IMG/VR virus record: IMGVR_UViG_3300031417_000380
Length of the DNA stretch: 64,000 nucleotides
Origin: a virus
Direction: 5' to 3' (one strand)
Part shown: positions 1 to 64,000 of the stretch, in pieces
Layout of the letters: each line of letters begins with the position of its first letter
Numbering within the stretch: the first letter of the stretch is position 1
Program-made: the position numbers and the translations under genes
The notes under the pieces: model-generated
The model's database searches: none
What the model was told of the DNA's origin: nothing
What the model saw: only the letters and a program-made list of their open reading frames with translations

Positions 1-89
1 CACTGTCCGTACGGTTCACCGAGCTGGACACTAAGAACCCAAAGCTCTGGTCGCAGGATTACAAGCAGGTTGAGCGACTCCGAAACTGA
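1..89 (+). CDS. 3' end of a family D membrane-anchored protein (partial, starts before window)
   Basis: Frame 3 reads LSVRFTELDTKNPKLWSQDYKQVERLRN-stop, similar to the C-terminus of 144..539 (LKVSMLHSESAHPTLQVQDIKILQPNR). Confidence 0.55.
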   Translation, partial: LSVRFTELDTKNPKLWSQDYKQVERLRN

Positions 90-143
90 GCAGCTACTCG
101 GTAGCATAGAAGTAACTTCACTCAAGCTAGAAAGGGCTTCATT

Positions 144-539
144 ATGTTTCCATTTATTTGGGATGGGCTCGGCGTTTTCGTCATCGGCGCCGCGATCGGC
201 ATTGCTGGGGTCGTGGGAGCAATACTCGCAAAGAGCAATCTCGCACGGGCGGGTATCGCAGTAGTAGCTCTTGTCTTCGCCGTGCCCCTTGTGGCGCAAA
301 GCCACTCCATTGTTGACCAGGCGAAGAAAGACCGCGGCGCCGATGTAACCACCTACTTGAGCAAGAACTACTCGCTCAAGCTCGAAAGCAACGAGGACGC
401 ATACAAGCTTACCGGGGGAGAGCCCGTTACCGCAGTGGACAAGAACGGCAAGACTCTCAAGGTGAGTATGCTCCACTCTGAGTCAGCTCACCCGACTCTG
501 CAGGTGCAGGATATCAAGATCTTACAGCCGAACCGCTAG
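144..539 (+). CDS. Membrane-anchored hypothetical protein (2 TM + small soluble domain), family D
   Basis: Two hydrophobic segments then VTTYLSKNYSL..AYKLTGG; GAAAGGG RBS; paralog of 551..955. Confidence 0.8.
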   Translation: MFPFIWDGLGVFVIGAAIGIAGVVGAILAKSNLARAGIAVVALVFAVPLVAQSHSIVDQAKKDRGADVTTYLSKNYSLKLESNEDAYKLTGGEPVTAVDKNGKTLKVSMLHSESAHPTLQVQDIKILQPNR

Positions 540-550
540 GAACTATTTTA

Positions 551-955
551 GTGGTTTCTGTTCCTGAGCAATCAGCTCTCAGTCTCCTCTTGATCGCAGT
601 AGGGCTCACTTCGGCACTGGCGACAGTTGCTCTAAGTCTGTGTAAGGCACCCCGGCTCTCAATGTTGGCAGGGATTGTCGCACTGGTCATCGGTACAGCT
701 GGTATCCTACTAGCACAGACGGATCAACATCGGCACGACAGCACTGTACAGGATTACATGGCCACCACTTATGGGCTTACCGTGACTCAAACACAGGCTC
801 GCAGTTTAGCCGATGGTAGCACGGTGGTTGTAAAGGGCGCTGAAGGAAAAGCTGAGAGACTGCGACTCATCAGCCCGTATAAGCCTGACCCGATTCTGGT
901 AAAGGTAACTCAAGCTGGTGCTAGCGGCGACACGATCCGTCCGAAGGCTGACTAA
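551..955 (+). CDS. Membrane-anchored hypothetical protein, family D
   Basis: Two TM segments then VQDYMATTYGL..ARSLADG, aligning with 144..539; AGGA RBS. Confidence 0.8.
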   Translation: MVSVPEQSALSLLLIAVGLTSALATVALSLCKAPRLSMLAGIVALVIGTAGILLAQTDQHRHDSTVQDYMATTYGLTVTQTQARSLADGSTVVVKGAEGKAERLRLISPYKPDPILVKVTQAGASGDTIRPKAD

Positions 956-966
956 ATGTTTGCGAC

Positions 967-1002
967 TTTTGTGTTGCACTGAGCCGCGGGCCGTGATACT
1001 GT
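967..1002 (+). promoter_or_regulatory. Cassette-type sigmaA promoter
   Basis: TTTTGTG-TTGCAC-17 bp-TACTGT. Confidence 0.7.
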
Positions 1003-1045
1003 TGGCTCAACGACGCAAACGGCGTCCAAACCTCAGGAGAATCTC

Positions 1046-1330
1046 GTGGCCATCTCGTTCCAGCAGACCCGCACGATCGAAGCTGTCCAGGCGGGCAAGG
1101 ACTCGCGCTCGACGATCAATGGTTTCGTCCACGAGGGCACCGGGTACGCCTATCTCCAGTACGACGAGGGCGCCCCTTTCGCCGGCATGATCTACCGACG
1201 CTCCGTCGGGGAGCAGGACTCAGGCCGCTGGCTCGTCGACCACGACGACTTCATCGTGAAGGTCAACGGCAAGATCGACAACGTGGTGGACGCCAAGGGG
1301 CTCCTTAACCAGTACGGCCACGCCGCGTAA
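1046..1330 (+). CDS. Small hypothetical protein; stand-alone copy of the C-terminal domain of 1491..2219
   Basis: AGGAG RBS; FQQTRTIEAV...DFIVKVNGKI matches FIQERKIEAL...HYIVKVNGKI. Confidence 0.85.
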   Translation: MAISFQQTRTIEAVQAGKDSRSTINGFVHEGTGYAYLQYDEGAPFAGMIYRRSVGEQDSGRWLVDHDDFIVKVNGKIDNVVDAKGLLNQYGHAA

Positions 1331-1335
1331 CGACT

Positions 1336-1383
1336 TCTTCTCCCCCGATGCGTCCAACAGCATCGGGGGAGAAGAGTGAGAGC
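1336..1383 (+). terminator. Cassette hairpin with purine-rich tail
   Basis: 16-bp stem TCTTCTCCCCCGATGC/GCATCGGGGGAGAAGA, tail GTGAGAGC. Confidence 0.65.
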
Positions 1384-1405
1384 TCTAACTCTTTGAAGGA
1401 TCTTT

Positions 1406-1444
1406 GATTTATGTGTTGCACTAGCTGGCGATCGGTGGTACCGT
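1406..1444 (+). promoter_or_regulatory. Cassette-type sigmaA promoter
   Basis: GATTTATGTG-TTGCAC-17 bp-TACCGT. Confidence 0.7.
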
Positions 1445-1490
1445 TGACTTTGTCGCCACAACCGCGACCCTCACACTTCAGGAGATCATC

Positions 1491-2219
1491 ATGGCTTCCA
1501 ACGAACTCATCCCGGTCAAGCTCACAAACGTCTTCGAAGATGACGAGATCGCTTCGGTCTACATCGAGGGTGACGCAGCCACGCTCGGGGTCAACCTCTG
1601 GCAGGTCGAAGGTTTCTCGCGGAAGTTCGATGGCAGCCAGATGTGGAAGTACCGCCCGGTGGCTGAGTTCGACAGCTTCGAAACGCCCGCCGATCTCAAC
1701 TTCGCTCCCGGTACCATGTTCGCGGCGTTGAACGTCGGCAGTAAGACCTACGGTGGCTACTTCATCGACACTGACGGCACGCTTCGAGCGTTCCTCGGCA
1801 ACGCCAACAGCCGACGCCCCATCGATCTGACCACAGTTCGCCACATCGTCACTCCTCGTGCCAACGGCACCTCGCGGAAGGACCTGTTCGAGCGCCTCTA
1901 CAAGACTCTCACCGACGCCTCACTCAAGCCGAAGGCTCGTCCGGTGGAGTTCATCCAGGAGCGAAAGATCGAGGCGCTCCCTCTCGCCGCGGCTGACGCT
2001 GATGTGATCGAGGACTTCCTCGCTGACACCGGGTTCACGTTCACCGCCCACGAGAACCCGAACAGCTTCATCGGGATCATGCACCAGTCGAACCTCGGCC
2101 CCGCATCCTACGGTCGCCGCTTCCTCGCTCGTGACCACTACATCGTCAAGGTCAACGGTAAGATCGCAGCGGTGACCAAGCTCGACGGCCTCAAGAAGGA
2201 CTTCGACTACGCTGTCTGA
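1491..2219 (+). CDS. Hypothetical protein (242 aa); C-terminal domain paralogous to 1046..1330
   Basis: AGGAG RBS, strong GC3 codon bias, shared IVKVNGKI motif. Confidence 0.88.
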   Translation: MASNELIPVKLTNVFEDDEIASVYIEGDAATLGVNLWQVEGFSRKFDGSQMWKYRPVAEFDSFETPADLNFAPGTMFAALNVGSKTYGGYFIDTDGTLRAFLGNANSRRPIDLTTVRHIVTPRANGTSRKDLFERLYKTLTDASLKPKARPVEFIQERKIEALPLAAADADVIEDFLADTGFTFTAHENPNSFIGIMHQSNLGPASYGRRFLARDHYIVKVNGKIAAVTKLDGLKKDFDYAV

Positions 2220-2225
2220 ACTCTC

Positions 2226-2276
2226 GCTTCTCCTCTCCAGCCTGCTAACATCGGTCGGAGAGGAGAAGTGTAAGTC
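2226..2276 (+). terminator. Cassette hairpin with purine-rich tail
   Basis: Stem GCTTCTCCTCTCC/GGAGAGGAGAAGT, tail GTAAG. Confidence 0.6.
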
Positions 2277-2283
2277 TGTTTCT

Positions 2284-2321
2284 TTTTTGTGTTGTGCAAA
2301 ACGCAGAGTTACGTGTATGAT
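2284..2321 (+). promoter_or_regulatory. Cassette-type sigmaA promoter
   Basis: TTTTTGTG-TTGTGC-18 bp-TATGAT. Confidence 0.65.
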
Positions 2322-2351
2322 TGACATAGGCTAACAACGAGGAGGAAGCTC

Positions 2352-2612
2352 ATGGCTCGGCCCACCCGCACCATCCGCGTTCCCCGTCTCACCAAGGTCC
2401 ACCTGGAAAAGCTCCGCGCAACCGCTGGTGAACTCGGCCCGTTCATCACGGCACCTCTCATCGAGACCGAGCAGGATGCTATCCGTATGGCGCGCAGCCG
2501 GCTAGCTGATGAGCTTGAGGCTCGTTACCAGGAAGCTCGCGTCATCGGCCTGAAGAAGGTCATCTGGGACGAGCCGGCTCAGGTCTGGGCCATCGTTTTC
2601 GACTACATCTGA
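2352..2612 (+). CDS. Small hypothetical protein, paralog of 2640..2897
   Basis: GAGGAGG RBS; VPRLT...KVIWDEPAQVWAI. Confidence 0.85.
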   Translation: MARPTRTIRVPRLTKVHLEKLRATAGELGPFITAPLIETEQDAIRMARSRLADELEARYQEARVIGLKKVIWDEPAQVWAIVFDYI

Positions 2613-2639
2613 TCAACGACTCTCATAAAGGAAAAGCTC

Positions 2640-2897
2640 ATGAGCATTAACTCCACCGTCGTCTCTGTCCCTAGGATCACCGAAGCCGAGGCTGACGCAG
2701 CGAAGCTCAAGCTCGGGCGTCTCGCTCGCTTTAGCTCCATCCCGGTGATCGACAGCGAGGACTCCGCTGTCTTCCACGGCATGATGGTAGCGGCGAACCG
2801 CTGTGTGGAACAGGAGCTCGGGGGTATCGGCGAGGTCGAGAAGGTGGAGTACGACGAGACCGCCGCACAGTGGAACATCACCTACAGCATCGTTTAG
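2640..2897 (+). CDS. Small hypothetical protein, paralog of 2352..2612
   Basis: AAAGGA RBS; VPRIT...KVEYDETAAQWNI. Confidence 0.85.
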   Translation: MSINSTVVSVPRITEAEADAAKLKLGRLARFSSIPVIDSEDSAVFHGMMVAANRCVEQELGGIGEVEKVEYDETAAQWNITYSIV

Positions 2898-3040
2898 TAA
2901 TCTGTGAAGTCGCAGGTGTTCTTCACAGCACTGCCTGATAGCTAACACCAGAAAATACTCGTCCCAGATCAGAGGTAAATCTCATCGAAGCTCGTCCATA
3001 TCACTCGCTGTTAGACGCGATCGTTACCTGGCTCCTAGTC

Positions 3041-3334
3041 ATGGTTGGCGTTGCCACGATCATCGTCTGTACCGGCTATGTCTTTGACCTCAATCTACGC
3101 TCATACGCTGCTTGTGCAGAGGCGGGATCAACCTGCTCTGACTTCGGCTGGCATTCGAGCATGCTACTAACCTTCTGGGGCGGAATCACTGTAGTAGGCA
3201 TCGCCGGCGTCAAGGCTCGACGAAGAGCTAGTAACTCAGTCTACGGCTGGTGGCTTCTTCTCATCGGTATCGCCGCCGCTGTAGGATTCGGCGCTATCGG
3301 TGTGGCTCTAGTAAAGCTAACAGTAGCTCCTTAA
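3041..3334 (+). CDS. Small membrane protein (about 3 TM); start uncertain
   Basis: Three hydrophobic segments; frame stays open upstream without a canonical start. Confidence 0.6.
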   Translation: MVGVATIIVCTGYVFDLNLRSYAACAEAGSTCSDFGWHSSMLLTFWGGITVVGIAGVKARRRASNSVYGWWLLLIGIAAAVGFGAIGVALVKLTVAP

Positions 3335-3367
3335 TGTGTTGCGCGTTTCGATGTGACCGTGTACAGT
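3333..3367 (+). promoter_or_regulatory. Cassette-type sigmaA promoter
   Basis: ATGTG-TTGCGC-17 bp-TACAGT. Confidence 0.7.
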
Positions 3368-3415
3368 TAGTCTCACAACGAACGAACATCGCTTCACTTC
3401 GAAAGGCTTTCTCTC

Positions 3416-3673
3416 ATGGCTTCCACCACTCTCGTCCTCGCCGAGGTCCGCTTCGCTCTCACCGTTCTCAACGACGTGCTGGACGAGTTCTCGGCTCGCA
3501 TGGATGCTCTCGGGTTCCGTGTGGAGGACGCGAACCTGGAGACCGGCGTCGTCACGGTTGACGCCTCGAGCGACCCGGACGACTACAGCGTGCTCATGGC
3601 CGCCAGCGATGCTGCTCAGGCCGTCGGTATCAACGCTGACCAGAACGTCATCGAAGCCAACATCAAGGAGTAA
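3416..3673 (+). CDS. Small acidic hypothetical protein
   Basis: GAAAGG RBS, GC3-rich codons. Confidence 0.8.
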   Translation: MASTTLVLAEVRFALTVLNDVLDEFSARMDALGFRVEDANLETGVVTVDASSDPDDYSVLMAASDAAQAVGINADQNVIEANIKE

Positions 3674-3677
3674 CAGC

Positions 3678-3872
3678 GTGGCTGGCATCGACCGCAAGGA
3701 CATCCGAGAAGAAGCCGCTTCGCGCGTCAAGGGGCTCTACCCCAAGAACGCTAAGGCCACGAAGTGGATCGAGGACAGGTTCGTCGCCCGTCTCGAGGAT
3801 CAGGAAGAACTCACCGAAGAGATCGTGACTCGCGAGATGCACCGCGCGATCATCGAATTCTACAAGCGCTGA
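3678..3872 (+). CDS. Small hypothetical protein (64 aa; start corrected from 3504)
   Basis: AAGGAG RBS then GTG GCT GGC just after the upstream stop. Confidence 0.75.
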   Translation: MAGIDRKDIREEAASRVKGLYPKNAKATKWIEDRFVARLEDQEELTEEIVTREMHRAIIEFYKR

Positions 3873-3873
3873 C

Positions 3874-3926
3874 CACTTAACTCCCGACAGCTAAGCATCA
3901 CGCTGTCGGGAGTTAAGTGTAAGAGC
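3874..3926 (+). terminator. Cassette hairpin with purine-rich tail
   Basis: 18-bp stem CACTTAACTCCCGACAGC/GCTGTCGGGAGTTAAGTG, tail TAAGAGC. Confidence 0.65.
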
Positions 3927-3937
3927 AACACGCCGTA

Positions 3938-3976
3938 TTTTTTGTGTTGCAAGTTCTGTCAGACTTCATATACGAT
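3938..3976 (+). promoter_or_regulatory. Cassette-type sigmaA promoter
   Basis: TTTTTTGTG-TTGCAA-18 bp-TACGAT. Confidence 0.7.
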
Positions 3977-4003
3977 AAGCTTAGGCAAACCGAAAGGCTT
4001 ATC

Positions 4004-4213
4004 ATGGCTTACGACGCGGCGAACACCCTCTACATCGACCCGACCGATCACACGGTCTACCGTGTTGTGGTAATCCCCGCCAGCGTCGCCGGTTCGACTC
4101 AGGTGCGCTACATGGAGCACGACAGCCACGGTGACCACCCGCGTGCTCTCAACCAGCTTCCTGCCGACTGTATCAAGATCTGGGATCCGAGCGCGCAGGT
4201 CTCGCTCTTCTAG
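4004..4213 (+). CDS. Small hypothetical protein (start corrected from 3944)
   Basis: GAAAGG RBS then ATG GCT TAC. Confidence 0.75.
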   Translation: MAYDAANTLYIDPTDHTVYRVVVIPASVAGSTQVRYMEHDSHGDHPRALNQLPADCIKIWDPSAQVSLF

Positions 4214-4222
4214 CTCTCACTC

Positions 4223-4261
4223 GATTTTCGTATTGCGAACTCTTAGCGAAGGGTGTATAGT
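4223..4261 (+). promoter_or_regulatory. Cassette-type promoter, leaderless
   Basis: GATTTTCGTA-TTGCGA-17 bp-TATAGT, 7 nt before ATG 4269. Confidence 0.75.
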
Positions 4262-4268
4262 TAGACTC

Positions 4269-4565
4269 ATGGAAACCACTCCGAACGACATCCTCGCCAC
4301 CCCTCTCAACCCGGCCGCGTTCCAGGCGGCGATCGTGTTCTTCATCCAGACCCCGACCCTCTCCGGCTCGGAGCAGTACTCCGAGGCCATGTACCTGATC
4401 ACCTGGCCGCGCGACGGTGAGGTGCTCATCGAAGGCGCTCACGGCGACCGCTACGTCTTCGCTCGCAAGGACGGCGTTCTCTCCCTCGGCTACCCCGAAA
4501 ACGACTACTCCGGAGACCCGGTTATCGTGGACACCTTCAACAAGCTGATGGCTCGTCACTCTTAA
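4269..4565 (+). CDS. Small hypothetical protein, paralog of 4654..4947 (start corrected from 4131)
   Basis: Leaderless ATG; C-terminus TFNKLMARH versus AFNRLMEEH. Confidence 0.82.
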   Translation: METTPNDILATPLNPAAFQAAIVFFIQTPTLSGSEQYSEAMYLITWPRDGEVLIEGAHGDRYVFARKDGVLSLGYPENDYSGDPVIVDTFNKLMARHS

Positions 4566-4577
4566 TCTTCAACGCTC

Positions 4578-4610
4578 TCTAGGTCGCTTCGGCGGCCTAG
4601 AAGTATGAGA
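4578..4610 (+). terminator. Cassette hairpin (TTCG loop)
   Basis: TCTAGGTCGC-TTCG-GCGGCCTAGA, tail AGTATGAGA. Confidence 0.65.
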
Positions 4611-4611
4611 C

Positions 4612-4647
4612 TTATGTGTTGTACATTTCGTTGAAGCTTGATACTGT
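4612..4647 (+). promoter_or_regulatory. Cassette-type promoter, leaderless
   Basis: TTATGTG-TTGTAC-17 bp-TACTGT, 6 nt before ATG 4654. Confidence 0.7.
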
Positions 4648-4653
4648 GTATCT

Positions 4654-4947
4654 ATGACGCTCACCGAATCCCAGCTGCAGTACAAGGCTGACACCGCTCG
4701 TGTCCAGGCCATGACCGAGTTCTTCATGAACTACTTCCTCGACTCGGAGCAGCGCAACGAACTCTTCGAGGTACTGATCTTCGCTCGCGACTCGGAGGCG
4801 ACTGTTGAGCTTCACGGTCGCAAGTACCGGCTGCTTCGCGTCAACGACAAGTTCAGGATGGAGCGGCCGATCGGTGACGACACGGGGCTCGAGTCGCTCA
4901 TCACGGCGTTCAACCGGCTGATGGAGGAGCACAACACTCTCGCATAA
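4654..4947 (+). CDS. Small hypothetical protein, paralog of 4269..4565
   Basis: EQRNELFEVLIFARDSE versus EQYSEAMYLITWPRDGE. Confidence 0.82.
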   Translation: MTLTESQLQYKADTARVQAMTEFFMNYFLDSEQRNELFEVLIFARDSEATVELHGRKYRLLRVNDKFRMERPIGDDTGLESLITAFNRLMEEHNTLA

Positions 4948-4957
4948 CACCTGCCTC

Positions 4958-4994
4958 GCTTACTGGGTCGCTTCGGCGGCCTAGAAGCATAAGA
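4958..4994 (+). terminator. Cassette hairpin, near-identical to 4578-4610
   Basis: GGTCGCTTCGGCGGCCTAGAAG shared; tail CATAAGA. Confidence 0.6.
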
Positions 4995-5031
4995 TTTTCG
5001 TATTGCGTCTATAGATTTGTCCATGTAGAGT
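4993..5031 (+). promoter_or_regulatory. Cassette-type sigmaA promoter
   Basis: GATTTTCGTA-TTGCGT-17 bp-TAGAGT. Confidence 0.7.
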
Positions 5032-5079
5032 AAGCTTTGTCAGGGAGGATAGCTTCCTCATATTGAACAGGAGAACATC

Positions 5080-5307
5080 ATGGCTCACAGTGACTGCACC
5101 ATCAACGGTCCTCACAAGAAGCACTCGGTTAACGTCGGAAACATGAGGTATGACCTGTACGAGCACTGTGCCGGTATCCCCACCGCTGCTGAGCTCGTTC
5201 GCATCGAGCAGAAGCAGAAGCTCCGCGAACTCAAGCTGGCGATCAAGCTCAAGAAGTCGACGGAGCGCCACGCTCGCAAGATGACTCGCCTCGCTGTTCA
5301 CAGCTGA
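5080..5307 (+). CDS. Small basic hypothetical protein with Cys/His-rich N-terminus
   Basis: AGGAG RBS; CxxxxxHxxH...CxG pattern, possible metal site. Confidence 0.75.
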   Translation: MAHSDCTINGPHKKHSVNVGNMRYDLYEHCAGIPTAAELVRIEQKQKLRELKLAIKLKKSTERHARKMTRLAVHS

Positions 5308-5344
5308 TTTTCGTATTGCACAAGCCGTACGAACCTGTTAGCGT
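5306..5344 (+). promoter_or_regulatory. Cassette-type sigmaA promoter
   Basis: GATTTTCGTA-TTGCAC-17 bp-TAGCGT. Confidence 0.7.
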
Positions 5345-5384
5345 TGTACTCGTCACCGCAACACCTTCGAACCAAGGAGAAATC

Positions 5385-5744
5385 GTGTCGATTCGCTCGC
5401 TCTTCAACCGCAAGGACGCCGTTGTCGAGGCTCCGGCACCCGCACCGCTCATCAGCGACGAGAAGCTCGCAGTCGCCACGGTGATCCTCAAGCGCGTCGG
5501 TCTCATCGACCCGGAGATCTACGGCTTCGACCGTTCGATCCAGCGGCTGGGAAGCTACTTCGGGAACAGGTTCGAGTGGACGGAGCGCTCCAGCAAGATG
5601 CGCTTCCTGATCCGACTGGACCCGGAACGCACTCACGTCCGCAGCATCACCGTGGTCACCATCACCGATGGGGAGAACTCGCGCTACTCCAACAGCCTCA
5701 TCGCTCAGGCCAACGAGGAGCTCAAGGCACTCTTTACCATCTGA
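5385..5744 (+). CDS. Hypothetical protein (start corrected from 5316)
   Basis: AAGGAG RBS then GTG TCG ATT. Confidence 0.8.
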   Translation: MSIRSLFNRKDAVVEAPAPAPLISDEKLAVATVILKRVGLIDPEIYGFDRSIQRLGSYFGNRFEWTERSSKMRFLIRLDPERTHVRSITVVTITDGENSRYSNSLIAQANEELKALFTI

Positions 5745-5757
5745 TACTCTCAAGCTC

Positions 5758-5801
5758 TTTCCCGTTGCTACCTCGTGTGGCGACGGGAGAAGTGTAAGAG
5801 C
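5758..5801 (+). terminator. Cassette hairpin with purine-rich tail
   Basis: TTTCCCGTTGCTA/TGGCGACGGGAGA with G-U pairs, tail AGTGTAAGAGC. Confidence 0.6.
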
Positions 5802-5888
5802 TTAAGATGCTCTACAGCTGTCTAACAGTCTCGAAAGTTTGCCGATGTCGTTGTTCGTAGACTGCAACAAAGACTGTCTACAACGCTT

Positions 5889-6455
5889 TTAATCACCTCG
5901 AGCCGTGCGGAGAGCGATCTGACGCTGAGGGGTCGGCAAGCGAAGCTCTCGAATCGCAGCCTGAAACTCAGTCAGGTAGCTGTCAAGCGTCGGCTGACCG
6001 GTGTTGAACTCGAACTCATCCCCAAGCCAGGTGGCGTGCAGCCCGAGCTCAATGGTCGCCATCGCACTTAGCAACACTCCGGTTCGCATCGGCTTGTTTC
6101 GAAGCGGCCGCGTTAGATCCTGAACCCACTCTGGGGACCATTCTTCAGTATCCCGAGTCGGGAGAAAAAGCTCATAGATGTCGGAAGAAGGCGCTGGGCA
6201 ACCGATCCGCCGCATGAACACCGGGAACCCGACGACTAGCACCGAAGCTATGTCGTGTGCCAGCTGATCCGCGTTGCCTCGAATCCTACCGTAGATCTGA
6301 AAGACTTCATCAAACTGAGCTCTCTCGTTCACACGGCTCTCACGATCCCAGAACGCTGTGTAGTAGTAATAGATCGATCGACCGTAGTAGACCTCTAAGA
6401 GCGAGTAACCTCTACCAGCCCAATCAGACTCTAAGAAGTCGAGATACGGTGTCAT
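5889..6455 (-). CDS. Family B paralog (shorter member)
   Basis: LGLHATWLGDEFEFNTGQPTLDSYLTEFQAAIRE; ATGA overlap with upstream gene. Confidence 0.82.
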   Translation of the reverse strand: MTPYLDFLESDWAGRGYSLLEVYYGRSIYYYYTAFWDRESRVNERAQFDEVFQIYGRIRGNADQLAHDIASVLVVGFPVFMRRIGCPAPSSDIYELFLPTRDTEEWSPEWVQDLTRPLRNKPMRTGVLLSAMATIELGLHATWLGDEFEFNTGQPTLDSYLTEFQAAIRELRLPTPQRQIALRTARGD

Positions 6456-7279
6456 AGCCTTTCCCCGTAAGCAGCTTTGAAGTACAGCTCAAGCACTCTG
6501 TCATCCATCACCTCTGTAAAAGGACGATCATACTCCATAAGTGCTGGATAAGGAGTACTGACTGGGAATCGATCGGTCGAGCCTTGGTGCCGTCGTTTGA
6601 GCTCCATCGTGACCCGAATCCTCCGAAGTCGCTCCTGAGCCTGAGGCTTTGGCAAGCTAAACTCGAGCATCATGGCGGAAAGCTCAGCGAACAGCTCATC
6701 CATACGGGGTACACCGGTACTGACCGGAAGAGGCTCGTAGTGCCAGGCTGCCTCAAGAGCATATGAGAGCGATGCTACGAAAATGTAGAACTCTGAATCG
6801 ATGAGATCGGCTTCCGAGCTAAGCTGAAGTCGCTCCAGACCGATGTTGACTTCGGTGCTAAGATGCTTCATCGTAGAAAGAGGCATTACAGCTAGCTTGA
6901 GTATGGGAGCGTGCAGAGTAAATATATCCTCATCAACAGGGCTCCTTCTAAGGCGCTGTAGCTGTTTCTTAGACCGACGAACCAGGATATCTGCAACGCA
7001 CTCGCAGAACTCATCTACCGTACGCTCACTTCCGCTGGCCACGAAACCTTCGGCTAAAGCTTCTGCCTGTAGTAACCCCTCAGCATCCAGCGAAAGAGCG
7101 GCTTGTTTAAGCTCCGGAGTCCATAGGCTTCGCATAAACTGACGCTCGTCCTGAAAGCCGTAGACAGCCGAGTCGGCTTTGACTGCTTGCCAGCCTCTCT
7201 TGCACGTCTTGCCAGCTAGCTTAACTGAAAGCTCAGTCTCGGACACGGTTGCTCTTCTTGTAGACATCTTCAAGTTCAT
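6452..7279 (-). CDS. Family B paralog (start may be GTG 7246)
   Basis: SLWTPELK ... ALEAAWHYEPLPVSTGVPRMDELF. Confidence 0.82.
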   Translation of the reverse strand: MNLKMSTRRATVSETELSVKLAGKTCKRGWQAVKADSAVYGFQDERQFMRSLWTPELKQAALSLDAEGLLQAEALAEGFVASGSERTVDEFCECVADILVRRSKKQLQRLRRSPVDEDIFTLHAPILKLAVMPLSTMKHLSTEVNIGLERLQLSSEADLIDSEFYIFVASLSYALEAAWHYEPLPVSTGVPRMDELFAELSAMMLEFSLPKPQAQERLRRIRVTMELKRRHQGSTDRFPVSTPYPALMEYDRPFTEVMDDRVLELYFKAAYGERL

Positions 7280-8009
7280 CGGGGTCGATCATGTACCCAG
7301 CGTTCTCCGGCAGAAGCAATGTCTCTACGTTCCGGTCGACCCCGATTGAGACGGTGTTGGGCCGATCGTATTTCCAGCTGAACTCTTGAACTAGTCGCCG
7401 TCTGCGCATGAGCTCTAGTGTCGCCGGTCGACCGATACGGCCCTCCCGGATAGCGTCCTGAGTCTCTTTAAGAAGCCGGTCAAGAGTCGGCAGTCCAGTG
7501 ACAAGCTCCGGCTCATCGTGCCACCAGGCGGCGACGAGCGCCAAATGCATCGCTGCAACCCAGGCTATTACGGCTGGCTTTCCTCGAGTCCATTCGTTCT
7601 CGATCTGTACGTTCAAGCCTAACTTTTCAGCACCGCGGCTGGCCATCGATGACAGAATTGCCCTCGGTATGCCTCGATCCTCCACCTCTGGAAGAAGAAG
7701 ATCGTACATCACAGTCTTGTTCAACCTCCCGCCGGTGTAGAAGATGTCCTCCGCTAGATAGTAAACCGAGGATAGGTAGATAGCCTCGGAGAAAATAGAC
7801 TCAGTGAGCTCAGGTTTGAGAGTCTGCACACAGCGTAAAAGTTCCGGTAGCTGTGGATACCCAGCTTTGTCTCGAAGCGTATCCGGAGAGCGTAGCTCCT
7901 TCATCCACAGGCTTTCGGGGAGCGACTCATCAGGCCAGTGAATGATCGGCGGCTTGCCAAAAGTGTAGCCGTAAACGTTGTCTAGCCAGGAATGCTCACT
8001 CTTAGACAC
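7233..8009 (-). CDS. Family B paralog
   Basis: SLWMKELR ... ALVAAWWHDEPELVTGLPTLDRLLKETQDAIRE. Confidence 0.82.
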   Translation of the reverse strand: MSKSEHSWLDNVYGYTFGKPPIIHWPDESLPESLWMKELRSPDTLRDKAGYPQLPELLRCVQTLKPELTESIFSEAIYLSSVYYLAEDIFYTGGRLNKTVMYDLLLPEVEDRGIPRAILSSMASRGAEKLGLNVQIENEWTRGKPAVIAWVAAMHLALVAAWWHDEPELVTGLPTLDRLLKETQDAIREGRIGRPATLELMRRRRLVQEFSWKYDRPNTVSIGVDRNVETLLLPENAGYMIDPDELEDVYKKSNRVRD

Positions 8010-8424
8010 TCGTGGTGATCCGATTTCTTCTCTTGCGCTCTGTCTTACGATCGGCTTCTAGCTGAGCAGCGTAGGCTTGAGACCGGGCCATAATTGCATC
8101 ATACGTCATGGTAGGCTCATCCGCTTTGAGCGACCAGTACCAGGAAAGACCGCTCAGATGAAGAGCTAGCTTCAAGAACGCAGCATCAGGCATAGTGGGC
8201 AGCTTTTCCTCAAAGAGTAGTGCAATCTTAAAGTTTTCCCCAGGATTGAGGTGAGTTCGTCGAGTGAGCATATGAATCTGGTACGACGGCTGAGGCTCAG
8301 GAGCGTGAACAAGCTTTGTCTGCTTCCAGTCAATAGCTAACAATAGAGGATAGTCCAAGGTCGACCCCCCATCGAACACGAGTAGCCGGCCTTCTTTCTT
8401 TGCCTGTTCTAGCTTCTCGTTCAC
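8002..8424 (-). CDS. Family C paralog (start corrected from 8457)
   Basis: AKKEGRL ... IHMLTRRTHLNPGE; GTGA overlap. Confidence 0.82.
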   Translation of the reverse strand: MNEKLEQAKKEGRLLVFDGGSTLDYPLLLAIDWKQTKLVHAPEPQPSYQIHMLTRRTHLNPGENFKIALLFEEKLPTMPDAAFLKLALHLSGLSWYWSLKADEPTMTYDAIMARSQAYAAQLEADRKTERKRRNRITTSV

Positions 8425-8789
8425 GCCTTTGCCTCCTGCTTCTTCTTTTTGAGCCACTCGTGGAAGTCAGCATCGCTGGCCTCCCCGTTAAGGGCAAGAC
8501 CCCACCAAACACCGGTACCTGTTTCGCCGACGCTGAAACAAAGGTAAGCAGCCGGCTCGTATTCTGCCAAAGGAGCTTCAGTGATTACGTAGAGCTTGCC
8601 AAACTCCTCAGGATTAAGAGTGCTTCTGCGGGTGATGAAATGTAGCTCGAAACCTTTGAGCTTGTGACTAGTCACAAGCTTTGTGGCGTTTCGATTTACA
8701 CTCAAAGTGATCGGCATGGTCAAATCGTTCTGGAACTCAAGTTTAGCTAGACGCCCCTCTTCCTTCGCCTTAAGTAGTCGCTCGTTCAT
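8421..8789 (-). CDS. Family C paralog
   Basis: AKEEGRL ... LHFITRRSTLNPEE. Confidence 0.85.
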   Translation of the reverse strand: MNERLLKAKEEGRLAKLEFQNDLTMPITLSVNRNATKLVTSHKLKGFELHFITRRSTLNPEEFGKLYVITEAPLAEYEPAAYLCFSVGETGTGVWWGLALNGEASDADFHEWLKKKKQEAKA

Positions 8790-9676
8790 CAGTTCTCCTC
8801 TGTCCCGTTCTCTAGCGCCGAATCATTATTAGCTTCTTGTTCAACTACGCTATTACTTGTTTGCTCTTCGAGCTTCGCATTAAGTTCATCGGAGCTTAAC
8901 CCTTTAAGTGAAAGATTCCAGTCAGTGTCACGCTGCTCTTTATGTAGAGGAATTCGGATACTACTCGTTGCGGGCAGATCAGCAACAGACTGCTGTAGAA
9001 CCACCTTTGCCACAAAATGCTCTCCTGGGTTCAGCATAGTGCGACGTGTTACCATGTGGAGCTCAAAATCATCCTGACCCTCGAGCACGTTCTCAAGCCT
9101 CACTCGAGAGTGGTCGAAGCTTAGATTGAGCGGTAGCTTTGTAACGTTGCTTCCTCGTACTGTAGCTACTCGACCTTCGCGCTCAGCTTGACGCAAGCGC
9201 TTCTGCTGTTCAGTAAGAACTGCAGCTACCCGCTTTCTTTTCTTGCTTTCGGAAGTAAACACCGGAGTGGGATACTTTCGTCCACCACGTTCCTCAATCG
9301 CCTTTTCGAGGCCACCCGGCGGCGGGAGCGTGCCATCTACGAAAAACGCCCAGGAGGTCCCGTCCTGCAAAACAAATTGGAAATACGCAGTGGGAGAATA
9401 GCTCGTGCGAGGAGCAGGCAATATAACATGGAAGGCGAAAGTGGTTTGGTAGCTTACGAGAGCCTGATTCGCAACCATTACTAGCTTGTAGCTAGAAAGC
9501 TCGTCAGGCGCTTCGAAGATACCGGTGCTGGACATATCCGCTTCAAGCAAAAAAGTTGCAGATTTGTCGTTGAAACAGCTGCAAAGCATAAGACGATCTT
9601 CGTTACGAGCCTGAAGAAGCTCCTTGCTGGCGCCAACCGGAACCCACACTGGCTTTTGCTTAGACATTTTACTCAT
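8789..9676 (-). CDS. Family C paralog with two tandem domains (first degenerate)
   Basis: ARNEDRL...LVMVANQALVSYQT, then AEREGRV...LHMVTRRTMLNPGE. Confidence 0.85.
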   Translation of the reverse strand: MSKMSKQKPVWVPVGASKELLQARNEDRLMLCSCFNDKSATFLLEADMSSTGIFEAPDELSSYKLVMVANQALVSYQTTFAFHVILPAPRTSYSPTAYFQFVLQDGTSWAFFVDGTLPPPGGLEKAIEERGGRKYPTPVFTSESKKRKRVAAVLTEQQKRLRQAEREGRVATVRGSNVTKLPLNLSFDHSRVRLENVLEGQDDFELHMVTRRTMLNPGEHFVAKVVLQQSVADLPATSSIRIPLHKEQRDTDWNLSLKGLSSDELNAKLEEQTSNSVVEQEANNDSALENGTEEN

Positions 9677-10005
9677 CGGTTCTCTTTCGTGTCAGGAAGA
9701 AGCTCAAACGCTGACGCCCACATTGTGCTGGTGCCGTCAAACGCCACTTGGAGCTTCACGTCAGCCGGATACTGATCGAGGGGCTTCTGGAGCAACACTC
9801 GAAGTATCATCGTCTCGCGAGGGTTGAGCGTCGTTCTGCGAGTTGCAGCATGTACCTCGCAGCCGTAGCGATCAACTTTTGGGACGTTGATAAGCCTCGG
9901 CATAGCCCGCGAGAAAATAGGGCTCCACGGCACTGAGCGACCGTTAGTGGCATATACTAGTGCTGTGCGCCCTTCTAGTTGAGCTTTCTTTAGTTCAGCA
10001 TCCAT
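9673..10005 (-). CDS. Family C paralog
   Basis: AQLEGRT ... VHAATRRTTLNPRE. Confidence 0.85.
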   Translation of the reverse strand: MDAELKKAQLEGRTALVYATNGRSVPWSPIFSRAMPRLINVPKVDRYGCEVHAATRRTTLNPRETMILRVLLQKPLDQYPADVKLQVAFDGTSTMWASAFELLPDTKENR

Positions 10006-10006
10006 C

Positions 10007-10585
10007 TCAGTTGCCCTTTCCTTTCCGTCGCTTGCCCTTCTTAGTAACAGCCCTTTCGTCTTCTTCGCGTTCTTTCAGCCGGCGTCTAAGCTCAGCTTTT
10101 GACAGGCCATGAAGTGAAAGCTGCCAGTAAGTTCTTGAGGGGAGAGTCAGATTCACGTATGCAAGTTCATCAACCTCACTGACCTTACATTCGAGCTCAA
10201 GCTTTACGATGAAAGACTCATCCGGATTGAGATTCGTTCGACGTGTCACCATGTAGAGTCGAAAGCTCTCCTTGCCTTTAGGCATACCGTAAAGCTTTGT
10301 CTCTTCAGAGTTGAAGTCTATTACGACCGGCTTTCCAGACCCGTTAAACCCGCTAAGCTTTACCACTCTTCCTTCGAACTCAGCCTTACGAAGTCGCTCA
10401 CCAGGTTTGGGCTTTGCCGTGACAATCGGCTCAGTCTTTTTCGCCTCAAGCTCCGGAGTCACCTCCTCCGTAGCGATAAGCGCCTTACGAGAAGCCGACT
10501 CTCGCAGCATCTTGGCAGGTTTGGGCAGTCCAGACCGAAGCGCTCTCTGGTTTGCCGGCCGAATAGATTTTCGATTAGCGATCAC
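10007..10585 (-). CDS. Family C paralog with basic N- and C-terminal extensions
   Basis: AEFEGRV ... LYMVTRRTNLNPDE. Confidence 0.85.
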   Translation of the reverse strand: MIANRKSIRPANQRALRSGLPKPAKMLRESASRKALIATEEVTPELEAKKTEPIVTAKPKPGERLRKAEFEGRVVKLSGFNGSGKPVVIDFNSEETKLYGMPKGKESFRLYMVTRRTNLNPDESFIVKLELECKVSEVDELAYVNLTLPSRTYWQLSLHGLSKAELRRRLKEREEDERAVTKKGKRRKGKGN

Positions 10586-11370
10586 TGCTGCGCTCCCGTT
10601 CTGTAGCTCATGAAGATATCTGATACCTGGTCAGGAGTTAGTCGCCGTCCCAGACTAGCAAAGTAGCGTCGTGAAAGCTCAGCAGCCAACGGTTCATACT
10701 CCACAGCTGCGTCGAGAGACACCTTCATGAGCGTCTTCCTCAAGTACTCCTCAGCGTCGTAGCTGAGTAAGTCTCTTACGTCTTCAAGGAGCTCGGCGCG
10801 GCTCAAAATCTCGTCAACGAATCTCTGTGACGGAGCGTAGTACTCCATAGCATCTCCGAGAGATGTGAGAGCGTCGTCGAAAGCCGGGATGCCGGTCTCA
10901 GGCGTCGCTGGGAGCCGATACCAGCGACGGAGAAGTAAGAGCTCTAGCGAGTAAGCAGCCTGGTAGAAGTCCGCGCGAACATCATGTTCCTGCGGCTGTA
11001 CTGGAAGCTTCCTAGCGCCGGCTACTAACGCATCGAGGAGCATTGACTCCACCGACTGTACACCAGAGAACTGCGTCGGTGGAGTGAGGATGAGGAACAT
11101 GTCGAGGTCAGGCACAACACCGGTGAGTTGGCGAATCTGATCGTAAACACGGCGCGTCAGAATCTCAGTAAAGATGTCAACGAAGACCTCTAAAGTGCCA
11201 CCGGCGGCTTTGTAGCGCTTTAGGTACATCGGTAGCTGTAGTTCCCCGGCGGCGTCGCGTTCATAGCCCCGGCGGCGAAGTTCCGGAGTCCAGAGGCTCG
11301 AAAGAGTCCTGATCCCATCAGTGCTCTGTGCACGGATAAGATCATTGTAGTTCGGCGTGAATTGACTCAA
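10582..11370 (-). CDS. Family B paralog, first gene of the B/C operon
   Basis: SLWTPELR ... LLLRRWYRLPATPETGIPAFDDAL; GGAG RBS, TTG start. Confidence 0.82.
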   Translation of the reverse strand: MSQFTPNYNDLIRAQSTDGIRTLSSLWTPELRRRGYERDAAGELQLPMYLKRYKAAGGTLEVFVDIFTEILTRRVYDQIRQLTGVVPDLDMFLILTPPTQFSGVQSVESMLLDALVAGARKLPVQPQEHDVRADFYQAAYSLELLLLRRWYRLPATPETGIPAFDDALTSLGDAMEYYAPSQRFVDEILSRAELLEDVRDLLSYDAEEYLRKTLMKVSLDAAVEYEPLAAELSRRYFASLGRRLTPDQVSDIFMSYRTGAQQ

Positions 11371-11503
11371 ACCTACTCCGTTCGCTATTCAACGTAACCG
11401 TATCACGAACTTGTACTGGCTTCAATTGGTAAGCGTCATTTCGTACTCGGTAGGATACGGCTTACAGTTATTGCAATCATTTAAGCTTAGCGAAAGAGAA
11501 GCC

Positions 11504-12007
11504 ATGGCCGTCGCAGAGAAGACAGTTACGTCGCTCGTCCCAAAGGACGCAGTCCGCCCGCGTGAGCTTAGCGAAGTTGTCAACAAGCTCTCTTGGAAGA
11601 TGAGCTTCGAGCGTCACACACGCACAGAGGACGACTCAATCAGGGACTTCTTCAACGAGCACGGTATCGAGGCAGATGAAGCTCTCACCAAGAAGATCAT
11701 TGCAGAGGTTCATCGTCTTACAGTGGCAGACCAAGTCTACGATAGCGAACAGCGTCAGGCCTATCGTGCACTCTTTCCGACACTTAAAGAACTCCTTCCC
11801 ACTACCGCGACAGAAGGCTACCCCACTTACCTGACCATCAACGCCGTCGGCTGGATCCGTGGCGAAACAGTCCGGATCAACGGGGAGCGCTTTGAACTTA
11901 CCGGTGATGAGTGCGAACGCTGTGGCGTGAACCCAAAGGCCCACGGAATCGGCGGTGGAGTACGCTGCGTAAACACTAGAGAGTGTGGTTGGTGGTATTG
12001 TGCATAA
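11504..12007 (+). CDS. Hypothetical protein with C-terminal Cys-rich zinc-finger-like region (start corrected from 11411)
   Basis: CERC...H...RCVNTRECGWWYC; GAAAGAG RBS. Confidence 0.75.
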   Translation: MAVAEKTVTSLVPKDAVRPRELSEVVNKLSWKMSFERHTRTEDDSIRDFFNEHGIEADEALTKKIIAEVHRLTVADQVYDSEQRQAYRALFPTLKELLPTTATEGYPTYLTINAVGWIRGETVRINGERFELTGDECERCGVNPKAHGIGGGVRCVNTRECGWWYCA

Positions 12008-12061
12008 AGTATGCAACCTACTACATGTAGTGTTTCACTATAACGTAGGGTAAATCTCTCT

Positions 12062-12099
12062 GATTTTCGCATTGCGGTCTAGCTAGGATCGTGTACTAT
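12062..12099 (+). promoter_or_regulatory. Cassette-type promoter, leaderless
   Basis: GATTTTCGCA-TTGCGG-16 bp-TACTAT, 7 nt before ATG 12107. Confidence 0.7.
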
Positions 12100-12106
12100 G
12101 GGATTC

Positions 12107-12403
12107 ATGGAAACCAACAACACCTGGGGCTTTGAAGCTCCCGTCGCACCCGTCGTCCGGGATTACGATGTGAGCGACTTCCTCACCAACGCCCCGGTCG
12201 GCACCGTTGTCGAGGTCGATGGTGACCTCTACAAGAGGGCTGCGCACGACGAGTGGCTCGAGCTCGAGAACACAGTGGTGGGTGTCACCGGATATGACGG
12301 ACCTTACGCAGAGCACGAGACCACTTACGGCTCGACTCTCGCCCGTTACGTTGAAAGCGCCAACTGCGAGGTTCGCGTCCTGCGCCTCGGCGAGAACTTC
12401 TAA
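12107..12403 (+). CDS. Small acidic hypothetical protein
   Basis: Leaderless ATG, GC3-rich codons, followed by cassette hairpin. Confidence 0.8.
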   Translation: METNNTWGFEAPVAPVVRDYDVSDFLTNAPVGTVVEVDGDLYKRAAHDEWLELENTVVGVTGYDGPYAEHETTYGSTLARYVESANCEVRVLRLGENF

Positions 12404-12410
12404 CTCAACT

Positions 12411-12456
12411 CTTCTAGCGCTGCATCGTAACGGTGTGGCGCTAGAAGTGCAAGAAC
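12411..12456 (+). terminator. Cassette hairpin with purine-rich tail
   Basis: CTTCTAGCGCTGCATCG/CGGTGTGGCGCTAGAAG with three G-U pairs, tail TGCAAGAAC. Confidence 0.65.
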
Positions 12457-12497
12457 TTGAGCTAACACACGAAAGATCGCCCCTCGTTACCAAAGAA

Positions 12498-12534
12498 CTT
12501 TTGTTTTGCGAGATACGGTGTGGCCATGTATCGT
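12498..12534 (+). promoter_or_regulatory. Cassette-type sigmaA promoter
   Basis: CTTTTGTT-TTGCGA-17 bp-TATCGT. Confidence 0.65.
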
Positions 12535-12571
12535 TAGGTCTACCAACGCTTCACCAATCTAAGGATACATC

Positions 12572-12922
12572 ATGCTTATCTCGTACGAAGACCGTAACTC
12601 GCTCGTCAAGGAGTTCGAGGCGCGCTTCGACGCGATCAAGGCCCCGGTTAGCGAGGACTTCTCTAGCAAGGCGGCGCACGAGAAGGCTTACACCGATTTC
12701 TTTGGGAAGCGTGACGCGCTCAAGGAAGAGTTCGATGACATGCTCATCGAGAAGGGTTTCGCCGGCCTGATCGACCTGCCGGGCTTTGACGAGATCTCGG
12801 AGCGTACGCTCGAGCTCGCTAAGGAGAGCGAGTACGGCGCGCACTTCGAGGGCCTCGCTGCTGAGTTCTTCGCCGTTGCTGAGCTCGTTCGCCTCGGATA
12901 CGCCGCCGGCAAGGGAAACTGA
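12572..12922 (+). CDS. Small acidic helical hypothetical protein
   Basis: AAGGA RBS, GC3-rich codons. Confidence 0.82.
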   Translation: MLISYEDRNSLVKEFEARFDAIKAPVSEDFSSKAAHEKAYTDFFGKRDALKEEFDDMLIEKGFAGLIDLPGFDEISERTLELAKESEYGAHFEGLAAEFFAVAELVRLGYAAGKGN

Positions 12923-12932
12923 CTACCAGAAC

Positions 12933-12981
12933 TACTCTTCTAGCGCAGCTTTTTCACCGGCTGCGCTAGAAGAGTAAGAGC
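12933..12981 (+). terminator. Cassette hairpin with purine-rich tail
   Basis: 17-bp stem TACTCTTCTAGCGCAGC/GCTGCGCTAGAAGAGTA, tail AGAGC. Confidence 0.65.
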
Positions 12982-13371
12982 AAGCTTTGTAGTTCGGTGG
13001 ATTGCAGTTAGCAGCTGCACTAGTGCGAGCGTACATCAATCATCAACCCTTAACCTATCGACTGTCTAAGACTGCGAGAGACCTAATCGCTGAATAGCCG
13101 CCTGGGCCGCGAGCCGCCGTCTAGCAAGCAGTTTGAGCTATCGATTCGATAGCTCAAAACAGCGCTATGCTCGACCCTGAAAAGTTCGTTGCTAATCCGG
13201 GGGAGTAGAGGGTTTCTAAGCGCAGCTAGCGTGGTTCTTACAGCGTGAGTTGCAGTTCCGTATCGTCGTTCATCTCAACACCATCGCACCGTTAGACAGC
13301 TGCTAAGCTTCGCTACGGCTCTTACTCAAAACCGCCTGGAGGTGAGTCCGAGCGGGTTCAAGCAGGTGCGA

Positions 13372-13665
13372 TCAGATCACCTTCAGCTTCTTCAGGAGTC
13401 GCGAGAGCTTGTCGATCCGAACGCGAGGCTCCATCTGCTCACCGACGAGATCCGTGATGTAGGCGTCTCCGTCCTGACCGATCCAGAGCGTGAAGTCGTG
13501 CGACTGGCGCTCCAGCGCTCCGACGACCATTTGGTGACCTTCTTGAGCTTGAAGCCCTCGAACGGGTCATCAAACTGCATCCCGACGAGGCCGGCGAAAT
13601 CAGCGGAGACGAGGAACGCCTCGAGGGAGGTCGAGGTGAGCGAAGTTACGAAGCGTGGTGGGCAT
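13372..13665 (-). pseudogene. Small cassette gene broken by two opposite frameshifts
   Basis: Promoter TTGCGA-17/18-TACCGT + leaderless ATG 13665; middle coding-like segment (FVTSLTSTSLEAF...KLKKVTK) is in the +1 frame and the tail (MVVGALERQSHDFTLWIG...LKVI) returns to the start frame; hairpin with GAGTAAGAGC tail follows. Confidence 0.6.
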
Positions 13666-13707
13666 GAGGCCAACGGTACATACTCGTGCTGTTCTTCGCA
13701 AACTAGC

Positions 13708-14052
13708 CTACTCCTCAGTAAGCACACAGTTCGTCTTGATAAGCCCGCCGGGACCGTCCCACGAGCCGATGTTCAGTGCGTAGTAGGTGCCGCGCGGCAG
13801 CTGATCAATCGGCGTTCGGAGCTCAATGTGGAACGTGAACGTCTCACGGGGGTTAGCGATTGAGCGGCGCGTCACCATGTGAAGCTCCGCATACGACTCG
13901 TCCTCTGTAAGCTCACGAGCTCCTTCACGAGTCCGCATCCCGCTTGAGAACATCACCTGTAGGACGATCGGTACTCGAAAGTTGTTCGTAAGGGTAAAGG
14001 TGGCTAGACGACCCTCTAGGTCAGCTCTCTTGTACTTTGGGTTGAGCGCCAT
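13708..14052 (-). CDS. Family C paralog
   Basis: ADLEGRL ... LHMVTRRSIANPRE. Confidence 0.85.
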   Translation of the reverse strand: MALNPKYKRADLEGRLATFTLTNNFRVPIVLQVMFSSGMRTREGARELTEDESYAELHMVTRRSIANPRETFTFHIELRTPIDQLPRGTYYALNIGSWDGPGGLIKTNCVLTEE

Positions 14053-14056
14053 CGAT

Positions 14057-14212
14057 CTATCCTCTCATCGGCGGTGGCATGATCCTGTGGTCAGCAGGAC
14101 GCACCGGTGGCTGCCACTGAACGCGAGCCACCTGCATACCGGTCTTCGCCGACTCCTCTATAGTCTTCTCGTCGTTGAACTTCCAGTAGCCTTCGGACGG
14201 TGAGGAAGTCAC
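14057..14212 (-). CDS. Small 51-aa ORF not in the ORF track
   Basis: GTGA overlap with upstream stop; MTSSPSEGYWKFNDEKTIEESAKTGMQVARVQWQPPVRPADHRIMPPPMRG fills the operon gap. Confidence 0.5.
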   Translation of the reverse strand: MTSSPSEGYWKFNDEKTIEESAKTGMQVARVQWQPPVRPADHRIMPPPMRG

Positions 14213-14682
14213 AAGGCTTCCGCCGTGGCTTCTGTAGTGGTGACGGTGTGATGAAGCAGCCCGAGGAACGAGTCCTCAGCCGCCGTAGCGAATCGCTCAT
14301 GAGTGTTGTAGACAGGGAAGAACGCAGCTGCACGGGCTTTCAACTCTTCGAGAATCTCCGGGGTGACTTTAGCGTCCCAATCCTTGCCCGTGATACGCAC
14401 ACGAACCGCCCAAGCGTCTTCAATCGACTCACCGGAGGCCGTAGTAAACGTATCGACACGCTCTATATCCTGATGAGTAAAACCGTACTCTCCATACCAA
14501 CCGTCTGCAAGGTCAGCGAGTCGAGCTTCGAGCTCTTCGCGCTCATCAGCGGGGATGTGCTGCGTGTAATCCTGGTTCTCCATTTCCCAATTTGCGTGAG
14601 CAAAGACGTAGGAGAAGAATTCACGTTCAAAGTTGCCGGTATACTGTCTACATACGAAATCAAGTACATGAGTGACTGTCAT
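14209..14682 (-). CDS. Hypothetical protein (start corrected from 14760)
   Basis: AAAGGA RBS then ATG ACA GTC; YTGNFEREFFSY motif. Confidence 0.75.
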   Translation of the reverse strand: MTVTHVLDFVCRQYTGNFEREFFSYVFAHANWEMENQDYTQHIPADEREELEARLADLADGWYGEYGFTHQDIERVDTFTTASGESIEDAWAVRVRITGKDWDAKVTPEILEELKARAAAFFPVYNTHERFATAAEDSFLGLLHHTVTTTEATAEAL

Positions 14683-14704
14683 ACTAAATCCTTTATTTGA
14701 GATT

Positions 14705-15406
14705 CTAGATTTTACTAGTAAGTACCGCTGCGAGCATTTCGGCCACCTGAAGCTGTTCAAACAGTTCCTCCTGCCGCTTCCCTAACTGCTCCATCCACTG
14801 AGGATTGAACGTCTTAAAGTTATGCTGCTCTTTAAGAAGATCAGCATAAACGAGGAGTGATTCAGCCGCGTTGATGTAAAGCGCAAGCGCGGCTGCCCCG
14901 TCATCCACGAAGACCAGATCGCGACGATCAGCGAGGAGGGCCGTAGCGTTAGACAGCCCCGGGCTCAGTGAAGCGTCTTCGGGAAGACTCCAAAGGCCTA
15001 GGCTCTCGATAAGAACCTGGTAGTGGCTCTGGACGAGCGCTTGGCTCACGGTGAGCTTCTCAACGGCCACAGCGTAATGATTGAACGCTTGATCAGCGTG
15101 GTCCCAGTAAGCTAACGCACGCCGAAGCTTGCCGTCTTTCAGATGCTTGAGTGCTGGAGCCGTAGCACGAACAAACTCCCCACGCAAAGCTTTGAGCTCC
15201 GGCAGCTTCCGTGCGAGATCTTTAAGCTCGTGCTGAAGCTCAGAAGTCGAATAGCCTCGCAAAGCGTCGTAGCCAATTTTGAAGTTGCGAAAATCTCCGT
15301 CTGCCGGCCAAGGACGCTCAAGGCGAGCTGTCACCGTGTACGCTGATTCGAGTGCTACCGCGTACTGTACGAGAGCCTTTACCGGAGGCGCTTCCTCGCG
15401 TATCAC
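14705..15406 (-). CDS. Family A paralog (start corrected from 15697)
   Basis: ALVQSHYQ ... DRRDLVFVDDGAAALALYI ... LFEQLQVAEML; GAGAGGG RBS before GTG. Confidence 0.8.
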   Translation of the reverse strand: MIREEAPPVKALVQYAVALESAYTVTARLERPWPADGDFRNFKIGYDALRGYSTSELQHELKDLARKLPELKALRGEFVRATAPALKHLKDGKLRRALAYWDHADQAFNHYAVAVEKLTVSQALVQSHYQVLIESLGLWSLPEDASLSPGLSNATALLADRRDLVFVDDGAAALALYINAAESLLVYADLLKEQHNFKTFNPQWMEQLGKRQEELFEQLQVAEMLAAVLTSKI

Positions 15407-15416
15407 AATAGCCCTC

Positions 15417-15797
15417 TCAGACTGACTCGAGCATCTCAAGCCCGTAGTTCTGGCCGCGCTTCGCAACCTGCCAGACGCCGGTGACTCGCCCTGCCTTGAT
15501 TGTTGCATGGCGGAGCATGGAGTCCACAGAAGAGACAAAGAGCGGATAGTGGATGTCGGTGGCGATGTCTCGATAGATAAAGACGACTGAGCTTCGCCCA
15601 CGGGACGAATGTACGAGTTCGAGGGTAGCCTCAAACGGATCGTTCGGTCGCCAGTCGATCTCTGCGCTGGGATACACGTAGCTAGCGAGGACCACATGCT
15701 TAAGTCTCGGCGTGTCTGTCGAGCTACCTTCTGCTCTGTCCCAGTAGGTGATGACCTTCTCGTACGGCGCTTCCTTGAGATTGTTCTTCTTAACCAT
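15417..15797 (-). CDS. Phage-type hypothetical protein
   Basis: WRPNDPFEATL..RGRSS..F..YPLF..KRGQNYG motif pattern that I associate with actinophage hypothetical proteins. Confidence 0.75.
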   Translation of the reverse strand: MVKKNNLKEAPYEKVITYWDRAEGSSTDTPRLKHVVLASYVYPSAEIDWRPNDPFEATLELVHSSRGRSSVVFIYRDIATDIHYPLFVSSVDSMLRHATIKAGRVTGVWQVAKRGQNYGLEMLESV

Positions 15798-16599
15798 GCG
15801 AGGCTCCTCCTGAAGTCTGGCTTGTAGTTACGGTATCACGAACCGGTGACTCTTCGGCACCCAGTTCGTGGAGAAGCACAGCCGCTTCAAGCTGTGCAGC
15901 AAGCTTCATCCGTTCTTCGTGAAGCGGGAGAGCAGCGAACGCCTCACTCTCGGTCGGAGCAACGGCGAGCAGATTCGCGAAGAACCGATCCACTATCTCC
16001 AGATAGGCCTCCAGCTTCGTGGCAGATAGCTCATCGAAAACGATGTCCCTCGCCTGAAGAAGAGGCTCCATGCGACGAGCGAACTCGTGCTCCATCTTCG
16101 GCCAACTAGCGCCGTGCCCCGGCCAGAAGCAACCGGCCTCTCTTGCGACCAGCTCCTGGTGAGCCTGAAGAAGCACATGTGTCGGAGTCACCGCAGCGTA
16201 GGCGACTACCGCTGTCTCGAACGCAGTCTCCAGCTCAGCAAAGCGAGGATCAAAATCCGCAGCCTCATCCGGCAGAAGCAGCTTCTTAACCACGTACCGC
16301 ATTGCATCAATCCCTCGGCGGAGGAGCTCATAGATTTCATCGCGAGATTCGAGCGAGTCAGAAAATCTCGGGTAACGGGCATGCTTGCTGACTAGCTGAT
16401 TAGCTGTGCCGAGTTCACGCAGTAGTTCAGCAGCTTTTTTATTGTGGAAAGCTCGCTCTCCCACGTTCGGCGAAGAGTCTATAGATGATCGAAGATTGTA
16501 GTGAGCGTCCATAAAGTACGCTAAAGCTTTACTCCACAACTGGGCAGGCTTCGGATCGAGTATCCAGTGGTTCATTCTGTTAAGCAAGGTATCAGTCAC
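15790..16599 (-). CDS. Family A paralog
   Basis: TPTHVLLQAHQE ... QARDIVFDELSATKLEAYLE. Confidence 0.85.
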   Translation of the reverse strand: MTDTLLNRMNHWILDPKPAQLWSKALAYFMDAHYNLRSSIDSSPNVGERAFHNKKAAELLRELGTANQLVSKHARYPRFSDSLESRDEIYELLRRGIDAMRYVVKKLLLPDEAADFDPRFAELETAFETAVVAYAAVTPTHVLLQAHQELVAREAGCFWPGHGASWPKMEHEFARRMEPLLQARDIVFDELSATKLEAYLEIVDRFFANLLAVAPTESEAFAALPLHEERMKLAAQLEAAVLLHELGAEESPVRDTVTTSQTSGGASHG

Positions 16600-17362
16600 C
16601 GACTGCACCCTCCACGAGCGCACTAGCCTCGATCTGATCGAGAAGCGTGCTGAGTTCGGCGAGCTTGCTGATCCGTCGCTGTTCTTCCTCGCTCGTGGGC
16701 CCGTCCGCGTAAGTCACCAGTTTACGATACGGCTCCACGGTGTAGAGCAACCGTGCCTGGTCTACGTAAGCGAACACCGCCTCCACGCCGTAGACGAAGC
16801 AGCCATCACGTCGCTCCTTCATGGCCTCGTAGATCGTCTGAGCCTCTTCGTAGATGAACTGAGCATCTCCGCTCGTGCTAAAGCTCTGACGCAGCTTTCC
16901 GGAGGACACCTGCTTGAGCTTCTGGATGTGCTGCTGGACAAGGAGCACCGTCGGTGTGAGCGTGGCGCAGATACGTTCGATCTCATCGGTATGCCTCGAA
17001 GAGACTTCGAGATCCTCCTCAGCGTCTACAATCTCTCCGGTAAACGTTAGGAACGCACGAACAGCTGAGTTAGCCTTGCGGAGCGAAGCCACGATTTCGC
17101 CACGGTTCTGGTACAGTTCGTCTGTCACTCTGCGAGCCGTGTCGTTCACGCGGAACACAGCTCCTACAGCAACGTTGGCGCGCTTAACTGAAGCCCTGGC
17201 GTCCTCCTGAAGCTCGGCCTTAAGTCGGCGTCGCTCTAGCGGAACGTGACCGCAGATAGTGCCGTCGTAGTCAAAGTACGTTTGAAGCTGCTCAATGAAG
17301 CCATAGGCTACCGCAACAGCCGTCGAAAGAGGCGTGGTTTCAACCTCAACGAAGTGCGACAT
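16592..17362 (-). CDS. Family A paralog
   Basis: TPTVLLVQQHIQ ... ERRDGCFVYGVEAVFAYV; AAGGAG RBS. Confidence 0.85.
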   Translation of the reverse strand: MSHFVEVETTPLSTAVAVAYGFIEQLQTYFDYDGTICGHVPLERRRLKAELQEDARASVKRANVAVGAVFRVNDTARRVTDELYQNRGEIVASLRKANSAVRAFLTFTGEIVDAEEDLEVSSRHTDEIERICATLTPTVLLVQQHIQKLKQVSSGKLRQSFSTSGDAQFIYEEAQTIYEAMKERRDGCFVYGVEAVFAYVDQARLLYTVEPYRKLVTYADGPTSEEEQRRISKLAELSTLLDQIEASALVEGAVGD

Positions 17363-17532
17363 GAGCACGGCTCCTTACGCCGAATCTGGGATAACTCAAC
17401 GCTATCACATCGAACGCAGCCTGTCACCGGGTGGCCCATTCGCTAGACAGCCGATGGCAAGGGTCAAGTAGCTGAACTGTATGACCTGTCGCAAGAACAT
17501 GGAAAAACTGAGAGAACGGCTGCTACAGTTTT

Positions 17533-18294
17533 CTAGACAGGAAGAAGCCCCGCCGAAGCCAGGATGATTCCCGTGTCAAGCTCATCGGTAAGTCGTTTGA
17601 GTTCGTCAGCATGACTTTCGTGCACGCTAGCTCGGTAACCGACTTGAAGAGCGTACGCCACGAATCGCGCTAGCTCCGTGCTAAAGAGCTCTTCGAAAAC
17701 TACGATGTAGTTCTTATAGTCCTCGAGCTCACCTCGCTCGAAGCACTGGTCACGGGCTTCCGAAAGTGGGGTGTAGAACTCGTCCGGATAGACGAGGGTC
17801 GCGCCAGCATTCTGCTCGACGAAAGTCTCGGAGAGTAGTCTGTCCGGACCAGCGCGAACAGCCGCAACGAAGTGCGCGTGAACAGCGCGCTGAAGCGGGC
17901 TGACGCTACCCATAGCCTTTTCGAAACGTCGTAGCTTCGCCGCTAACTGTTTGAACTCATCACGCAGTAACTCAAAGGTGCCCTTGGCCGCGCTGACATA
18001 CTTAATCTCGAAGCACCAGGCGCGCGCGATCTCGATAAACTCAGGTCCGAAGCTCACAAGTGCGTCGAAACGCTTCTCAGGACGAACCTCAACGTTGACC
18101 TGATCGAGGAGCCGTACGTAGCTGAGCTCTGAATGAGCCGAGACTTTAGGCCCAACGCTGTCAAGGCGCACCATCGGGAACTGAGTAAGATTTACTGTGT
18201 CGGTAAGACTGTTTAGTGCTTTCTCTAGACTCCGTAGGCGGCGCATAAGTGGTGACTCAAGCTGTAGCTTGATGTGGATAATCGGCTGGCTCAT
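17533..18294 (-). CDS. Family A paralog
   Basis: SPLQRAVHAHF ... FYTPLSEARDQCFERGELEDYKNYI. Confidence 0.85.
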   Translation of the reverse strand: MSQPIIHIKLQLESPLMRRLRSLEKALNSLTDTVNLTQFPMVRLDSVGPKVSAHSELSYVRLLDQVNVEVRPEKRFDALVSFGPEFIEIARAWCFEIKYVSAAKGTFELLRDEFKQLAAKLRRFEKAMGSVSPLQRAVHAHFVAAVRAGPDRLLSETFVEQNAGATLVYPDEFYTPLSEARDQCFERGELEDYKNYIVVFEELFSTELARFVAYALQVGYRASVHESHADELKRLTDELDTGIILASAGLLPV

Positions 18295-18331
18295 AGAACA
18301 TCACTCTCGCTCGCAGCCGCATGAGTGCCCA

Positions 18332-19117
18332 TCATGCTAGCAGCTCAGGGTCAAGCGAACAAACGACCAGCTTATCATCGAGCGCTGCAAAGCGCTGGCG
18401 GATCTGGTCTTCACGCTCAGGGAGCTCCTGCAAGATCTTCGGGCGCACAGAGTTGGTCTCTCGTAGTCGCTCTGACTCCTCGTAGTACGCCACAAAGCTC
18501 GAAGCCGAGCCGGTTTCAAAGTACGCGTTACGCTGATCGACGAGCTCTCTAAGCGTCGCACGAACTGTGATATAGCGATCTGACAAGGCCTGGAGCTCAT
18601 CCGCACCAGTTAGCTTTACGGTCTCAGGTTCATAAAGCATGACAAAGTGCTCAATGTGCTCTTGCAGAAGGTGATGACTCAAAGTCAGTGGCGCAACACT
18701 CGCCTGAAGCGCTCGCCACGCATCCATGAGTCGTTCAACCTGAGTCTGAGCATGTGTGGCAGCATCTTCGCCAAACCACTCGTGGAACCCGCTTGTCGTC
18801 GCTTCACAAAGACTGCGGACGCTCTCATCGACAGCCGCTTCTTTGAGGTTCATGAGTCGCTGAAGCGTCGCCGAGGGAGTGGTGTCTTTAGGAAATAGCT
18901 CGTAGCGAAGCTTGGGAACAAGCCGATCAAAGACTAATTCTGCTTCGGGTGCAGCGAGCTTAAGCCCGCGCTGCGAAATCTCCTTTGTTAGACCGCCGGG
19001 GCTAAACGTAACGGGCTCCGGGAGAGAAGGGAAGATCTCTTCAGCAGTCGCCATAAACGCGAAGGCTAGAAATACCGGCTTGGGATAACGATCTTTTGTT
19101 GGGATGGAATACTTCAC
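18332..19117 (-). CDS. Family A paralog
   Basis: TLSHHLLQEHI ... DQRNAYFETGSASSFVAYY. Confidence 0.85.
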   Translation of the reverse strand: MKYSIPTKDRYPKPVFLAFAFMATAEEIFPSLPEPVTFSPGGLTKEISQRGLKLAAPEAELVFDRLVPKLRYELFPKDTTPSATLQRLMNLKEAAVDESVRSLCEATTSGFHEWFGEDAATHAQTQVERLMDAWRALQASVAPLTLSHHLLQEHIEHFVMLYEPETVKLTGADELQALSDRYITVRATLRELVDQRNAYFETGSASSFVAYYEESERLRETNSVRPKILQELPEREDQIRQRFAALDDKLVVCSLDPELLA

Positions 19118-20181
19118 TCTGTAATCTCCTCAACCAGAACGGCCGCGATAAGCCGATCGTAGTGCTCTTCCACCTTTACTAGAAGCCCACTTCCGTAAAC
19201 GTTGATCTCCGTACCGAGCCCGATCGAAGCAACCCGCTTAGCGAGATTCTCTGGTGAAAGTGCATCGACCGCATCCTCGAAGCGCTCATGAGTGGGCCGG
19301 TTGAAATATGCGGTACGGGTTCGAAGAGCATCAGCAAAGAGAGCGTCAGCAAAAATGCTCTGATCGATCCCCGAGACGTTCAGGCTGATCTGTGCGTACG
19401 CTCGAGTCGCAAGCTGTTCGTGGTCTACGAGCATGAGGTACTTCTTAGTGGTGCGCTTAAGCACGGATCGGTCGTGCTCGATAGACGCGAGGAAGCTGTC
19501 TTCAAACTTCTCAGCAAGCTCAGTGTTCACTGTGCCGGTGGCTTCGAGTTCAAAAGATCGAAGCCCCTCTAGAGCCTCGGAGAGGAGACTCATGCCTTCA
19601 TCAAAGTTCTGGAAAGCCTGAGTCACTCGCTCTGACTTAAAGCGTGCTTTGCCGTTAACCAGAATGTGGTTGTAGAACGGGTCAATGATTTGACTAGCGT
19701 CCCTCTGCAGCGAGATCATTTTTCGTCTGTCGAACGACTCTTCAAACGGATCGAGGATCTCCATGATACGAGCGTTAAAGCTAGAGTTTAGATCGCGAAG
19801 ACTCCCCAGGGACTGTTCCGGAATAGCAACATCGAGAGAACCGAGTTCAAAGGAGAGCTCCGCCATCGATGCCAAGCGATTATGCAACGTTCGCCAGCGC
19901 AGCATAAGGGTCGAGGTTAGAACAGACTGACTCCAGCTGCAGCCGATGGACCGTAACGCGATGAGCGTTTCGTCTGGGCTGAACTGATCGACGTAACTAT
20001 CAAGTGCTGGATTGACCGTCATGCCTCTTGCTGCTTCAGCTGCCTCTACGAGGCGGGCAACAACTTCGCCTCGCAGTCCAGGGTCGTAGCCTCCGCGAGC
20101 ATGAGCCCCAATGAAGGCGCTAGCCGCTTCAGACACCGCTGTAAGCACCCCATTGAGGGTAAGGCTTTCGCTGGTACGCAC
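19114..20181 (-). CDS. Family A paralog with an extra ~100-aa N-terminal segment
   Basis: LRTRTAYFNRPTHERFEDAV ... YDRLIAAVLV; AGGAG RBS. Confidence 0.82.
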   Translation of the reverse strand: MRTSESLTLNGVLTAVSEAASAFIGAHARGGYDPGLRGEVVARLVEAAEAARGMTVNPALDSYVDQFSPDETLIALRSIGCSWSQSVLTSTLMLRWRTLHNRLASMAELSFELGSLDVAIPEQSLGSLRDLNSSFNARIMEILDPFEESFDRRKMISLQRDASQIIDPFYNHILVNGKARFKSERVTQAFQNFDEGMSLLSEALEGLRSFELEATGTVNTELAEKFEDSFLASIEHDRSVLKRTTKKYLMLVDHEQLATRAYAQISLNVSGIDQSIFADALFADALRTRTAYFNRPTHERFEDAVDALSPENLAKRVASIGLGTEINVYGSGLLVKVEEHYDRLIAAVLVEEITE

Positions 20182-20289
20182 GATTGTCTCCTAGGTCAAC
20201 ACGAATCATACACCACAAAATGACGGGAGGCCAAAAGTTCTGTAGTAGACCTACGGCCTGCTCAGACTTGGGAGTTACTACACCGTGGT

Positions 20290-20988
20290 TTACTCAGTAA
20301 CGATGCGTAGCATGGAGGCAACAGAAAGCTTGTCGTAGAGATCGCAAAGCTCAAGATACGCCGGATCAAGTCGGTAGTCTGATGAGAAGCCGAGATTCGC
20401 CACCTCCGACTGACCAAAGACATGTTCTGGATCAAAGGCCTCAGCACAGCGTTGAAGTTGCTTCGCTGTCGGCTCCTTGAAGTACTTAGATCGAGCTCGA
20501 TGTGCTTTGGAGAGCAAGTCATGCTGGAGATTGTCCGACGTAGACTCATGCCGAAGCAAGAACTCATCGATCTCTACCTCCATCGAGATCATGGTGAGGT
20601 AGTGCTGATCAATCCGGTCTAGATTGTCGAGAGTTCTCAGGGCAGCTTTTCGATGCTTCAGCATCTGACGGCTTTTCGGAGCTGCTTCGTACACACCGTA
20701 GTAGGTCGCAAGAAAGGCTGCGAAGCTGTCAGCTAGCTCCACGTAGTGCTTTCTTAAGTGCTTACGTTGGTGGAAAGCTTGAGTTAAGAGCTCATCGATC
20801 GGCCCTTCGCTCCAGCCAAGAGGAAGACACTGTAGTAGGGCTATAGCGCTTTCGGCGAAAGCGTTACGTTGAGGCTTAGCCTCGTGGCTTAGCCCCTTCG
20901 CTCTCATCAGCTTCTGGATAGCACTACGCTGTGCGATCAACGCTTGAACGAGCTCCTGCACTCCGACCTCGTCCTGGTACGACTCCAT
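20290..20988 (-). CDS. Family A paralog
   Basis: HRARSKYFKEPTAKQLQRC ... YDKLSVASML. Confidence 0.82.
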   Translation of the reverse strand: MESYQDEVGVQELVQALIAQRSAIQKLMRAKGLSHEAKPQRNAFAESAIALLQCLPLGWSEGPIDELLTQAFHQRKHLRKHYVELADSFAAFLATYYGVYEAAPKSRQMLKHRKAALRTLDNLDRIDQHYLTMISMEVEIDEFLLRHESTSDNLQHDLLSKAHRARSKYFKEPTAKQLQRCAEAFDPEHVFGQSEVANLGFSSDYRLDPAYLELCDLYDKLSVASMLRIVTE

Positions 20989-21413
20989 CAGCGACTCTTA
21001 GCTCGATTCCAGTCGCAGGATGTGCCGATGTCGCTTCCGCCGTACTCGCTGGAGACACAGACCACTGAGAGGTTCTTGTTCTTGACCGTGTAGCTCTTCA
21101 TAGAGCCGGTGTCCTTAGTCGGCTTCCCCGAACGCACGGAACCCCAATCACAATCCGGCTTGGGGTCACTTCCGCCGTAGCTTGACGCTACGCAGTCCAC
21201 CACTTCACCGCTAGGCAACTCGATGGCGAAGATCGCAAGGTCCTCGCTATCCACTCCCGCCGGCGGCTCGGTGTACTCGTCAGTTGACTCGCCAGAATCG
21301 TCTGAATAAGGCGCATCATCGAAACCGGACGGTACGCCATCCGAGCAGCCGGTGAGCAGGAGCGTTGAGCTCAACAGAAGGAGCGCTGACGACGCAAGAA
21401 GGAGCTTCTTCAT
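20988..21413 (-). CDS. Lipoprotein with two Cys-linked repeat units (start corrected from 21443)
   Basis: MKKLLL...LLTG-C lipobox; CVASSYGGSDPKPDCDW and CVSSEYGGSDIGTSCDW. Confidence 0.82.
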   Translation of the reverse strand: MKKLLLASSALLLLSSTLLLTGCSDGVPSGFDDAPYSDDSGESTDEYTEPPAGVDSEDLAIFAIELPSGEVVDCVASSYGGSDPKPDCDWGSVRSGKPTKDTGSMKSYTVKNKNLSVVCVSSEYGGSDIGTSCDWNRAKSR

Positions 21414-21414
21414 C

Positions 21415-21561
21415 TCAACGCTCGCCGACGATGGTGATCTCATCAGCGTCGAAACCGAGGCCGATGAGCCACTGAACTGTCTTCATGGCGTGGAAGATGC
21501 GGCCGGTGGTGTTGCGGTAGACGGCATCGATGTGCTTGTAGTGGAGCTCAACGGTAAACAT
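21415..21561 (-). CDS. Small 48-aa leaderless ORF not in the ORF track
   Basis: TTGCGT-17 bp-TAGGAT, 6 nt before ATG; MFTVELHYKHIDAVYRNTTGRIFHAMKTVQWLIGLGFDADEITIVGER. Confidence 0.65.
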   Translation of the reverse strand: MFTVELHYKHIDAVYRNTTGRIFHAMKTVQWLIGLGFDADEITIVGER

Positions 21562-21628
21562 ATGTTGATCCTAACGCCCAAAGCAAAGCTACGCAAACGG
21601 GAATATTTCCGATATACTGGATTCTTAC

Positions 21629-22354
21629 TTAGCTTTCGATCACCGAGAGAAGTGTCTGTACCTCAAGCTGCTCCCAGAAGTACTCTAAAGTCGGCTCGAT
21701 TCGACTTGCACTTACTCGATTTCCCATAGCACGTTGATTGTAGCGTCGATAGAGCTGGCTCTCGACGAGAGTCTGAGCGTGATCTCGGTATGACTCAAGT
21801 GCGGTAAGTTCGGAGTGACGAAAGTACTGAGCATGAGCTTCACGAAGAGGCGCGAACGCAGCTTTACCCGCCCGCTTAGGAAAGAACGAACCGTAAACGA
21901 TGAGCATTTCGAGATGTCCTTGCATTGCTACGTGACTCGGTTTGAGCAAAGCTACGGAGTGCTTGAGCTTGGCCAAAGACTCAGGCATCATCTTTAGCGC
22001 GTACTCTTCAGTCGAAGTAGGAACGACACCGATTTCAGCGTACTCTGCCTCCACACGGTACTGAAGTTTCTCAGTCAATGTCTCAAGTTCACTGACCGTT
22101 CGTACGAGCTGCCAGAGAGTCGACGAGAACTCTTCCTCGGTGTCAAGCCGGTCGATGAAGTTGTAGATGTGGTGAAGATCGTCCTCTACTCGCCCGTAAA
22201 CCGCGTGAGGCTCGGCGTAATCAGCTTTCTCCACAACCTCAAAGAATGCGTTGACACGCTTGATCCAACGATTTAGATGCTCGCGAAGAAGCTTCTCCTG
22301 GGGAGCTACCACAGCCCAATCCGGCGGCGGATCACGCTCAATAAACTTAGGCAC
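21629..22354 (-). CDS. Family A paralog
   Basis: KPSHVAMQGHLE ... LREAHAQYFRHSELTALESY; TAGTGT 6 nt before GTG. Confidence 0.85.
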   Translation of the reverse strand: MPKFIERDPPPDWAVVAPQEKLLREHLNRWIKRVNAFFEVVEKADYAEPHAVYGRVEDDLHHIYNFIDRLDTEEEFSSTLWQLVRTVSELETLTEKLQYRVEAEYAEIGVVPTSTEEYALKMMPESLAKLKHSVALLKPSHVAMQGHLEMLIVYGSFFPKRAGKAAFAPLREAHAQYFRHSELTALESYRDHAQTLVESQLYRRYNQRAMGNRVSASRIEPTLEYFWEQLEVQTLLSVIES

Positions 22355-22400
22355 GAAACCACACTAACACACAGCTGATCCATCATGCGATCGATTCTTC

Positions 22401-22439
22401 GATTTATGTTTTGCGTAAAGAGCGTAGACCATGTATCGT
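22401..22439 (+). promoter_or_regulatory. Cassette-type sigmaA promoter
   Basis: GATTTATGTT-TTGCGT-17 bp-TATCGT. Confidence 0.65.
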
Positions 22440-22481
22440 AGGTCTTGTCCGTTACACAACAACTCAGGAAGGATGACGGTC

Positions 22482-22679
22482 ATGGCGAAGATCCCGGTGC
22501 TCGCAGAAGCACTCTACAAGAACGAAAGCGACGCTCCGGTGGAGCTCATGATCCCGGTCGGGTCTTCCGTCCTCGTTCACTACGATGAGCGACGCTTCTC
22601 CTACCGCGTCGACTCCTCGCCGGCTGAGCCGATGTCCGTCGTGCTCCAGCCCCAGGAGGAGCTCGAACAAGTCTTCTAG
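22482..22679 (+). CDS. Small hypothetical protein inserted antisense within the family A array
   Basis: AGGAAGGA RBS, GC3-rich codons. Confidence 0.72.
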   Translation: MAKIPVLAEALYKNESDAPVELMIPVGSSVLVHYDERRFSYRVDSSPAEPMSVVLQPQEELEQVF

Positions 22680-22713
22680 TCGACCAACCTACTGAAAGAA
22701 ACAATCGAATAGC

Positions 22714-22743
22714 CCGAAGGCCTGCCGCGTGGCAGGCCTTCGG
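22714..22743. terminator. Perfect 13-bp hairpin between convergent genes
   Basis: CCGAAGGCCTGCC-GCGT-GGCAGGCCTTCGG. Confidence 0.65.
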
Positions 22744-22855
22744 TGCGTTAGCAGACAGTTAGCACACCGTGCCGGGCTCGACACACGATGAATCGTTCTT
22801 CGACTAGGTCGCTGTCTATCGGCTGTTCACCGCGAGCCACAGGCCTTTGCTTCCG

Positions 22856-23551
22856 TCAGTCCACCATGCTGACGAGCTCAGCCACCTGAAGCTTCGAGAA
22901 CAGCTCAATGCGGAAGGCGGTGACCTCCTGGGCCTTGAGCGCGAGCTCCATGTGCTCCGAGTCAATCTTCAACTCAGTCACGAGCTCCTCGATTGGTTCG
23001 GCTGTAGCGATGTAGTCCGCAAGGTGAACGTTCGAAGGCTCTAGTACGTAATCGTCGCGCCAAGCCTTTAGCTCCGCGAGGTCGAACGCCGCTACCTTGT
23101 GCGCTACCGCGTAGAGCAAACAGTAGTGTTGCTGCATGAGAGCGGTGTTCTTATTCGCCTTCTCCGCAAGAGCTTCGAATCTTCTATAGGTCTCAAGAGC
23201 TTCCGAGACGGCGCTCTCAGCCGTCTTTCGGTGCCACTTTCCGGTCTCGGTAGCAACACCTGCGTTCAAGTTGCTACCGATTCGCCGAACAAGGGCCGAG
23301 ACGGGTGCTACCTGAGCTTTGAGATTACTAATCTGTTGGAGAGTGTTATTGACGCTTGCGTAGGTCAGGAAACCGGAGAGCTCAGACAGTTCTCGCTCGA
23401 TGGCTTCAACTAGCTCAGGAGCAGTGTCTGCGATGCCTCGCTCCTTAGGAAGGTTGCTGCGCACTAGGAGAGAGTAAGCAATGTTGAGCTTGCCGTGTAC
23501 CGCCTCGAGCTCGCAGTGCAGCAAGGATGCGAAGTCACGACTGGTGGTCAT
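22856..23551 (-). CDS. Family A paralog
   Basis: TALMQQHYC ... AWRDDYVLEPSNVHLADYI ... FSKLQVAELV. Confidence 0.85.
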   Translation of the reverse strand: MTTSRDFASLLHCELEAVHGKLNIAYSLLVRSNLPKERGIADTAPELVEAIERELSELSGFLTYASVNNTLQQISNLKAQVAPVSALVRRIGSNLNAGVATETGKWHRKTAESAVSEALETYRRFEALAEKANKNTALMQQHYCLLYAVAHKVAAFDLAELKAWRDDYVLEPSNVHLADYIATAEPIEELVTELKIDSEHMELALKAQEVTAFRIELFSKLQVAELVSMVD

Positions 23552-24282
23552 CTGATCTCTCCCATGAGTCCTGCGACCTCAAGCTCAGGTTCAAGTTCTT
23601 CACGCTTCTGGCGCAGGTGCTCAAAGAAGTCAGGTGCGTTTAGCCTGGCCTGGTACTCCTGGAAACGCTTATCCTGAACGAGCTCAGAGACATGCGTGAG
23701 ATAGGCGTTCATGCCATCAGCGGTGACTTCGCTAAAGAGCGCATCTCGAAGACTCACGAGCGTGGCAAAGTACCGGCCTCGCTCAAGATCGGCGTTCAAG
23801 ACCTGCTGCTCTTTTGCCTTGCGTTCAATCCGTGTCGTATCTCTACCGAAGGTAAGTTCGCCGCCGGTTCGAAGCACCGCCGTGTAGAGGAAGTGGCTTT
23901 GCAGTAACAGATGAACGCTCTCGAGCTCACTTACGATGAGTTGAAGCTCAGCGCAGTTCTGAGCAACCTCGTTCGACTGACGAAGCTGCACCGGATCGGT
24001 AAAACAGCCCTCCGCTGCGACGACAGCCTGCTGAACACGCGAGAGATCGGCCGTCAAGGAGTCGTTCCTTACGAAAGACTCAAGCTGTGGGTATTCAAGA
24101 AGGCCCTGAAGCGTCATGTCAAGTCGAGCTAGCGCGATAACGAGATCTTCAGATGGCCCGTCTATCGAAGTGCTAAACGAGGAGCGAGCGAGTGAGCGGT
24201 GTAGCTCAATCACAGATTTCAGCACAGCCTTTGCGCGACGAATCGGCGGCGGCTGAACCTCGGGGAACGAGTGACGCTTCAT
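23548..24282 (-). CDS. Family A paralog
   Basis: SVHLLLQSHF ... SLRDALFSEVTADGMNAYL. Confidence 0.85.
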   Translation of the reverse strand: MKRHSFPEVQPPPIRRAKAVLKSVIELHRSLARSSFSTSIDGPSEDLVIALARLDMTLQGLLEYPQLESFVRNDSLTADLSRVQQAVVAAEGCFTDPVQLRQSNEVAQNCAELQLIVSELESVHLLLQSHFLYTAVLRTGGELTFGRDTTRIERKAKEQQVLNADLERGRYFATLVSLRDALFSEVTADGMNAYLTHVSELVQDKRFQEYQARLNAPDFFEHLRQKREELEPELEVAGLMGEIR

Positions 24283-24527
24283 GCAGCCTTCTCACGGTCA
24301 GCGATGATGGAATCGAAGTCAGCGATCTCGTTGACGATGGCGAGCTTCTCGCGAACCTTCTTCTCGACGAGCTTGCGAGCCGGCTTCGAGTTCACCTGCC
24401 CGGAGTTATACTGCTCCGAGGCGACAACCAGCTCAGCGTTGACCACCACCAGGTCGTCCTGGTACATCTTCCGGTAGCCCTTGAGCTCGGCGACGGTGGA
24501 GTTGCGGTAGTCAGCGGAGGTAGCCAC
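24279..24527 (-). CDS. Small coiled-coil hypothetical protein (cassette type)
   Basis: GAAAGG RBS; upstream cassette promoter; ATGA coupling to the next family A gene. Confidence 0.78.
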   Translation of the reverse strand: MATSADYRNSTVAELKGYRKMYQDDLVVVNAELVVASEQYNSGQVNSKPARKLVEKKVREKLAIVNEIADFDSIIADREKAA

Positions 24528-24574
24528 GATGTTCGCCTTTCGAGAAGATGTACCACGGTTGTGGTGATGAGTTC

Positions 24575-24610
24575 ATAGTACACGACTAAACACACGATGC
24601 AACACAAAAA
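24575..24610 (-). promoter_or_regulatory. Cassette-type sigmaA promoter
   Basis: Minus strand TTTTTGTG-TTGCAT-16 bp-TACTAT. Confidence 0.7.
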
Positions 24611-24681
24611 AGCTCAGCTTCTAGATCACACGGCGGCTCGCGTCGGCGGCAAGATACTGTCTATCAGACACTCACTGACGG

Positions 24682-25419
24682 CTAGATAGCGCTATCCTCG
24701 AACGCGCCACTCATGAGGGAGGCCGCCACAACACCGGCGAAAGCGACCGACGCTCTCTCGGCAAGGCTAGGATCGTTCTGACTTGGATTGAGAAAGCCGC
24801 CGTTCTTACAGCCGATGATCTCAGCCTCCTCGATGTACGCCTCTAGACCTGCCTCCGTCGGGTTCAGGAAGTACTCGTCGAATATCTTGCGGAGCACAGC
24901 GAAGCGCTTGTTGCGCTTGCGCAGACGCATCTCAAGAAGGTTCGGAATGCTGAGCTCCTTGGGATCGCTAAAGTTCGTTTCGTAGATCTCGACGCTTAGA
25001 GAGAAGTGTTCCTGCAGGAGGAGGTGTACTTCGGTTAGATGGCCGAACACGTCTTCGAGGAGCACCATGTGCTCGTCAAAGCGCGGAGAGAGGTTCTTAA
25101 GTCCATCGGTTTCAGACGACGGCAGATGCTTTCTAGCGTAGAGTGTGAGTTCTTGAACCGCGTCTGCGGCCTCGTTCAAGAGTTTTAGCGATTCACGATA
25201 GCGAACCAACACCCTTTGCAGAGGCTCACTACCGGAACCGAGCGACTCAGAAAGAATCTCGCTGTGGATGCGATTGCTTAACTGGAGGTAGTCACTCTTA
25301 ACGAAGAAGACCGCCGGGACCGACTTAGCCCGATCAGTTATTCTCCAGCACTCCGTAAGTAGCGACCGAAGCTCCATCGCTAGACTACGCAACAAGCTCA
25401 TGGGGAGCGCCTGAGTCAT
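24682..25419 (-). CDS. Family A paralog
   Basis: TEVHLLLQEHF ... IFDEYFLNPTEAGLEAYIEEAE. Confidence 0.85.
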   Translation of the reverse strand: MTQALPMSLLRSLAMELRSLLTECWRITDRAKSVPAVFFVKSDYLQLSNRIHSEILSESLGSGSEPLQRVLVRYRESLKLLNEAADAVQELTLYARKHLPSSETDGLKNLSPRFDEHMVLLEDVFGHLTEVHLLLQEHFSLSVEIYETNFSDPKELSIPNLLEMRLRKRNKRFAVLRKIFDEYFLNPTEAGLEAYIEEAEIIGCKNGGFLNPSQNDPSLAERASVAFAGVVAASLMSGAFEDSAI

Positions 25420-26243
25420 GTTGTCTTCTCGTCGTCTAGCTCAAGCATTACAGCCGACACCTCGAGCTCATCTCTCAATCGGCAAAGATCAGACTGATCG
25501 TCAGGATGACGCGCGGATTTCTTGACTCCAAACGGATGGTTTCTCGCGTCAAGTCGATCTGCCTCTTCAATATACCGATGAACTCCTTCCGGCGTTACCC
25601 GGATGAAGAGCTCATCTCGAACAGCTGCTAGAGGCAGCAAGGCTTTGTGATGAGCGTAGACAGCTTTCTCATGTGCTCGGTCTAGTCGAGCTCTATCATC
25701 AGTATCCCCGGCCTGGTACAGTGCATCACGACGTTTTCCAGGTAATGTGAGTAATCGCAGGAGATCGAAGTGGCGTTGTAGTAGAAGGTGAATAGGTCCA
25801 AGCAGCGCGAGCGAGGTCGCAAAATCATCGAAAGCACGTTCAGTCTTTTTCACCGCAGCCTCGAGCTTGCGTCGCTCATCCGGAAGCACCGCAGCCGGCT
25901 CCCCATCGCTCAAAACATGGATAGTCGTCTTTACTTGAGCGATGTACTGTGAGAAAGCAGATCTGCAGCTACTGACTTTCGCCGTACCTCTAACGAAGCT
26001 GTAGACAGTCTCCATGACGCGATTAAGTTCGCTTCTCGAGTAATGGCTTTCCTCAAGGATTTCTGCGTAACGCTGAGCAACGTCGCTTCTTACGCTAAAA
26101 CATCGCTCCCAGCGTTGTGAGAAGTTTGCTCCGACAGAGTTATCCAGAAACCGGTACGACTCCAGGAACACAGAGGCCAATCGAAACGGCGGGGATCGAA
26201 GCAACGCTTTCTCATCGGCCGAAGCCACAGCTACTGTCTTCAC
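25416..26243 (-). CDS. Family A paralog
   Basis: GPIHLLLQRHF ... AVRDELFIRVTPEGVHRYIEEAD. Confidence 0.85.
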   Translation of the reverse strand: MKTVAVASADEKALLRSPPFRLASVFLESYRFLDNSVGANFSQRWERCFSVRSDVAQRYAEILEESHYSRSELNRVMETVYSFVRGTAKVSSCRSAFSQYIAQVKTTIHVLSDGEPAAVLPDERRKLEAAVKKTERAFDDFATSLALLGPIHLLLQRHFDLLRLLTLPGKRRDALYQAGDTDDRARLDRAHEKAVYAHHKALLPLAAVRDELFIRVTPEGVHRYIEEADRLDARNHPFGVKKSARHPDDQSDLCRLRDELEVSAVMLELDDEKTT

Positions 26244-26953
26244 TAGTTCACGTCCTCTAGAAGAATCGCTACCTGCAGGTCAGCCGCCACAGATTCGAGA
26301 CTACGACGGAAGCCAGCTTCCTTCGAGTCACCGATGATCTCCTCCGTCAGCAGAGCGTCCACGACAGCCGGCACAATCTCAAGGTAGGCGTCAAGATTGG
26401 CCATCGTCGGATGCTCAAGCATTACGTTACGAGCCGCAGCTGCCGCAAGGAGCGGTTCACGATAGCTATGCTGCCGTTCTCTACTTCTGGTCGAGAATTT
26501 ACGAACACTCCACGGAGTGAGCATACCGAAGTGACGCTGAAGAAGCACGGAGACTTGAGTGACTTCACGCATCTTTGTCTGAATAGAAAGTGCGTGCTCC
26601 TGCACGTAAACCGCGTTGCTGCTCACGACTTCAAGCATTTCAGCGTTCACCTCGCCGGAGCTCTGCCTAGCAGCGTTGGAGATAATGCTCACCATCGCAT
26701 CAAGGTGCTGAGTAAGCTTCTCACGACGCTTGACCATGAACGCAAAGTCGCAGTTTTCGAGCACTTCATCGTGAACGAGGGTAAAGTTCGCCTCCGCCTC
26801 TTCAAACTCGTAAGCCGCCTTTCTCCCCACCAGAAGCTCAAGAGCAGCGTACCAACTGATGCCGTCCGTGGCCATCGGCTCAATAGTGCTAGATACGGCC
26901 TCGGCTAAGTCCAGAAACGCATGCTCGAGCGGTGACGCAAGCTCTTCAAGCAT
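26243..26953 (-). CDS. Family A paralog
   Basis: QVSVLLQRHF ... AARNVMLEHPTMANLDAYLE; GAAAGG RBS. Confidence 0.85.
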   Translation of the reverse strand: MLEELASPLEHAFLDLAEAVSSTIEPMATDGISWYAALELLVGRKAAYEFEEAEANFTLVHDEVLENCDFAFMVKRREKLTQHLDAMVSIISNAARQSSGEVNAEMLEVVSSNAVYVQEHALSIQTKMREVTQVSVLLQRHFGMLTPWSVRKFSTRSRERQHSYREPLLAAAAARNVMLEHPTMANLDAYLEIVPAVVDALLTEEIIGDSKEAGFRRSLESVAADLQVAILLEDVN

Positions 26954-27094
26954 CAGAAGCCTTTCGTCGGTAATAGATTAAGGCCGATGCTATCACATGT
27001 GAACTGTTTCGACAACGTTTAGAATCAAATCTTAAACAAAGAATACATATTTCATTATATGACACACCAGGATACACACATATGTGTACGAAAC

Positions 27095-27829
27095 TTAGTC
27101 TATGACTTCGAGGAGCATCGACGCCTGAAGCTTGTCGCTAATCCGGAAGCGTTCGGCTTCGTGCTCCGGTGTCACAGGCTCAGCACGGAACGGATCAGCG
27201 TTCCAGACATCATCCGCTACGGTGAGGTAGTGTTCAACTCCGGCTTCAGTTAAGCTCTCGAAGAGAGAATCCCGGGCTTGGATAAGCTTTCCGTAGAACG
27301 AGGCCCGCTCTCTCGAAACTTCGATCCGCTCAAGCGTACTGTTAAAGAAGTTCGAAAAACCTACCGGAGGGTAGTCAGCCACTACAGTTAGTAGAAAGTG
27401 GCGTTGTACCTTGAGCATGGCAGGATGAATAGCATCTAACACGGTTCGAAGGTCGCTCGAACGCCCCATCAAAATCAATGCTCGTCTTTCCAAGTCGGCT
27501 GAGGAGCTCGGCGAGAGTGGGAGCAGTCTGCCAACGTTGCGCAACGCTTCGAGCGACTCAAAGAGAACAGTAAAGAAAGAATCTCTTCGGCTGTGTAGCT
27601 TCGCTAGACCGTTACCCGAGGACCTCATGAGCGTTGCTGTTACTGCAAACGCTGAGTCCGTCGCATCGAGCTTACGCTGAAATCGAAAGAACGGGGTGCC
27701 TTCACCGGTATCCTGAAGTGGAAGAGTGTCCACCGCAGCGTAAAGATCGGCGTGTCCACTAAGAGCAAGATGCTCATCCTTTAAACGCTCGAACGCCTGT
27801 TCTAGAGGAGTAAGCGCAAAGTTGAGCAT
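27095..27829 (-). CDS. Family A paralog
   Basis: PAMLKVQRHF ... QARDSLFESLTEAGVEHYL. Confidence 0.85.
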   Translation of the reverse strand: MLNFALTPLEQAFERLKDEHLALSGHADLYAAVDTLPLQDTGEGTPFFRFQRKLDATDSAFAVTATLMRSSGNGLAKLHSRRDSFFTVLFESLEALRNVGRLLPLSPSSSADLERRALILMGRSSDLRTVLDAIHPAMLKVQRHFLLTVVADYPPVGFSNFFNSTLERIEVSRERASFYGKLIQARDSLFESLTEAGVEHYLTVADDVWNADPFRAEPVTPEHEAERFRISDKLQASMLLEVID

Positions 27830-27830
27830 G

Positions 27831-28553
27831 CTAATCCTCTATTGTGAACATGACGAGCGAATCGACTAGGAGACTGTCAGTCAGTTCGCTAAGCTTTTCT
27901 TCCACCTTAGTCAGCTTGTGTGGCGGGACAAAGCGACGGTACTTCTTGCTGTAAAGAGTTGACTCAAGGGCTTCGACGTAGCTCTCAAGCTTATGGTGAG
28001 TCAGCTCCGTAAAAACTTCGTCTCGAGCGAGAGCTAGCTGCTTCGTCACAGCCTCGCGGTTTTTACGCGCTCGAGGAGGCATGTGCTTGTAGTCTGCAGG
28101 ATCAATCATCAAAAGCAAGAAGCACTGCTGTAGCTTGGAGTGGATCGGCCTTAAGAGAGAAAGCTGCACGAAGAGAGACTCTGCTTCATCCTCGAACGTC
28201 TCTAGCACTTTCCGGCGATGAGCCACAGCGCTATTGCTAACTTCGCCGTACGAATCCATAAGCGTTCGGCACTCTAGCATATACAGTTTGACCGCGGCGA
28301 TGATCTTCTCTTGAGACTTCATGAGTACATCGATCTGCTGTGGAACTGAAGAGACACCAAGGATAGCGCCGCTAATCTCACCCCAGGCTTGCCCCAGACG
28401 GTAAGCTGTTACAGCAGGAGTCGCCACAGTCCTGACCGAGCCAAGGCTATCGCTGTAGGAGAACTCAGTGCTGAACTCGTTAAAGAGTCGAAGAGCAAGC
28501 TCGCTCACACGCTGAGCTGTACGTCGTGGAGGCGAATCCAGGTAAAGGTTCAC
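27831..28553 (-). CDS. Family A paralog
   Basis: RPIHSKLQQCF ... LARDEVFTELTHHKLESYV; TACCAT 6 nt before GTG. Confidence 0.85.
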   Translation of the reverse strand: MNLYLDSPPRRTAQRVSELALRLFNEFSTEFSYSDSLGSVRTVATPAVTAYRLGQAWGEISGAILGVSSVPQQIDVLMKSQEKIIAAVKLYMLECRTLMDSYGEVSNSAVAHRRKVLETFEDEAESLFVQLSLLRPIHSKLQQCFLLLMIDPADYKHMPPRARKNREAVTKQLALARDEVFTELTHHKLESYVEALESTLYSKKYRRFVPPHKLTKVEEKLSELTDSLLVDSLVMFTIED

Positions 28554-28759
28554 AGTAACATGGTATCACACGAATACTGTCGCAGGTTAGGCTGTAGCTG
28601 ACAGTCTAAGCCCCCGACGCTTATTCTCACACAACGTGACGCACTGCGGGCTACTTACTGTAGTTCAGCTGTCTGCGGTCTTTTACTAGGATATAAGCGC
28701 CGTCATTGATTACTCCCATGTGAGTAAACTGAGCATCAGAGATTTTCTGCTTAACGCAC

Positions 28760-28930
28760 TCATACATCATCTTGCTTAGCGCGTAGCTCTTTTCGAGCAA
28801 CCCGGCGTTGACGCCACCAGCGAAACTCATCCACCGGCATCATAGCGAGCTGGCCGATGACAAAGCCACAAAGCTGAAAGAAATCCCACGGCCGGGAGGC
28901 GTCGGGCTGCCAGCGATCGAGCTTACTCAT
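28760..28930 (-). CDS. Small 56-aa ORF not in the ORF track
   Basis: Starts overlapping the upstream stop; MSKLDRWQPDASRPWDFFQLCGFVIGQLAMMPVDEFRWWRQRRVARKELRAKQDDV. Confidence 0.45.
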   Translation of the reverse strand: MSKLDRWQPDASRPWDFFQLCGFVIGQLAMMPVDEFRWWRQRRVARKELRAKQDDV

Positions 28931-29579
28931 CGATCTCGCCGTTCACAAGCTCGTAGACGAGGGTTCCAACGGTTAGCTGTTCAAACACTGCAGAGCAGCG
29001 CTCTAGAGCACTCCGCTGCTGAGCATCGGTCTGAACCAAGAAGTAGAGAACGTCGTTGTCAACCGCGTCATTAACGCTAGCGATGTACAGTTCAAGCGCG
29101 GAGCGCGTAGGTCGTCTTAGATACCTGTCGCGTGCAGTGATGCTCGCCTGATACGCTTTAGGATCAATCTCTAAGAGCAACTGGTGATGCTCGTCTAGGA
29201 GGCCGGCGTAGCGGTCGTAGCGAGCGAGATCCAATGTGAAATCCTTGATCAGCTTTCGAGCAGCTGAAAGCTTAGCGGAGATGAACACACTATCCATTGC
29301 GTTGTTAACAGTTTCAGCATATTGGACTCCCAGAGTAAGACCAAGCTCGAGCTCTTTCACGACAAAGTCACGATGGCTGATTAGCCAGGAGAGGCTAGCC
29401 GGTCGGTGTTGCGCCGCCATGCCCCAGGTAGCTTGATAGGCATTAGCGAACATCATCGGCCAGTTTTTCCGAGTCTCTAAATCAGTGACGCTGCTGTGAC
29501 GTAGTATCTGACGATAAGCCGCGTTGAGTTGCTCGAAGATCTGCTCAAGGAGATCCTCAGTTGAGGACAGCGAGCTCAT
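28923..29579 (-). CDS. Family A paralog (short subgroup)
   Basis: GLLDEHHQ ... TARDRYLRRPTRSALELYI. Confidence 0.83.
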   Translation of the reverse strand: MSSLSSTEDLLEQIFEQLNAAYRQILRHSSVTDLETRKNWPMMFANAYQATWGMAAQHRPASLSWLISHRDFVVKELELGLTLGVQYAETVNNAMDSVFISAKLSAARKLIKDFTLDLARYDRYAGLLDEHHQLLLEIDPKAYQASITARDRYLRRPTRSALELYIASVNDAVDNDVLYFLVQTDAQQRSALERCSAVFEQLTVGTLVYELVNGEIDE

Positions 29580-29639
29580 CCTGCGGCCTCTCGGCAAGTT
29601 AGTGGAAGTTGAAAAGTCATAGTATCAAGTTGATTGTGT

Positions 29640-30299
29640 TCAGTCAGAAGTTATAAACTCAGCTTCGAGTAAAGCAACTTCAAGCCGATCCAGACTGGAT
29701 TCAAGCTCGGAGATAGTAGCACCGGACGGCCTAGGCCCTCGGGATGTGGTCTTACACTGCTGTAGATGTTCATGTGCCACAACGAGGTAGTGCTCAAAGT
29801 AGACTTGTGTCTTACGTTCGATACAAAGATTGCGGCTTTTTCTTAACTGATGAATCTGTATTTTGTTCTTAGCTGCTAGCTGAAAATGCTGATCCATAGT
29901 CAAGGTCAACTTGCTAAGCTGCCCTAATGATTCATCCAGAGCGCGGGTAAAAGTCTCCGCATCTTCAACAAAACCTTCAATAGCCAGGGTGTCAGCGTCG
30001 TTGACAGCTGTAGCTGCACAGACTTTGGCAGCTCGTATAGCTTCAGCAAGTCGAAGCATGAGCGAGCTTCGTACGGAGAGAAGCCAGCTCAAATCCTTGT
30101 GCACTGGCCGAGCCCAGAAGTCTCCGTAGGCTAAATTAAGAGCATGATCCCAGTCTTCAACGCCGACGAGAGTGTCTGGATAGATCGTAGCCACCGCAAT
30201 CGCGTTGTCGATCTCAAACAGCTTGTCGAACACGGCCTCGAAAAGTTCAGTAGGATACGGCGGTAAGAATCGCGTTTTCGTGTCACTATGAGCGCTCAT
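29640..30299 (-). CDS. Family A paralog (short subgroup)
   Basis: LTMDQHFQ ... KSRNLCIERKTQVYFEHYL ... LDRLEVALL. Confidence 0.83.
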   Translation of the reverse strand: MSAHSDTKTRFLPPYPTELFEAVFDKLFEIDNAIAVATIYPDTLVGVEDWDHALNLAYGDFWARPVHKDLSWLLSVRSSLMLRLAEAIRAAKVCAATAVNDADTLAIEGFVEDAETFTRALDESLGQLSKLTLTMDQHFQLAAKNKIQIHQLRKSRNLCIERKTQVYFEHYLVVAHEHLQQCKTTSRGPRPSGATISELESSLDRLEVALLEAEFITSD

Positions 30300-30346
30300 C
30301 GATACTCCAGCAGTTCTCGCTGCAAACGATCCCCAGCTTAAGCCAC

Positions 30347-30979
30347 CTACTCATCCGTTACTTCGCTTACCATAAGCTGCACCTCGAGTGTGTTAAGGAT
30401 ACTGCGGAGCTTGGGGATATCTCGAACAGTAGGAAGCTTCTTATGAGCCTGACTTTCTACGTAGTCAAGATGCCGATTAGCCCAAGCTAGGTACTCCTGA
30501 AAGAGCTCATTCGTCGGCTCATTAATGCACCTTGGGTGTAACGCTCGCAGGTGTTCGAGCTCCTCGCCGTAGTTATGATCCGCCCAGTAGAAGTGAGCAT
30601 CGACAAGGATTGACTCTGGGCGTACCACTGCGAGACACGAGGTAAACTGCTGCATAGCGGCTTCAGCATCAGCGACTAGCTCCTTAAGACCTTGTCGCTG
30701 CGTCTCGTTTTTAGAGCTCTTCGCACACTGAAAGCCGAGCTGAATCAGCCTGGAGTAAAGATCAGACACAGCCTTCTGATGTTTCATCAAGCGACCCAAA
30801 GGTGCCCCGATACTTAGGCCGTTGATGCTAAGGTAATCGTCAGCTTTCTCGAACGCTTCACGCCAGTCATCAGCACCGGCAATGCTGTTGGAAGCGTTAG
30901 CCCAAGCGAACGCACTCTCTACGGAGCAAAGATTGACGTAGACCTCATTGAAAAGGTGAAGCGGCTTTACGTCGGACAA
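30347..30979 (-). CDS. Family A paralog (short subgroup)
   Basis: ILVDAHFY ... CINEPTNELFQEYL ... LNTLEVQLM; AAAGGAG RBS. Confidence 0.83.
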   Translation of the reverse strand: MSDVKPLHLFNEVYVNLCSVESAFAWANASNSIAGADDWREAFEKADDYLSINGLSIGAPLGRLMKHQKAVSDLYSRLIQLGFQCAKSSKNETQRQGLKELVADAEAAMQQFTSCLAVVRPESILVDAHFYWADHNYGEELEHLRALHPRCINEPTNELFQEYLAWANRHLDYVESQAHKKLPTVRDIPKLRSILNTLEVQLMVSEVTDE

Positions 30980-31196
30980 CAGCCGCTCCTTTCATGGAAA
31001 TTCTACTTGGGACTTGTTCAATGGTATCACACGACGATCCGGACAGTCGAACGGTTTTATCTGCGCTCTAACGGCGTGAACCTAGCCTACCGCAAGGTTG
31101 CATATGAGCAGCATGAGCTACCGTAAGACAGCTGCTCACCGCTAGTCACCGTAGCTCCTTGCAGCACCGAACTTCGGTTTACACGATGATCGGCTT

Positions 31197-31250
31197 GCGC
31201 TCTCACTCTTCACCGCCGAGCACAGGACTTCATGCTCGGCGGTGAAGAGT
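31197..31250 (-). terminator. Cassette hairpin with purine-rich tail (minus strand)
   Basis: 18-bp stem ACTCTTCACCGCCGAGCA; minus-strand tail GAAGAGTGAGAGC identical to the one at 1371. Confidence 0.65.
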
Positions 31251-31255
31251 AGAGT

Positions 31256-31552
31256 TTAGACAGAGACGGTACTCAGCCAATGATCGATGCCGCGGAGAGA
31301 GGCGTTGCGCTCGAACTCAGCGCGCACGATACCGATGGGCAGGTCCGTAGCGTAGTAGTAGTCAACCAAGGGAACGTTGGTGTCGTACTCGTAGCGGTCG
31401 AAGTAGCAGTCGAAGGTCTCAGTGATGAGCTCGTCCAGCTGCTTACGCCGCGGGTCTGCGTCGCCGATGAACACGTACTCGTCTTCGAACTGGTAACCCT
31501 CCTTCTTGATGCCGGGGATCGAGAGGGTCACGCAGATGAGTGTCGTTGTCAT
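31256..31552 (-). CDS. Small acidic hypothetical protein
   Basis: TACGTT 6 nt before ATG; GC3-rich codons. Confidence 0.78.
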   Translation of the reverse strand: MTTTLICVTLSIPGIKKEGYQFEDEYVFIGDADPRRKQLDELITETFDCYFDRYEYDTNVPLVDYYYATDLPIGIVRAEFERNASLRGIDHWLSTVSV

Positions 31553-31591
31553 GAGCTAAACGTATCACAGGCAAAGCGTCGAGCTTACGAC

Positions 31592-31807
31592 TCACGTAAA
31601 GTGGTAAAAACCGCCGTCTTCGCTCGTAGCCCAGCCAAGAGACTCAAGCTCAGCAAGGTGCTCTGACGGAACAGCTTCCGAAGCGGGTCCAGCGTAGATC
31701 ACGTCGTGCTCAGCGGAAACGTGACCGTTGGGCTCGTACTCGCTGAAGATCTCGAGAGCGCGAATGAGTCGCTGGTAGTACGGGAGAGGAGAATCGAGGA
31801 AAGCCAT
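31592..31807 (-). CDS. Small phage-type hypothetical protein
   Basis: ALEIFSEY...AEHDVIY...ELESLGW pattern; AAAGG RBS. Confidence 0.75.
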   Translation of the reverse strand: MAFLDSPLPYYQRLIRALEIFSEYEPNGHVSAEHDVIYAGPASEAVPSEHLAELESLGWATSEDGGFYHFT

Positions 31808-31848
31808 GAGATAGCCTTTTGTAAGGGTTCTAGAGTGTGATTACTGGA

Positions 31849-32583
31849 TTATGCTTTGAGAGTCTCACCGACGAGCTCATCGCGGATGAGATCGGTGAGT
31901 AAGAGGTCAGCAAGCTGAGCTTGCTCAGGGTGATAGATGTAGACCTCCGAGTAGCTGCTTACGCGAAGCTCAATGCGCGGGACCGAAGCCTCGTCAAGGT
32001 ACTGGTTGAGTGTATCTAGCTTCGAGTTACGGAAGTACTCGTCACGGAGTAGAGCCATCCGATCGTAGGCTAGCTTCTTAGCAACGAAGCCGAAATGTTC
32101 TTCCTCCGGGAGCCAGCGGGTCATAGGCTTGAGCTCATGAACAGACCAGATCGTTTCAAAGTGTCGCTGCATGGTGAGGTGTGTATGAGTGAGCTGTCGA
32201 GCTGAGGTCGATAGCGCAGCGATCTCCTCCGTCGTCACATCGGCGTCGTAGATGAGCTCTTTACTCTCAGGAGCGAAGCCGTTCTCGTAGGCGAAGTCAA
32301 CGAACTCGATGAGCTGTTGATTCAGTCTCACCAGGCCGTCCATCTGCGCTTTATACCTGGCCACAAACTCCTCAGTCGGGCTTGCGCCGGGATTGATAGC
32401 GATTGAGTGGCTGCGAACCGTATCGACGATAGCCTTAAGCTCGTCTCTAGCCTCGGGATGTTCGTCGAGAAAACGCCAGTAAAGCTGCGACCGATCCTCT
32501 CGGAGAACGCCGTAAAGCTTAGTGAGCTGATCGCAGAGCTCGTGGAAGCGCACTACCAGCTCCGGAGTCGTTTCACCGGACAT
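31849..32583 (-). CDS. Family A paralog (LIRDEL subgroup)
   Basis: THTHLTMQRHF ... LRDEYFRNS ... DLIRDELV. Confidence 0.87.
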   Translation of the reverse strand: MSGETTPELVVRFHELCDQLTKLYGVLREDRSQLYWRFLDEHPEARDELKAIVDTVRSHSIAINPGASPTEEFVARYKAQMDGLVRLNQQLIEFVDFAYENGFAPESKELIYDADVTTEEIAALSTSARQLTHTHLTMQRHFETIWSVHELKPMTRWLPEEEHFGFVAKKLAYDRMALLRDEYFRNSKLDTLNQYLDEASVPRIELRVSSYSEVYIYHPEQAQLADLLLTDLIRDELVGETLKA

Positions 32584-33319
32584 CGGATTCCGCCTCTCCT
32601 TGCTCCAGAACATAGGTCAAAAGCTCATCGCGGATGAGCTCATCGAACACTACATCATCCCTTCGATCAAACGCCTCCACTTGTGGTGTTACGCCATCTC
32701 GATATCTTGAGACGGCAAACTCGTCGATCTGCTTCGACTTCTCTTCAGCTTTGAGCATATACGCTCGAAGGTTCTCAGCGGTAGGGCGATTGAAGTAGTC
32801 GTCGCGAGCTGCTTTCAGCACATAATTGCTGCGCACCCGAAGCTCAGTGTAGCCGTAAAGAGTCTTCGTGTGATGCTGAATGCGCGCAGCCACCGCCTCA
32901 AGATGCTTCTGCATCGTCATATGCGTACTCGTGAGCTGTCGAACGGCCCGACGGAGGTCGTTGAGCTCCAGGCTAACAAGATTTGCATCATGCGAAAAGA
33001 GCTGTGAATCTGCAGCGAAGCCGGCCTCTCGCGCGAAGGCTACTGCTTCCGTAAGAAGTTTGTTAAAGCGCTCGAGTATCAAGATAGCGTGCTCACGCCT
33101 CTCGAAGAACTCATCGAATGGACGATCTGCCATGATGATTGCTGAACGAACAGTGTAGGTTTCAGCGATTACGTGGGTTAGATCTCCGATGAGTATGAGC
33201 TTTTCAGCTTTAAGGCTCCTATGCATCGTATCAGGCGTGAAAAAGCTCCCCAGTTCGTTGAGTTCGAACGAAAGCTCAATGTATCTTCGGGCCATGTACG
33301 GTGCGATCTCAAGCCCCAT
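32573..33319 (-). CDS. Family A paralog (LIRDEL subgroup)
   Basis: TSTHMTMQKHL ... AARDDYFNRPTAENLRAYM ... ELIRDELL. Confidence 0.87.
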   Translation of the reverse strand: MGLEIAPYMARRYIELSFELNELGSFFTPDTMHRSLKAEKLILIGDLTHVIAETYTVRSAIIMADRPFDEFFERREHAILILERFNKLLTEAVAFAREAGFAADSQLFSHDANLVSLELNDLRRAVRQLTSTHMTMQKHLEAVAARIQHHTKTLYGYTELRVRSNYVLKAARDDYFNRPTAENLRAYMLKAEEKSKQIDEFAVSRYRDGVTPQVEAFDRRDDVVFDELIRDELLTYVLEQGEAESDVR

Positions 33320-34049
33320 GAGGCAGCTCCTCACAGTCGTTGAGCACAGACACCATGAGTTCATCGCGGATCAGCTCGCTGAGTAGAGTATCAGCGAGAG
33401 CGCTTTGCTCAGGGCTAAGCTTCGGTGCCCCGCCTATGCTGAAATCCCAGGCGTAGTCGTAGTTGACTCCAGCCTCAGCGAGCATGACGTATCGGCTTAT
33501 GTCCGTTGTAGTCGACTCCTGGAAATACTCGTCTCTCACCGCAGCTAGCTTCTCAAACGTCTTACGCTTCAAGATACGCTTATCGAAAGAATCAGCAGTG
33601 GGCGATGAGTCAAAGAGTATCGAAAAGTGACGCTGCATAGTGAGGTGTGTTGAGTTGAGATTTCGAGCGACAGCTTGCAGTCTATCGAGCTCTTGCCCAA
33701 TCCAAACACCGTCGTAGCTGATGTCTTGACGCTTTAGCGCCCAATCGCGCTCTTCAGCAAAGTCGATCACCGTTGTCATGTTCCGGTTGAACCGCTGAGC
33801 AGTAGCCAGGAAGCGCTCGTGGCCTCGCATGAACACAGCCATGAGCTCATCAGCGCTGTCGAGCTCCGCTACGTGACTTCGAAGCGCTACCGCATCGTGA
33901 CTAAGCTGAACCGCGACCTTCGGCGCGTTCTCACTGAACGATTCGAGCAGCTCCTTCTCCACGTTGACCAGGATTAGGTACAGTCCATCGAACGTGTTGC
34001 AAAGCTCTCGCGTGCGCTGCACAACGTACGGCGCGTACTCACTCAACAT
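33309..34049 (-). CDS. Family A paralog (LIRDEL subgroup)
   Basis: NSTHLTMQRHF ... AVRDEYFQES ... ELIRDELM. Confidence 0.87.
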   Translation of the reverse strand: MLSEYAPYVVQRTRELCNTFDGLYLILVNVEKELLESFSENAPKVAVQLSHDAVALRSHVAELDSADELMAVFMRGHERFLATAQRFNRNMTTVIDFAEERDWALKRQDISYDGVWIGQELDRLQAVARNLNSTHLTMQRHFSILFDSSPTADSFDKRILKRKTFEKLAAVRDEYFQESTTTDISRYVMLAEAGVNYDYAWDFSIGGAPKLSPEQSALADTLLSELIRDELMVSVLNDCEELPHGA

Positions 34050-34797
34050 GAGACAGCTCCTCGCGGTCTTGAAGCAAGTCTACCATAAGCTCATCGCAGA
34101 TTAAGTCTTCGAGCAGAGCTTTAGCTTTGTCCCGCAATTCCGGGCTATGGACAATACGATCGCTACTTTGAGCTAGAGCCTCAATAGGGTTTGGCTTCTC
34201 AGAAAGCTCCTGTGCAACAGAGATATACCGCCGCAGGTTCTCATCGGACGATGTCTCGAAGTATGCATTGCGAGCAGCGAAGAGATCAGCGTAAAAGCTT
34301 TCGCTAAGGATCAGGAATTCGCGCCAACCATAGAACTCCTCGAGGTATTCGTCAGTGACGGCACAAGTGTGGTTATGCATGGTCGCGTGAGTCTTACCGA
34401 GCTGGTTGACTGCGACCTCGAGCCTTTCAACCTCTTGCCTCGTAGCCACCACTGTATCGTTCGACTTGAGAAATACTCGGTCAACAGCTTCACCGTGAAC
34501 CCGAGTAAAATCAACCATCTTCTCGAGCAAAGATAGAGCTTCTTGAAGCTCGGAAATCGCCGTTGTACGATGAGCTACAAACACTCCTACGGCGTTAGCA
34601 CTACGGGAAACATCGTAAGCTCGCTGATCCAGTTCACCTTTGATCGAGCCTAGACGCTTAGCCTCATCTGGATAGAGTTCACTAAACTTCTTCAGACCTC
34701 CGGGACCGTCGCGCCACATGCGGTTCAGAGCCACTACAACGTCTGTAGCGATCTCTCGATAGCGAATGAGAGGCTCTGGCATGTCTCCGAAACGCAT
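34039..34797 (-). CDS. Family A paralog
   Basis: KTHATMHNHT ... AARNAYFETSSDENLRRYI ... DLICDELM; TAAGAT 6 nt before ATG. Confidence 0.87.
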   Translation of the reverse strand: MRFGDMPEPLIRYREIATDVVVALNRMWRDGPGGLKKFSELYPDEAKRLGSIKGELDQRAYDVSRSANAVGVFVAHRTTAISELQEALSLLEKMVDFTRVHGEAVDRVFLKSNDTVVATRQEVERLEVAVNQLGKTHATMHNHTCAVTDEYLEEFYGWREFLILSESFYADLFAARNAYFETSSDENLRRYISVAQELSEKPNPIEALAQSSDRIVHSPELRDKAKALLEDLICDELMVDLLQDREELSHVE

Positions 34798-34857
34798 AGC
34801 GTGATCTTACACGATGGATCAAACTAGCGCAACGAGGCGAACGGATAGAATGAATCG

Positions 34858-35589
34858 CTACGCTAGAATCTCGTCGAGGAGCTCTTTCGTCACGAGCCGA
34901 TCGAACAGCTGGTCAGCTAGCTCTCGTGACTTGGGTGCGTACCCAACGGCCTTGCTACCACTCATCCACAGCTCTCTCAACGGCTGGGAATTCTGGCCAA
35001 CGGTAATCACCGCGTCTATGTAGCTCTTCAGCCCTTCGTTCGAATCTTCTAGTAGATAAGCGTTACGAGCTTCGAGCACACCGGCGAAGTGCGTGTCTTG
35101 AATCGACTCGAGCTCGACCCTAAGCTGATCATCGTAGAGAGCTGTTATCTCGTACTCGTTGATGAGTGCTGCAGCGTGGGCAGCCACGATAGCCATCGAT
35201 GGGCTCACCGCTGTCTTTAGTCGAGCGTAAGTGGCCTCGAGTTCGGCCTGTGGAACAACCACAGCTTCAACAAGCTCAGGAGAGGCGCCGTACTCTTCAG
35301 CAAAAGCTTTCAGATCAGTGTTAAGCTTTACTAGAAGGCCGACGCCTGAAACAAGACCGTCGTAGGCCTGTGCAAAACTGCCGATCGAATCGTGCCACCC
35401 GACGATCCCCTGCATGGTTCGCCAAAACACGGAGACGTGCCACGACAGCCCCGACCTCTCCGCTGAACTATCACGGAACGCCTCAGCAAGACTCCTATGC
35501 CCCTGCCAAAGGGCCGCCAAGCGGCGGTCAAAGTCTACAGAAAGCTGGTGCTGTTCGTTTAAGATCCCGTGCAGCGTCTTCTCACTCAA
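34858..35589 (-). CDS. Family A paralog
   Basis: MAIVAAHA ... EARNAYLLEDSNEGLKSYI ... RLVTKELL; GAGGGG RBS before TTG. Confidence 0.83.
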   Translation of the reverse strand: MSEKTLHGILNEQHQLSVDFDRRLAALWQGHRSLAEAFRDSSAERSGLSWHVSVFWRTMQGIVGWHDSIGSFAQAYDGLVSGVGLLVKLNTDLKAFAEEYGASPELVEAVVVPQAELEATYARLKTAVSPSMAIVAAHAAALINEYEITALYDDQLRVELESIQDTHFAGVLEARNAYLLEDSNEGLKSYIDAVITVGQNSQPLRELWMSGSKAVGYAPKSRELADQLFDRLVTKELLDEILA

Positions 35590-35704
35590 CGTACTTCCCC
35601 TCGCTCGTGAGCTCAACTATCAGGTCAGTCGCCACTAACTTCTCAACTCAAGAAGAGTTCGGAACGCGCGAGCGGTGAAAAGTAATACATATAATTTAAC
35701 ATTA

Positions 35705-36472
35705 TTAATGTTGCACACCTAATTCGGGTTGGTCCAACAGCAGCGGGCTCATGAGTTCCGCGGTCGTAAGCTCATCCAAGAGTGAGGCAGTCTGCTCACG
35801 GAGAGCTGGGCTCAGTCTGATCATGGTGGCAAACGCCGGATCGCCGAGAAGTGGGTGCTCGGACGCTTGGATCTCTCGAGCTGTAGAGATGTACTCAGTC
35901 AAAAGCTTAAGCGTCGGCTGCTCAAAGTACGCTGCGTGAATCGGGGAGAGTGAACTGTAGAACCATGCATTAGCCTTCGGATACTCTGTGACCTCGTAGG
36001 ACCCAGCCAGTGTAAAGTCGAAGTCGTGCTCTACCATGGAGTCTCTCAGATGTTGATCCATGAGCACGTGAGTCCTATCGAGCACCGCAAAGCATCTCCG
36101 CAGTTCTTCAAGCTGAGTAAGAGCTTTCTCCGGCGAGAACTCAAGCACCTCCACTAGCTCCCCGGCGTACTTCGGAGGTCCGTCTTTCGCCATGTTACTC
36201 AAAGCTGTCACGTAATGCTCAAGCTGTGAGAGTAGCTGATCTCTGTTGAGAAGTAGATAATCAACACGCGATGGTGCATCGATTACCTCGAAGTAATCGT
36301 ACTCAACCTTATGATCAGTGTTCCAAAGCTCATCGAAGAGACTCTCCTGAGCATCGGTGAACTCCTCGAGATCCGCGAACCTGCTCCCAGCGTGCTTCCG
36401 ATAGCGAGCTAGCTGTATCGACTCGACGAAGTCCCGATAACATACGATCGGTGGTGCCGCGGCAATGCTCAT
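35705..36472 (-). CDS. Family A paralog
   Basis: RTHVLMDQHL ... IHAAYFEQPTLKLLTEYI ... ELTTAELM. Confidence 0.87.
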   Translation of the reverse strand: MSIAAAPPIVCYRDFVESIQLARYRKHAGSRFADLEEFTDAQESLFDELWNTDHKVEYDYFEVIDAPSRVDYLLLNRDQLLSQLEHYVTALSNMAKDGPPKYAGELVEVLEFSPEKALTQLEELRRCFAVLDRTHVLMDQHLRDSMVEHDFDFTLAGSYEVTEYPKANAWFYSSLSPIHAAYFEQPTLKLLTEYISTAREIQASEHPLLGDPAFATMIRLSPALREQTASLLDELTTAELMSPLLLDQPELGVQH

Positions 36473-36488
36473 GGGCTCATCCTACCGA

Positions 36489-37208
36489 TCACAGCTCAAG
36501 TGTATTCATGAGAGAAACAGCGATCAACCGATTGAGAGCAGCCTCGGTGTGAGCAATCTCATCAGCGTTCGGCTGAAGGCTCTTCTCCATGGCGGGATCG
36601 ATGAGAGGCGATGCGGCGGAGTTCAGCGCTTCAGCTGCAGTGATGTAAATAGCCAGGCTCTCCTCTGACGGCGCAGTGAAGTACTCCTGCCAGGCAGCTC
36701 GAAGTGGACGGTAGAGCTCATCCGAAGCCATAGAGAAGACAGCCACAGAATCGCTGCCGTTCACATCTTGCAGATTGTGACGCTCAAGCCGATTAACCTC
36801 GGAAACAGCCTTGATGAAGTGCTCCTCCATCATCAGGTGTGTCTTGTTGAGGAGCGCTGTAGACGCGACAAACTTCTCAAGGTCTTCCTCAACAATAATC
36901 AGATCGCTCAACAGCCATTCGCTACCATCTCGACCCGCTCGAGTTTCAGGGAATAGCTCATGTTCAAGACAAGAGCGAATCGCCTTCGCCCAAGACGAGA
37001 GGACAGAGCTAAGTTCTCCGCCGTTACGCGCCAGCACTGCGGTGACGCTTTCGCCTTCCATCCAGTTCCAGTAGTCAGAGAGCTGACCGGTCGCGATGCT
37101 GCTCAACTCCGTGACCATCTTTAGCTGCTCATCGGAGACTCCTGCACGCGGAATCGGCGTTATGCCTCCGGTGTAGCGACCAGACAGAACCCCGAGATTC
37201 GCCATCAA
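36489..37208 (-). CDS. Family A paralog (homology extends upstream to ~37253)
   Basis: KTHLMMEEHF ... AWQEYFTAPSEESLAIYITAAE. Confidence 0.85.
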   Translation of the reverse strand: MMANLGVLSGRYTGGITPIPRAGVSDEQLKMVTELSSIATGQLSDYWNWMEGESVTAVLARNGGELSSVLSSWAKAIRSCLEHELFPETRAGRDGSEWLLSDLIIVEEDLEKFVASTALLNKTHLMMEEHFIKAVSEVNRLERHNLQDVNGSDSVAVFSMASDELYRPLRAAWQEYFTAPSEESLAIYITAAEALNSAASPLIDPAMEKSLQPNADEIAHTEAALNRLIAVSLMNTLEL

Positions 37209-37260
37209 CGCTTGGTGAAGCCGGTACTGAGGAGTTTCGATGCTATAGAGTATGATGAAC

Positions 37261-38010
37261 CTAACCGATCGACTCAGCTACGAGCGATTTAGCCATTAGC
37301 ACGTCCAGCAAGTTTTCGGTTCGAGCAACGGCATCGGCCGGAGGGCGTATCAACTCATCAATAGAAGGATCAACCAGGGGCGAACCGTCTATGTGAAGCG
37401 CCTGAGCAGCAGTGGTGTAACTTTCGAGCGTTGCCGCAGATGGCGAGCTAAAGTAGGCACGCCAAGTCGCATCGAGTTCGGAGTAAAGGGACTTCACGCC
37501 AGCAAGTGCCTTAGTCTGCTCATCGCTCAGTTTACCTACGCCTTCCCAAAACCCAAAGAATCTCGCCTCAGCGGTGGCAGATGTAAAGTGATCGGCCGCA
37601 GCGAGATGAACCGGGCTGAGTAAAGTCATCGATGTTCGAAGCTCGGCCAGGTCAAGCTCATCGCTGTTCAATCTCTGGAGCTTGTACGGGTTAAGCCTTC
37701 CCACTGAATGCTCAGTCTCCATGCACGAACGTAAAGCCGCTAACAGTTCTTCAAGCCCGGCGAGAAGCTCATCACCGTAGCGTATCAAGACTCGCGTGAC
37801 CGAAGTAGCGTCTTCCCGCTCCCAACGCTCGGCAAGTTGAGAGACTGCTTTGTCCTTAGCCTTCTGCAGCCGCTCAATCTGTAGCGGCGTCACCCCGTTC
37901 TGAATAGCCGTTGCTGAGGTAGCATCGACGTACCGATGAGCTCGCGTCTCCAACGCAAAGAGCACCGTGCTGTAAAGCCGGTGCTGGGGCGGCGTGGTTG
38001 AAGGCAACAT
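37261..38010 (-). CDS. Family A paralog
   Basis: SPVHLAAADHF ... TWRAYFSSPSAATLESYTTAA. Confidence 0.87.
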   Translation of the reverse strand: MLPSTTPPQHRLYSTVLFALETRAHRYVDATSATAIQNGVTPLQIERLQKAKDKAVSQLAERWEREDATSVTRVLIRYGDELLAGLEELLAALRSCMETEHSVGRLNPYKLQRLNSDELDLAELRTSMTLLSPVHLAAADHFTSATAEARFFGFWEGVGKLSDEQTKALAGVKSLYSELDATWRAYFSSPSAATLESYTTAAQALHIDGSPLVDPSIDELIRPPADAVARTENLLDVLMAKSLVAESIG

Positions 38011-38036
38011 CACATCATCGTAACACGAACAGGGCT

Positions 38037-38064
38037 TTGCATTCTAGAGACTTTCGTGTATCAT
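38037..38064 (+). promoter_or_regulatory. Cassette-type promoter, leaderless
   Basis: TTGCAT-16 bp-TATCAT, 7 nt before ATG 38072. Confidence 0.65.
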
Positions 38065-38071
38065 AATTCTC

Positions 38072-38428
38072 ATGGACATCGCCTCGACTCCCATCGTTGT
38101 TGCTGAATCGATCGACCTTGACGGTTACTCGTCGGAGCGTATCGATGACCTGGCGCTCTACGTCGAGAACCAGGGCGACAAGTTCCACCCCCTGAGTGAC
38201 CGCCTCGCCGTGATCCTCGAAGACGCGGAGCAGGCTGCTCAGGACGAGCTCACCTCGTACGAACCCACGCCTGACGAGGAGGATCCCGAGGCTGCTCACG
38301 CTGCAGAGGAGTTCCTTCGCCGCCTACTCGCGGAGATTGCAGCTTACGAAGCTGATCCTGCGGATGCCTACCACGGCTACCACATCGCACAGCTGCGTGA
38401 TCGGCTCACCGACGAGAACGACGACTAA
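38072..38428 (+). CDS. Very acidic small protein (possible DNA mimic, unproven)
   Basis: Strong D/E excess; GC3-rich codons. Confidence 0.8.
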   Translation: MDIASTPIVVAESIDLDGYSSERIDDLALYVENQGDKFHPLSDRLAVILEDAEQAAQDELTSYEPTPDEEDPEAAHAAEEFLRRLLAEIAAYEADPADAYHGYHIAQLRDRLTDENDD

Positions 38429-38475
38429 CCTCTTCAGACCTCACATCGCGCTCGACACTTACAGTAAGGCTCACC

Positions 38476-38658
38476 TTGGAATCCTACCGCCCGATCCTCG
38501 ACGCTCCAGCATGGGTGTCCACCCTCGTCATCATCCTGACCGCCGCCGCGCTCCTGACTCTCCTCGTGGTTTGGCTTGTAGCGTCCGTTCGGATTAACCG
38601 AAGCGTCGACCGGTCTCTCGAGCACCTGCGAGAAATCACCAAAAAGCACGGCTGTTAA
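38476..38658 (+). CDS. Small single-TM membrane protein
   Basis: One long hydrophobic helix then RSLEHLREITKKHGC. Confidence 0.6.
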   Translation: MESYRPILDAPAWVSTLVIILTAAALLTLLVVWLVASVRINRSVDRSLEHLREITKKHGC

Positions 38659-38699
38659 ACGAACAGCACACCGACACCCTAAGACATAGCATAGGACAC

Positions 38700-38993
38700 A
38701 TGGACACCGAACTCCGCACTCGAGCTGAGCACACGCTCCGCTCTATCGACCTGGTCTTTCACCAGGGCATGAACATCGCTCCCGCCGCACTCGAGCAGCA
38801 CCGCAGAGAGACGCAGGAAACGCTCACCGCACTCTCTGCTCACGTCACTGATGTCCCGCTCAAGAGCAAGCTTCAGGCCGCACACGATTCGATCGAACGT
38901 GTCTACGCCGTCACAGCTGACTCGCATCGAGGCTTACTCACCGCAGTGCTCATCGGTGCGGGGAGCACCATCCGTCGCGCTCTAGCTGCGTAA
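38700..38993 (+). CDS. Small helical protein, paralog of 39969..40259
   Basis: TRAEHTLRSIDLVFHQG ... RGLLTAVLIGAGSTIR. Confidence 0.82.
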   Translation: MDTELRTRAEHTLRSIDLVFHQGMNIAPAALEQHRRETQETLTALSAHVTDVPLKSKLQAAHDSIERVYAVTADSHRGLLTAVLIGAGSTIRRALAA

Positions 38994-39073
38994 CCGGTCA
39001 TTCGAGCGTCTTCGCGAAATCAGCGAGAAGCATCGCTGCTGATTCGAGTAGCCTCTTCGATCACTCTCAAAAC

Positions 39074-39122
39074 TCTAGCCCCGCCACACGAAGGATAGTG
39101 TAGCGGGGCTAGAAGTAAGAGC
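39074..39122 (+). terminator. Cassette hairpin with purine-rich tail
   Basis: TCTAGCCCCGCCACAC/GTGTAGCGGGGCTAGA, tail AGTAAGAGC. Confidence 0.6.
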
Positions 39123-39123
39123 G

Positions 39124-39483
39124 TTAACGCTTGAAGCCGTGAAGCGGAACAATAACTACAGAGTAGGAGTTAGGACCGTAACCTGAGTCACCAAACTGAA
39201 GCTGTAACCCCGATGATACAGGATAGCTCGTGGCCGGTCGTGCGAACTCAGCTTTAAACTTCACCAGCTCATCCGGATTAGCGATTGAGCGGCGAGTCAC
39301 CATAGATAGCCGGTAACCGTTGATCGGCGTCGGATCCGCAAGGATGCCACGAGCGTTACGCTCGGAGCCAGAGTGTGCAGTTAAAGTCAGACCGAACGGT
39401 CCGCTCCCGACGTTCTTCAACGTGATGTGAAGCAGGTTTGGATTCTCAGCATCAATCTCAGCTTTGACTAACTGCAAGCTCAT
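39124..39483 (-). CDS. Family C paralog (start corrected from 39522)
   Basis: ITLKNVGSGP ... LSMVTRRSIANPDE; GAGGG RBS. Confidence 0.82.
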   Translation of the reverse strand: MSLQLVKAEIDAENPNLLHITLKNVGSGPFGLTLTAHSGSERNARGILADPTPINGYRLSMVTRRSIANPDELVKFKAEFARPATSYPVSSGLQLQFGDSGYGPNSYSVVIVPLHGFKR

Positions 39484-39733
39484 GGTGCCCTCTTTCTCTC
39501 GACTCAATACGCGACGAGACATCCTACCGAGCGACCGACCCTCCGGCGTAACTCAGCAGCAAAGCATCGATACAGCAAGAGGCAAGACTGCTCCCCTACC
39601 GCGAACAGATACCACGGTGGGGGAGCGAGGCACTAAATCGTGCTAGAAATCAGTAGTCTTCCTCATTGCTCGTTCGTTTAATCCTCGTCAACCTGTCTTG
39701 CGTAGAGCAGCGGCACCGTGTACCATAAAGCCT

Positions 39734-39883
39734 ATGGCTAACGACATCGAATCCACAGCACCGGCAGACTGCCCATTCTGCGAAGGTACTGGGCAATACT
39801 CTGAGATTGTCCGGGACGGCTTTATTCCGAAGGTGATCTCACGCGATTGCCCCAGAACCGGCCACGCGATCAAGAATAACTGA
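39734..39883 (+). CDS. Tiny protein with CxxCxGxG zinc motif
   Basis: TTGCGT-17 bp-TACCAT, 7 nt before ATG; CPFCEGTG...CPRTGH. Confidence 0.65.
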   Translation: MANDIESTAPADCPFCEGTGQYSEIVRDGFIPKVISRDCPRTGHAIKNN

Positions 39884-39925
39884 GCATCGAGTCTGCGCAT
39901 CGATTATCTGAACGTGATACGTCGG

Positions 39926-39961
39926 TTTCGTGTTGCGCTGAGCTTGCTCACGGTGTACTGT
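39926..39961 (+). promoter_or_regulatory. Cassette-type promoter
   Basis: TTTCGTG-TTGCGC-17 bp-TACTGT, 7 nt before ATG 39969. Confidence 0.7.
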
Positions 39962-39968
39962 AGGAGCC

Positions 39969-40259
39969 ATGGATAACGACACCAAGCTCACCCAGGCCGA
40001 GGCCACACTCGAGAGCATCGATCTGGTCTACCGCCAGGGAGAGTATCTCACTGACAACGACATGGAGTACTACCGCGAGCAGGTTCAGACCACGCTTACC
40101 GACCTCGCCGACGCTCAACCCGTTGGACAGCTCAAGGAAGATCTCATCGGTCGCAACGCTGTGATTGAAGAGCACTTCGCTTCCGGTGTCGCTCCCCGCG
40201 GAGTTCTCGTAGCGGTTATCATCGCCGCCGGTGGGCCTATCCGACAGGCCTCCGCCTAA
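39969..40259 (+). CDS. Small helical protein, paralog of 38700..38993
   Basis: TQAEATLESIDLVYRQG ... RGVLVAVIIAAGGPIR. Confidence 0.82.
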   Translation: MDNDTKLTQAEATLESIDLVYRQGEYLTDNDMEYYREQVQTTLTDLADAQPVGQLKEDLIGRNAVIEEHFASGVAPRGVLVAVIIAAGGPIRQASA

Positions 40260-40267
40260 GCGCATCG

Positions 40268-40317
40268 ACTTCTAGCCCGCCGATCGAATCGTTGATCGGC
40301 AGGCTAGAAGTTTGAGC
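40268..40317 (+). terminator. Cassette hairpin with purine-rich tail
   Basis: ACTTCTAGCCCGCCGATC/GATCGGCAGGCTAGAAGT, tail TTGAGC. Confidence 0.6.
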
Positions 40318-40331
40318 ATCGACCGAATAGC

Positions 40332-40436
40332 AACGGGTCGCTACAGGCCTGAGCAGCTGTCTTACAGCACGACTTGCTTTTCACGACACGTTATGCAGGC
40401 AACCGATCGAGAGGCTTAGATCGTCGTAGAGCGAAA
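40332..40436. repeat. Dispersed ~105-bp intergenic element (copy)
   Basis: Aligns with 45589-45693: GGTCGCTAC...CACGACACGTYATG..GGCAA...CTTAGA...CGTAGAGCGAAA. Confidence 0.6.
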
Positions 40437-40455
40437 CTATCCTCGATGCCGAAGC

Positions 40456-40929
40456 TTACCGGCTGTTGGCTGAAAGCGCTCCAAGAAGCTCCTGCAACAA
40501 CTCTTCCTCAACAGTGCCAAAGACCGCAACAAACGCATCCCGAACGGCTGTGACGGTGACCGACTTCTCGAGTACGAGCTTCTTGGCGGACGGTGACGAG
40601 CCCGATGCAAGCAGCTTCCGGAAACTCGCCATATCCTCAGCCACCTCGGCCTCGGTGTAGACGCCGGCGAGGATCGTCCGCGCCGCGGTGTGCAGCGAAG
40701 CTAGCTCCACCGTCAACGGAGGCTTCTCCGGAGCCTGCGCCTCGGCCAGCTCACCGAGCACCGTAAGGATAGCACGAAGCTCATCCATAGCGTCTTCGCT
40801 GTGGCGACGCCAGTTATCGTTAGCAAGCGAGAGAGCTCGAGCCACGTTGTCCTGCACGTCTCGAGAGCGAGCCTCCTCGCGGAACTCTTGCTCAAGGTCG
40901 TCATCATCAAAGTCAGCGTCAAAGGTCAT
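40456..40929 (-). CDS. Helical hypothetical protein with acidic N-terminus
   Basis: TAGAAT 5 nt before ATG; GC3 bias. Confidence 0.75.
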   Translation of the reverse strand: MTFDADFDDDDLEQEFREEARSRDVQDNVARALSLANDNWRRHSEDAMDELRAILTVLGELAEAQAPEKPPLTVELASLHTAARTILAGVYTEAEVAEDMASFRKLLASGSSPSAKKLVLEKSVTVTAVRDAFVAVFGTVEEELLQELLGALSANSR

Positions 40930-40937
40930 AAGCCATT

Positions 40938-41720
40938 CTACCGATCATCGTTGCTCGTGAACAGGATGCTCATAGCTCCCCCGGTGAGCACTGGAGCCAT
41001 GAGCGACTCCACAGCAAGCGAATCCAGAAGCTTCTCAGCTTTAGCTCGCCGGTCAGGGCTCTGCGAAACGTACGGCTTGTGCTCAGCCAGCGGCTCAAGC
41101 GGGTGCTCTGTAGCCATAAGACGCTCGGCGATGGTGACGTACCGCTCAAGGTTATCTTGGCTCCCGTCGAAGAAGAACTCATCCCGAGCGTCGAGTAACG
41201 GAGCGTAGAAAGCCTGGTTAAGCCTCTTGTAGTGAGCAGCAACCTCGAACCGATCGTCACCCTGAACCCAGTACTCGCTACCGAAGGAAGCCGCGTGAAG
41301 CTGAAGGCTGAGGTGTGTCGGCGTCAAAGCCGCAGCAGCTGAGTCGAGTCTGTTAAGCTGGATAGCGTAGGCTTCGGCTGGGAACGCCGTACAACCGATC
41401 TCCGCGGTAAGCCCCTTATTCTCAGCGAACTCCTGCACCGCCGCCAGCGTCGGGAGCAAACTCTGAAGCGAGCTAAACATGGCCTCCCGGTCCTTGAGAA
41501 TGTTCGCTGTAGCGTGCTCAGTGCTCACCGCCACGTAAACGTCACGAGCACGATTACGTAGCATGCAGAAAGCCTCCAACGTCTTAGGAGCCTCTTCCTC
41601 AAGCTTACTCAATAGCTTCCCCAGCTTCCCCGAAGCCGAGTACTGTTTCGCACGAAGATCAAGCTCATTACAGAGATAGCGAATATCTTCCACCAGGCCC
41701 GGCATCTTAGCTCTCGTCAT
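40938..41720 (-). CDS. Family A paralog
   Basis: TPTHLSLQLHA ... FYAPLLDARDEFFFDGSQDNLERYV. Confidence 0.87.
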   Translation of the reverse strand: MTRAKMPGLVEDIRYLCNELDLRAKQYSASGKLGKLLSKLEEEAPKTLEAFCMLRNRARDVYVAVSTEHATANILKDREAMFSSLQSLLPTLAAVQEFAENKGLTAEIGCTAFPAEAYAIQLNRLDSAAAALTPTHLSLQLHAASFGSEYWVQGDDRFEVAAHYKRLNQAFYAPLLDARDEFFFDGSQDNLERYVTIAERLMATEHPLEPLAEHKPYVSQSPDRRAKAEKLLDSLAVESLMAPVLTGGAMSILFTSNDDR

Positions 41721-42456
41721 GGCCCGCCTCCGTAAGACTGAGCATGAGCTCATCGCTCACAAGCTGGTCCTCTAGCTTCGTGATCGCCTCGAGCTGCTCA
41801 GGAGTTCGGTAAGCTCGTTCGTACGGGACGCCGTCCACCGACGGAGGTGGAGTGTTCTCGAAACGCTCGGCGACGGCAAGATACTTCCTCAATGACTCCG
41901 CCGTCGAGTCCTCGAAGAACACATCACGCGCCGCCGCCAGCGGGTAATAGAAAGCTCTCTCCGAATCCTCGGTAGCGAGAACCTCACGAGTCAGAACGGC
42001 CGGTGTCTCGAGCTCGTAAGCCTCGTGAAGCTTGAGATAGGAGGCCTGCACTCGGCGATGGACCGGCGTCATGCTGCGTACGTCTCGTCGGATCCGATCT
42101 AGGACCTCACGCTCATCCTCAGTTGAGAAAACCAGATCATCGAACTCCTCAAGAATCCCACGTTCATCAAGCTCCTGAAAGAGGATCGCAGTCGTGGTCA
42201 GGAGCTCGCTGATCGAATCCATGACCTCATCGCTCTTGAGGAGTGACTTCACCGGATCGTAGTAGTCGATCTGAGCTCTAATCCGATTCGAGCGGTTGAG
42301 AAGCTCCGTAACATCCACGAAGTGCTCAGGGTAGGTCTCGCAGAGAGCATCGTACAGTTCACGATACCACTGTCGAAGAGTGGAGAAGACCGGTTCTAGA
42401 GTGCTCTGCATACTAAGGAGCGTCCGGAGCTGCGGAGGGTAGCTCTCGAAAATCAT
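41707..42456 (-). CDS. Family A paralog
   Basis: TPVHRRVQASY ... FYYPLAAARDVFFEDST ... LVSDELM. Confidence 0.88.
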   Translation of the reverse strand: MIFESYPPQLRTLLSMQSTLEPVFSTLRQWYRELYDALCETYPEHFVDVTELLNRSNRIRAQIDYYDPVKSLLKSDEVMDSISELLTTTAILFQELDERGILEEFDDLVFSTEDEREVLDRIRRDVRSMTPVHRRVQASYLKLHEAYELETPAVLTREVLATEDSERAFYYPLAAARDVFFEDSTAESLRKYLAVAERFENTPPPSVDGVPYERAYRTPEQLEAITKLEDQLVSDELMLSLTEAGHDES

Positions 42457-43202
42457 CGCGCACCCTCCAGAAGCCCGAGCATGAGCTCGTCTTTAATCAG
42501 CTCATCCTCGAGCTCCGCAGAGGCTGCCAGTTGCTCAGGAGTTCGCTGGATGCGCACGTAAGCGATTCCACGTATCGACGGCGGAAGCAGCTGAGAGAGC
42601 CGTTCGGACGTAGCGAGATACTCAGCGAGTACGGCGGCTGATGGAGCCTCGAAGAACATGTCTCGGGCATCGGTCAGTGGAGTATAAAACTTCGCCTCTG
42701 TCGCCTCAGTTAGGCGAACATCCGGGGCAGTGAACAACGGGATCGAAGTACGACAGTCAGTAATACGATCAGCGTAGTGTAGCTGTACACGCCGATGGAT
42801 AGGGGTTAGTCTACTCACTGTCTCACGCACTCGCGCAAGCTTCTGACGCTCATCTTCCACAGAGAACACCATATTATCGAGCTCGCCAAGAAGCCCCATT
42901 TTTCCTAGCTCCTTGAACGCTGTCTCCATAGCTGAAAGAAGACCGTTGAAAGATTGCACCGTAGCCTCACCGTTGCTGATCAAGAACACCGTTGGATCGT
43001 CTTGATCCATTATCTTAGCGTGAACGCTACCGTTTACGACGGTAACGCTCTGTTGAACGTTCTCGAAATGCTCCGGATAAGACTCGCAGAGCATCGTGTA
43101 GAGCTGCGGATGCCACCGCTCAATCGTAGAGGTAACCGCGGCTATCTTATTCTGTAACTCAAGCATAATCCGGGTAGCCGGCGGATAGGTTGTGTCAGTC
43201 AT
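42453..43202 (-). CDS. Family A paralog
   Basis: TPIHRRVQLHY ... FYTPLTDARDMFFEAPS ... LIKDELM. Confidence 0.88.
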   Translation of the reverse strand: MTDTTYPPATRIMLELQNKIAAVTSTIERWHPQLYTMLCESYPEHFENVQQSVTVVNGSVHAKIMDQDDPTVFLISNGEATVQSFNGLLSAMETAFKELGKMGLLGELDNMVFSVEDERQKLARVRETVSRLTPIHRRVQLHYADRITDCRTSIPLFTAPDVRLTEATEAKFYTPLTDARDMFFEAPSAAVLAEYLATSERLSQLLPPSIRGIAYVRIQRTPEQLAASAELEDELIKDELMLGLLEGAR

Positions 43203-43930
43203 CTCTCAGCCTCCAAGAGCTCAAACATGAGCTCGTCGCGCACAAGCTCGGCCTCCACAGCTTCAGCACGTCGTGCCGCTTCGTCAAAGCGCTCTGCAGT
43301 TACGTCGACGTTCATTAAGAGAGGATGCTCCTTGCCAGCAAGCTCTTCAGCCGTCGCCAAATAATCACGGAGCTTCGCAACAGACGTATCTGCGAAGAAC
43401 GCATCCCGCGCCTTAGCCAGCGGAGAGTAGAACAAGCGATTTACAGTGTCGCAGATTTCTACGGTAGGCGTTAAAGCTCGCGGTCCGTAGCCATAGACCT
43501 GACTCAGGCTCGTCAGATGCAGCTGCACACGGCGATGAACCGGCGTCAGTTGAGCCACCCGTGAACGGATACTCTTGAGCTTGACCAACTCCTCAGAGAT
43601 CGGATAAGCCAAGTCACTGAGCTCCTCCGTCAAGTCTTCACGAGCGAAGAGCGGCTCCATCGCCAGCAACATGGCCTTCGTAGAGGCTATCTGTTCCTCT
43701 CCATGCTCGATAAGCGAGCGAGCAGCATCATCAAAGTACAGCCAATGCTCGGCTAACTTATGTGCTGCTTGGCTTTGCGAAAGCTTTACCAGTTGCTCAT
43801 CAAACAATTTATCCGGCGTAGCATCAAGTACCTCGCACCGCTTAACAAACCGTCTTGCCTGAAGATTGGCCTGACCGCTCACCGCAATGAACTCTCTCAG
43901 AAGAGTTGGGTACTGAAGCTCCTTAATCAC
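43199..43930 (-). CDS. Family A paralog (start corrected from 44014)
   Basis: TPVHRRVQLHL ... FYSPLAKARDAFFADTS ... LVRDELMFELL; GGAGG RBS. Confidence 0.88.
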   Translation of the reverse strand: MIKELQYPTLLREFIAVSGQANLQARRFVKRCEVLDATPDKLFDEQLVKLSQSQAAHKLAEHWLYFDDAARSLIEHGEEQIASTKAMLLAMEPLFAREDLTEELSDLAYPISEELVKLKSIRSRVAQLTPVHRRVQLHLTSLSQVYGYGPRALTPTVEICDTVNRLFYSPLAKARDAFFADTSVAKLRDYLATAEELAGKEHPLLMNVDVTAERFDEAARRAEAVEAELVRDELMFELLEAER

Positions 43931-44657
43931 GATCGGCCTCCAGAAGCTCAAACATGAGCTCATCGCGCACGAGATCAGCGTAGATCTCAGCCGCCTGCTC
44001 AACGACTTGCTCACTCCGCTTCACGTGGACACCGTCGAGGTCTCTAGCCAAGGGATGCTCAAGCTCAAGCAAATTATCCGTCGCCGAGAGGTAGCGGTTG
44101 AGCGTTTCTAGCGTAGGCTGCTCAAAGAACGCATCCCGCGCCTCCGTCAACGGACGGTAGAACGACCAGGTAACAGTGGTCCAGTAGCCGTTGTTCTCGT
44201 GCGACCGCTCTCCAAAGACGTACTCACCGACAAGCAGGGAGAGATGGCGCTGCATTCTTACGTGGACATAGGTCATCATGCTCACCCGAGAGCTAATGAA
44301 CGCAAGCTTCTTCAACTCGACCTCTGTCGAGAACCGCAGGCTCGCCAGCTCAGGGTGCAAATCAGCCTGAGCGAAGATCGGCTCCATCGCGCACAGGAGA
44401 TCTTCAAGCACAGCGATCATCTCATCGAAGTTCTCCATGAGCGACCGAGCAGCGTCATCCTGAGCAACCCACGACCCGTTTGTGTTCATCTCGCCGCGCA
44501 CATGGATATACCGTCGCAGCTGCTTATCGAACTCAACCGGGACCGCGAACCCGAACTGGTTGTGACGCCGCAGCATCCGAGTAGCGCTCGACTGCACCGT
44601 CGCTTGCACCTCGAGTAGCTCCCTCAACGGCGCCGGATAGTGAAGGTCATCGGTCAC
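43923..44657 (-). CDS. Family A paralog
   Basis: TYVHVRMQRHL ... FYRPLTEARDAFFEQPT ... LVRDELMFELL. Confidence 0.88.
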   Translation of the reverse strand: MTDDLHYPAPLRELLEVQATVQSSATRMLRRHNQFGFAVPVEFDKQLRRYIHVRGEMNTNGSWVAQDDAARSLMENFDEMIAVLEDLLCAMEPIFAQADLHPELASLRFSTEVELKKLAFISSRVSMMTYVHVRMQRHLSLLVGEYVFGERSHENNGYWTTVTWSFYRPLTEARDAFFEQPTLETLNRYLSATDNLLELEHPLARDLDGVHVKRSEQVVEQAAEIYADLVRDELMFELLEADRD

Positions 44658-44753
44658 CGTTCAAACCTACACCGTTGAACCGTTGCTCGCAACCGATTTC
44701 ACCTGCCGCGCTCTAACCGGCGAGCTACGGGATCAGTAACCGATTCTCTCGAA

Positions 44754-45518
44754 TCAGCGCTTACTGTCTAGAAGCTCAAACACGAGTTCGTCACACACAA
44801 GCTCCGCATAAAGCTCAGTCGCTTGTCCAGCAGCCCAGGCGTCTCGCTTCACGTAGACACCATCGAGTTCTTTAGCTAGCGGATGCTCAAGCCCCAAAAG
44901 AGCATCCGCCGTCGCGAGGTAGAGATTGAGCATCGGTCGCGTCGGCTCTTCGAAGAACGCATCCCGCGCCTTCGCCAGAGGCCTGTAGAACGAGCGGTTC
45001 AGGTCTTTCCACTGTTCACTCTTCTCATGACTGTTCAAAACCACCACGTACTCGCTAAAGCTCAAGACGAGATGACGCTGCATCCGCACGTGTATCGAAG
45101 TCATGGCGCTCGCCTGAGAACGAATCGCTTCGAGCTTCACCAACTCTGTATCTGTCTGGAAGCTCTGTCCAGCAAGGACCACATCGAGCTCCGGCTGAGC
45201 AAAGATCGGCTCCATAGAGCGCAACAGCCTCTCCAACGTGGAGATCATCTCGTCGCTATCCATAAGCTCTTCGACGGCGTTACCCAGCGGATACCGTTGC
45301 CCACCCCACTTCGCGTTATGCTCACCTCGAACAGCGATAAAACGTTGAGACTGCTCATCGAAGTCAGAAAAACGTCGAGACTGCTCATCGAACTCAGAAG
45401 TGATCGTAAGTCTAAGCTCATTCATGCGGCGGCGCGTACGAGAGCTTTTCGTCTGTGCTATCGCCTGTACCTCGCCCAGCCGATTCATATCCGGCGGGTA
45501 GAGAAAGTCATCCTTCAC
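44754..45518 (-). CDS. Family A paralog with internal 10-aa duplication
   Basis: TSIHVRMQRHL ... FYRPLAKARDAFFEEPT ... LVCDELVFELL. Confidence 0.88.
   Translation of the reverse strand: MKDDFLYPPDMNRLGEVQAIAQTKSSRTRRRMNELRLTITSEFDEQSRRFSDFDEQSQRFIAVRGEHNAKWGGQRYPLGNAVEELMDSDEMISTLERLLRSMEPIFAQPELDVVLAGQSFQTDTELVKLEAIRSQASAMTSIHVRMQRHLVLSFSEYVVVLNSHEKSEQWKDLNRSFYRPLAKARDAFFEEPTRPMLNLYLATADALLGLEHPLAKELDGVYVKRDAWAAGQATELYAELVCDELVFELLDSKR
45339..45398. repeat. 30-bp tandem duplication inside a family A gene
   Basis: AAAACGTYGAGACTGCTCATCGAASTCAGA x2, 28/30 identical. Confidence 0.85.
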
Positions 45519-45588
45519 TGTTCGATCTTACACCGTCGAGCAAAGACTCGCAACCGGTGATCGATCATCCATCAGGCCTTCGTAAAAA

Positions 45589-45693
45589 ACGTGGTCGCTA
45601 CGGCCGCAGGCGACAGACTCACAGTTGCTCACCGCTCACACGACACGTCATGTGGGCAAGGCGAATAGAGACTTAGACAGCCGTAGAGCGAAA
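45589..45693. repeat. Dispersed ~105-bp intergenic element (copy)
   Basis: Aligns with 40332-40436. Confidence 0.6.
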
Positions 45694-45719
45694 ATGTCTA
45701 CACCGGTTTGAGAGTGGTC

Positions 45720-46463
45720 TCAATCGGCCAACAACGCCGCCATGAGCGAAGCCACCGCAAGCTGATCGAACGCTGCCGCCGCTCGATCAGTCTGAGAAGG
45801 ACTCCAGCGAGGCCCCGGCTCAAGTCTCAAGAACTGTGCAAGAGGATTCTCAGGAGCGTTCAATCGATGAGCGATGGCCACGTACTGCTCAAGATACTCC
45901 GACGACGGCTCTAGGAAGAAACGATCACGGTACTCAAACAGAGGCGCGTAAAACTCCTCAATCGGTCGATTGGCCGCCAGCTTCTCGGCCGGAGAAGAGC
46001 CCACCGCGGTGAAACGGTACTCATGATAGACCGACCAGACATGCGTCTGCATAGCAGTGTGAGCAACCGTCCAACCGGCCACCGCCTGCTCGACAGATGT
46101 GAGCCGGTTCTCGTAGCCTTCGAACGGATTGCTTCCCCAACGCTGCTCAGTGCTCAGACTCTTCCGCTTCGTAAACGTCTCCACAAGCCTGAGCATCTCG
46201 ACGAAGCTTCGCAGATCGAAGAGAAGCTTCGGCCGAGCAATCAAGTTCTCAACAGCGGCGTCCCGAACAAGAGCCTGGCGACAAAGATTCATCGCCTCGA
46301 TGAGCCTTCCGTACTCAGCGCGGGTCATAGTACCTGAGTCCAGGAACGACTGAAAGATCGCCGGTCTCTCCCAGAGGGCCTCATCGTGAGCCTCGAGAGC
46401 ATCACACAGTTCAAGCAGATCGCGCACCTGCGGCGCCATCACCGACGGATAGGTCATCGTCAA
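45720..46463 (-). CDS. Family A paralog
   Basis: TVAHTAMQTHV ... FYAPLFEYRDRFFLEPSSEYLEQYV. Confidence 0.88.
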   Translation of the reverse strand: MTMTYPSVMAPQVRDLLELCDALEAHDEALWERPAIFQSFLDSGTMTRAEYGRLIEAMNLCRQALVRDAAVENLIARPKLLFDLRSFVEMLRLVETFTKRKSLSTEQRWGSNPFEGYENRLTSVEQAVAGWTVAHTAMQTHVWSVYHEYRFTAVGSSPAEKLAANRPIEEFYAPLFEYRDRFFLEPSSEYLEQYVAIAHRLNAPENPLAQFLRLEPGPRWSPSQTDRAAAAFDQLAVASLMAALLAD

Positions 46464-47191
46464 ACCTCCAACAGGCGAAGCGAAAGCTCATCGGTGATCA
46501 GCTCAATGAGCAAACCGTCCGCACGCTCGACAGACTTCTCATACCGCCGAGCAGGAGGGGCGTCAAGATCATCGTAATCGGCCATCGGATGCGGTCGCTC
46601 AGCCAGCTTGCCCGCCGCCTCGATGTAAAGCTCTAGAGCCGCCCCCGTCGGCGTCTCGAAGAACCGATCACGAGCTTCCGCCAGCGGCTCGTAGAAAGCA
46701 TCCAGCTCACGCCGATGCTTGAGCATGAGCGCCGGCGAGCCGAACACGTACTCAGCCGTCGCCGCCGTCAGGTGCAACTGCACTCGCCGATGTACCTGCG
46801 ACACGGTACTCAAGTCAATGGCCAGTGACTCAAGATGATCGCCCAGACCGTCCGTAGCGAACATGGTCTGAGAGGCGTATTGTCTCGGCTCTAACCGGCG
46901 AATGCGCTCTTGAGCTACACCCATGGCCTCCAAAAGATAGGTAAGCCTAGCCAAGGCCTCCGGCCCCTGTTCAATGAATGAGCCGACCACATCCCTATTC
47001 AGGATACGACGAGGAAGACTATCCAGCTCTAGCCGGTGTGCATCGAACAACGCGAACTTGTCCGGAAGCTCACGCTGCAGCTCACCGTAAAGCCCTGAGC
47101 GAAGGCTCATGAAACGCTCCGCCGGGATGACCAACGCTCTGCTCACCGCAAGCAAGGTTTCCACAGGGAGAGGATACAAGGCGGTGATCAC
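46460..47191 (-). CDS. Family A paralog (origin-proximal)
   Basis: SQVHRRVQLHL ... FYEPLAEARDRFFETPTGAALELYI ... LITDELS; TAGGAT 6 nt before GTG. Confidence 0.88.
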   Translation of the reverse strand: MITALYPLPVETLLAVSRALVIPAERFMSLRSGLYGELQRELPDKFALFDAHRLELDSLPRRILNRDVVGSFIEQGPEALARLTYLLEAMGVAQERIRRLEPRQYASQTMFATDGLGDHLESLAIDLSTVSQVHRRVQLHLTAATAEYVFGSPALMLKHRRELDAFYEPLAEARDRFFETPTGAALELYIEAAGKLAERPHPMADYDDLDAPPARRYEKSVERADGLLIELITDELSLRLLEV

Positions 47192-47369
47192 CGAGCGATC
47201 CTACACCATCAGGCCGCTCGCCACAACGAGCTCAACCGACCGGTTAACTCACACTCTCTCCGTCGCTCCCAGACGCTCACTCTAACAGAACCATCATCAT
47301 ACGACCGACGAAAAAGAAACTACTCTCGACGGCGACCGGTCACAAGGCGTCCTCACCAAGGATACCGAT

Positions 47370-47408
47370 CCCGCAACGGCTTGCGGCTACCTTCGCTGCG
47401 CTCGAGGC
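47370..47408. repeat. 39-bp direct repeat, copy 1 of 3
   Basis: CCCGCAACGGCTTGCGGCTACCTTCGCTGCGCTCGAGGC. Confidence 0.9.
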
Positions 47409-47473
47409 CAGAGACGACTCAACCGTCGGCGACCGGTTAGACCACGACTCAAGCCCTCAGATGAGTAGCCGAC

Positions 47474-47800
47474 TCACTCGTCCGGCACCAACGGCGAAGT
47501 CATATACGAAGTTGATCCGAAGAGACCGTTACTGAGTCCTACGTAAAGAGCAACATCAGACGGATACTCAGAGATCGGCTTCGACAATAGCACTCTCACC
47601 ACCAAGCTCTCATGAGGGTTAAACCGAGTACGCCGAGTAGCCAGGTAAAGCTCAAAGCTTAGCTTGTCTTCCTTCGGTACGTTCACAAGCTTGCTAGTGC
47701 CCAGGATAAACCGAGGGCTCCAAGGCTCTCGATACTCGTTCGTGAAGCGCACAAGAGCTGTACGCCCCTCGGCTTTTGCTTCCTTCAGCCTAGCGTCCAT
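47474..47800 (-). CDS. Family C paralog flanked by 39-bp repeats (start corrected from 47854)
   Basis: MDARLKEAKAEGRT ... LYLATRRTRFNPHE; GAGGAG RBS; closest to 9673..10005. Confidence 0.85.
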   Translation of the reverse strand: MDARLKEAKAEGRTALVRFTNEYREPWSPRFILGTSKLVNVPKEDKLSFELYLATRRTRFNPHESLVVRVLLSKPISEYPSDVALYVGLSNGLFGSTSYMTSPLVPDE

Positions 47801-47867
47801 AGTGATCTCCTCACACTCACTATTCACACTACCGTATCCTACGCCTACAGTCAATCACCTCAGGCTA

Positions 47868-47906
47868 CCCGCAACGGCTTGCGGCCACCTTCGCTGCGCT
47901 CGAGGC
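47868..47906. repeat. 39-bp direct repeat, copy 2 of 3
   Basis: CCCGCAACGGCTTGCGGCCACCTTCGCTGCGCTCGAGGC. Confidence 0.9.
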
Positions 47907-48223
47907 CCGCTCACTCACCGTGCCCGCACACGCCCGCTCACCGTGTGACCGCTACCGAAGAACTTTCACCATGGCTCGCTTACCCGCTACCGAAGAGCTT
48001 TCGACTCTGATCGAAGAGCTTCTTTGAGTAAAGAACTTTCGACTACCAACAACTCTTTCAAAGAGTTGCTCGCCGAAGAGCCGCTCACCGAGGCCACAGC
48101 TGGAGAGCGAGGAAAGAACTTTCACTATCCCATCGATGCTCAAGCTCACGCTTGCTCAACAGATAGGACACCACCCAGCCTACGGCTTACTCACACTGTA
48201 CTCTCCTGAAGCAGTCGCGCCCA

Positions 48224-48262
48224 CCCGCAACGGCTTGCGGCCACCTTCGCTGCGCTCGAGGC
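48224..48262. repeat. 39-bp direct repeat, copy 3 of 3
   Basis: Identical to copy 2. Confidence 0.9.
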
Positions 48263-49364
48263 TACTGCTCACCACAGCATCAGGCTCACTCGAAGAAACT
48301 TCCGAAGAGCTCTATCCCGCTCACCGTCACAACTCTTTCAAAGAAGCTTACTCTCGCCATGAGTCAGGCGATCAGCGCTCACCAAAGAACTTTCACACAG
48401 GCAAGACTCACCGGTCAATCGAACTCAGCTCTCATCGTCACCACCAGCAAACACCCGGAGCGCACCACCAGCAGGCCGGTCACCAACTTACTCAAGACTT
48501 CACCCAACGGCTCTCACGAGCGGTCACTCACGGCCTGCTCTACGCCGACCACCACTCACTCATCACCGGTCTTCGGCGCTGCCCACCACACAAGGCCATA
48601 AGCTCACTCTACCGGTTTCGCAAGGCCAGTCCATAGGCGACTACTTTCTCACTCACTTGCCCAACAGTATTCCACCTATAGACCGGTTACACATTGAAGA
48701 AGACTACGAGCAGGCTTTCCACACTTCACACACCACAGCGACGCTCAACACCATGGTCGGTCACCGTTCACCAGGTTACACTCACCGACTGCTCACACAG
48801 CCCGAGCTCAGAGGCCTCTACTCACTGAGCAAAAAAAAGAAAGGGCTCTCCCCGGCGGCTACTCACTGACCGCTTTCTCAGACCTCTCGCTAACTCAGCT
48901 TACTCTTCTCTCACTCTCGACTACTTACTCTTTCTCTCGGATCACCAGACTACTCACCATAACCACCGGATACCTCTTCCCACCACCAGTAGTAAGTCAC
49001 CATTCTCACTTCCAGCAGGCTTCTTCCGCTGAGTGCTCAACGTGACCCACACCGCCGTTCCGTACCATGGCTCCACGTAACCAACAGCTCGTGACCATAC
49101 TCATGCCCGTACCATAAGACAGCGCACCTCCAGCGCATCCAGTAGCCGGCTCCGCCGGTAGTAAGGCACCTCATGCTCCGCATGAGCCGGCGGAGCCGGC
49201 CCCGTACTCACCTCCAGCAGTATCCTTCCGAGCACAGGACTCACCGAGCAGGCTCACCTCCAGTGAGTCAACTACGGCGTCAGCATGCTCACAGCTTGCA
49301 ACAACCGTAGGAAGTTTCTCCGTCGCCACGGATTGCTCTCCTTCGTAGCCCAGGCTACGCTCTC

Positions 49365-49750
49365 GTGTGTGACACACACTCACGCTTCGCGCTCCGCCTC
49401 CGTCCGGTCCTCCACCCCGAGCGACTCACCCCGCCGCGTACCGCCGGCGAGCTCGCGCTCTTGGTGTCACACCGACTACGCTTCACGCTACGCTGTAGGT
49501 GTCACGCACTCCGCTTCGTCCGGCTCACGCCGGTTCACTCAACGTGACACACACTCCCCACCATCCAGTAGCGTCACGGTGTCACACACTCACCGGTTGC
49601 CTTTCACCATCGGTCAGCCAGTCGGTGTCACACACTCATTCGTTCCGTAAGCCGGTAGGTGTCACACCGGCCTAGCCCATCTCCAGCGGTGAACGTGACA
49701 CACCATCAAGCAGCTTCGAGCAGGAGCGGCTTCGCCGGAGGTGTCACACC
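49365..49750. repeat. Cluster of 9 GTGTCAC/GTGACAC palindromic sites (iteron- or parS-like)
   Basis: Copies at about 49365, 49463, 49498, 49543, 49578, 49624, 49658, 49694, 49740; best form GGTGTCACACC. Confidence 0.75.
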
Positions 49751-50218
49751 ACTAGCGGGGATAGTGACCGAACCACTGAGAATGAGCTCACCCGGTTACT
49801 CACCTTCAGCGGTAGCCTCACTACTCAAGGAGGGGACTCCAGCCGGCACCTTCAAGAGACTGGAAGCAGTTTCGAGAAGTCCCGGCTGGCCCAGCGTAGC
49901 TGGGAGGAGGCCGAGCTCTGCGAGGCCTCGGCGAGCGTAGCGAGCCCGGTCCCCGGTGGCCGATCCCCGAGCGAAGCGAGGGCTCTTCCCGGCGGAGCGT
50001 AGCGGAGCCGGCTTAACCACCGAGGAGTTCTACGACGAGGATTTCTTACGTAGCTAGAACTCAAGGTAGCTTCTATGGTTCTTTGTCTTCGAGCGTAGCG
50101 AGCAAACGGCTATAGGATACTTTTGGTTGACTTTAGTTGTTTGCAGGCTGCGAGTGAGCTTTTACTATGGGAGTTTCTAGCTACTGATAATCCACTTTCA
50201 AGTGGGATCTTGGCTTCT

Positions 50219-50242
50219 AAAACTGATGCCAAAACTGATGCC
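50219..50242. repeat. 12-bp perfect tandem repeat in the AT-rich segment
   Basis: AAAACTGATGCC x2. Confidence 0.7.
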
Positions 50243-50362
50243 ATCTTCTTCTAGCCATTCTGATATTGTTATGTGAGATCAATGATGTGATGTAGCTTCA
50301 CAGGATATGTGGCTACTTAGCTATCTTGACAACCTTCTAAAAGCTTCTCAAGGGTTCATACA

Positions 50363-53086
50363 GTGGTAGACTTCAGTAAACTTCGAGTACCAGGTGCTAG
50401 TGATTCGACGAGTGAGCAAGCTCACCCGGGCCGTGATGGCGAAGCCAAAGCGGGCGAAGCCGAGGGAGGCCAGGCGAGCCGCGGGCAGGTAGAAGCTTCA
50501 AAAAGCGAGGTCAGGCGAGCCGCGGGCGAGCCACAGCCAGGCGTAAGCGGTCTTCGTTTACGACTTCCTGGAGCAGCCGGAACACCGACACCCATATCTA
50601 CTACTCCTAACGGAGGGGTTGATGGAGGGGTGGGCGTCGGAGGGGATAGTACTTCTACCTATGCCGGTAAACCTTCCGATGCTTCATCTATTACTTCTTC
50701 CGACGAAGGTGACGAAGTCGGTGGAGCCAATTCAACGGTGAGTGAGGCTGGTAATTCCGCCGGTGTTACAGCTGGTGAAAAGGTGAGCGGTGACACATCC
50801 GTTGCTGATGGAGTTACTAAAGCCGGTGTTGCGGGGAGTGAGCGTAACGATTCTTCAGTTGACGGAGACGCTGCTGACGCTTCGGGGGAAGGCTTTAACA
50901 GTGGTGACGGCTCAGCTAGAGCTGTAGGCGAGGACGCTCGAGTCGGTGTCACATCCGGTTCAGCCGGTGTTGGGGGACGGCCCGGGCAGTTTGGTCTTCG
51001 TCTTCCGAAGCCTAGAATCAGCCAGGAGAGCGCTGGCGTGGACGTTGCGGCTCCGTCGATTGATGGGGCATCGGTGGGTGTCACATCCGGCGAGCAGCCG
51101 TTGCTGAACGGTGAGCAGGTGGATCGAGAGGTGGCTTCGGCGTCTCGAGAGAACTCATCTATCTCATCTAAGGTCCCTTCCTCGTCGGTGAGCGTCTCGT
51201 CGTCGGCTCCGATTTCGCCGCTTGAGGCTCCTGAGGAGCTCGTTTCGGCAGCGGTGAATCCGATGTTGGAGGCCTTCGGCGATGAAGACGAAGAGTACTT
51301 TGATGAGCTTGAGCCGCTTGAAGAGGGTGAGCTTTTCGAGGAGGCTGAGGCCGAGTATGAAGAGTATGCTGAGGCCACGAACCCGCTTCTTGAGGATGAT
51401 GAAGACGAGCTGGTGACTCCAGCCGGTCTTGCTCAGCAGTTGGGAATCAGAGGTGGTCTGTCTGAGTTCGCTGATGATGAGCTGGATGAGGACGCTGGAG
51501 AGACTTTCACTGGGTTCGATTCACAGCTTCAGGAACTGCTTGGAGACGATGATGACGAGCCGGTGACTCCGGTGAGCTCTCCAATAGAGCATCCTCCGGT
51601 CACCTTTGCAGAGCCTTCGAAGCCGGCGAGTGACGCTACGGTTAGGCCTGAGCCGGCTATTCGTAAGCCGCTTCCTCGGCCTGGCGAGAGGTCCTCCGCA
51701 GTTGCGCCGGCCGCGAGTGAGCCGGCTTCTTCGACGGGGAAGCCGCTGGCCCCGGCGCCGTTGTGGAACGCATCGACTCCACCTCGCCGTGTGGAGCTTG
51801 AGGAAGCTGAGCTTGAGGCGGAGGCCGGTGAGCGGAAAGAGCATCTTCGTGCTCGCGCTCAGGAAGAGGCTCAACAGAAAGAGTACTCGAGCGATTTCAT
51901 CGGGTCACCGACGAAGGTGGTTCGTGTGAGCGGTGAGCAGCCGCGGGAGCGGAAGCGGTTCGAGAAGCCGAAGCCTGGTGGTAAGCTGAGCTCCGCTGAG
52001 CTTGACTTTTATAAGAACCTGAGCACTGTACGTGAGCAGTACTCGGACGGCATGGTCATGAGCGAGCTGATCACCGGTAAGCGTGCTCGGAAGGCTAATG
52101 AGCAGGAGCGTAAGCAGCGTCGGGATGAGCTTGAGCGTACCTTAGATGGACAGAACTTGTTCCGCTCGGGGCCGTCGTTTAAGCTGGACACGAAGACGGT
52201 GGATACGCTCATGTTCCTTGCTCTGTTCCGTTACGCTACCCATAGCCACATTGCTCGTATGTTCGGTGAGACTCCGTTGACCACTCTTCGTCGTCTTCGG
52301 AAGATTCGAGCAGCCGGTCTTGTGGCTTCGAAGAAGCTCTATAGTCAGCATGATCTCTGGTTCCTGACCGAGGCCGGTGTGGTGGTTTCCGGTTACGATG
52401 TTCGCCACATTACTGAGGCTCGCTTGACTCCTTCTATGTTCCCTCACCAGTTCACTGTGAATCACGTGGCGGCAAATCTTATGGGTGGGCAGTTGAACGT
52501 GCTCGGGCTTGGTGACTTCCCGAGCAATCGTCGTGTGGATGTGAAGGGGAATCCTCGGCTTGGTGAGGAGCTTACCTCGGAGCTTGAGATCCTTTCGAGC
52601 TTCTCGAAGATCAAGCTTTTTGAGCAGAGCTCTTCGTTCCGTCCTAAGCTTATGGGGATGCGTGATCGTGATTTCCAGCTTTGGAGTGAGCTCGAGAATC
52701 GTGCTGAGACGCCGACGCCGGAGATGAGCTACGGTAATGAGTGGATGTTCACTCTGTTCCCACCGTTGGCCGTTGGGGTGGCCTATCACGTACCGGACCT
52801 AGTGGTGAAACGTCAGCGTGGAGCGGACGGTGCTCCTAAGAGCATCGCTGTAGAGATCGAGATCAGCAATAAGCCGACTGCCTCCTATGAGAAAACTTTG
52901 CGGGCTTACGCTGAAGACAAGTTGATTTTCGGCCAGGTGATCTGGGTCTGTAAGACTATTGGGCCCGCCAAGAAGCTTGAGAAGGTCGGCAAGGAGCTTG
53001 GCCTGATCCAGTCTGGACGGTTAAAGATCGTTCCGATTTGGACGAACGATGGAGTCTTTAAGGGGCGTGACCTGTGGATGATCTAA
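50363..53086 (+). CDS. Replication-relaxation (Replic_Relax) family protein with a long disordered acidic N-terminal region
   Basis: C-terminal wHTH (FLALFRYATHSHIARMF...RRLRKIRAAGLV...WFLTEAG), HQFTVNHV, and PD-(D/E)xK-type PDLVV...IAVEIEISNK. Confidence 0.75.
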   Translation: MVDFSKLRVPGASDSTSEQAHPGRDGEAKAGEAEGGQASRGQVEASKSEVRRAAGEPQPGVSGLRLRLPGAAGTPTPISTTPNGGVDGGVGVGGDSTSTYAGKPSDASSITSSDEGDEVGGANSTVSEAGNSAGVTAGEKVSGDTSVADGVTKAGVAGSERNDSSVDGDAADASGEGFNSGDGSARAVGEDARVGVTSGSAGVGGRPGQFGLRLPKPRISQESAGVDVAAPSIDGASVGVTSGEQPLLNGEQVDREVASASRENSSISSKVPSSSVSVSSSAPISPLEAPEELVSAAVNPMLEAFGDEDEEYFDELEPLEEGELFEEAEAEYEEYAEATNPLLEDDEDELVTPAGLAQQLGIRGGLSEFADDELDEDAGETFTGFDSQLQELLGDDDDEPVTPVSSPIEHPPVTFAEPSKPASDATVRPEPAIRKPLPRPGERSSAVAPAASEPASSTGKPLAPAPLWNASTPPRRVELEEAELEAEAGERKEHLRARAQEEAQQKEYSSDFIGSPTKVVRVSGEQPRERKRFEKPKPGGKLSSAELDFYKNLSTVREQYSDGMVMSELITGKRARKANEQERKQRRDELERTLDGQNLFRSGPSFKLDTKTVDTLMFLALFRYATHSHIARMFGETPLTTLRRLRKIRAAGLVASKKLYSQHDLWFLTEAGVVVSGYDVRHITEARLTPSMFPHQFTVNHVAANLMGGQLNVLGLGDFPSNRRVDVKGNPRLGEELTSELEILSSFSKIKLFEQSSSFRPKLMGMRDRDFQLWSELENRAETPTPEMSYGNEWMFTLFPPLAVGVAYHVPDLVVKRQRGADGAPKSIAVEIEISNKPTASYEKTLRAYAEDKLIFGQVIWVCKTIGPAKKLEKVGKELGLIQSGRLKIVPIWTNDGVFKGRDLWMI

Positions 53087-54702
53087 GCTACGGCGGTGTA
53101 AGAACAGCCGATGATATTTCGCTTGGAAGAACTTTCCCGGAACGAGCTGGTGACGTGGTAGATAGCGACAACCCATTCTTTGATGATGACGATGAAGACG
53201 AGCTAGCCCCAGCTGCTCTCCCGTCGTTTGGTCGTGAGGCGTCACCGAAGTCTCCAGAGCTGTTCGATGATGAGGACGATTTCGAGCTACCTAGTATCTC
53301 CATGGAGCACATGGACACTGGTATGGCCGGTCATCAGCAGCATGCTCCGGCAGAAGACGCTGCTTTCTCTCCGATCGATGATGAGCTTGAGCGCGAGAAC
53401 CCGTTCATGAGTATTACTGATGACGCTATCGGTGAACTCCTCGAGGCGGTTAACGGCGGATTCGATGAGCCTGAGGAGCAGCCTGGGCCGACTCCGATCC
53501 ACGACATAACTGGACAACTTGACTCGCTCGGCAATCTGGACGATCCGGAGGGCCTCAGCGGCCACTACGCTGAGCTCAGCGGCGGCCTGACCGACGACGA
53601 TGACGAAGATGATGAGTACGCTGAGACGTTCATCGACCTGGACAAGGTCATTACCTTGGCCATTGAGCATAAGGCTTCGGATATTCACATCTATCCTGAG
53701 GATGATGTGGCTTTCACTATCCTCGGTGAGATCTACCGTTTTGATGAGTTCGGCGTGATCGACGCGAACATGACTACGAAGCTTCAGCAGCGTATTATCT
53801 CGAACGTGCTCGAGCAGGACTTTGTAGAGAACCTCGAGCTTGACACCTCTTACGTTGTAGAGACCGGTAAGTATAAGGGGCGTCGTCTTCGTCTTTCTGT
53901 CGGTAAGGAAGGCGGCGCGGTAACCATGACGTTCCGTGTGATCGCTGATGTTATGCCGACTCCTGAGGCCATCGGTGTGCCTGGTATTGTTCAGAGCTGG
54001 TTTAAGCTTCCGGCTGGAATGATCCTGGTGAACGGTCCCACCGGTTCTGGTAAGTCAACCACCTTGAGCTCGCTTATGCAGGTGATCCAGTTCTCGAAGC
54101 GTAAGAAGGTCATTACGCTTGAGAAGCCGGTAGAGTTCAAGTACGGGAATCGCAAGCCTGGGCAGAAGGCTTTCTTCGCTCAGCGTGAGGTTGGGCGTGA
54201 TACTCGTTCGTTCAAGAACGGCATCGTTTCGGCCATGCGTCAGGCACCGAATATTATCTTGGTTGGTGAGGTCCGCTTTAAAGATGAGATCGATGAGCTT
54301 TTAGCCGCTGCGGAGACCGGTCACTTGGCCATCTCTACGCTGCACACTGTCTCCTGTGCTCAGACGATTAACCGTATCCGTTCTATGTACGATGGTGACG
54401 ATCAGAAGCGAGTACTGGCGACTATCGCTGACAATCTTCGTGGCATGGTGACGCAGGCGCTGGTGCCGTCTCCGGATGGGACAAAGCGTGTGGCTGTTTT
54501 TGAGACGCTTCAGATTACTCGTGAGTTGAAGCCGATGTTGCTTGAGGGTGACGCTCAGGGTATCCGTCGGTACATGGAAGACCGCGGCATAACTATGGAG
54601 CATGAGCTTGTGAAGGCTGCTCGCGCCGGAGTTGTGGATCTTGAAGAAGCTCGGAACAAAGCTCCGGATCCGTTGTACTTTGATGAGCTGTACGAGGCTT
54701 GA
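53074..54702 (+). CDS. pilT: PilT/PilU-family type IV pilus ATPase with ~185-aa acidic N-terminal extension
   Basis: ASDIHI, Walker A GPTGSGKST, QREVGRDT, AMRQAPNIILVGEVR, His box ETGHLAISTLH. Confidence 0.85.
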   Translation: MDDLSYGGVRTADDISLGRTFPERAGDVVDSDNPFFDDDDEDELAPAALPSFGREASPKSPELFDDEDDFELPSISMEHMDTGMAGHQQHAPAEDAAFSPIDDELERENPFMSITDDAIGELLEAVNGGFDEPEEQPGPTPIHDITGQLDSLGNLDDPEGLSGHYAELSGGLTDDDDEDDEYAETFIDLDKVITLAIEHKASDIHIYPEDDVAFTILGEIYRFDEFGVIDANMTTKLQQRIISNVLEQDFVENLELDTSYVVETGKYKGRRLRLSVGKEGGAVTMTFRVIADVMPTPEAIGVPGIVQSWFKLPAGMILVNGPTGSGKSTTLSSLMQVIQFSKRKKVITLEKPVEFKYGNRKPGQKAFFAQREVGRDTRSFKNGIVSAMRQAPNIILVGEVRFKDEIDELLAAAETGHLAISTLHTVSCAQTINRIRSMYDGDDQKRVLATIADNLRGMVTQALVPSPDGTKRVAVFETLQITRELKPMLLEGDAQGIRRYMEDRGITMEHELVKAARAGVVDLEEARNKAPDPLYFDELYEA

Positions 54703-54902
54703 GCCTCAGCTAAGAGGTTAGAAAGAATTAGGCGTGAGGTTGTACGCTTCGGGTAAGACGAACTGTTAGAATCGCTTCTATCAGCGGTGGCCTGGCCATC
54801 GCTTCTCCTGCGGCAGCAACGGATGCTGTGCCAAGCTACTTCGCCGTTAGCTTAAGCTAGACGGTAGAATAGCCTAACCTTTAGAGTAACGGAGACAGAC
54901 CT

Positions 54903-57203
54903 GTGGCGTCGAGATTTCATGTAAACCCGGAGACCGGCGAGGCGAGCAAGTGCAACGCCACCGCTGATAACTGTCCGTTCGGAAGCTCTGAAGAGCACTT
55001 CTCGAACTACGAAGCCGCAGCTGCCGCGGCTGAGGAGCTTCTCTCTGACCAGTTTACGGTCGGTGTTCTTAAGAAGGAGCGAGTAGAGGTGACTCGTGAG
55101 GCCACTATCGAGCTCATTCAGGAGCTTCACGACGCCTCAGAGACCTATAATCAAACTGGAGAAGAGAGTGCTCTTTCAGATGAGGAGTACGACGCTAAGA
55201 TCGACTTCCTCCAGGCTATTAAGGATTCTGGTAAGCACGAGGATCTCTTCGTAGAAGGATCTGTCGGCGCCGGCATGCTTGAGAGTGACTTCGCTCTTGG
55301 GAATGAACTCACCGGTGATGTGGTAGAGCACAAGATCCCGATGCTCTCACTTGCTAAGGCTAAGAAAGAACCGGAGCTTTTCGCCTATCTGGCCAAGGCT
55401 CGTCGCGGTGGTGCTAAGGACTTCCGTCTTCAGGCTAAACTAGACGGGCTTGCGCTTTCCGCCCGTTACACCGATGGTAAGCTTACTCGTCTTGCTACTC
55501 GAGGTGAAGGTACTCACGGTGAAGATGCGACGTATCTGGTAAAGGACCCGAACGTCAAGATCAAGGGACTTGAGCTTTCAATCTCTGACAAGGATTCGCT
55601 CGAAGTGCGTGGTGAGCTCTTCTTTACGAACGCTCAGTTCCAGGCTGTCGATGACGCTCGTTTCAAAGCTACCGGCACTCGCTTTAACGTGCCACGTAAC
55701 GCTGCGTCTGGGCTTATGAAGGCTGCAGCCGGTGGCGTTGGATATCCGGTGGAGTTCACCTTTGCGGCTTACTCTGTGATTAAGAACGATGAGCCTGCTG
55801 GGATGGAGGAGCTCAAGGACCTCGGCTTCCGCTCGGTGGATGAGCTCACCGATGAGGCCACTCCTGGCCTTGACCTTTCGAACTTCGAGAGCGATGAGCA
55901 GGTGATGGAAGCTGTTCACGCTTTCGGAACCGCTCGTGAGGGCTTCGACTTCCCGACCGACGGTGTGGTGATCAAGCCGACGAACGAGGCTGAGATGCTT
56001 GCCTCTATGGGTTACACCTCGCATCACCCGGCTTCGCAGATCGCCTGGAAGTACCCGGCTGAGTGGGCCATCACCGAGGTGGAGGGTATCGACATGACCG
56101 TCGGAGCTTCCGGTAAGGTGACCCCGATCGCTCGTATCAAGCCGGTGCTCCTCGCCGGCTCCACCATCAGCAACGCTTCACTTCACAACTTTAACCTGGT
56201 CCACACTAAGGGCATCCGTATCGGCTCAGTGGTGAAGATCGAAAAGGCTAACGACATCATTCCTCAGGTGGTGGCTGTGATTTCGAGTCCGAAGGATTCG
56301 ACTGACCTGCCGGTGCCGAAGGATTGCCCATCTTGTGGAACTGTTCTTGAGTTTGAGCAGGAAGAGGGCGTCTGGCCTCCGAGAACTATGCGTTGCCCGA
56401 ACGTTGATTGCGAGTCTCGAAACTTCTTTGCTCTTAAGATGGCTGTCGGTAAGGCATACATGGACATTGACGGCCTGAGCGAGGTTTCACTAGACCACCT
56501 CCACGCCACCGGTCGAGTAAAGAACATCGCTGATCTCTACACGCTTGAGCTTGAAGAATTGGCTGCATCCCCGCTTGGCGAAAGTCAAAACGGTAACGCT
56601 CGTCGTCTTGGAGAGAAGCGCGCTCAGAACATCATCGATCACATTGAGTTGTCAAAGACTCGTCCGCTGGCTAAAATGCTTCCGGCCATCTCTATTGGAG
56701 GTATGGGTACCGGCTCATCAAAGCGGCTTGAAAAGCGCTTCGGTGACATCGATGGGATCCTTGCAGCTCCGGAAGCTGAGATTGCGGAGATCAGCGGTCT
56801 CGGGCCAATCTCAGCTAAGAAGATCCACGAGGGGCTTAAGCTTCGCCGGCCTACAATTGATCGTATGCGTGAGTACGGCGTAACCTTCGGCAAAGTTGAG
56901 AAGAGTGAAGCTACAGCTGCTACTGCGGCTGACGCCACCGGCGAACTCGGTTCGTCAACATCTGTTGATCTTTCGGGAAAGTCGTTCGCTATCTCAGGAG
57001 CTGTTCCTAGTGGTTTTAAGAACCGCGGCGAGTGGGTGGACTATGTCGAGGCTTCCGGTGGTGAGTTCCATTCGAGTCCTAAGGCTCACACTACCTATAT
57101 GATCGGCGATCCGGCGGAAGGCTCCTCGAAGATTAAGGCAGCTACTAAGCACGGACTTACATTCTTGACTCCGGAAGGTTTCATGAGTCAGTTTGTAAAG
57201 TAA
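54903..57203 (+). CDS. ligA: NAD-dependent DNA ligase with an extra N-terminal H-C-C-H module
   Basis: KLDG adenylation motif, EVRGE, PRNAASG, DGVVIK, IAWKY, OB fold, CPSC...CPNVDC zinc finger, HhH, C-terminal BRCT (GKSFAISG). Confidence 0.93.
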   Translation: MASRFHVNPETGEASKCNATADNCPFGSSEEHFSNYEAAAAAAEELLSDQFTVGVLKKERVEVTREATIELIQELHDASETYNQTGEESALSDEEYDAKIDFLQAIKDSGKHEDLFVEGSVGAGMLESDFALGNELTGDVVEHKIPMLSLAKAKKEPELFAYLAKARRGGAKDFRLQAKLDGLALSARYTDGKLTRLATRGEGTHGEDATYLVKDPNVKIKGLELSISDKDSLEVRGELFFTNAQFQAVDDARFKATGTRFNVPRNAASGLMKAAAGGVGYPVEFTFAAYSVIKNDEPAGMEELKDLGFRSVDELTDEATPGLDLSNFESDEQVMEAVHAFGTAREGFDFPTDGVVIKPTNEAEMLASMGYTSHHPASQIAWKYPAEWAITEVEGIDMTVGASGKVTPIARIKPVLLAGSTISNASLHNFNLVHTKGIRIGSVVKIEKANDIIPQVVAVISSPKDSTDLPVPKDCPSCGTVLEFEQEEGVWPPRTMRCPNVDCESRNFFALKMAVGKAYMDIDGLSEVSLDHLHATGRVKNIADLYTLELEELAASPLGESQNGNARRLGEKRAQNIIDHIELSKTRPLAKMLPAISIGGMGTGSSKRLEKRFGDIDGILAAPEAEIAEISGLGPISAKKIHEGLKLRRPTIDRMREYGVTFGKVEKSEATAATAADATGELGSSTSVDLSGKSFAISGAVPSGFKNRGEWVDYVEASGGEFHSSPKAHTTYMIGDPAEGSSKIKAATKHGLTFLTPEGFMSQFVK

Positions 57204-57217
57204 GTCGATTCACTCCA

Positions 57218-57255
57218 CTAAAGGCGCGATACGAGTTTTTGTATCGCGCCTTTAG
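57218..57255 (+). terminator. Intrinsic terminator-like hairpin after ligA
   Basis: 15-bp perfect stem CTAAAGGCGCGATAC/GTATCGCGCCTTTAG. Confidence 0.7.
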
Positions 57256-57386
57256 ACTTTGCTAAACTACATTCCTTTCGGTAGTATACCGGCATCGTTG
57301 ATAGTCGTTTTGTATCGGATACGCAATATGCGGGTTTTCGGTATCTGAAGTTAGAAAAGGCTTCAAGCGACTTCTTAGGAGATCCA

Positions 57387-58892
57387 GTGGCCGTAGCGCG
57401 TTATCACATCACCCCGAACGGGCCGAAGCTTTGCTCAGCATCAGTGCGAAGCTGTCCCTACGGCGACCACTTTGACAGCAATCGAGACGCTCGTCAGAAG
57501 TTTCGTGAGTCTGAACTTTCAGCAGAACAGCTTTATCGTGAGAATCAGCCGGCTTCAAAGTATCTTAAGTTCGGTGACGACCGTTCTACGACGAAAGTAG
57601 TTCGTTCAGATAATTGGGGCGCTGGAATTGCTGATCTTATCGATGAGCACATTGAGCAGAACTCTGTAAAGCCTGAGCAAATCGAATTCCTCTTCTACTG
57701 GGATGAGAATTCCCCTGACGGTGACCCCACTAAAACTCGTCGCTACATCTTTGAGGCTGTATCACGGCTTGACTCCACCATGGGTAAGTTCACGAACGTC
57801 TACCGCTTTGCCTGGTGGAATCCAAGTGACAAGGCTGCTCAGGACGCTATTGACTTCGTCTACGCTGATGAGAAAGGCCGTGACAGCCGTTGGGCTCGAG
57901 TGCCGGACAGCATGAAGTGGGAAGCCGCTCTAGGAGACGATCTCCCAGAGACCGGAGCTGTTCGTACTGACCAGATGGGTAACTACACGAAGCTTGTAGA
58001 GCTTCAGGCTCAGAACCGTCAGAATTACCGTGAGGTGCTGAACAAGCCTAACTTGCTCGATACTAAATCTCTTGCTTGGAAGCTTCGGGATCCTGCGCTC
58101 GAGGCTATCGCTCTTCGCGAAGATGCTATGGCGGGGCCGCGACCGGATGAGCTCAAGTCAGCTTATCTCTACGATCGAAACCTAGAGCGCAAGGCTCAGA
58201 ATGTAGTACGGGCTATCCGAGCTACAGAGACGAACCTTATCGGTGCTTACAATGCGTACGATCGTGGCATCGGTTTCTACAACCTGGACAACGATCGACG
58301 TACTGTGGTGGATGAAGACCTTTCAACTACTTTCGTCCGAGGTCGTAATTTACACCAGCTTGGGCTTGAGTCAGAACGTTGGATCACCGGCACGTGGCGT
58401 GGTGACGCTGACCGCGATGGAAACGAGATGGGAAGCCAGGCTCGCTTTAATCGTGTTGCGGACTCTAGCGATAAGGGTATCCCGTTTGAGAGCCCCATGT
58501 CCTTCTGGACTGCTAACACTCCTGATGGAGCTCGTTGGGAGCTTGGGATGGACGTTCGTTCACCTGAAGCTGGCTCTAACCGTGTCTCTTACTACGAAGC
58601 GTCGAATCCGAACGTACCGACAGATAAAGCCACTCCGGTAAACGCTGTAGACGGATTTGCAGCTATGCGCGATGCGATGGAAGAGCGTTACGGCGAGAGC
58701 GCTAATTGGTCACCTGCTCTTCAGCGTGACATGAAAGTGCTCGCTGACATAGCTGAGGGTCATAACGCTATGATTCTATCTGCCGAGACTGCTCGTAAGC
58801 GTGTGAAGGCCTACGGCTTCGAGAAGCCTGAAGCACAGGCTAAGCAGGAGCACGCATCGCTCTTCGGCGGCCTGGGGAAGCTTTTCGGGTAA
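57387..58892 (+). CDS. Hypothetical protein (501 aa) with the same N-terminal H-C-C-H module as LigA
   Basis: AGGAG RBS; RYHITPNGPKLCSASVRSCPYGDHF; amphipathic tail LFGGLGKLFG. Confidence 0.82.
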   Translation: MAVARYHITPNGPKLCSASVRSCPYGDHFDSNRDARQKFRESELSAEQLYRENQPASKYLKFGDDRSTTKVVRSDNWGAGIADLIDEHIEQNSVKPEQIEFLFYWDENSPDGDPTKTRRYIFEAVSRLDSTMGKFTNVYRFAWWNPSDKAAQDAIDFVYADEKGRDSRWARVPDSMKWEAALGDDLPETGAVRTDQMGNYTKLVELQAQNRQNYREVLNKPNLLDTKSLAWKLRDPALEAIALREDAMAGPRPDELKSAYLYDRNLERKAQNVVRAIRATETNLIGAYNAYDRGIGFYNLDNDRRTVVDEDLSTTFVRGRNLHQLGLESERWITGTWRGDADRDGNEMGSQARFNRVADSSDKGIPFESPMSFWTANTPDGARWELGMDVRSPEAGSNRVSYYEASNPNVPTDKATPVNAVDGFAAMRDAMEERYGESANWSPALQRDMKVLADIAEGHNAMILSAETARKRVKAYGFEKPEAQAKQEHASLFGGLGKLFG

Positions 58893-59016
58893 ACTGTAGC
58901 ACTGTGTCTAAGCTTTAAACTCGGTTTAACGCATGATGACGCGCGACTACGATCTCGCCGTCGCTATCTGACAGCTACAGCCATATGAGCCGTTTAGTAC
59001 GATGTCGTGCTGACAC

Positions 59017-59061
59017 AAAAAAAGAAGAGGATCACCCCCTACCACAAGGGTGATCCTCTTC
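59017..59061 (-). terminator. Rho-independent terminator of the minus-strand transfer genes
   Basis: 14-bp stem GAAGAGGATCACCC/GGGTGATCCTCTTC followed on the minus strand by a T7 tract. Confidence 0.8.
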
Positions 59062-59093
59062 AGTCTAAGAGCAGGCCTTAAGCCTGCGTAAGC

Positions 59094-60458
59094 TCACTTC
59101 TTAACATCGTTACTCAGCTTGTACTTCTTGCCGACGATTGCCTTAGCAAGACGGCGTACAGCCGAGTAGATGTCCTGGTGCTGAAGGAGCAAATCCATCT
59201 GCTGAGTGTTAGCAGCGGAAGCCATGATCTTCGGGTTGGACGGAATCGGCGTGATGACCGGGATTCCGAGAGCCGACTGGTAGATCTTCTCACCAGGCAT
59301 GGCCACGTTACCGAGTGACTTGTTCACGACGATACCGATCTTGTTCTTCGAGATACCCATGCCCATCTGTGACTTCGGCTTCGTGACTTCCTGAATCCAG
59401 CGAGTCATGGAGAATACCGAGTTAATCACGATGTCGGTGACGAAGACGATCTGGTCAGCCATCGGGTAAGCAACCTGCTCAAGGAGCGGGTCAAGATAGT
59501 TAACCGAGGTGTCCAGGATGACGTAGTCGTACTTCTTTCGAAGAGCCTGGATGAGCTCGACGTAGAAGTCCGGCGGGGTGTCGTCAGCGTTACGTGGGCG
59601 CTTAGGAGCAAGCATAAGATCACACTTAAGACGAGTACTGTGGATCACAGTCTGGTCAATGTTCTCTGGAGTGATACCTGACGAGCGTAAGTTGATGACG
59701 GTCGGCTTCGAGTTGTTCGTCAAGAAGCCGAGCTGACCATCTCGTACGTCAAGGTCAAGAATAATGACCTTAAGTGGCTCAGTCTCTAGACCTTCACGAA
59801 CTGAGTTCACTGAAGAGTGAGCAAGGAACGTGGCTAGAGAGACCGCCACAGTTGACTTACCGGAGCCACCCTTAGATGAGGTGATGGCTACAACCTGACC
59901 GAGATAATCGCTTTCGCCGGCCTCGTGCTCCTCGAGAGCGATCTGTAGCTGACGCTCAGTCGGGTCTTCGTCGTTAGCCTCTTCATCTGCGGTAGGAAGT
60001 TCGTCCCCGCTTAGGATAGCAGCAGTCTCAAGAAGCGAGGTTTCAGATACAAAGCGAGCTACAGCCGCATCGAGCGATGGACCAGGGCGCTTCGTATCGA
60101 TGAAGTAGTACTTAGGTTCTGATACGCCCTGAGTGTAAGCAGACTGTTCGATGCGTTCACGCATAGCCTCGTTTGACTGAGGCTTGTAGTTGATGATCCC
60201 GACAAGACAGTACGGAGCCATAGCAGCGACTAAGTACTCGAAAGCAGTGTCGCCACCTCGCTCATCGAAGAATCCATCGAGTACTAGAAGCGCCTGGACA
60301 TCGTTATCGATTTCGCCCGATTCAAGACCGGCCCAAAGGTCAGCGATGTTCTCCACGACTGGGGCGAAATCCCAGTCCTGGCGAATCTTGACGAGGAAGT
60401 CATAGACGCGAGGATCACCTACATAGATGGCCTTAGGCATGACGGTGGTAGAAGCCAT
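59094..60458 (-). CDS. CpaE/TadZ-like ParA/MinD-family ATPase with N-terminal receiver-like domain
   Basis: Deviant Walker A SSKGGSGKST, LDLDVRDGQLG, YDYVILDT, IGIVVNK; follows a CpaB gene. Confidence 0.78.
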   Translation of the reverse strand: MASTTVMPKAIYVGDPRVYDFLVKIRQDWDFAPVVENIADLWAGLESGEIDNDVQALLVLDGFFDERGGDTAFEYLVAAMAPYCLVGIINYKPQSNEAMRERIEQSAYTQGVSEPKYYFIDTKRPGPSLDAAVARFVSETSLLETAAILSGDELPTADEEANDEDPTERQLQIALEEHEAGESDYLGQVVAITSSKGGSGKSTVAVSLATFLAHSSVNSVREGLETEPLKVIILDLDVRDGQLGFLTNNSKPTVINLRSSGITPENIDQTVIHSTRLKCDLMLAPKRPRNADDTPPDFYVELIQALRKKYDYVILDTSVNYLDPLLEQVAYPMADQIVFVTDIVINSVFSMTRWIQEVTKPKSQMGMGISKNKIGIVVNKSLGNVAMPGEKIYQSALGIPVITPIPSNPKIMASAANTQQMDLLLQHQDIYSAVRRLAKAIVGKKYKLSNDVKK

Positions 60459-60527
60459 TTCCTGTGATTCCTAACTTACTGGTTGGTTAAGACCGAATAT
60501 CAAAAGGTATCCGATTTATCCAGCGTG

Positions 60528-61673
60528 TCACTCACCGCTGGTGGAGGCACCGTCGGTAGCTTCACCGGTGGGGGTGTCACTAACGTCTGGTGACGAAGTA
60601 TTCGAAGACGAGCTAGAGCTTGTGTCCGAGCCTGAGCTGCTGGTGCCGGTGCTGGACTGGCCGTCCTTGCTTTCGGTGCTCGAGGTGGTGTCGCTGGATG
60701 GGGTCTTACCCTTTACAGAGTCAGACGGAATCTTTGCGTTACCGAGGCCAGCGTTGTCAACCTGAGAGATCGGGCGGCCGAACTTGTCACGCTCAACGTC
60801 AGTGAAGCTGTAGTCAGTAGACTCACGGTAGTCGTTTTTACCATCGCCGTCGAGATCAACCGGCTTGCCGTTCTTGTCGTAGACCGGCTGGAGACCAGGA
60901 GCGATTACACCGTCAAGATCGATGTCATACTTGAACAGACCAGAGTAATCCATGAGACGCGGAGCGGCGTAGTCGTTCTGTCGCGGTGAGAGGACCATGC
61001 GGATGTCAGCCCCGTACTGCTTTACGAGATCCTGAAGCTTAGCAGCGTTAGCAGGGCTCATACCGACGGTGTACTGAGTAGTCTGTCCCTTACGTGCCTC
61101 GTCAGTGTTTACAGCGTTAGCATCACTAGCGTTGGAGAGGTCAGTGGTGGTGTCAAGTGCTAGAACGTTAACGAACGGGTAGAACGCTCCGTTATCAGTA
61201 AGCACCATCATGTCGAAGTAGTATCCACGCTGGATACGTCCACCAACAGCGTTGTCCGCTCCGACGGAGAAGTTCGTAACAACCCAGGTGTCAGGGATAC
61301 CAACTGAAATGTCGGTGAGGCCACCAGCGTTCGATGGGGAGAGGACATCACCTGAAACCATCGGGAACTGAGAGTAAACAACCCCAGACTGTACGGAAGA
61401 AAGGATCTCGTTACGTTCCTTATCACGCTGCTCAGGGGTCATCTTAGGTGACCCACCAGGAGCCGTTCCGGCCGATGTGACCACCGGCGTAAGCATATCC
61501 ATGGTGATTTGAGTTCGCGTTGGGATGTCCTGGTTGAGGACGTAGTACGTCTCAGTCTGGTAAACGCTCTTAAGTACGGTGAGGGTACCCACGAAAACGA
61601 AGACTAGCAACAGAATGATTGCGACCCATAGGACCTTTGTGCTCTTAAAGAGCCCAGTGGCTTTAGTTGCCAT
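60528..61673 (-). CDS. cpaB: CpaB/RcpC-like Flp pilus assembly protein (SAF domain)
   Basis: N-terminal TM, YYVLNQDIPTRTQIT (SAF-like), AVGGRIQRGYYFDMM, VLAL; DLDGDGKND loop; Ser/Thr-rich tail. Confidence 0.68.
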   Translation of the reverse strand: MATKATGLFKSTKVLWVAIILLLVFVFVGTLTVLKSVYQTETYYVLNQDIPTRTQITMDMLTPVVTSAGTAPGGSPKMTPEQRDKERNEILSSVQSGVVYSQFPMVSGDVLSPSNAGGLTDISVGIPDTWVVTNFSVGADNAVGGRIQRGYYFDMMVLTDNGAFYPFVNVLALDTTTDLSNASDANAVNTDEARKGQTTQYTVGMSPANAAKLQDLVKQYGADIRMVLSPRQNDYAAPRLMDYSGLFKYDIDLDGVIAPGLQPVYDKNGKPVDLDGDGKNDYRESTDYSFTDVERDKFGRPISQVDNAGLGNAKIPSDSVKGKTPSSDTTSSTESKDGQSSTGTSSSGSDTSSSSSSNTSSPDVSDTPTGEATDGASTSGE

Positions 61674-61746
61674 TCGTAACGTTCCTTTCGAGGGGATGAT
61701 GTCCCGAGTAATATCAACAACGCTGACGAATCAGCGTTAAACTTCT

Positions 61747-62940
61747 TTACGCTGCGGCAGCAGCCTTTCGCTCTTTCTCAGCTTTAGCAGTTTCAAGAGG
61801 ATTGTTCTTAAACGCCTGATCCCAGTCTTTACGCCAGTTTGAAATCTGTACCGTCGAGTAACGCTTCTGCCAGTCTTTCATAAGACACTCACCGCGTCCA
61901 AGCTCCGTAATGATGCCTTCGAAGCCTTCTTGAGACGGTAGCTGCATATCCTTGACGATGGATATTGCCTCCTTTTCAGAGGAGGCAAACGCAAAGCGTG
62001 TAGCGATGGTTGATTCAATATCTAGCTCTTTGAGGTGCGAGTTATTCTGTGTCACTAGAATAGTGGCCATGTTCTTAGAACGCCCGAGGAGTACCACATC
62101 CTTGACAACCTGAGCTCCAGCAGCTGTCTGAAGGATCGACCACGCCTCGTCAATGACAAGTGTCTTCGGATTCTTAGAGCTGTTGTTGAGCATAAGGCGG
62201 CGCACAAAGTCAGTAAGCAAGAACAAGATACCGGTCGAAAGGCGCGACTTGTTGTCGTTAGAGCCAGGGCTAGGCATCTGCATACCGATGAGCGTAATCA
62301 CCGTGAGGCCTTCATCGATGGAAACTGTATCCATCTTAGCGCCGGACGGAGAGAAGCAGAGGCCAGATAACGGAAGAGCCTGGATCAAATCGAGCGTGGT
62401 GCCTAGGTCGCGTGCTGCGGGGCGTGTTGAGCCTCGCAGTTCCTGCACTACCTTTGCAAGCGACGGCGCAGGCTCACGAATTACGTCCTTGATGATCGGA
62501 GCTAGAGCCGTACGCTGTTCGGGCTGAAGGCCTCCGGTGAAGATGTCGATGAGTGACACAGCTAAGTCAAGCTGCTCACCCGGATCCTTAGACATACGGA
62601 ACGGGTCAAGTACTCCACGCTGCTTGCGTGCGTTGGCAAGGTTCCAGACGTTGAATGATCCGATGTCTTTTTGGAGATTCATAAGCGATAGGAAGTCGCC
62701 CTTTGGGTCGAGCACGATAGTGGTCTTCCCGATAATCGCACTCATAGCTGTAAGAGTCATAGCGAGGTAAGACTTACCTGAGCCAGGAGCACCGGTGATG
62801 ACTGTGCCCGGTGGCTTATCGTTCCAAATCTGAGTGTGCGGATCGAAAAACACCGGCTGAGGAATACCGCCGGATGTCTCTCCTACAAAGAGGGCGGAAC
62901 CGTAGTTATACTCTACCACTGGGTTCTCCTTCGTCTTCAA
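61747..62940 (-). CDS. VirB4/TcpF-like conjugative ATPase, C-terminal (motor) domain only
   Basis: PVFFDP, Walker A GAPGSGKS, LDPKGD, Walker B LVIDEAW, GRSKN..LVTQN, LGRGECLMKD. Confidence 0.8.
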   Translation of the reverse strand: MKTKENPVVEYNYGSALFVGETSGGIPQPVFFDPHTQIWNDKPPGTVITGAPGSGKSYLAMTLTAMSAIIGKTTIVLDPKGDFLSLMNLQKDIGSFNVWNLANARKQRGVLDPFRMSKDPGEQLDLAVSLIDIFTGGLQPEQRTALAPIIKDVIREPAPSLAKVVQELRGSTRPAARDLGTTLDLIQALPLSGLCFSPSGAKMDTVSIDEGLTVITLIGMQMPSPGSNDNKSRLSTGILFLLTDFVRRLMLNNSSKNPKTLVIDEAWSILQTAAGAQVVKDVVLLGRSKNMATILVTQNNSHLKELDIESTIATRFAFASSEKEAISIVKDMQLPSQEGFEGIITELGRGECLMKDWQKRYSTVQISNWRKDWDQAFKNNPLETAKAEKERKAAAAA

Positions 62941-63355
62941 TCATATCAGCTAGCATCTGTAGCTCTCTTCTTCGTGAGATCCAGATCTCACTGTTAACTG
63001 TGTAAACCTCAGCCGGCTTGTGCGGCTTGAGATCTGTCCAAGCCTTGGGTTCACCGACAAACTTAAAAGCAGTTCGAGCAAAATCGAAGAGCGTCTTCCC
63101 TCCGAAGATCGGTCGGATTGCAAACGTTCCAAGTATGGCCGGCGGCAAGATAACGAGAGCGGCGTAGACGATGTTCAGATAGATACCGAAGATCAGAATA
63201 ATCGGCAACGACCAGACTATGTAGAATCCGATAACGTACGAAACCTGCTTGATCGGGATAGGCTTCTTGAACTTGATGTCACCGAGGGCGTACATCTGAA
63301 GCTCTCTCTTAAAGAACCCCGTCATGTTCATTGAAGTGATTTGGTTTCTAGCCAC
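62906..63355 (-). CDS. tcpE: TcpE-family (VirB3-like) conjugal transfer membrane protein
   Basis: FKRELQMYALGDIKFKKPIP, two TM helices, GGKTLFDF...EPK; directly upstream of the VirB4-like gene. Confidence 0.72.
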   Translation of the reverse strand: MARNQITSMNMTGFFKRELQMYALGDIKFKKPIPIKQVSYVIGFYIVWSLPIILIFGIYLNIVYAALVILPPAILGTFAIRPIFGGKTLFDFARTAFKFVGEPKAWTDLKPHKPAEVYTVNSEIWISRRRELQMLADMIEDEGEPSGRV

Positions 63356-63397
63356 CGTACAGTCCTTTACCTAAGCAAGGTGAATATCGCCGGTATG

Positions 63398-64000
63398 TCA
63401 ATCTTCGACAAGTTCAGCTACCGTCTGGTAGTCGGAGATATCTGTGATTTGAGTGATGGTGAGTCTCACGCGCCATGTGTCTTTAAGCCCGGAAAGTCCC
63501 GCATACCGGAAAGACACCTCAAGCATGTGCTTGAAGTCATCGTCAGGCCAAGCTACAGCGTCTGTACCACCGTCAGTAATAGCCTTTACTGTAGGCCAAA
63601 AGTTCGGAGCGTCCATATGGCGCCGTGAGGGCGCGAACACTTCGGTTCTAACAGTGAAGTGTTGCCAGAGAGGCTCAATGGTGAGCTCTTCGTGTTCTGG
63701 ATACGGTAATCTTTCGTTAAGCTCAGCCTCAAGCTCACGATCTGATAGTTCGAGCTTCTTAAGACGTTTAGCAAGTCGTACTCGTTCAGTCTTTCGATCG
63801 AGTGTAGCCTGAAGCTGTTTACGCTTCTCGACTACAACTTCGCGAGCCCCTTCGGGGTGAAGCTCAGTGAAAGCCTCTGCCCCCATTTCGCGTAGCTTGG
63901 CAACCATCTTGCCCTTGACAATGTGATGGTTTGGCATGCTGTTAGAGTTGAGAATGTCTTTGCGAGAGATCTCGAAGTCGAGAGTGGTAGTTTTCTCCAT
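63398..64000 (-). CDS. rusA: RusA-like Holliday junction resolvase (start at window edge)
   Basis: LNSN..HH..K and RRHMDAPNFWPTVKAITDGGTDAVAWPDDD, matching the RusA D..N..K...D.....DD catalytic pattern. Confidence 0.7.
   Translation of the reverse strand: MEKTTTLDFEISRKDILNSNSMPNHHIVKGKMVAKLREMGAEAFTELHPEGAREVVVEKRKQLQATLDRKTERVRLAKRLKKLELSDRELEAELNERLPYPEHEELTIEPLWQHFTVRTEVFAPSRRHMDAPNFWPTVKAITDGGTDAVAWPDDDFKHMLEVSFRYAGLSGLKDTWRVRLTITQITDISDYQTVAELVED

Follow-up and report, generated by a model that had tools for sequence, protein, structure and literature searches.

In giant viruses, huge phages and large plasmids, lineage-specific arms of multigene families, known as 'genomic accordions', gather tens of old tandem paralogs from orphan families; these paralogs turn over by birth and death from one close relative to the next and change faster than core regions. 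A second kind of array is found in Staphylococcus, where esaG/DUF600 immunity paralogs, many-copy tandem genes for diverged small cytoplasmic proteins, lie next to EsaD. In a third setting, the leading regions of conjugative elements, islands of uniformly oriented small accessory genes lie by an origin-like site and opposite the transfer genes; within the anti-defence framework of Samuel et al. 2024 (PMC11541004), such genes have the orientation that lets them be transcribed from the T-strand.

We analysed a 64,000-nucleotide stretch of DNA (the window) holding a 42-kb block of three families, here called A, B and C. The block shares the paralog content, turnover and fast change of the genomic accordions, but its context is conjugative-plasmid-like, with Gram-positive T4SS genes, and families A, B and C have no homologs in the sequenced phages or plasmids searched. 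It resembles a leading-region island in the strand uniformity of its small genes and in its place by an origin-like site, opposite transfer genes; unlike such islands, it is oriented away from the site, uses ordinary dsDNA promoters, lacks an identified oriT and any recognised anti-defence, SSB or methyltransferase gene, and is far larger. Family A is like the EsaG/DUF600 arrays in its many diverged tandem copies of a small cytoplasmic protein, but it has no adjacent toxin and no relation to EsaG in sequence or fold, and each of its sub-arrays is self-promoted.

The minus strand between 5889 and 47854 carries 46 members of the three families: 34 of family A, eight of family C (nine domains) and four of family B. 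BLAST clustering and HMM searches of all ORFs yielded 28 A genes plus four divergent ones, and the pair 19114-20181 and 20290-20988 matched family A by hhalign profile comparison (probability 88%, E = 2.8e-6), which brings the total to 34. The gene at 8789-9676 has two C domains, hence nine domains in eight genes. These analyses upheld the counts of the first-pass annotation, which had also described the block as co-oriented genes from only three families. That description holds for all 46 members but not for everything between them, as four co-oriented singletons and several plus-strand genes are interspersed. The comparison covered one further locus, L001, which is closely related and syntenic and contains both A and C. 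The features, in order along the window, are:

5889-11370, minus strand: B/C operon (HMM matches, overlapping or abutting junctions, alignments)
11411-12922, plus strand: opposite-strand block of about three ORFs (11411-12007, 12098-12403, 12572-12922) that sets the B/C operon apart from the A array
13708-14052, minus strand: lone C gene at the distal end of the A array (C HMM E = 4e-35; ortholog P0006)
14209-14760, minus strand: co-oriented singleton belonging to none of families A, B and C
14705-30979, minus strand: distal A sub-array, 18 very diverged copies including 19114-20181 and 20290-20988 (HMM, hhalign, tree)
20988-21443, minus strand: lipoprotein-like singleton interrupting the distal A sub-array
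31256-31552, minus strand: co-oriented singleton belonging to none of families A, B and C
31849-38013, minus strand: middle A sub-array, eight copies (HMM E = 1e-50 to 1e-68)
38072-38428, plus strand: small gene running against the array direction
39124-39522, minus strand: lone C gene inside the A array (HMM; 72% ortholog in L001; start probably 39483, 119 aa)
about 39740-39885, plus strand: small ORF of about 47 aa with a CxxC motif, against the array direction
39969-40259, plus strand: small ORF of 96 aa with a hydrophobic C-terminus, followed by a terminator hairpin, against the array direction
40456-40929, minus strand: co-oriented acidic 157-aa singleton; the last proximal A gene ends 8 nt upstream (63% conserved in L001)
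40938-47191, minus strand: origin-proximal A sub-array, eight copies, the most alike (HMM E = 1e-61 to 1e-74, alignment, tree)
47474-47854, minus strand: lone C gene, the first left of the divergence point (HMM; start probably the ATG at 47800, 108 aa)
47907-50362, no strand: divergent intergenic region with a GC-skew switch (composition; 87% identical to L001 by blastn)

The HMM located lone C genes where the first-pass annotation had placed them, with one flanking the A array on either side and one within it. The starts at 39483 and 47800 are suggested by those of orthologs; the orthologs of the 47474 gene (P0004, P0005 and P0007) begin MDARLK. GC content by codon position, measured for 11411-12007 and 12572-12922, was clearly coding-like for 12572-12922, and a Pfam search with 11411-12007 returned no match. 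The singleton at 40456-40929 had no family match in profile databases. The plus-strand segment 39740-40360 contains about 390 nt that match L001 at nearly 100% identity (DNA alignment, blastp and blastn). Neither the Rfam scan nor the tRNA scan of the window returned a hit.

Families A, B and C are unrelated to one another, as had been proposed: hhalign probabilities between them were below 0.1%, A and B are helical, and C appears remotely Ig-like. Proteins of all three lack hydrophobic segments and signal peptides. Pfam, NCBIfam, PADLOC and PHROGs returned nothing for A, B or C (none of the PADLOC defence models matched any of 10 representatives at E <= 0.01), the three profiles drew only noise from the PDB sequences, and the ESM Atlas yielded nothing usable for B or A. 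All three families were absent from PLSDB (72,556 plasmids), and A and C from INPHARED (50,697 phages). Single-protein and motif scans found neither A nor C in GTDB species genomes and neither B nor C in IMG/VR. The lone GTDB match, L002, was a wrong-frame chance match. For A and B, word-indexed searches scored 8,000 candidates each.

There are no recent duplicates, the closest pair being 77% identical over 149 nt. In the A array, the closest proximal copies (44754 and 43923) are 52% identical, and terminal branches in the distal sub-array exceed 2 substitutions per site. Subclades of the A tree track position along the array. An AF2 model of the 43923-44657 protein showed two helical bundles (pLDDT 91.9, pTM 0.87), with no internal duplication detected between them. 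Foldseek against the PDB, VIA-align against a PDB representative set and a BFVD search found no structural relative, the best VIA-align matches being generic four-helix bundles (Z 9.1). Conserved polar residues (H132, Q136, H138, R174, D175 and Y189) are confined to the C-terminal bundle; the N-terminal bundle has none. Paralogs share 15% identity in the N-terminal domain and 21% in the C-terminal domain, and of 12 ortholog pairs, 10 likewise show the greater divergence in the N-terminal domain.

Transcription of the array is divided among some 20 separately promoted, often leaderless units, whose heads carry ordinary -35 and extended -10 promoters; a PafBC-type promoter was looked for at these heads and none was seen. 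Scans for consensus promoters and terminators gave counts no higher than in shuffled sequence.

Families B and C are organized differently from A, in one coupled operon. In transcription order it comprises B (10582-11370), C (10007-10585), C (9673-10005), a two-domain C (8789-9676), C (8421-8789), C (8002-8457), B (7233-8009), B (6452-7279) and B (5889-6455), with successive junctions of -4, +1, -4, -1, -37, -8, -47 and -4 nt. The junctions overlap or abut, and the interleaving of B and C described by the first-pass annotation (B,C,C,C,C,C,B,B,B) is borne out. Parts of the operon recur in close relatives (P0002, P0015, P0016 and P0027). With co-transcription and translational coupling, this recurrence makes a B-C module plausible, and the two families probably act as one. 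The structure model of B is helical and its fold unmatched; nothing came out of the fold search but a generic four-helix hit in the C-terminal part (Z 7.1).

The proteins of family C consist of a stand-alone domain marked by the motif MVTRR[ST]xxNPxE. Its profile matches 3-10 repeats in large surface-type proteins carrying Big_2 (PF02368), fn3_6 or I-set domains, and in both P0041 and P0042 the C matches lie about 20 residues inside the Big_2 matches, that is, in register with these tandem repeats. Domain E-values between C and the Ig repeats are weak (5e-6 to 1e-2), and three C proteins and ten stand-alone homologs matched no Pfam family at E <= 0.01. Profile comparison thus suggests a remotely Big_2-like Ig domain, which differs from Big_2 in falling below Pfam thresholds, in being single-domain (one protein has two), cytoplasmic and often basic-tailed, and in its own motif. 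Other giant metagenomic contigs also carry multiple C copies. Contigs with C homologs or with A/B orthologs measure 828 and 698 kb (JGI) and 109, 87 and 41 kb (Logan/ENA). In the C tree, the lone gene at 47474 is sister to operon copy 9673, and that at 39124 falls in a separate clade with homologs from other giant contigs.

On the origin side, the sign of the GC skew changes at about 49.7 kb, from negative to positive, and the genes diverge there, in agreement with the earlier description of an array transcribed away from a candidate origin. The skew switch coincides with the gene-strand switch and so is not independent proof of an origin; we regard 47907-50362 as a candidate replication origin and, possibly, also an oriT. 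Repeats of 39-40 nt occur at 47369, 47867 and 48223. The right flank encodes TcpF/VirB4-like, TcpE and PilT/TraJ-like ATPase proteins, and it contains a weak relaxase-like signal (MobC/Replic_Relax, NF041423; E = 4.9e-5, with a score of 22.7 bits where the cutoff is 200). L001 is colinear with this element and differs in A copy number. Its C orthologs share 66-72% protein identity and its A orthologs mostly 28-58%; five of the eight middle A copies have 1:1 orthologs there. Closer relatives have orthologs at 88-97%, such as P0020 and P0021. The lone C genes hold their positions in L001 while the surrounding A genes turn over, a stability that could mean that they matter to the array.

The reading we prefer, with middling confidence, is that the block is the origin-proximal accessory arm of a conjugative-plasmid-like element. 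The element is giant (at least 740 kb) and its uncultured host probably actinobacterial. On it, three unrelated orphan families of soluble cytoplasmic proteins would each have expanded by old tandem duplication and birth-and-death turnover; B and C would form their module, and the A genes, on about 20 promoters of their own, would most simply be an independent expansion. Uniform orientation would then reflect co-direction with replication forks leaving an origin near 49.7 kb and not membership of one system. Judged solely by their conservation pattern, A proteins may be modular binders: the constant C-terminal domain would serve one common job or one common docking partner, and the diversifying N-terminal domain would recognise varied targets. 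In this role they might serve element-host conflict or establishment. A conserved C-terminal domain suits a shared partner, which could be C or B.

Alternatively, the arm could be a conjugative leading region, with A, B and C as establishment or anti-defence proteins made early in the recipient. We consider this unlikely, although the arm does lie across the divergence point from T4SS-type genes and the weak MobC/Replic_Relax protein, and its uniform strand, small fast-evolving genes and copy-number turnover are in keeping with the idea. However, the genes point away from the divergence point, whereas strand polarity would lead one to expect T-strand transcription to run toward oriT, and the promoters seen at the unit heads are of the ordinary kind and do not look like hairpin ssDNA promoters. 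Members tested contained no SSB, ArdA, PsiB or methyltransferase Pfam domain, and Pfam and NCBIfam families for anti-defence proteins, SSB, PsiB and methyltransferases were not found in the A, B and C representatives or singletons tested. The relaxase call is far below its cutoff, and no nic site or oriT is defined.

The first-pass annotation had instead proposed that A, B and C form one combinatorial machine, in which variable A proteins share a small beta adaptor, C, and a partner, B. The part of this proposal that joins B to C gains from their shared coupled operon; for the part that joins A to them, adjacency is all that was found. Some three genes on the opposite strand lie between operon and array, and A is not co-transcribed with B and C, the array being read from its own promoter heads. 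The lone C genes, which sit at the ends of the array and inside it and keep these positions in L001, would suit such a machine, as would an A protein that joins a variable N-terminal domain to a conserved C-terminal one on which a common partner could dock, and the apparent confinement of all three families to the same narrow element clade. Yet the lone C genes are spread over different clades of the C tree and do not partition the A subclades, and C is multicopy on other giant contigs. A single three-family machine seems to us decidedly improbable.

Less likely still is an orphan immunity array, in which each A paralog neutralises a different polymorphic-toxin variant. A helical protein that is small, soluble and acidic, is present in many diverged tandem copies and changes faster in one domain would suit such an array; however, none of the window neighbours examined is of toxin type (LXG, WXG100, Rhs or nuclease domain), A matches no known immunity family, and a C-terminal domain with conserved His, Gln, His, Arg, Asp and Tyr would be unusual for a pure immunity protein. 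That the element is a huge phage, with C as Ig-like virion decoration or accessory proteins and with further virion proteins, or early ones, in A and B, is very improbable: Ig-like domains are common on phage structural proteins, but A, B and C have no PHROGs match, A and C are missing from the 50,697 phage genomes, B and C from IMG/VR and the A model from BFVD, and the window lacks structural genes, while conjugation-type genes lie on the flank.

Little is understood of the giant extrachromosomal elements of uncultured bacteria, whose coding capacity lies in large part in orphan multigene families. Three such families stand out clearly in this arm. Family A has a confident fold to which the searches of solved structures and of predicted viral structures brought up no relative; together with its pattern of one constant and one variable domain, this makes the family a concrete target for structural and interaction work. 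It is improbable, in our estimate, that A, B and C form a new kind of combinatorial system of giant actinobacterial mobile elements, in which dozens of A proteins with diversifying N-terminal bundles dock the Ig-like adaptor C through their conserved C-terminal bundle, with or without B, as a germline-encoded recognition repertoire in element-host conflict. If the A array, alone or together with C and B, were nonetheless such a diversified repertoire for recognition, the conflict between host and element would have been solved in a new way; if not, it would still be a well-defined case of accordion-like gene family growth beside a likely replication origin.

The window has a G+C content of ~54%, and its plus-strand GC skew is negative until ~49.7 kb and positive after, with gene divergence at the same point. 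Minus-strand ORFs clustered by BLAST into groups of 28, 8 and 4. HMMs built from these groups were searched against every window ORF of at least 50 codons, adding four divergent members to family A (14705-15697, 16592-17368, 29640-30299 and 30347-30979) and locating two C domains within 8789-9676. The pair 19114-20181/20290-20988 matched the A profile by hhalign over the C-terminal 175 columns (probability 88%, E = 2.8e-6), a match that includes an R-x2-YF-x2-PT stretch in the pair. Taken together, BLAST clusters, HMM and hhalign give 34 A, 8 C and 4 B genes, all 46 on the minus strand, as the first-pass annotation had counted. Its description of a stretch made up of only three families did not hold, as four co-oriented singletons and several plus-strand genes are interspersed.

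Interspersed genes of the array and its surroundings
11411-12922, plus strand: opposite-strand block of about three genes that separates the A array from the B/C operon
11411-12007, plus strand: 198-aa ORF of that block, with a Cys-rich end (CERC...C...C...C)
20988-21443, minus strand: lipoprotein-like gene (signal LLLTGCSD), one of the four co-oriented singletons
38072-38428, plus strand: 118-aa ORF inside the A array, 72% identical at the amino acid level in L001 versus 58% for the overlapping minus-strand ORF
~39740-39885, plus strand: ~47-aa ORF against the array direction, with a CxxC...C pattern, ~80% conserved in L001
39969-40259, plus strand: 96-aa ORF whose C-terminus is hydrophobic; a terminator hairpin follows it

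The lipoprotein-like gene is the sole secreted-type gene of the array and repeats a YGGSD...CDW motif internally; the ORF at 11411-12007 had no family match. The A array itself contains three small plus-strand ORFs, and the one at 38072-38428 is, judging from its conservation, probably a real opposite-strand gene. Around the ORF at 39969-40259, ~390 nt (39965-40360) are nearly 100% identical to L001, a close syntenic relative, with flanks at ~70%; synonymous sites are invariant too, suggesting recent exchange or RNA-level constraint.

All family genes are indeed transcribed away from the candidate origin, that is, away from the skew switch, an orientation that co-direction of transcription and replication predicts. 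In a classic plasmid leading region, gene orientation allows transcription from the T-strand as it enters (PMC11541004), and the orientation in the window does not fit that layout: from strand polarity, T-strand transcription in leading regions would run toward oriT. The genes right of the divergence point support a conjugative-plasmid-like element.

Genes of the right flank
50363-53086, plus strand: 907-aa protein with a weak MobC/Replic_Relax signal at residues 610-700 (NF041423; E = 4.9e-5, score 22.7 bits where the cutoff is 200)
Right of the divergence point: PilT/TraJ-like ATPase
Right of the divergence point: LigA
Right of the divergence point: CpaE/ParA-like and weakly CpaB-like genes
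Right of the divergence point: TcpF/VirB4-like ATPase and TcpE

The 907-aa protein had no Pfam match at E <= 0.001 and none in PLSDB.

The three families had no Pfam, NCBIfam, PADLOC or PHROGs match. Profile-profile comparison found no relation among them, bearing out the earlier view that they are mutually unrelated, and none to PDB sequences. Neither signal peptides nor hydrophobic segments long enough to span a membrane occur in any A, B or C protein; the A and B proteins are acidic, and C includes several basic ones. The AlphaFold2 model of A, from a 32-paralog alignment (pLDDT 91.9, pTM 0.87), consists of two helical bundles, residues 1-129 and 130-244, between which no internal duplication was detected. 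Foldseek found nothing in PDB or BFVD at E <= 0.001, and a Foldseek-independent search returned generic four-helix bundles (best Z 9.1, in a range the tool calls common for helical proteins). The well-conserved polar residues (H132, Q136, H138, R174, D175 and Y189) are all in the C-terminal bundle. Paralogs share on average 15% pairwise identity in the N-terminal bundle and 21% in the C-terminal, and of 12 ortholog comparisons 10 showed the N-terminal bundle to be the more diverged. The B model is all-helical at moderate confidence (pLDDT 76.5), and its fold search gave no convincing match.

When 1.84 billion representative proteins were searched exhaustively with HMMER, 40 relatives of C were recovered, mostly of 100-140 aa with an almost invariant core, MVTRRSxxNPxE; an 828-kb contig carries five, and contigs of 698 kb and 41 kb carry others. 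The remaining relatives are large and contain 3-10 tandem repeats, assigned to Pfam Big_2, fn3_6 or I-set, that the C profile matches. Because these matches fall on Ig-type repeats, in a register consistent with the Big_2 matches, C is best described as a putative stand-alone, cytoplasmic, remotely Big_2-like Ig domain. The operon C proteins (8002-10585) also carry charged, probably disordered extensions: Lys/Arg-rich tails on 10007, 8421 and 8002, an acidic tail on 8789 and a basic N-terminal extension on 10007. Such tails are absent from the lone C genes.

A word-indexed search of 5.8 billion proteins gave 12 matches for C and at least seven each for B and A, with 8,000 candidates scored in each of the A and B searches, so that distant relatives of these two may have been missed. 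Nearly every match was the ortholog of a particular window gene, on a 727-kb sister contig or on fragments of related elements. One representative of each family found nothing among 72,556 PLSDB plasmids, A and C found nothing among 50,697 phage genomes and nothing real among 185,579 GTDB species genomes, and B and C found nothing real in IMG/VR.

L001, the sole related locus compared (15.9 kb from a 26.7-kb JGI contig), is colinear with 33-50 kb of the window, in the order origin-like region, C, six to seven A, a 157-aa singleton, small plus-strand genes, C and at least seven more A. Conservation is sharply uneven along the locus. The origin-side region shares 87% DNA identity and the C orthologs 66% and 72% protein identity; for A orthologs, identity is mostly 28-58%, and A copy number differs. 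A joint A tree contains several 1:1 ortholog pairs, losses, lineage-specific duplications (44754/43923, 42453/41707 and two more in L001) and origin-distal copies with end branches of >2 substitutions per site. No recent paralog pair was found at the DNA level, the best being 77% over 149 nt. The pattern is one of birth-and-death evolution sustained over a long time, with rapid change in sequence. A 30-nt tandem duplication at 45339-45398, within A gene 44754-45518, encodes an in-frame 10-residue repeat (FDEQS.RF twice) and is a recent small-scale change within an otherwise old family.

The first-pass annotation had read A, B and C as one combinatorial machine, and for B and C part of that reading stands. 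Their operon, 11370 to 5889, was confirmed in the order B,C,C,C,C,C,B,B,B, with junctions of -4, +1, -4, -1, -37, -8, -47 and -4 nt that indicate co-transcription and translational coupling. Relatives retain parts of it, and P0027, a 335-aa protein of a related element orthologous to 10007-10585, has two C domains instead of one, showing gain or loss of C domains inside genes. This gene layout is real evidence for a predicted common function of B and C.

For A, adjacency is the sole evidence of membership, and a machine built from all three families seems improbable to us. L001 does keep the positions of lone C genes despite turnover of A genes, and the constant C-terminal domain of A would suit a common partner. 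However, opposite-strand genes set the A array apart from the B/C operon, and A genes have promoters of their own. At the heads of transcription units there is an extended -10 (TGnTAnnnT), frequently accompanied by a TTGCGA-like -35, and genes downstream within units overlap by 1-4 nt, making the array ~20 separately promoted units, not one operon. At many heads (A genes 14705-47191) 6-8 nt lie between the end of the -10 and the start codon and there is no Shine-Dalgarno sequence, making leaderless mRNAs probable. Leaderless mRNAs are common in Actinobacteria, and their probable use here fits an actinobacterial host. The three lone C genes, moreover, belong to different C clades, 47474 being sister to operon copy 9673 (support 100/99) and 39124 clustering with homologs from other giant contigs; A subclades track position, and C genes are not their boundaries.

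We give roughly even chances to the reading that three orphan families expanded independently in an accessory arm near the candidate origin of a giant, conjugative-like element. B and C would act there as a module, and A would form a repertoire of modular binders, pairing one constant with one diversifying domain, that may serve the interaction between element and host.

Follow-up and report, generated by a model that had tools for sequence, protein, structure and literature searches.

Thirty-four diverged paralogs of one predicted two-bundle protein family form an array on a giant plasmid-like element of leaf-dwelling actinobacteria

We analyzed a window of 64,000 nucleotides (the whole stretch of DNA examined here) from IMG/VR record IMGVR_UViG_3300031417_000380. 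The carrier is a 740-kb giant plasmid-like element of leaf-dwelling actinobacteria, and the window holds conjugation-type genes and no phage genes. Positions 14705-47191 contain exactly 34 full-length minus-strand genes of a single family, family A, which together occupy 32.5 of the 740 kb (Table 1). All-against-all BLASTP (E<1e-3) joined 28 minus-strand ORFs into one component, and HMM iteration brought in 5 further ORFs. We regained 33 of the 34 copies with leave-one-out HMMs (E 3.5e-7 to 1.7e-46); the ORF at 20290-20988 was matched only with filters off (E 1.9e-4), which makes it a marginal and the most divergent member, and BLASTP ties it to 19114-20181 only (27% over 77 aa, E 2e-5). Scanning all six frames from stop to stop with the family A HMM returned 34 matches, all on the minus strand and all nearly full length, with 0 fragments, 0 matches elsewhere in the window and no pseudogenes among the copies in the array. 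These searches bear out an earlier note, made from the sequence alone, that had read the 34 ORFs as intact members of one family. The longest ORFs span 210-355 aa, and gene calls and orthologs indicate over-extended starts in those at 43199, 40938, 32573, 31849, 15790 and 14705; in the last of these the true start is probably internal because the family domain begins near residue 40. Mean column identity across copies is 17%. Paralogs share no more than 77% DNA identity, across 149 nt at the longest, which marks the copies as old.

Table 1. Family A copies and flanking features. E, leave-one-out HMM E value; L001, sister element; L002, near-identical strain.
Feature	Length (aa)	Position	Strand	Found by	E	Remarks
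Family A copy 1	243	46460..47191	-	BLASTP cluster	1.3e-29	L001 ortholog 58%; first gene past origin-like region; leaderless-type promoter TAGGAT-N6-GTG directly upstream
Family A copy 2	247	45720..46463	-	BLASTP	9e-36	4-nt overlap with copy 1
Family A copy 3	254	44754..45518	-	BLASTP	1.5e-41	no L002 ortholog; 30-nt tandem duplication at 45339-45398
Family A copy 4	244	43923..44657	-	BLASTP	1.7e-46	modelled protein, AF2 pLDDT 92.4
Family A copy 5	271 (longest ORF), called as 243	43199..44014	-	BLASTP	3.4e-39	
Family A copy 6	249	42453..43202	-	BLASTP	8.5e-44	no L002 ortholog
Family A copy 7	249	41707..42456	-	BLASTP	4.8e-39	
Family A copy 8	271 (longest ORF), called as 260	40938..41753	-	BLASTP	2.1e-40	
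Family A copy 9	250	37261..38013	-	BLASTP	5.9e-26	heads second block; L001 ortholog 49%
Family A copy 10	239	36489..37208	-	BLASTP	8.8e-29	
Family A copy 11	255	35705..36472	-	BLASTP	2.8e-33	L001 ortholog 59%
Family A copy 12	252	34858..35616	-	BLASTP	3.1e-16	
Family A copy 13	252	34039..34797	-	BLASTP	3e-41	TAAGAT-N6-ATG upstream
Family A copy 14	246	33309..34049	-	BLASTP	6.1e-31	
Family A copy 15	263 (longest ORF)	32573..33364	-	BLASTP	6.5e-29	
Family A copy 16	254 (longest ORF)	31849..32613	-	BLASTP	1.9e-28	
Family A copy 17	210	30347..30979	-	HMM iteration 0	9.5e-12	shortest
Family A copy 18	219	29640..30299	-	HMM iteration	1.3e-14	
Family A copy 19	224	28923..29597	-	BLASTP	1.6e-11	
Family A copy 20	240	27831..28553	-	BLASTP	2.2e-17	TACCAT-N6-GTG upstream
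Family A copy 21	244	27095..27829	-	BLASTP	3.9e-15	
Family A copy 22	236	26243..26953	-	BLASTP	5.9e-14	
Family A copy 23	275	25416..26243	-	BLASTP	4.8e-18	
Family A copy 24	245	24682..25419	-	BLASTP	4.1e-18	
Family A copy 25	244	23548..24282	-	BLASTP	2.3e-15	
Family A copy 26	231	22856..23551	-	BLASTP	5e-14	
Family A copy 27	241	21629..22354	-	BLASTP	4.6e-16	
Family A copy 28	232	20290..20988	-	BLASTP link, E 2e-5	1.9e-4	marginal, most divergent
Family A copy 29	355	19114..20181	-	HMM iteration 1	3.5e-7	conserved ~100-aa N-terminal extension; 355/356-aa orthologs P0031 93%, P0137 48%
Family A copy 30	261	18332..19117	-	BLASTP	2.8e-13	
Family A copy 31	253	17533..18294	-	BLASTP	5.8e-17	
Family A copy 32	258	16592..17368	-	HMM iteration	1.4e-15	
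Family A copy 33	277 (longest ORF)	15790..16623	-	BLASTP	2.7e-20	
Family A copy 34	330 (longest ORF)	14705..15697	-	HMM iteration	6.3e-14	domain 40-327
Family C gene		47474..47854	-	family C HMM		heads array; AF2 pLDDT 87
Family C gene		39124..39522	-	family C HMM		between blocks 1 and 2
Family C gene		13708..14052	-	family C HMM		just past last family A copy
Gene closing first block	157	40456..40929	-			conserved in L001-L003, 63% to L001; unrelated to families A, B and C
Origin-like region		47907..50362	.	cumulative GC-skew minimum		genes diverge outward

The copies lie as single genes or in short translationally coupled operons, as had been proposed: 14 of the 33 consecutive junctions overlap or abut, and the rest have gaps of 16-1110 nt. 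Judged from sequence, the block-leading genes carry predicted actinobacterial leaderless-type promoters and the genes that follow them are probably translationally coupled. The promoter-like pattern TANNNT-N5-8-start occurs at 9 of 38 starts against a background of 5.1% (p = 1e-4), and both the promoters and the Shine-Dalgarno coupling are conserved. A trace of transcription, consisting of five short contigs in one metatranscriptome, may be DNA carry-over.

The array adjoins an origin-like skew switch (-0.25 at 48-50 kb, +0.16 at 50-52 kb) and the conjugation-type genes TcpE, VirB4-like AAA_10 and T2SSE ATPase, with T4SS-type genes within 16 kb. The minus strand carries every one of the 34 copies, together with the family C and 157-aa genes scattered among them. 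A 907-aa gene diverges from the array across the switch, a layout that recurs in the sister element (L001) and in L014. The 907-aa protein had no relaxase match in Pfam even at E <= 1, and neither a relaxase nor an oriT was identified in the window. The family C protein is predicted to consist of an N-terminal helix and an Ig-like beta-sandwich; its fold matches are weak, with a faint resemblance to the peptide-binding PapD, adaptin-ear and MSP domains. A family C gene accompanies family A arrays in 7 of 7 loci examined.

Family A accounts for only 198 clusters among 1.84 billion representatives. Related giant contigs, 698, 740 and 828 kb long, carry arrays of it, with 17 to more than 43 copies per element (at least 43 on the 828-kb contig). 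On the largest contig, the ~9 kb separating the main array from two further upstream copies showed neither conjugation nor origin genes. Searches with tblastn of 72,556 plasmids and 50,697 phage records gave no match, and the family was not found in close-relative scans of species genomes.

We searched Pfam, NCBIfam, PHROGs, PADLOC, PDB, BFVD and the ESM Atlas and obtained no convincing match for family A, upholding the earlier statement that no known domain could be recognised. Specifically, Pfam and NCBIfam gave no significant family in any of the 34 copies or the intervening ORFs; no recognised anti-defence, toxin or secretion-signal domain was found, and no similarity to catalytic or DNA-binding families, HTH included. 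The proteins are acidic (median pI 5.2) and, as had also been claimed, have no membrane segment (highest 19-residue Kyte-Doolittle mean 1.71). The AlphaFold2 model of the 43923-44657 protein, whose numbering we use throughout, was drawn from covariation among copies and predicts the fold with confidence (pLDDT 92.4, pTM 0.87) as two tandem four-helix bundles, residues 1-128 and 129-244. Foldseek of this model against PDB and BFVD gave nothing better than E > 0.2, and a fold search of the ESM Atlas gave TM < 0.4. Taken separately, the two halves of the model align with generic four-helix bundles (for instance PedB 2ip6, Avd 4dwl, Xcc0516 2gsc, McpS 2yfa) at Z 6.6-9.5, a range that is uninformative for helical bundles, and no chain clearly matches both halves; four-helix-bundle chains align over model residues 129-242. 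McpS aligned over 180 residues at Z 6.6, but with an rmsd of 15.2 A, and McpZ 8f7n gave a Foldseek E of 1.5. The helical bimodular and 4HB sensors are anchored by flanking transmembrane helices and lie outside the cytoplasm, whereas family A has no hydrophobic segment of that kind. Nor does family A fit HEPN, whose Rx4-6H motif stands where the last helix of the four-helix bundle begins, whereas H138 sits in the first helix of the C-bundle; there is no conserved Arg 5-7 residues ahead of H138, and R134, at a spacing of 3, occurs in one subclade only.

The best-conserved residues all lie in the C-half. Across 227 non-identical members, the leading positions are Y189 (95%), H138 (94%), L229 (90%), R174 (89%), F178 (87%) and L170 (85%), followed by Q136 (72%), D175 (70%) and H132 (68%). 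The C-bundle thus holds a polar and aromatic set, with H138, R174 and Y189 near-invariant and Q136, D175 and H132 present in most members, together with the packing residues L170, F178, L186, L229 and L234. The C-terminal signature of the earlier note stood in part: its positions are conserved across these members, but the exact motifs occur in a subset of the 34 copies (FY.PL..AR in 8, [TS]..H..[LM]Q.H[FL] in 6, DEL[ML]..LL in 4). The greater variability described for the N-half was confirmed, with paralog identity of 12.8% against 21.1% in the C-half and column entropy of 3.41 against 2.96 bits; orthologs in L001 are 41% identical in the N-half and 55% in the C-half. The N-bundle is a variable module, nearly unalignable among paralogs yet conserved between orthologs, and the C-bundle is the constant module.

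Copies pair 1:1 and in conserved order with genes of the sister element, and the orthologs interleave on the tree; that each copy has its own ortholog there fits a non-redundant repertoire. Synonymous sites are near saturation between the elements, and the orthologs are nevertheless kept in order. Against the close relative L002, dN/dS was 0.15-0.45 and exceeded 1 in no compared pair; with the intact frames, these values indicate the non-neutral evolution that the earlier note had marked for checking. In the sister-element comparison, family A orthologs are 30-59% identical (dN 0.30-0.97), compared with 95% for LigA (dN 0.025), 91% for the T2SSE ATPase and 80% for the 907-aa protein. At the protein level, family A evolves 10-30x faster than neighbouring enzymes. 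Copies also turn over between strains: L002 lacks two (44754-45518 and 42453-43202) and has one extra, and one of its orthologs is 77% identical where its neighbours are 94-98% identical. The gene order and 1:1 orthology kept between diverged elements are as compatible with a stable housekeeping function for the element as with an arms race.

We are highly confident that family A is a genuine multigene family, ancient and maintained by selection, limited to a clade of giant plasmid-like actinobacterial elements and encoding, in short operons, soluble, acidic ~240-aa proteins predicted to fold as two bundles, with a constant C-module and a variable N-module. Such a family, with many diverged paralogs under selection in one lineage of giant elements, resembles the multigene families specific to single lineages of giant viruses, jumbo phages and other giant mobile elements, which likewise comprise dozens of old, diverged tandem paralogs of one small protein with no known function and take up several percent of the genome; neither the family A protein nor its two-bundle architecture matches any of these.

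As to function, our tentative preference is for a repertoire of intracellular binding proteins, built from constant and variable halves and directed at factors of the host or recipient cell. Each N-bundle would recognise a different one of these factors, the C-bundle site shared by all copies would do the same thing in each, for instance bind a partner, ligand or cofactor that they have in common, and the family would serve the element as a counter-defence or host-takeover arsenal. Pointing this way are the 34 intact copies, the confident model, the constant and variable halves, selection and 1:1 orthology; the fast evolution relative to neighbours, strain turnover and restriction to giant mobile elements; and the position by the origin-like switch and conjugation genes, the single strand and the promoters. 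Against a counter-defence repertoire, no copy is linked to a defence system, no known anti-defence, toxin or secretion-signal domain was recognised, no compared pair has dN/dS above 1, and the stable order and orthology suit housekeeping equally well; the gene content near the array of the 828-kb contig and the scant trace of transcription also speak against it. The earlier proposal of a diversified repertoire on a common scaffold thus kept its core (one family of intact copies, variable N-half and constant C-half), and its docking helix and immunity array, taken up below, were weakened.

Two known systems offer comparisons for such a repertoire. The poxvirus Bcl-2-like immunomodulators (A46, A52, B14, K7, N1 and others) are many copies of one helical scaffold in a large mobile genome, diverged almost beyond recognition, that act non-redundantly inside the host cell, each binding a different host defence protein (PMC2907574, PMC2494871). 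Family A may work in a similar manner, by analogy and not by membership: we found no fold or sequence relation, the poxvirus copies number about 10 compared with 34-43 in family A, and the hosts here are bacteria. The anti-defence islands in the leading regions of conjugative plasmids lie next to oriT, on the side opposite the relaxase, have their genes on one strand (the T-strand), and are mixtures of unrelated genes and not one expanded family (PMC11541004). Like them, the array is a one-strand block beside the transfer/replication control region of a conjugative-type element, here entirely on the minus strand. Unlike them, it has no Acr, Ard, SOS inhibitor, methyltransferase or SSB genes recognised by Pfam or NCBIfam in the 34 copies and intervening ORFs, and its promoters resemble ordinary double-strand leaderless promoters, not ssDNA promoters. 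Since no relaxase or oriT was identified, the likeness to a leading region is one of position and strand only.

A less probable explanation is that the proteins work with a single machine encoded by the element, either as its specificity adaptors or as its cargo; the C-bundle would dock on a common partner and the N-bundle pick clients, or the proteins would themselves enter recipients. Candidate partners would be the T4SS coupling ATPase, the T2SSE-type ATPase, a protease or the family C beta-sandwich protein. The constant/variable architecture, the nearby T4SS-type genes and the constant company of family C are all consistent with this, but family A has no known secretion signal, and we know of no precedent for 34 or more adaptors serving one machine. 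The terminal helix also counts against it. The earlier note had suggested docking through a terminal acidic amphipathic helix, an idea now weakened: in the model this helix (216-243, pLDDT about 94-98) belongs to the C-terminal bundle and is packed there as helix four, the residues of it that are conserved throughout the family are the leucines L229, L234 and L238, and the acidic DEL motif is found in one subclade only.

It is also rather doubtful that the conserved C-bundle set (H138, R174, Y189, Q136, D175, H132) forms an enzyme or ligand site and that the copies are isoenzymes, sensors or regulators that serve gene regulation or metabolism of the element itself, the N-bundle then being a module for regulation or oligomerisation. 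Where polar residues of a helical bundle are close to invariant, they usually point to a functional site and not to the core, and the stable orthology and gene order between diverged elements and the separate promoter of each block would suit such a role. The absence of similarity to catalytic or DNA-binding families argues against it, as does the pace of protein evolution, which would be out of the ordinary in a housekeeping enzyme.

A poly-immunity array against polymorphic toxins, as the earlier note had suggested, is improbable. T7SS immunity arrays (esaG/DUF600, tsaI) are also tandem, non-identical, cytoplasmic paralogs, and esaG arrays evolve by recombination between conserved blocks (PMC9484751). 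Family A copies are far more divergent, belong to an unrelated family and fold, and have no conserved DNA recombination blocks, sharing at most the short, low identity given above. No EsaG/DUF600-type homology appeared in Pfam, NCBIfam or PADLOC, and no toxin, LXG/WXG or T7SS gene was present in the ORFs tested, flanking ORFs included. At ~240 aa and two domains, the proteins are larger than typical immunity proteins, and the family is absent from the plasmids, phages and species-genome scans described above. The C-half does align weakly with the bacteriocin immunity protein PedB 2ip6 (Z 7.3 over 75 residues), a score within helical-bundle noise. Finally, extreme divergence and the lack of a known domain might suggest functionless duplicates that are decaying or evolving neutrally, a reading already disfavoured and in our judgement extremely unlikely given the unbroken frames, the dN/dS values, the order of orthologs kept near synonymous saturation, the conserved promoters and Shine-Dalgarno coupling and a fold confidently predicted from covariation.

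Minus-strand ORFs fill the window from 14705 to 47191, and family A within this region holds together as one family. An all-against-all BLASTP comparison of the 82 minus-strand ORFs of at least 90 aa placed 28 of them in one component, two rounds of HMM search gained five further members, and 20290-20988 was linked through its BLASTP similarity to the C-terminal end of 19114-20181. In a six-frame stop-to-stop scan of the window, the family HMM gave exactly 34 matches, on the minus strand only and near full length, and no fragments. Leave-one-out HMMs regained 33 copies (E value 3.5 × 10−7 to 1.7 × 10−46), while 20290-20988 was recovered only with filters off (E value 1.9 × 10−4) and is therefore a marginal member; with that qualification, the single family proposed in the earlier note stands. 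The motifs described there occur literally in only 4-8 copies, but the underlying positions are conserved among 227 non-identical members: Y189 (95%), H138 (94%), L229 (90%), R174 (89%), F178 (87%), L170 (85%), Q136 (72%), D175 (70%) and H132 (68%), numbered as in copy 43923-44657. Every one of them falls in the C-half, and paralog identity is 12.8% in the N-half versus 21.1% in the C-half, in keeping with the variable and conserved halves the note had distinguished. It had also seen no transmembrane segment, and we found no membrane-like stretch in any of the 34 copies, whose median pI is 5.2. A search for fused or longer forms (623-2000 aa), itself weak, found none. One copy, 44754-45518, contains a 30-nt tandem duplication, one unit of which is missing in a metagenome contig (run X3), indicating an indel polymorphism in this coding repeat.

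We modelled copy 43923-44657 with AlphaFold2, using the 34 copies as the input alignment, and obtained two tandem four-helix bundles spanning residues 1-128 and 129-244 (pLDDT 92.4, pTM 0.87). The two halves have no detectable relation to each other. Foldseek gave best E values of 0.8 against the PDB and 0.24 against BFVD, ESM Atlas matches to the model had TM scores below 0.4, and a feature-based search of the same atlas yielded no usable match. An exhaustive VIA search returned only half-length matches to generic bundles, with Z scores of at most 9.5, a range that VIA flags as uninformative for helical proteins. Likewise, Pfam, NCBIfam, PHROGs, PADLOC and the PDB sequence profile gave no match recurring among members (best PDB profile E value 0.021, to generic helical proteins), consistent with the earlier statement that no known domain was recognised. 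Because no family recurs, we treated PADLOC JetB (E value 0.0048), NCBIfam HigA (E value 0.0032) and Pfam CATRA-C (E value 0.0048), each matching one of the 34 copies, as chance.

The paralogs are old, as no pair exceeds 77% DNA identity over 149 nt and terminal branches measure 0.3-3 substitutions per site. The FastTree tree has many long branches and was relied on only for the starred ortholog pairs and for the split into two clades, the second comprising the arrays of the 828-kb and 698-kb contigs; adjacent copies tend to be sisters on it, as tandem duplication would give. Copies in the window match those of L001, a related locus on another contig, one to one and in conserved order. Against the close relative L002, dN/dS was 0.15-0.45. 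Against L001, family A orthologs share 30-59% amino acid identity (dN 0.30-0.97; dS 0.9-2.8, near saturation), compared with 95% for LigA (dN 0.025, dS 0.88), 91% for the T2SSE ATPase (dN 0.048, dS 0.62) and 80% for a 907-aa protein (dN 0.143, dS 0.68). Family A is therefore constrained, yet at the protein level it evolves at 10-30 times the rate of the neighbouring enzymes. The N-half had the higher dN in eight of the nine L001 pairs with values for both halves. Even strains that are almost identical differ in gene content: L002 has no orthologs of 42453 and 44754, and it carries one additional copy. Two copies, 43923-44657 and 41707-42456, diverge from L002 in a mosaic fashion. One ortholog is 77% identical (dS 0.50) between neighbours at 94-98% (dS 0.04-0.2), and another of the mosaic pair has a dS of 0.38 in its C-half and 0.086 in its N-half, suggesting allele exchange or recombination inside the array between lineages of the element.

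An origin-like switch in GC skew near 49-50 kb bounds the array, and genes are oriented away from it. Past the switch lie the 907-aa protein, a T2SSE-type ATPase, LigA, a ParA/CpaE-like ATPase, a VirB4-like AAA_10 ATPase, whose closest relatives are proteins of Nocardiopsis plasmids (35%), and TcpE; this context fits a conjugative, plasmid-like actinobacterial element. The 907-aa protein had been called relaxase-like, which our searches did not bear out: it matches no Pfam relaxase or Replic_Relax even at E ≤ 1 and shows only a weak HTH match (residues 625-656). Its conservation in L001 and L014 is good over the C-terminal 600 aa (59-76%). Both of these loci repeat a layout in which a gap and then small genes separate a large divergent gene from the array. 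A family C gene with the motif TRR[ST]xxNPxE lies beside family A arrays in seven of seven loci examined; P44, R74, R75, N79, P80 and E82 are invariant, and the model (pLDDT 87) places an Ig-like sandwich behind an N-terminal helix and no more than weakly resembles PapD, adaptin-ear, MSP and FlaG domains. Family B, with four copies here, was not found in the readable flanks of related loci. Profile-profile tests detected no relation of the 157-aa gene to families A, B or C, or of these families to one another.

Of the 33 junctions joining successive family A copies, 14 overlap or abut, in most cases with a Shine-Dalgarno motif located in the preceding gene. After a gap, the next gene often carries a TANNNT element 5-8 nt 5' of the start codon (e.g., TAGGAT-N6-GTG) together with a TTGCG-type -35; the TANNNT-type element precedes 9 of 38 starts versus 5.1% of random ATG/GTG codons (p = 1 × 10−4). 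This arrangement is the layout of leaderless mRNAs, which are common in Actinobacteria. Coupled junctions and promoter-type elements after gaps thus make the array a set of short operons, as first proposed. A generic sigma-70 and terminator scan showed no enrichment over shuffles, and the window yielded no Rfam or tRNA match. The plus-strand 118-aa ORF between blocks 1 and 2 of the array (copies 1-8, and from copy 9 on) is possibly a divergent regulator; L002 has a called gene of equal size and relative orientation at the corresponding place (8067-8423).

Features of the window and of related family A loci (L numbers) on other contigs
Feature	Position	Description
Family C	47474-47854, 39124-39522, 13708-14052, 8002-10585	Eight proteins, 110-295 aa, one tandem double
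Family B	5889-8009, 10582-11370	Four paralogs, 188-275 aa; unrelated to A and C by profile comparison
157-aa gene	40456-40929	End of first family A block; same position in L001 (63%), L002 and L003; no known domain
907-aa protein	50363-53086	
Direct repeat	47370-47409, 47868-47907	40 nt, 98% identical; flanks the family C gene at the array head
Tandem duplication	45339-45398	30-nt units, 93% identical, in perfect frame
118-aa ORF	38072-38428 (+)	Opposite strand; no known domain
Peptidase_M78 (ImmA/IrrE-like) gene	L007 14601-15095	E value 1.9 × 10−10; embedded between family A copies
L010, L009, L005 (merged) and L011	828-kb stretch	At least 41 family A copies in 36 kb, and 2 upstream
L007	698-kb contig	At least 17 family A copies
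L013	87-kb contig	17 family A copies seen
L014	41-kb contig	5 family A copies seen
L002	109-kb contig	13 family A copies within the part read
L001	26.6-kb contig	10 family A copies seen

Searched by HMM with filters off, 1.84 billion representatives yielded 198 family A clusters, 74 of them at E ≤ 1 × 10−10; the strongest were mostly the window's own copies or their orthologs. The source contig of the window, k141_1142885 of ENA ERZ27247408, is 740,336 bp long. By tblastn, no match was found among 72,556 plasmid or 50,697 phage records. Two scans that reach close relatives only and are therefore weak, one of IMG/VR with a 13-member subclade alignment and one pattern and one of GTDB species genomes with a single protein, found no family A loci and no match, respectively.

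That family A exists, is intact and under selection, has the architecture described and is restricted to one lineage is well supported. The reading that fits best, which we hold tentatively, is a putative repertoire of intracellular binding proteins directed at factors of the host or recipient. It draws on a constant module bearing a polar set of His, Arg and Tyr, a variable module specific to each paralog but conserved among orthologs, rapid protein evolution with strain-level turnover, restriction to mobile giant elements, and single-strand orientation beside the replication/transfer control region. The poxvirus Bcl-2-like family (PMC2907574) and the anti-defence islands in plasmid leading regions (PMC11541004) offer its nearest analogies. 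More doubtful is that family A constitutes a new modular class for counter-defence or host takeover, with host-tuned N-bundles. Here the variable N-bundles of a heritable set, numbering 34 to more than 43, would each match a different host factor, and the His/Arg/Tyr site of the constant C-bundle would perform one common neutralising act, possibly with the ever-present family C sandwich protein; the complex prediction for copy 1 and its neighbouring family C protein scored 0.01, which is evidence in neither direction. If true, bacterial elements would have in this class an equivalent of the poxvirus Bcl-2-like or ANK/F-box repertoires, resting on a fold not seen before.

Next, and unlikely, is that the copies serve a machine of the element as adaptors or cargo; the model confidently places the terminal helix, proposed in the earlier note as a docking element, as helix four of the C-bundle, and the residues conserved in this helix across the family are leucines. 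Lower again is a family of enzymes, sensors or regulators serving the element itself, and an immunity array is improbable. Junk is scarcely credible. The probability left over belongs to some explanation outside these.

To our knowledge, there has been hardly any study of the giant extrachromosomal elements carried by environmental actinobacteria, and a literature search on the carrier elements themselves gave nothing relevant. Family A is specific to them and among their largest investments, at about 4.4% of the 740-kb element and at least 43 genes in one relative. Its two-bundle architecture is confident yet unmatched, its constant/variable split is clear, its few near-invariant residues are targets for mutation and its orthologs define 34 separate specificities; with the 10-30-fold rate, these make it a tractable entry to the dealings between element and host. 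If the repertoire reading is true, the anti-defence field would gain a new protein scaffold; if false, the family is still a marker that helps to delimit the giant-element clade.

In public data, the stretch turns up in runs from 11 studies, metagenomes of phyllosphere, leaf litter, plants and soil. One leaf-litter metatranscriptome contributed only five contigs (151-218 nt, at 39815-40784 and 46560-46899), which is too little for a claim of transcription, and the uncovered parts carry no information. Two of the five fall at 39815-40172, a segment with no Rfam match and no convincing gene, only a 105-aa ORF (39948-40265). Most of 28100-48000 is present in run X8, which has a single-organism label (coded "organism A", 186 million letters), at a summed word depth of about 300-500 across hundreds of short contigs of 90-100% identity. 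This run may be an enrichment or culture with several element variants, and so a possible experimental source.

Follow-up and report, generated by a model that had tools for sequence, protein, structure and literature searches.

Thousands of orphan proteins can be grouped into one functional class by a 44-residue N-terminal tag that is absent from all libraries searched; the tag thus offers a search key for establishment and counter-defence enzymes in a large family of giant elements, most of them uncultured. Two copies of the tag lie on adjacent genes of a 64,000-nucleotide stretch of DNA (hereafter the window), which is part of a 740-kb contig with 54% GC and a Tad pilus and probably derives from an actinobacterial element. 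The reading that we favour, with slightly less than even confidence, is that the tag is a putative address signal on proteins that are made beforehand in the donor and co-transferred by conjugation. Such a signal would be a short portable tag for protein delivery between bacteria, and would show protein-cargo selection by a conjugation system in Gram-positive hosts.

Two Neighbouring Proteins with a Common Tag

An earlier sequence-only reading had noticed an N-terminal module shared by the DNA ligase LigA (54903) and its 501-aa neighbour, ORF501 (57387); both N-termini are as quoted there, with an H-C-C-H module of about 44 residues (Table 1). A search of all six frames of the window recovers the tag pattern exactly two times, whereas 200 triplet shuffles gave 0.02 on average; the alignment score of the two tags is higher than that of all 20,000 shuffles. 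The bodies behind the tags are unrelated (best BLASTP E 0.53). LigA has everything expected of its family, with SDEEYD of domain Ia at 92 and KLDG (the KxDG motif) at 179, followed by OB, C4 zinc finger, HhH and BRCT, and the ORF501 cargo matches nothing in Pfam, Atlas or a fold search (best Z 4.5; model pLDDT 69). No similarity is detectable between the tag-coding DNA of the two genes, and recent duplication of the tags is therefore ruled out. The inverted repeat 3′ of ligA suggests that ligA and ORF501 are separate transcription units. The TTAGAAA motif just 3′ of pilT is possibly the ligA promoter or a relic; the gap between pilT and ligA is filled by a tagged gene in the relative L007.

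Table 1. Features of the window around the two tagged genes.
Feature	Position	Strand	Remarks
Homologue of the single Replic_Relax (InoC-like) gene of G001/G003	50363..53086	+	context
PilT-type ATPase, conserved core gene	53074..54702	+	context
TTAGAAA motif	54718..54724	+	185 nt 5′ of ligA, directly 3′ of pilT
Block CTAGACGGTAGAATAGC, candidate promoter	54857..54873	+	5′ of ligA, kept in relative L007
H-C-C-H tag of LigA, residues 1-45	54903..55037	+	long-loop subtype H-x10-C; model pLDDT 86, beta hairpin and C-terminal helix
LigA tag ligands H6/C17/C24/H32	codons 54918, 54951, 54972, 54996
Cargo 1: basic linker, then intact NAD-dependent DNA ligase	55038..57203	+	Ia, adenylation, OB, C4 zinc finger, HhH, BRCT
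14-bp inverted repeat	57219..57254	+	3′ of ligA stop
Promoter-like motif GTTAGAAA, common to tagged genes	57350..57357	+	30-37 nt 5′ of ORF501 start
H-C-C-H tag of ORF501, residues 1-42	57387..57512	+	short-loop subtype H-x8-C
ORF501 tag ligands H7/C16/C23/H28	codons 57405, 57432, 57453, 57468
Cargo 2: ~450-aa soluble alpha/beta protein, no known family or fold	57513..58892	+	conserved C-terminal amphipathic helix LFGxLGKLFG
Terminator-like hairpin, 16 pairs	59024..59061	.	between ORF501 and convergent pilus/T4SS operon
CpaE-like ATPase, CpaB-like protein, VirB4-like AAA_10 ATPase, TcpE	59094..63355	-	context; GATAT motif, not TTAGA

The Tag as a Predicted Domain

The tag combines four invariant Cys/His residues (99–100% conserved among 344 tags) with a compact, confidently modeled fold, the hallmarks of a zinc domain; it is probably a small, self-folding, Zn-binding domain. 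Of the "H-C-C-H zinc knuckle" proposed earlier, the ligand set stands but the family name does not. Like the retroviral-type CCHC zinc knuckle (PF00098), the tag is a small Cys/His module, in its case probably metal-binding, but its ligand order and spacing are different (H-x8/10-C-x6-C-x4/7-H versus C-x2-C-x4-H-x4-C), C-x2-C is missing and Pfam gives no match. Neither PHROGs, NCBIfam nor PDB sequences gave a match, and no description was found in the literature searched, which left out most subscription papers. As a single-sequence query the tag retrieved almost nothing, only a profile search being productive. Weak matches to the RNase H1 N-domain (one member), an antifungal protein (E 0.15) and Kunitz-like folds, the last being the only rows from fold searches (best Z 4.2, rmsd 3.1 over 41 residues), were set aside because small beta-hairpin/helix shapes are common.

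Such a domain might also act within the carrier cell, as a docking module that recruits cargo to one site there (element DNA, a replication or transcription focus, a scaffold or a host protein), a reading to which we assign a minor though real probability. It would not require a folded Zn domain to be unfolded, and the helix half of the tag is repeated in a few proteins, as in avidity modules; however, the tag is near-neutral (consensus of 344 tags) and lacks the basic face that DNA anchors usually have. The strongest alternative to co-transfer is docking, with repair and counter-defence enzymes being needed at the docking site.

Portability and Range of Cargo

In the relatives searched, the tag is neither confined to two proteins nor scattered over random internal positions, and the earlier idea of a portable tag of about 40 aa on unrelated cargo is strongly supported. 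A profile search (E ≤ 0.001) found the tag at the head of at least 5,416 protein clusters, almost always N-terminal. The best 150 matches all begin at residues 1–5, but this list and the seed loci are biased toward N-terminal copies by construction; the unbiased count is therefore that from whole-replicon scans of the near-complete relatives G001 and G003 (11 tagged genes each), in which the tag is N-terminal in 22 of 22. Cargo is diverse, with 208 groups among 330 tagged proteins. As exceptions, one protein (L062) has the tag at its C-terminus, and a divergent copy lies on one Curtobacterium plasmid, in which the coupling protein of the carriers was not found. The tag is present in one genome bin, together with the coupling protein and a relaxase-like gene, and absent from 300 other genomes of the same family, which favours co-transfer.

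Tagged proteins are soluble: a 19-residue hydrophobic stretch occurs in none of 327, compared with 158 of 683 background genes, and a relaxed scan detected a single lipoprotein signal, placed behind the tag (L091). Their median length is 281 aa and the longest has 766; an element encodes 11–16 or more, mostly of 150–450 aa (four tagged genes in the relative L009). No basic C-terminal T4SS tail was seen on them (mean charge +0.08 versus −0.21). A single domain conserved at one terminus of varied soluble proteins is the layout of T4SS signal domains, but portability and solubility fit intracellular docking equally. The named cargo (LigA, RNA ligase, CCA enzyme, Zeta/AAA_33 kinase, the ADP-ribosyltransferase ART, PARP, HNH and HD) acts on nucleic acids, nucleotides or host proteins. 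That it acts largely on nucleic acids would suit docking, whereas there is no evident place inside the cell that ART, PARP, the CCA enzyme, HD and hundreds of orphan cargoes would share.

Gain and Loss of the Tag on LigA

Among the 120 closest LigA homologues, 99 lack the tag and begin with domain Ia or close to it; LigA of G001 and that of G003 are also tagless. The tag on LigA has undergone at least four to five gains or losses and one swap, gain and loss being indistinguishable in a quick tree with long outgroups. In two orthologues the tag has decayed (P0288) or been deleted (P0289). The surroundings of ligA are rich in tagged genes, with 3 of 11 and 2 of 11 found within 3.5 kb (p 0.001 and 0.025).

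Clustering and dispensability would both be expected if the tag were part of a gene-capture or expression cassette (promoter, ribosome site and stable, folded leader) that spreads by recombination between neighbours and mainly serves expression, stability or regulated turnover, not targeting. This seems improbable to us. It would account for the joint travel of upstream motif and tag and for one fusion in which the tag precedes a lipoprotein signal, apparently by accident, but the motif is missing from roughly half of the tagged genes. In addition, the four ligands and the hydrophobic core hardly differ between elements of actinobacterial and Firmicutes type, although the DNA has diverged; this points to a binding function.

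In conjugation, the relaxase closes the transferred strand. The recircularization of incoming DNA, proposed earlier as one possible role of LigA, is therefore unlikely; sealing of second-strand nicks or repair after attack fits better.

Carrier Elements

G001 (325 kb) and G003 (310 kb) share with the window a conjugative core and encode VirD4, VirB4, VirB6, PilT and a sigma factor of their own, one sigma-70 gene being found in each core; the core of G001 holds VirD4, VirB4, three VirB6 and FtsK. VirD4 and VirB4, of the kind of system with which T4SS signal domains are encoded, are present in G001, G003 and G004, and the window has VirB4-like and TcpE genes. Inocles are giant extrachromosomal elements of Streptococcus, cell-associated and plasmid-like (PMC12340149). 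G001, with terminal repeats and 29.5% GC, resembles them in its gene set (single Replic_Relax, VirB4, VirD4, Pol III, gyrase, RecD-like helicase, sigma factor and S26 peptidase) and in being large and circular; its Replic_Relax protein has about 600 aa with the domain internal, while InoC averages 454 aa. Homologues common to G001 and the window are Replic_Relax-like, PilT, VirB4-like, TcpE, CpaE-like and LigA, but the element of the window differs from Inocles in its size, GC content, probable host and pilus. A term search of the Inocle preprint found no mention of zinc or ligase (PMC12340149).

The carriers are labelled viral by IMG/VR and ESM Atlas, which would agree with a huge phage that uses the tag as a propeptide for capsid targeting and removes it by cleavage behind the conserved A-[YF]-E (E42 is 77% conserved). 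Phage T4 uses a capsid-targeting sequence to package the ADP-ribosyltransferase Alt; like the tag, it is an N-terminal address on unrelated early-acting cargo, Alt and internal proteins, including ADP-ribosyltransferases. However, the T4 sequence is a cleaved 10-residue peptide and belongs to a virion, whereas the tag is a predicted folded domain. Neither G001 nor G003 has a terminase, T4-type portal or HK97-type capsid above the cut-off (PF03237, PF07230 and PF05065, the three virion families tested; divergent genes may escape); they have a conjugative core instead, and Inocles are cell-associated. We thus regard a phage as very improbable.

Promoter-Like Motifs

Tagged genes form a class with a non-canonical, element-specific promoter-like motif, as far as counts relative to gene starts from a simple caller can tell. 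TTAGA[AGT]A lies 5′ of 52 of 113 tagged genes after removal of duplicates (shuffled mean 1.4); in GC-richer relatives, TTAGA precedes 60 of 102 tagged and 13 of 243 untagged genes. In G001, GATATA is found 5′ of 8 of 11 tagged genes but of only 21 of 186 other first genes; a canonical −10 shows the reverse, 1 of 11 versus 89 of 174. GATATA also precedes VirD4, VirB4, VirB6 and primase, which ties tagged genes to the T4SS and speaks against docking. On the other side, in G003 the genes for RecA, DnaB and ribonucleotide reductase belong to the TTAGA class too (core genes 7 of 31, other genes 10 of 183; p 0.005), and this class fits an intracellular DNA-metabolism regulon as well. Moreover, pilus/T4SS genes of the window and L009 carry GATAT and tagged genes TTAGA[AGT]A, which counts against co-transfer.

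A Putative Address for Conjugative Co-Transfer

An outline of the co-transfer that we favour is as follows: giant conjugative elements would fix the tag on soluble enzymes to be picked up by a single receptor that the element itself encodes; the likeliest candidate is the conjugative type IV machine or an adaptor for it. Initially, the element-specific promoter class would have tagged proteins made in the established donor, with transcription probably by the element's own sigma factor. The H, C, C and H residues are predicted to fold the tag around one metal ion. Then the receptor may bind the tag and hand the cargo to the recipient during mating, where, to judge from the cargo types, it would aid establishment by DNA sealing, RNA repair and host-protein modification before the genes of the element are readable. 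New cargo may be gained via recombination with neighbouring tagged genes, a route suggested by the history of LigA.

Co-transfer, which the earlier reading had suggested beside recruitment to a plasmid replication focus, fits the soluble cargo, the conjugative core and the shared promoter-like motif, and has precedents. Conjugation systems pass plasmid proteins to recipients; F-type and IncI systems deliver SSB, PsiB, ParA/B and Sog primase for establishment, but have no known common modular tag (PMC8406263, PMC11288057). In Xanthomonas T4SS effectors, XVIPCD likewise sits at one end of diverse proteins as a conserved domain, is encoded alongside a VirD4-type system and binds VirD4 (PMC8740702). 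The tag resembles it in layout and gene context, VirD4 binding being a feature of XVIPCD; XVIPCD is C-terminal, metal-free, about 120 aa long and found on toxins of a chromosomal killing T4SS, whereas the tag is N-terminal, H-C-C-H, about 44 aa long and on a conjugative element. No Pfam or NCBIfam match links the tag to XVIPCD or BID. Complex prediction of a G001 tag with the G001 coupling protein (score 0.00, from a three-row alignment and with an uncertain tag fold) counts neither for nor against binding. The ArdC-N header of polyvalent proteins, likewise N-terminal, has been suggested to link effectors of establishment with the conjugation apparatus, and cargo types overlap (Iyer et al., 2017; PMC5512222), but polyvalent proteins are large multidomain chains with MPTases and the tag is short and on separate proteins, with no ArdC-N, LPD or MPTase Pfam match among 246 tagged proteins scanned.

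Several observations weigh against co-transfer. To pass a T4SS, a fold held by a metal ion has to be opened, and the signals mapped in conjugative substrates lie mostly at the C-terminus or inside the protein (PMC11288057). The tagless LigA homologues, L091, L062 and the Curtobacterium copy are also counted on this side.

A broader proposal, which we consider doubtful, is that a widespread superfamily of giant conjugative elements, including human oral Inocles, uses its own sigma factor to express a regulon of dozens of enzymes whose metal-binding N-terminal tag is read by the conjugation machine, which injects them. The tag would then be the first protein-export signal of a Gram-positive conjugation system to be modular and transplantable. 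Since an isolate of Inocle-positive Streptococcus salivarius exists (PMC12340149), the tag idea can be tested directly if G001 is indeed an Inocle.

Tagged proteins of the window

LigA and its 501-residue neighbour ORF501 begin with the same H-C-C-H domain of about 44 residues, and both N-termini are present in the sequence as the sequence-only reading quoted them. A six-frame scan of the window gives two matches to the pattern H-x7/12-C-x-A-x3/5-C-P-x3/10-H, against a mean of 0.02 in 200 triplet shuffles. The two protein bodies are unrelated, as that reading held; comparison of their tag-coding DNA revealed no similarity, and all LigA domains are intact downstream of the tag. The label "zinc knuckle" has to be dropped, because the ligand spacing differs from that of the CCHC knuckle.

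ORF501 has ten homologues, and searches for its family and fold gave no match. At their C-termini, ORF501 and its homologues share an amphipathic helix, LFGxLGKLFG, that is conserved and resembles the MinD membrane-targeting sequence; by this analogy the cargo may dock on a membrane.

Size and structure of the tag family

A 29-row profile (E<=0.001) collected 5,416 tag representatives at 50% identity, and the tag lies at residues 1-5 in all of the best 150 of them. Over all loci, the first His is at residue 2-10 in 194 of 198 distinct tags, and one of the 198 is C-terminal. Among 344 tags, conservation is 99-100% at the ligands H, C, C and H and exceeds 90% at G10, A17, P23, G25 and A37; the domain presumably binds zinc. 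Its AlphaFold model is confident (pLDDT 86) and consists of a beta hairpin, a loop and a helix. There is no convincing relative among solved structures (best Z 4.2), the Atlas matches of the model are unnamed proteins, and searches of Pfam, PHROGs, NCBIfam and PDB sequences with the tag gave no match. Additional partial copies, mostly of the second half, occur in the proteins P0133, P0135, P0136, P0157, P0200 and P0213.

Two near-complete relatives, G001 and G003, carry 11 tags each, every one N-terminal. Six are found in an 89-kb fragment, seven within a 22-kb stretch of one relative, and 16 in G004, a species-representative GTDB Clostridiales bin (DUQJ01 contigs) that includes an element of this kind, with a relaxase-like gene and a 942-amino-acid coupling protein with an insert; a scan of 300 other genomes of its family found no tag. 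A single divergent tag lies on the 546-kb Curtobacterium plasmid pS16 of a cultured strain, which when searched yielded neither the coupling protein nor the relaxase-like gene of the family. The tag is real and widespread, its mechanism being a proposal. The principle of one tag for many cargoes is already known; in the libraries and literature searched, no account appears to exist of this domain or of its placement, metal ligands and host family.

Cargo and exchange of the tag

The claim of a portable tag on unrelated cargo holds well beyond the window: the 330 tagged proteins sort into 208 groups with no relation to one another. The nameable minority consists of DNA ligase, RNA ligase, CCA-adding enzyme, HNH nucleases, Zeta/AAA_33 kinase, ADP-ribosyltransferases, PARP, HD hydrolases, DUF3228 and HEAT repeats. 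A 19-residue hydrophobic stretch is present in 0 of 327 tagged proteins versus 158 of 683 G001 and G003 genes, and a relaxed scan detected one lipoprotein signal behind a tag. This copy, in locus L091, stands in front of the lipoprotein signal of a protein with a GmrSD_C/HNH nuclease; the homologues of this protein in the G001 and G003 cores are untagged and membrane-anchored.

The tag is present on 21 of 120 ligase homologues. Five gain-or-loss events are needed to account for the ligase tree, and strong branch support makes four of them unavoidable. Three ligases (P0021, P0022 and P0024) lie inside the tagged clade of the window, yet have the short-loop subtype of ORF501 (H-x8-C) rather than the long-loop subtype of LigA (H-x10-C). 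Their tags score 112-120 against the ORF501-family tag P0283 and 67-97 against the sister ligase P0023; therefore one tag replaced another. In the ORF501 family the tag has decayed in one member and been deleted in another. LigA of G001 and G003 is untagged and flanked by tagged genes, which suggests tag capture via local recombination.

Carrier elements

The window is part of a 740,336-base metagenome contig, and ligase homologues come from further contigs, 0.4-0.8 Mb long, with a matching neighbourhood of PilT, CpaE-like, TcpE, VirB4-like and Tad genes. Its host is presumably actinobacterial, as judged from 54% GC and best plasmid matches in Curtobacterium and Streptomyces (30-33% identity). 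Beside the window's relaxase-like gene, cumulative GC skew turns and genes switch orientation, a pattern resembling that of a replication origin.

G001 (IMG/VR 3300045988_177154; 325 kb, terminal repeats, 29.5% GC) and G003 (3300031088_000782; 310 kb) have about 45 core genes in common, and both possess homologues of the relaxase-like, PilT, CpaE-like, VirB4-like, TcpE and ligase genes of the window. The G001 core includes VirD4, split VirB4, three VirB6, FtsK, DnaB and gyrase; each element has one Replic_Relax gene and a sigma-70 factor. Although filed as viruses, they have conjugative cores, and are probably misfiled giant plasmids. In neither did terminase, T4-type portal or HK97-type capsid families exceed the cut-off, and it is very improbable that the tag is a virion packaging signal. 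Inocles are cell-associated elements with VirB4, VirD4, the Replic_Relax marker InoC, Pol III, gyrase and S26 peptidase (PMC12340149); G001 fits this description and is Inocle-like, a putative rather than an established Inocle.

Upstream motifs

In G001, GATATA lies 12-55 bases upstream of 8/11 tagged versus 21/186 other first genes (p 1e-5, optimistic, as are all these p values, because the motifs were derived from the data tested); a canonical -10 hexamer precedes 1/11 versus 89/174. The enrichment recurs in three separate sets, G001 among them. TAGA[AT]A precedes 7/11 versus 21/207 in G003, and TTAGA 60/102 tagged versus 13/243 untagged genes in GC-richer relatives. Once near-duplicates had been removed, 113 regions (27 loci) remained and 52 of them contained TTAGA[AGT]A, compared with counts of 4 for the stretch further upstream, 8 for the opposite strand and an average of 1.4 for shuffled sequence. 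There is no conservation on either side of the motif, and the T that ends a housekeeping -10 element is missing from it. These motifs would be read by the element's sigma factor. That the tag is itself an expression or stability cassette seems improbable.

Untagged G001 genes with GATATA include VirD4, two VirB6, VirB4 and primase. Only G001 shows a clear link between motif and transfer genes, because pilus/T4SS genes of the window and locus L009 have GATAT in place of TTAGA, and in G003 TTAGA also precedes RecA, DnaB, Nrd and one VirB6. GATAT(T/A), 25-50 bases before pilus/T4SS gene starts, is described here as a second element-specific promoter class.

Coordinates of tags, motifs and associated features
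Feature	Sequence	Position
Tag pattern	LigA	residues 6-32
Tag pattern	ORF501	residues 7-28
TTAGA[AGT]A before ligA	window	54718
TTAGA[AGT]A before ORF501	window	57351
Amphipathic C-terminal helix	window	58850-58892
Skew turn and orientation flip	window	48000-50363
GATAT(T/A)	window	59094-63355
GATAT(T/A)	L009	1428-9869
GATAT(T/A)	G003 core	
Sole C-terminal tag	L062	900-1931
Tagged lipoprotein nuclease	L091	10001-11086
Divergent pS16 tag	L005	1483-2415 (NZ_CP126255.1 137639-138571)
MPLP[KR]-like starts	G001	231739, 276932, 186674, 301857
MPLP[KR]-like starts	G003	36843, 186393, 235954

Possible function

The tag is an N-terminal module that is conserved, foldable and portable. Its cargo, which is soluble and changes rapidly, belongs to giant elements of the conjugative type, and the tagged genes have a non-canonical promoter-like motif in common. 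Tagged proteins might be made in the donor and sent to the recipient along with the element, a reading we favour at slightly below even odds. Repair and host-modifying cargo would be of most use upon entry, yet a newly entered cell could not immediately express genes that depend on the element's sigma factor; synthesis in the donor with co-delivery would get round this. Plasmid proteins are transferred by conjugation systems (PMC8406263, PMC11288057), XVIPCD illustrates how a single domain can direct a wide range of cargoes to VirD4 (PMC8740702), and ArdC-N has been proposed as a header of this kind (PMC5512222). A rather less likely alternative is an intracellular docking module. Under the favoured reading, a single receptor, probably the conjugative type IV machine or an adaptor to it, would pick up the tag. 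Several core proteins start with an MPLP[KR]-like sequence, which may be a further docking motif and leads into long disordered stretches rich in acidic residues.
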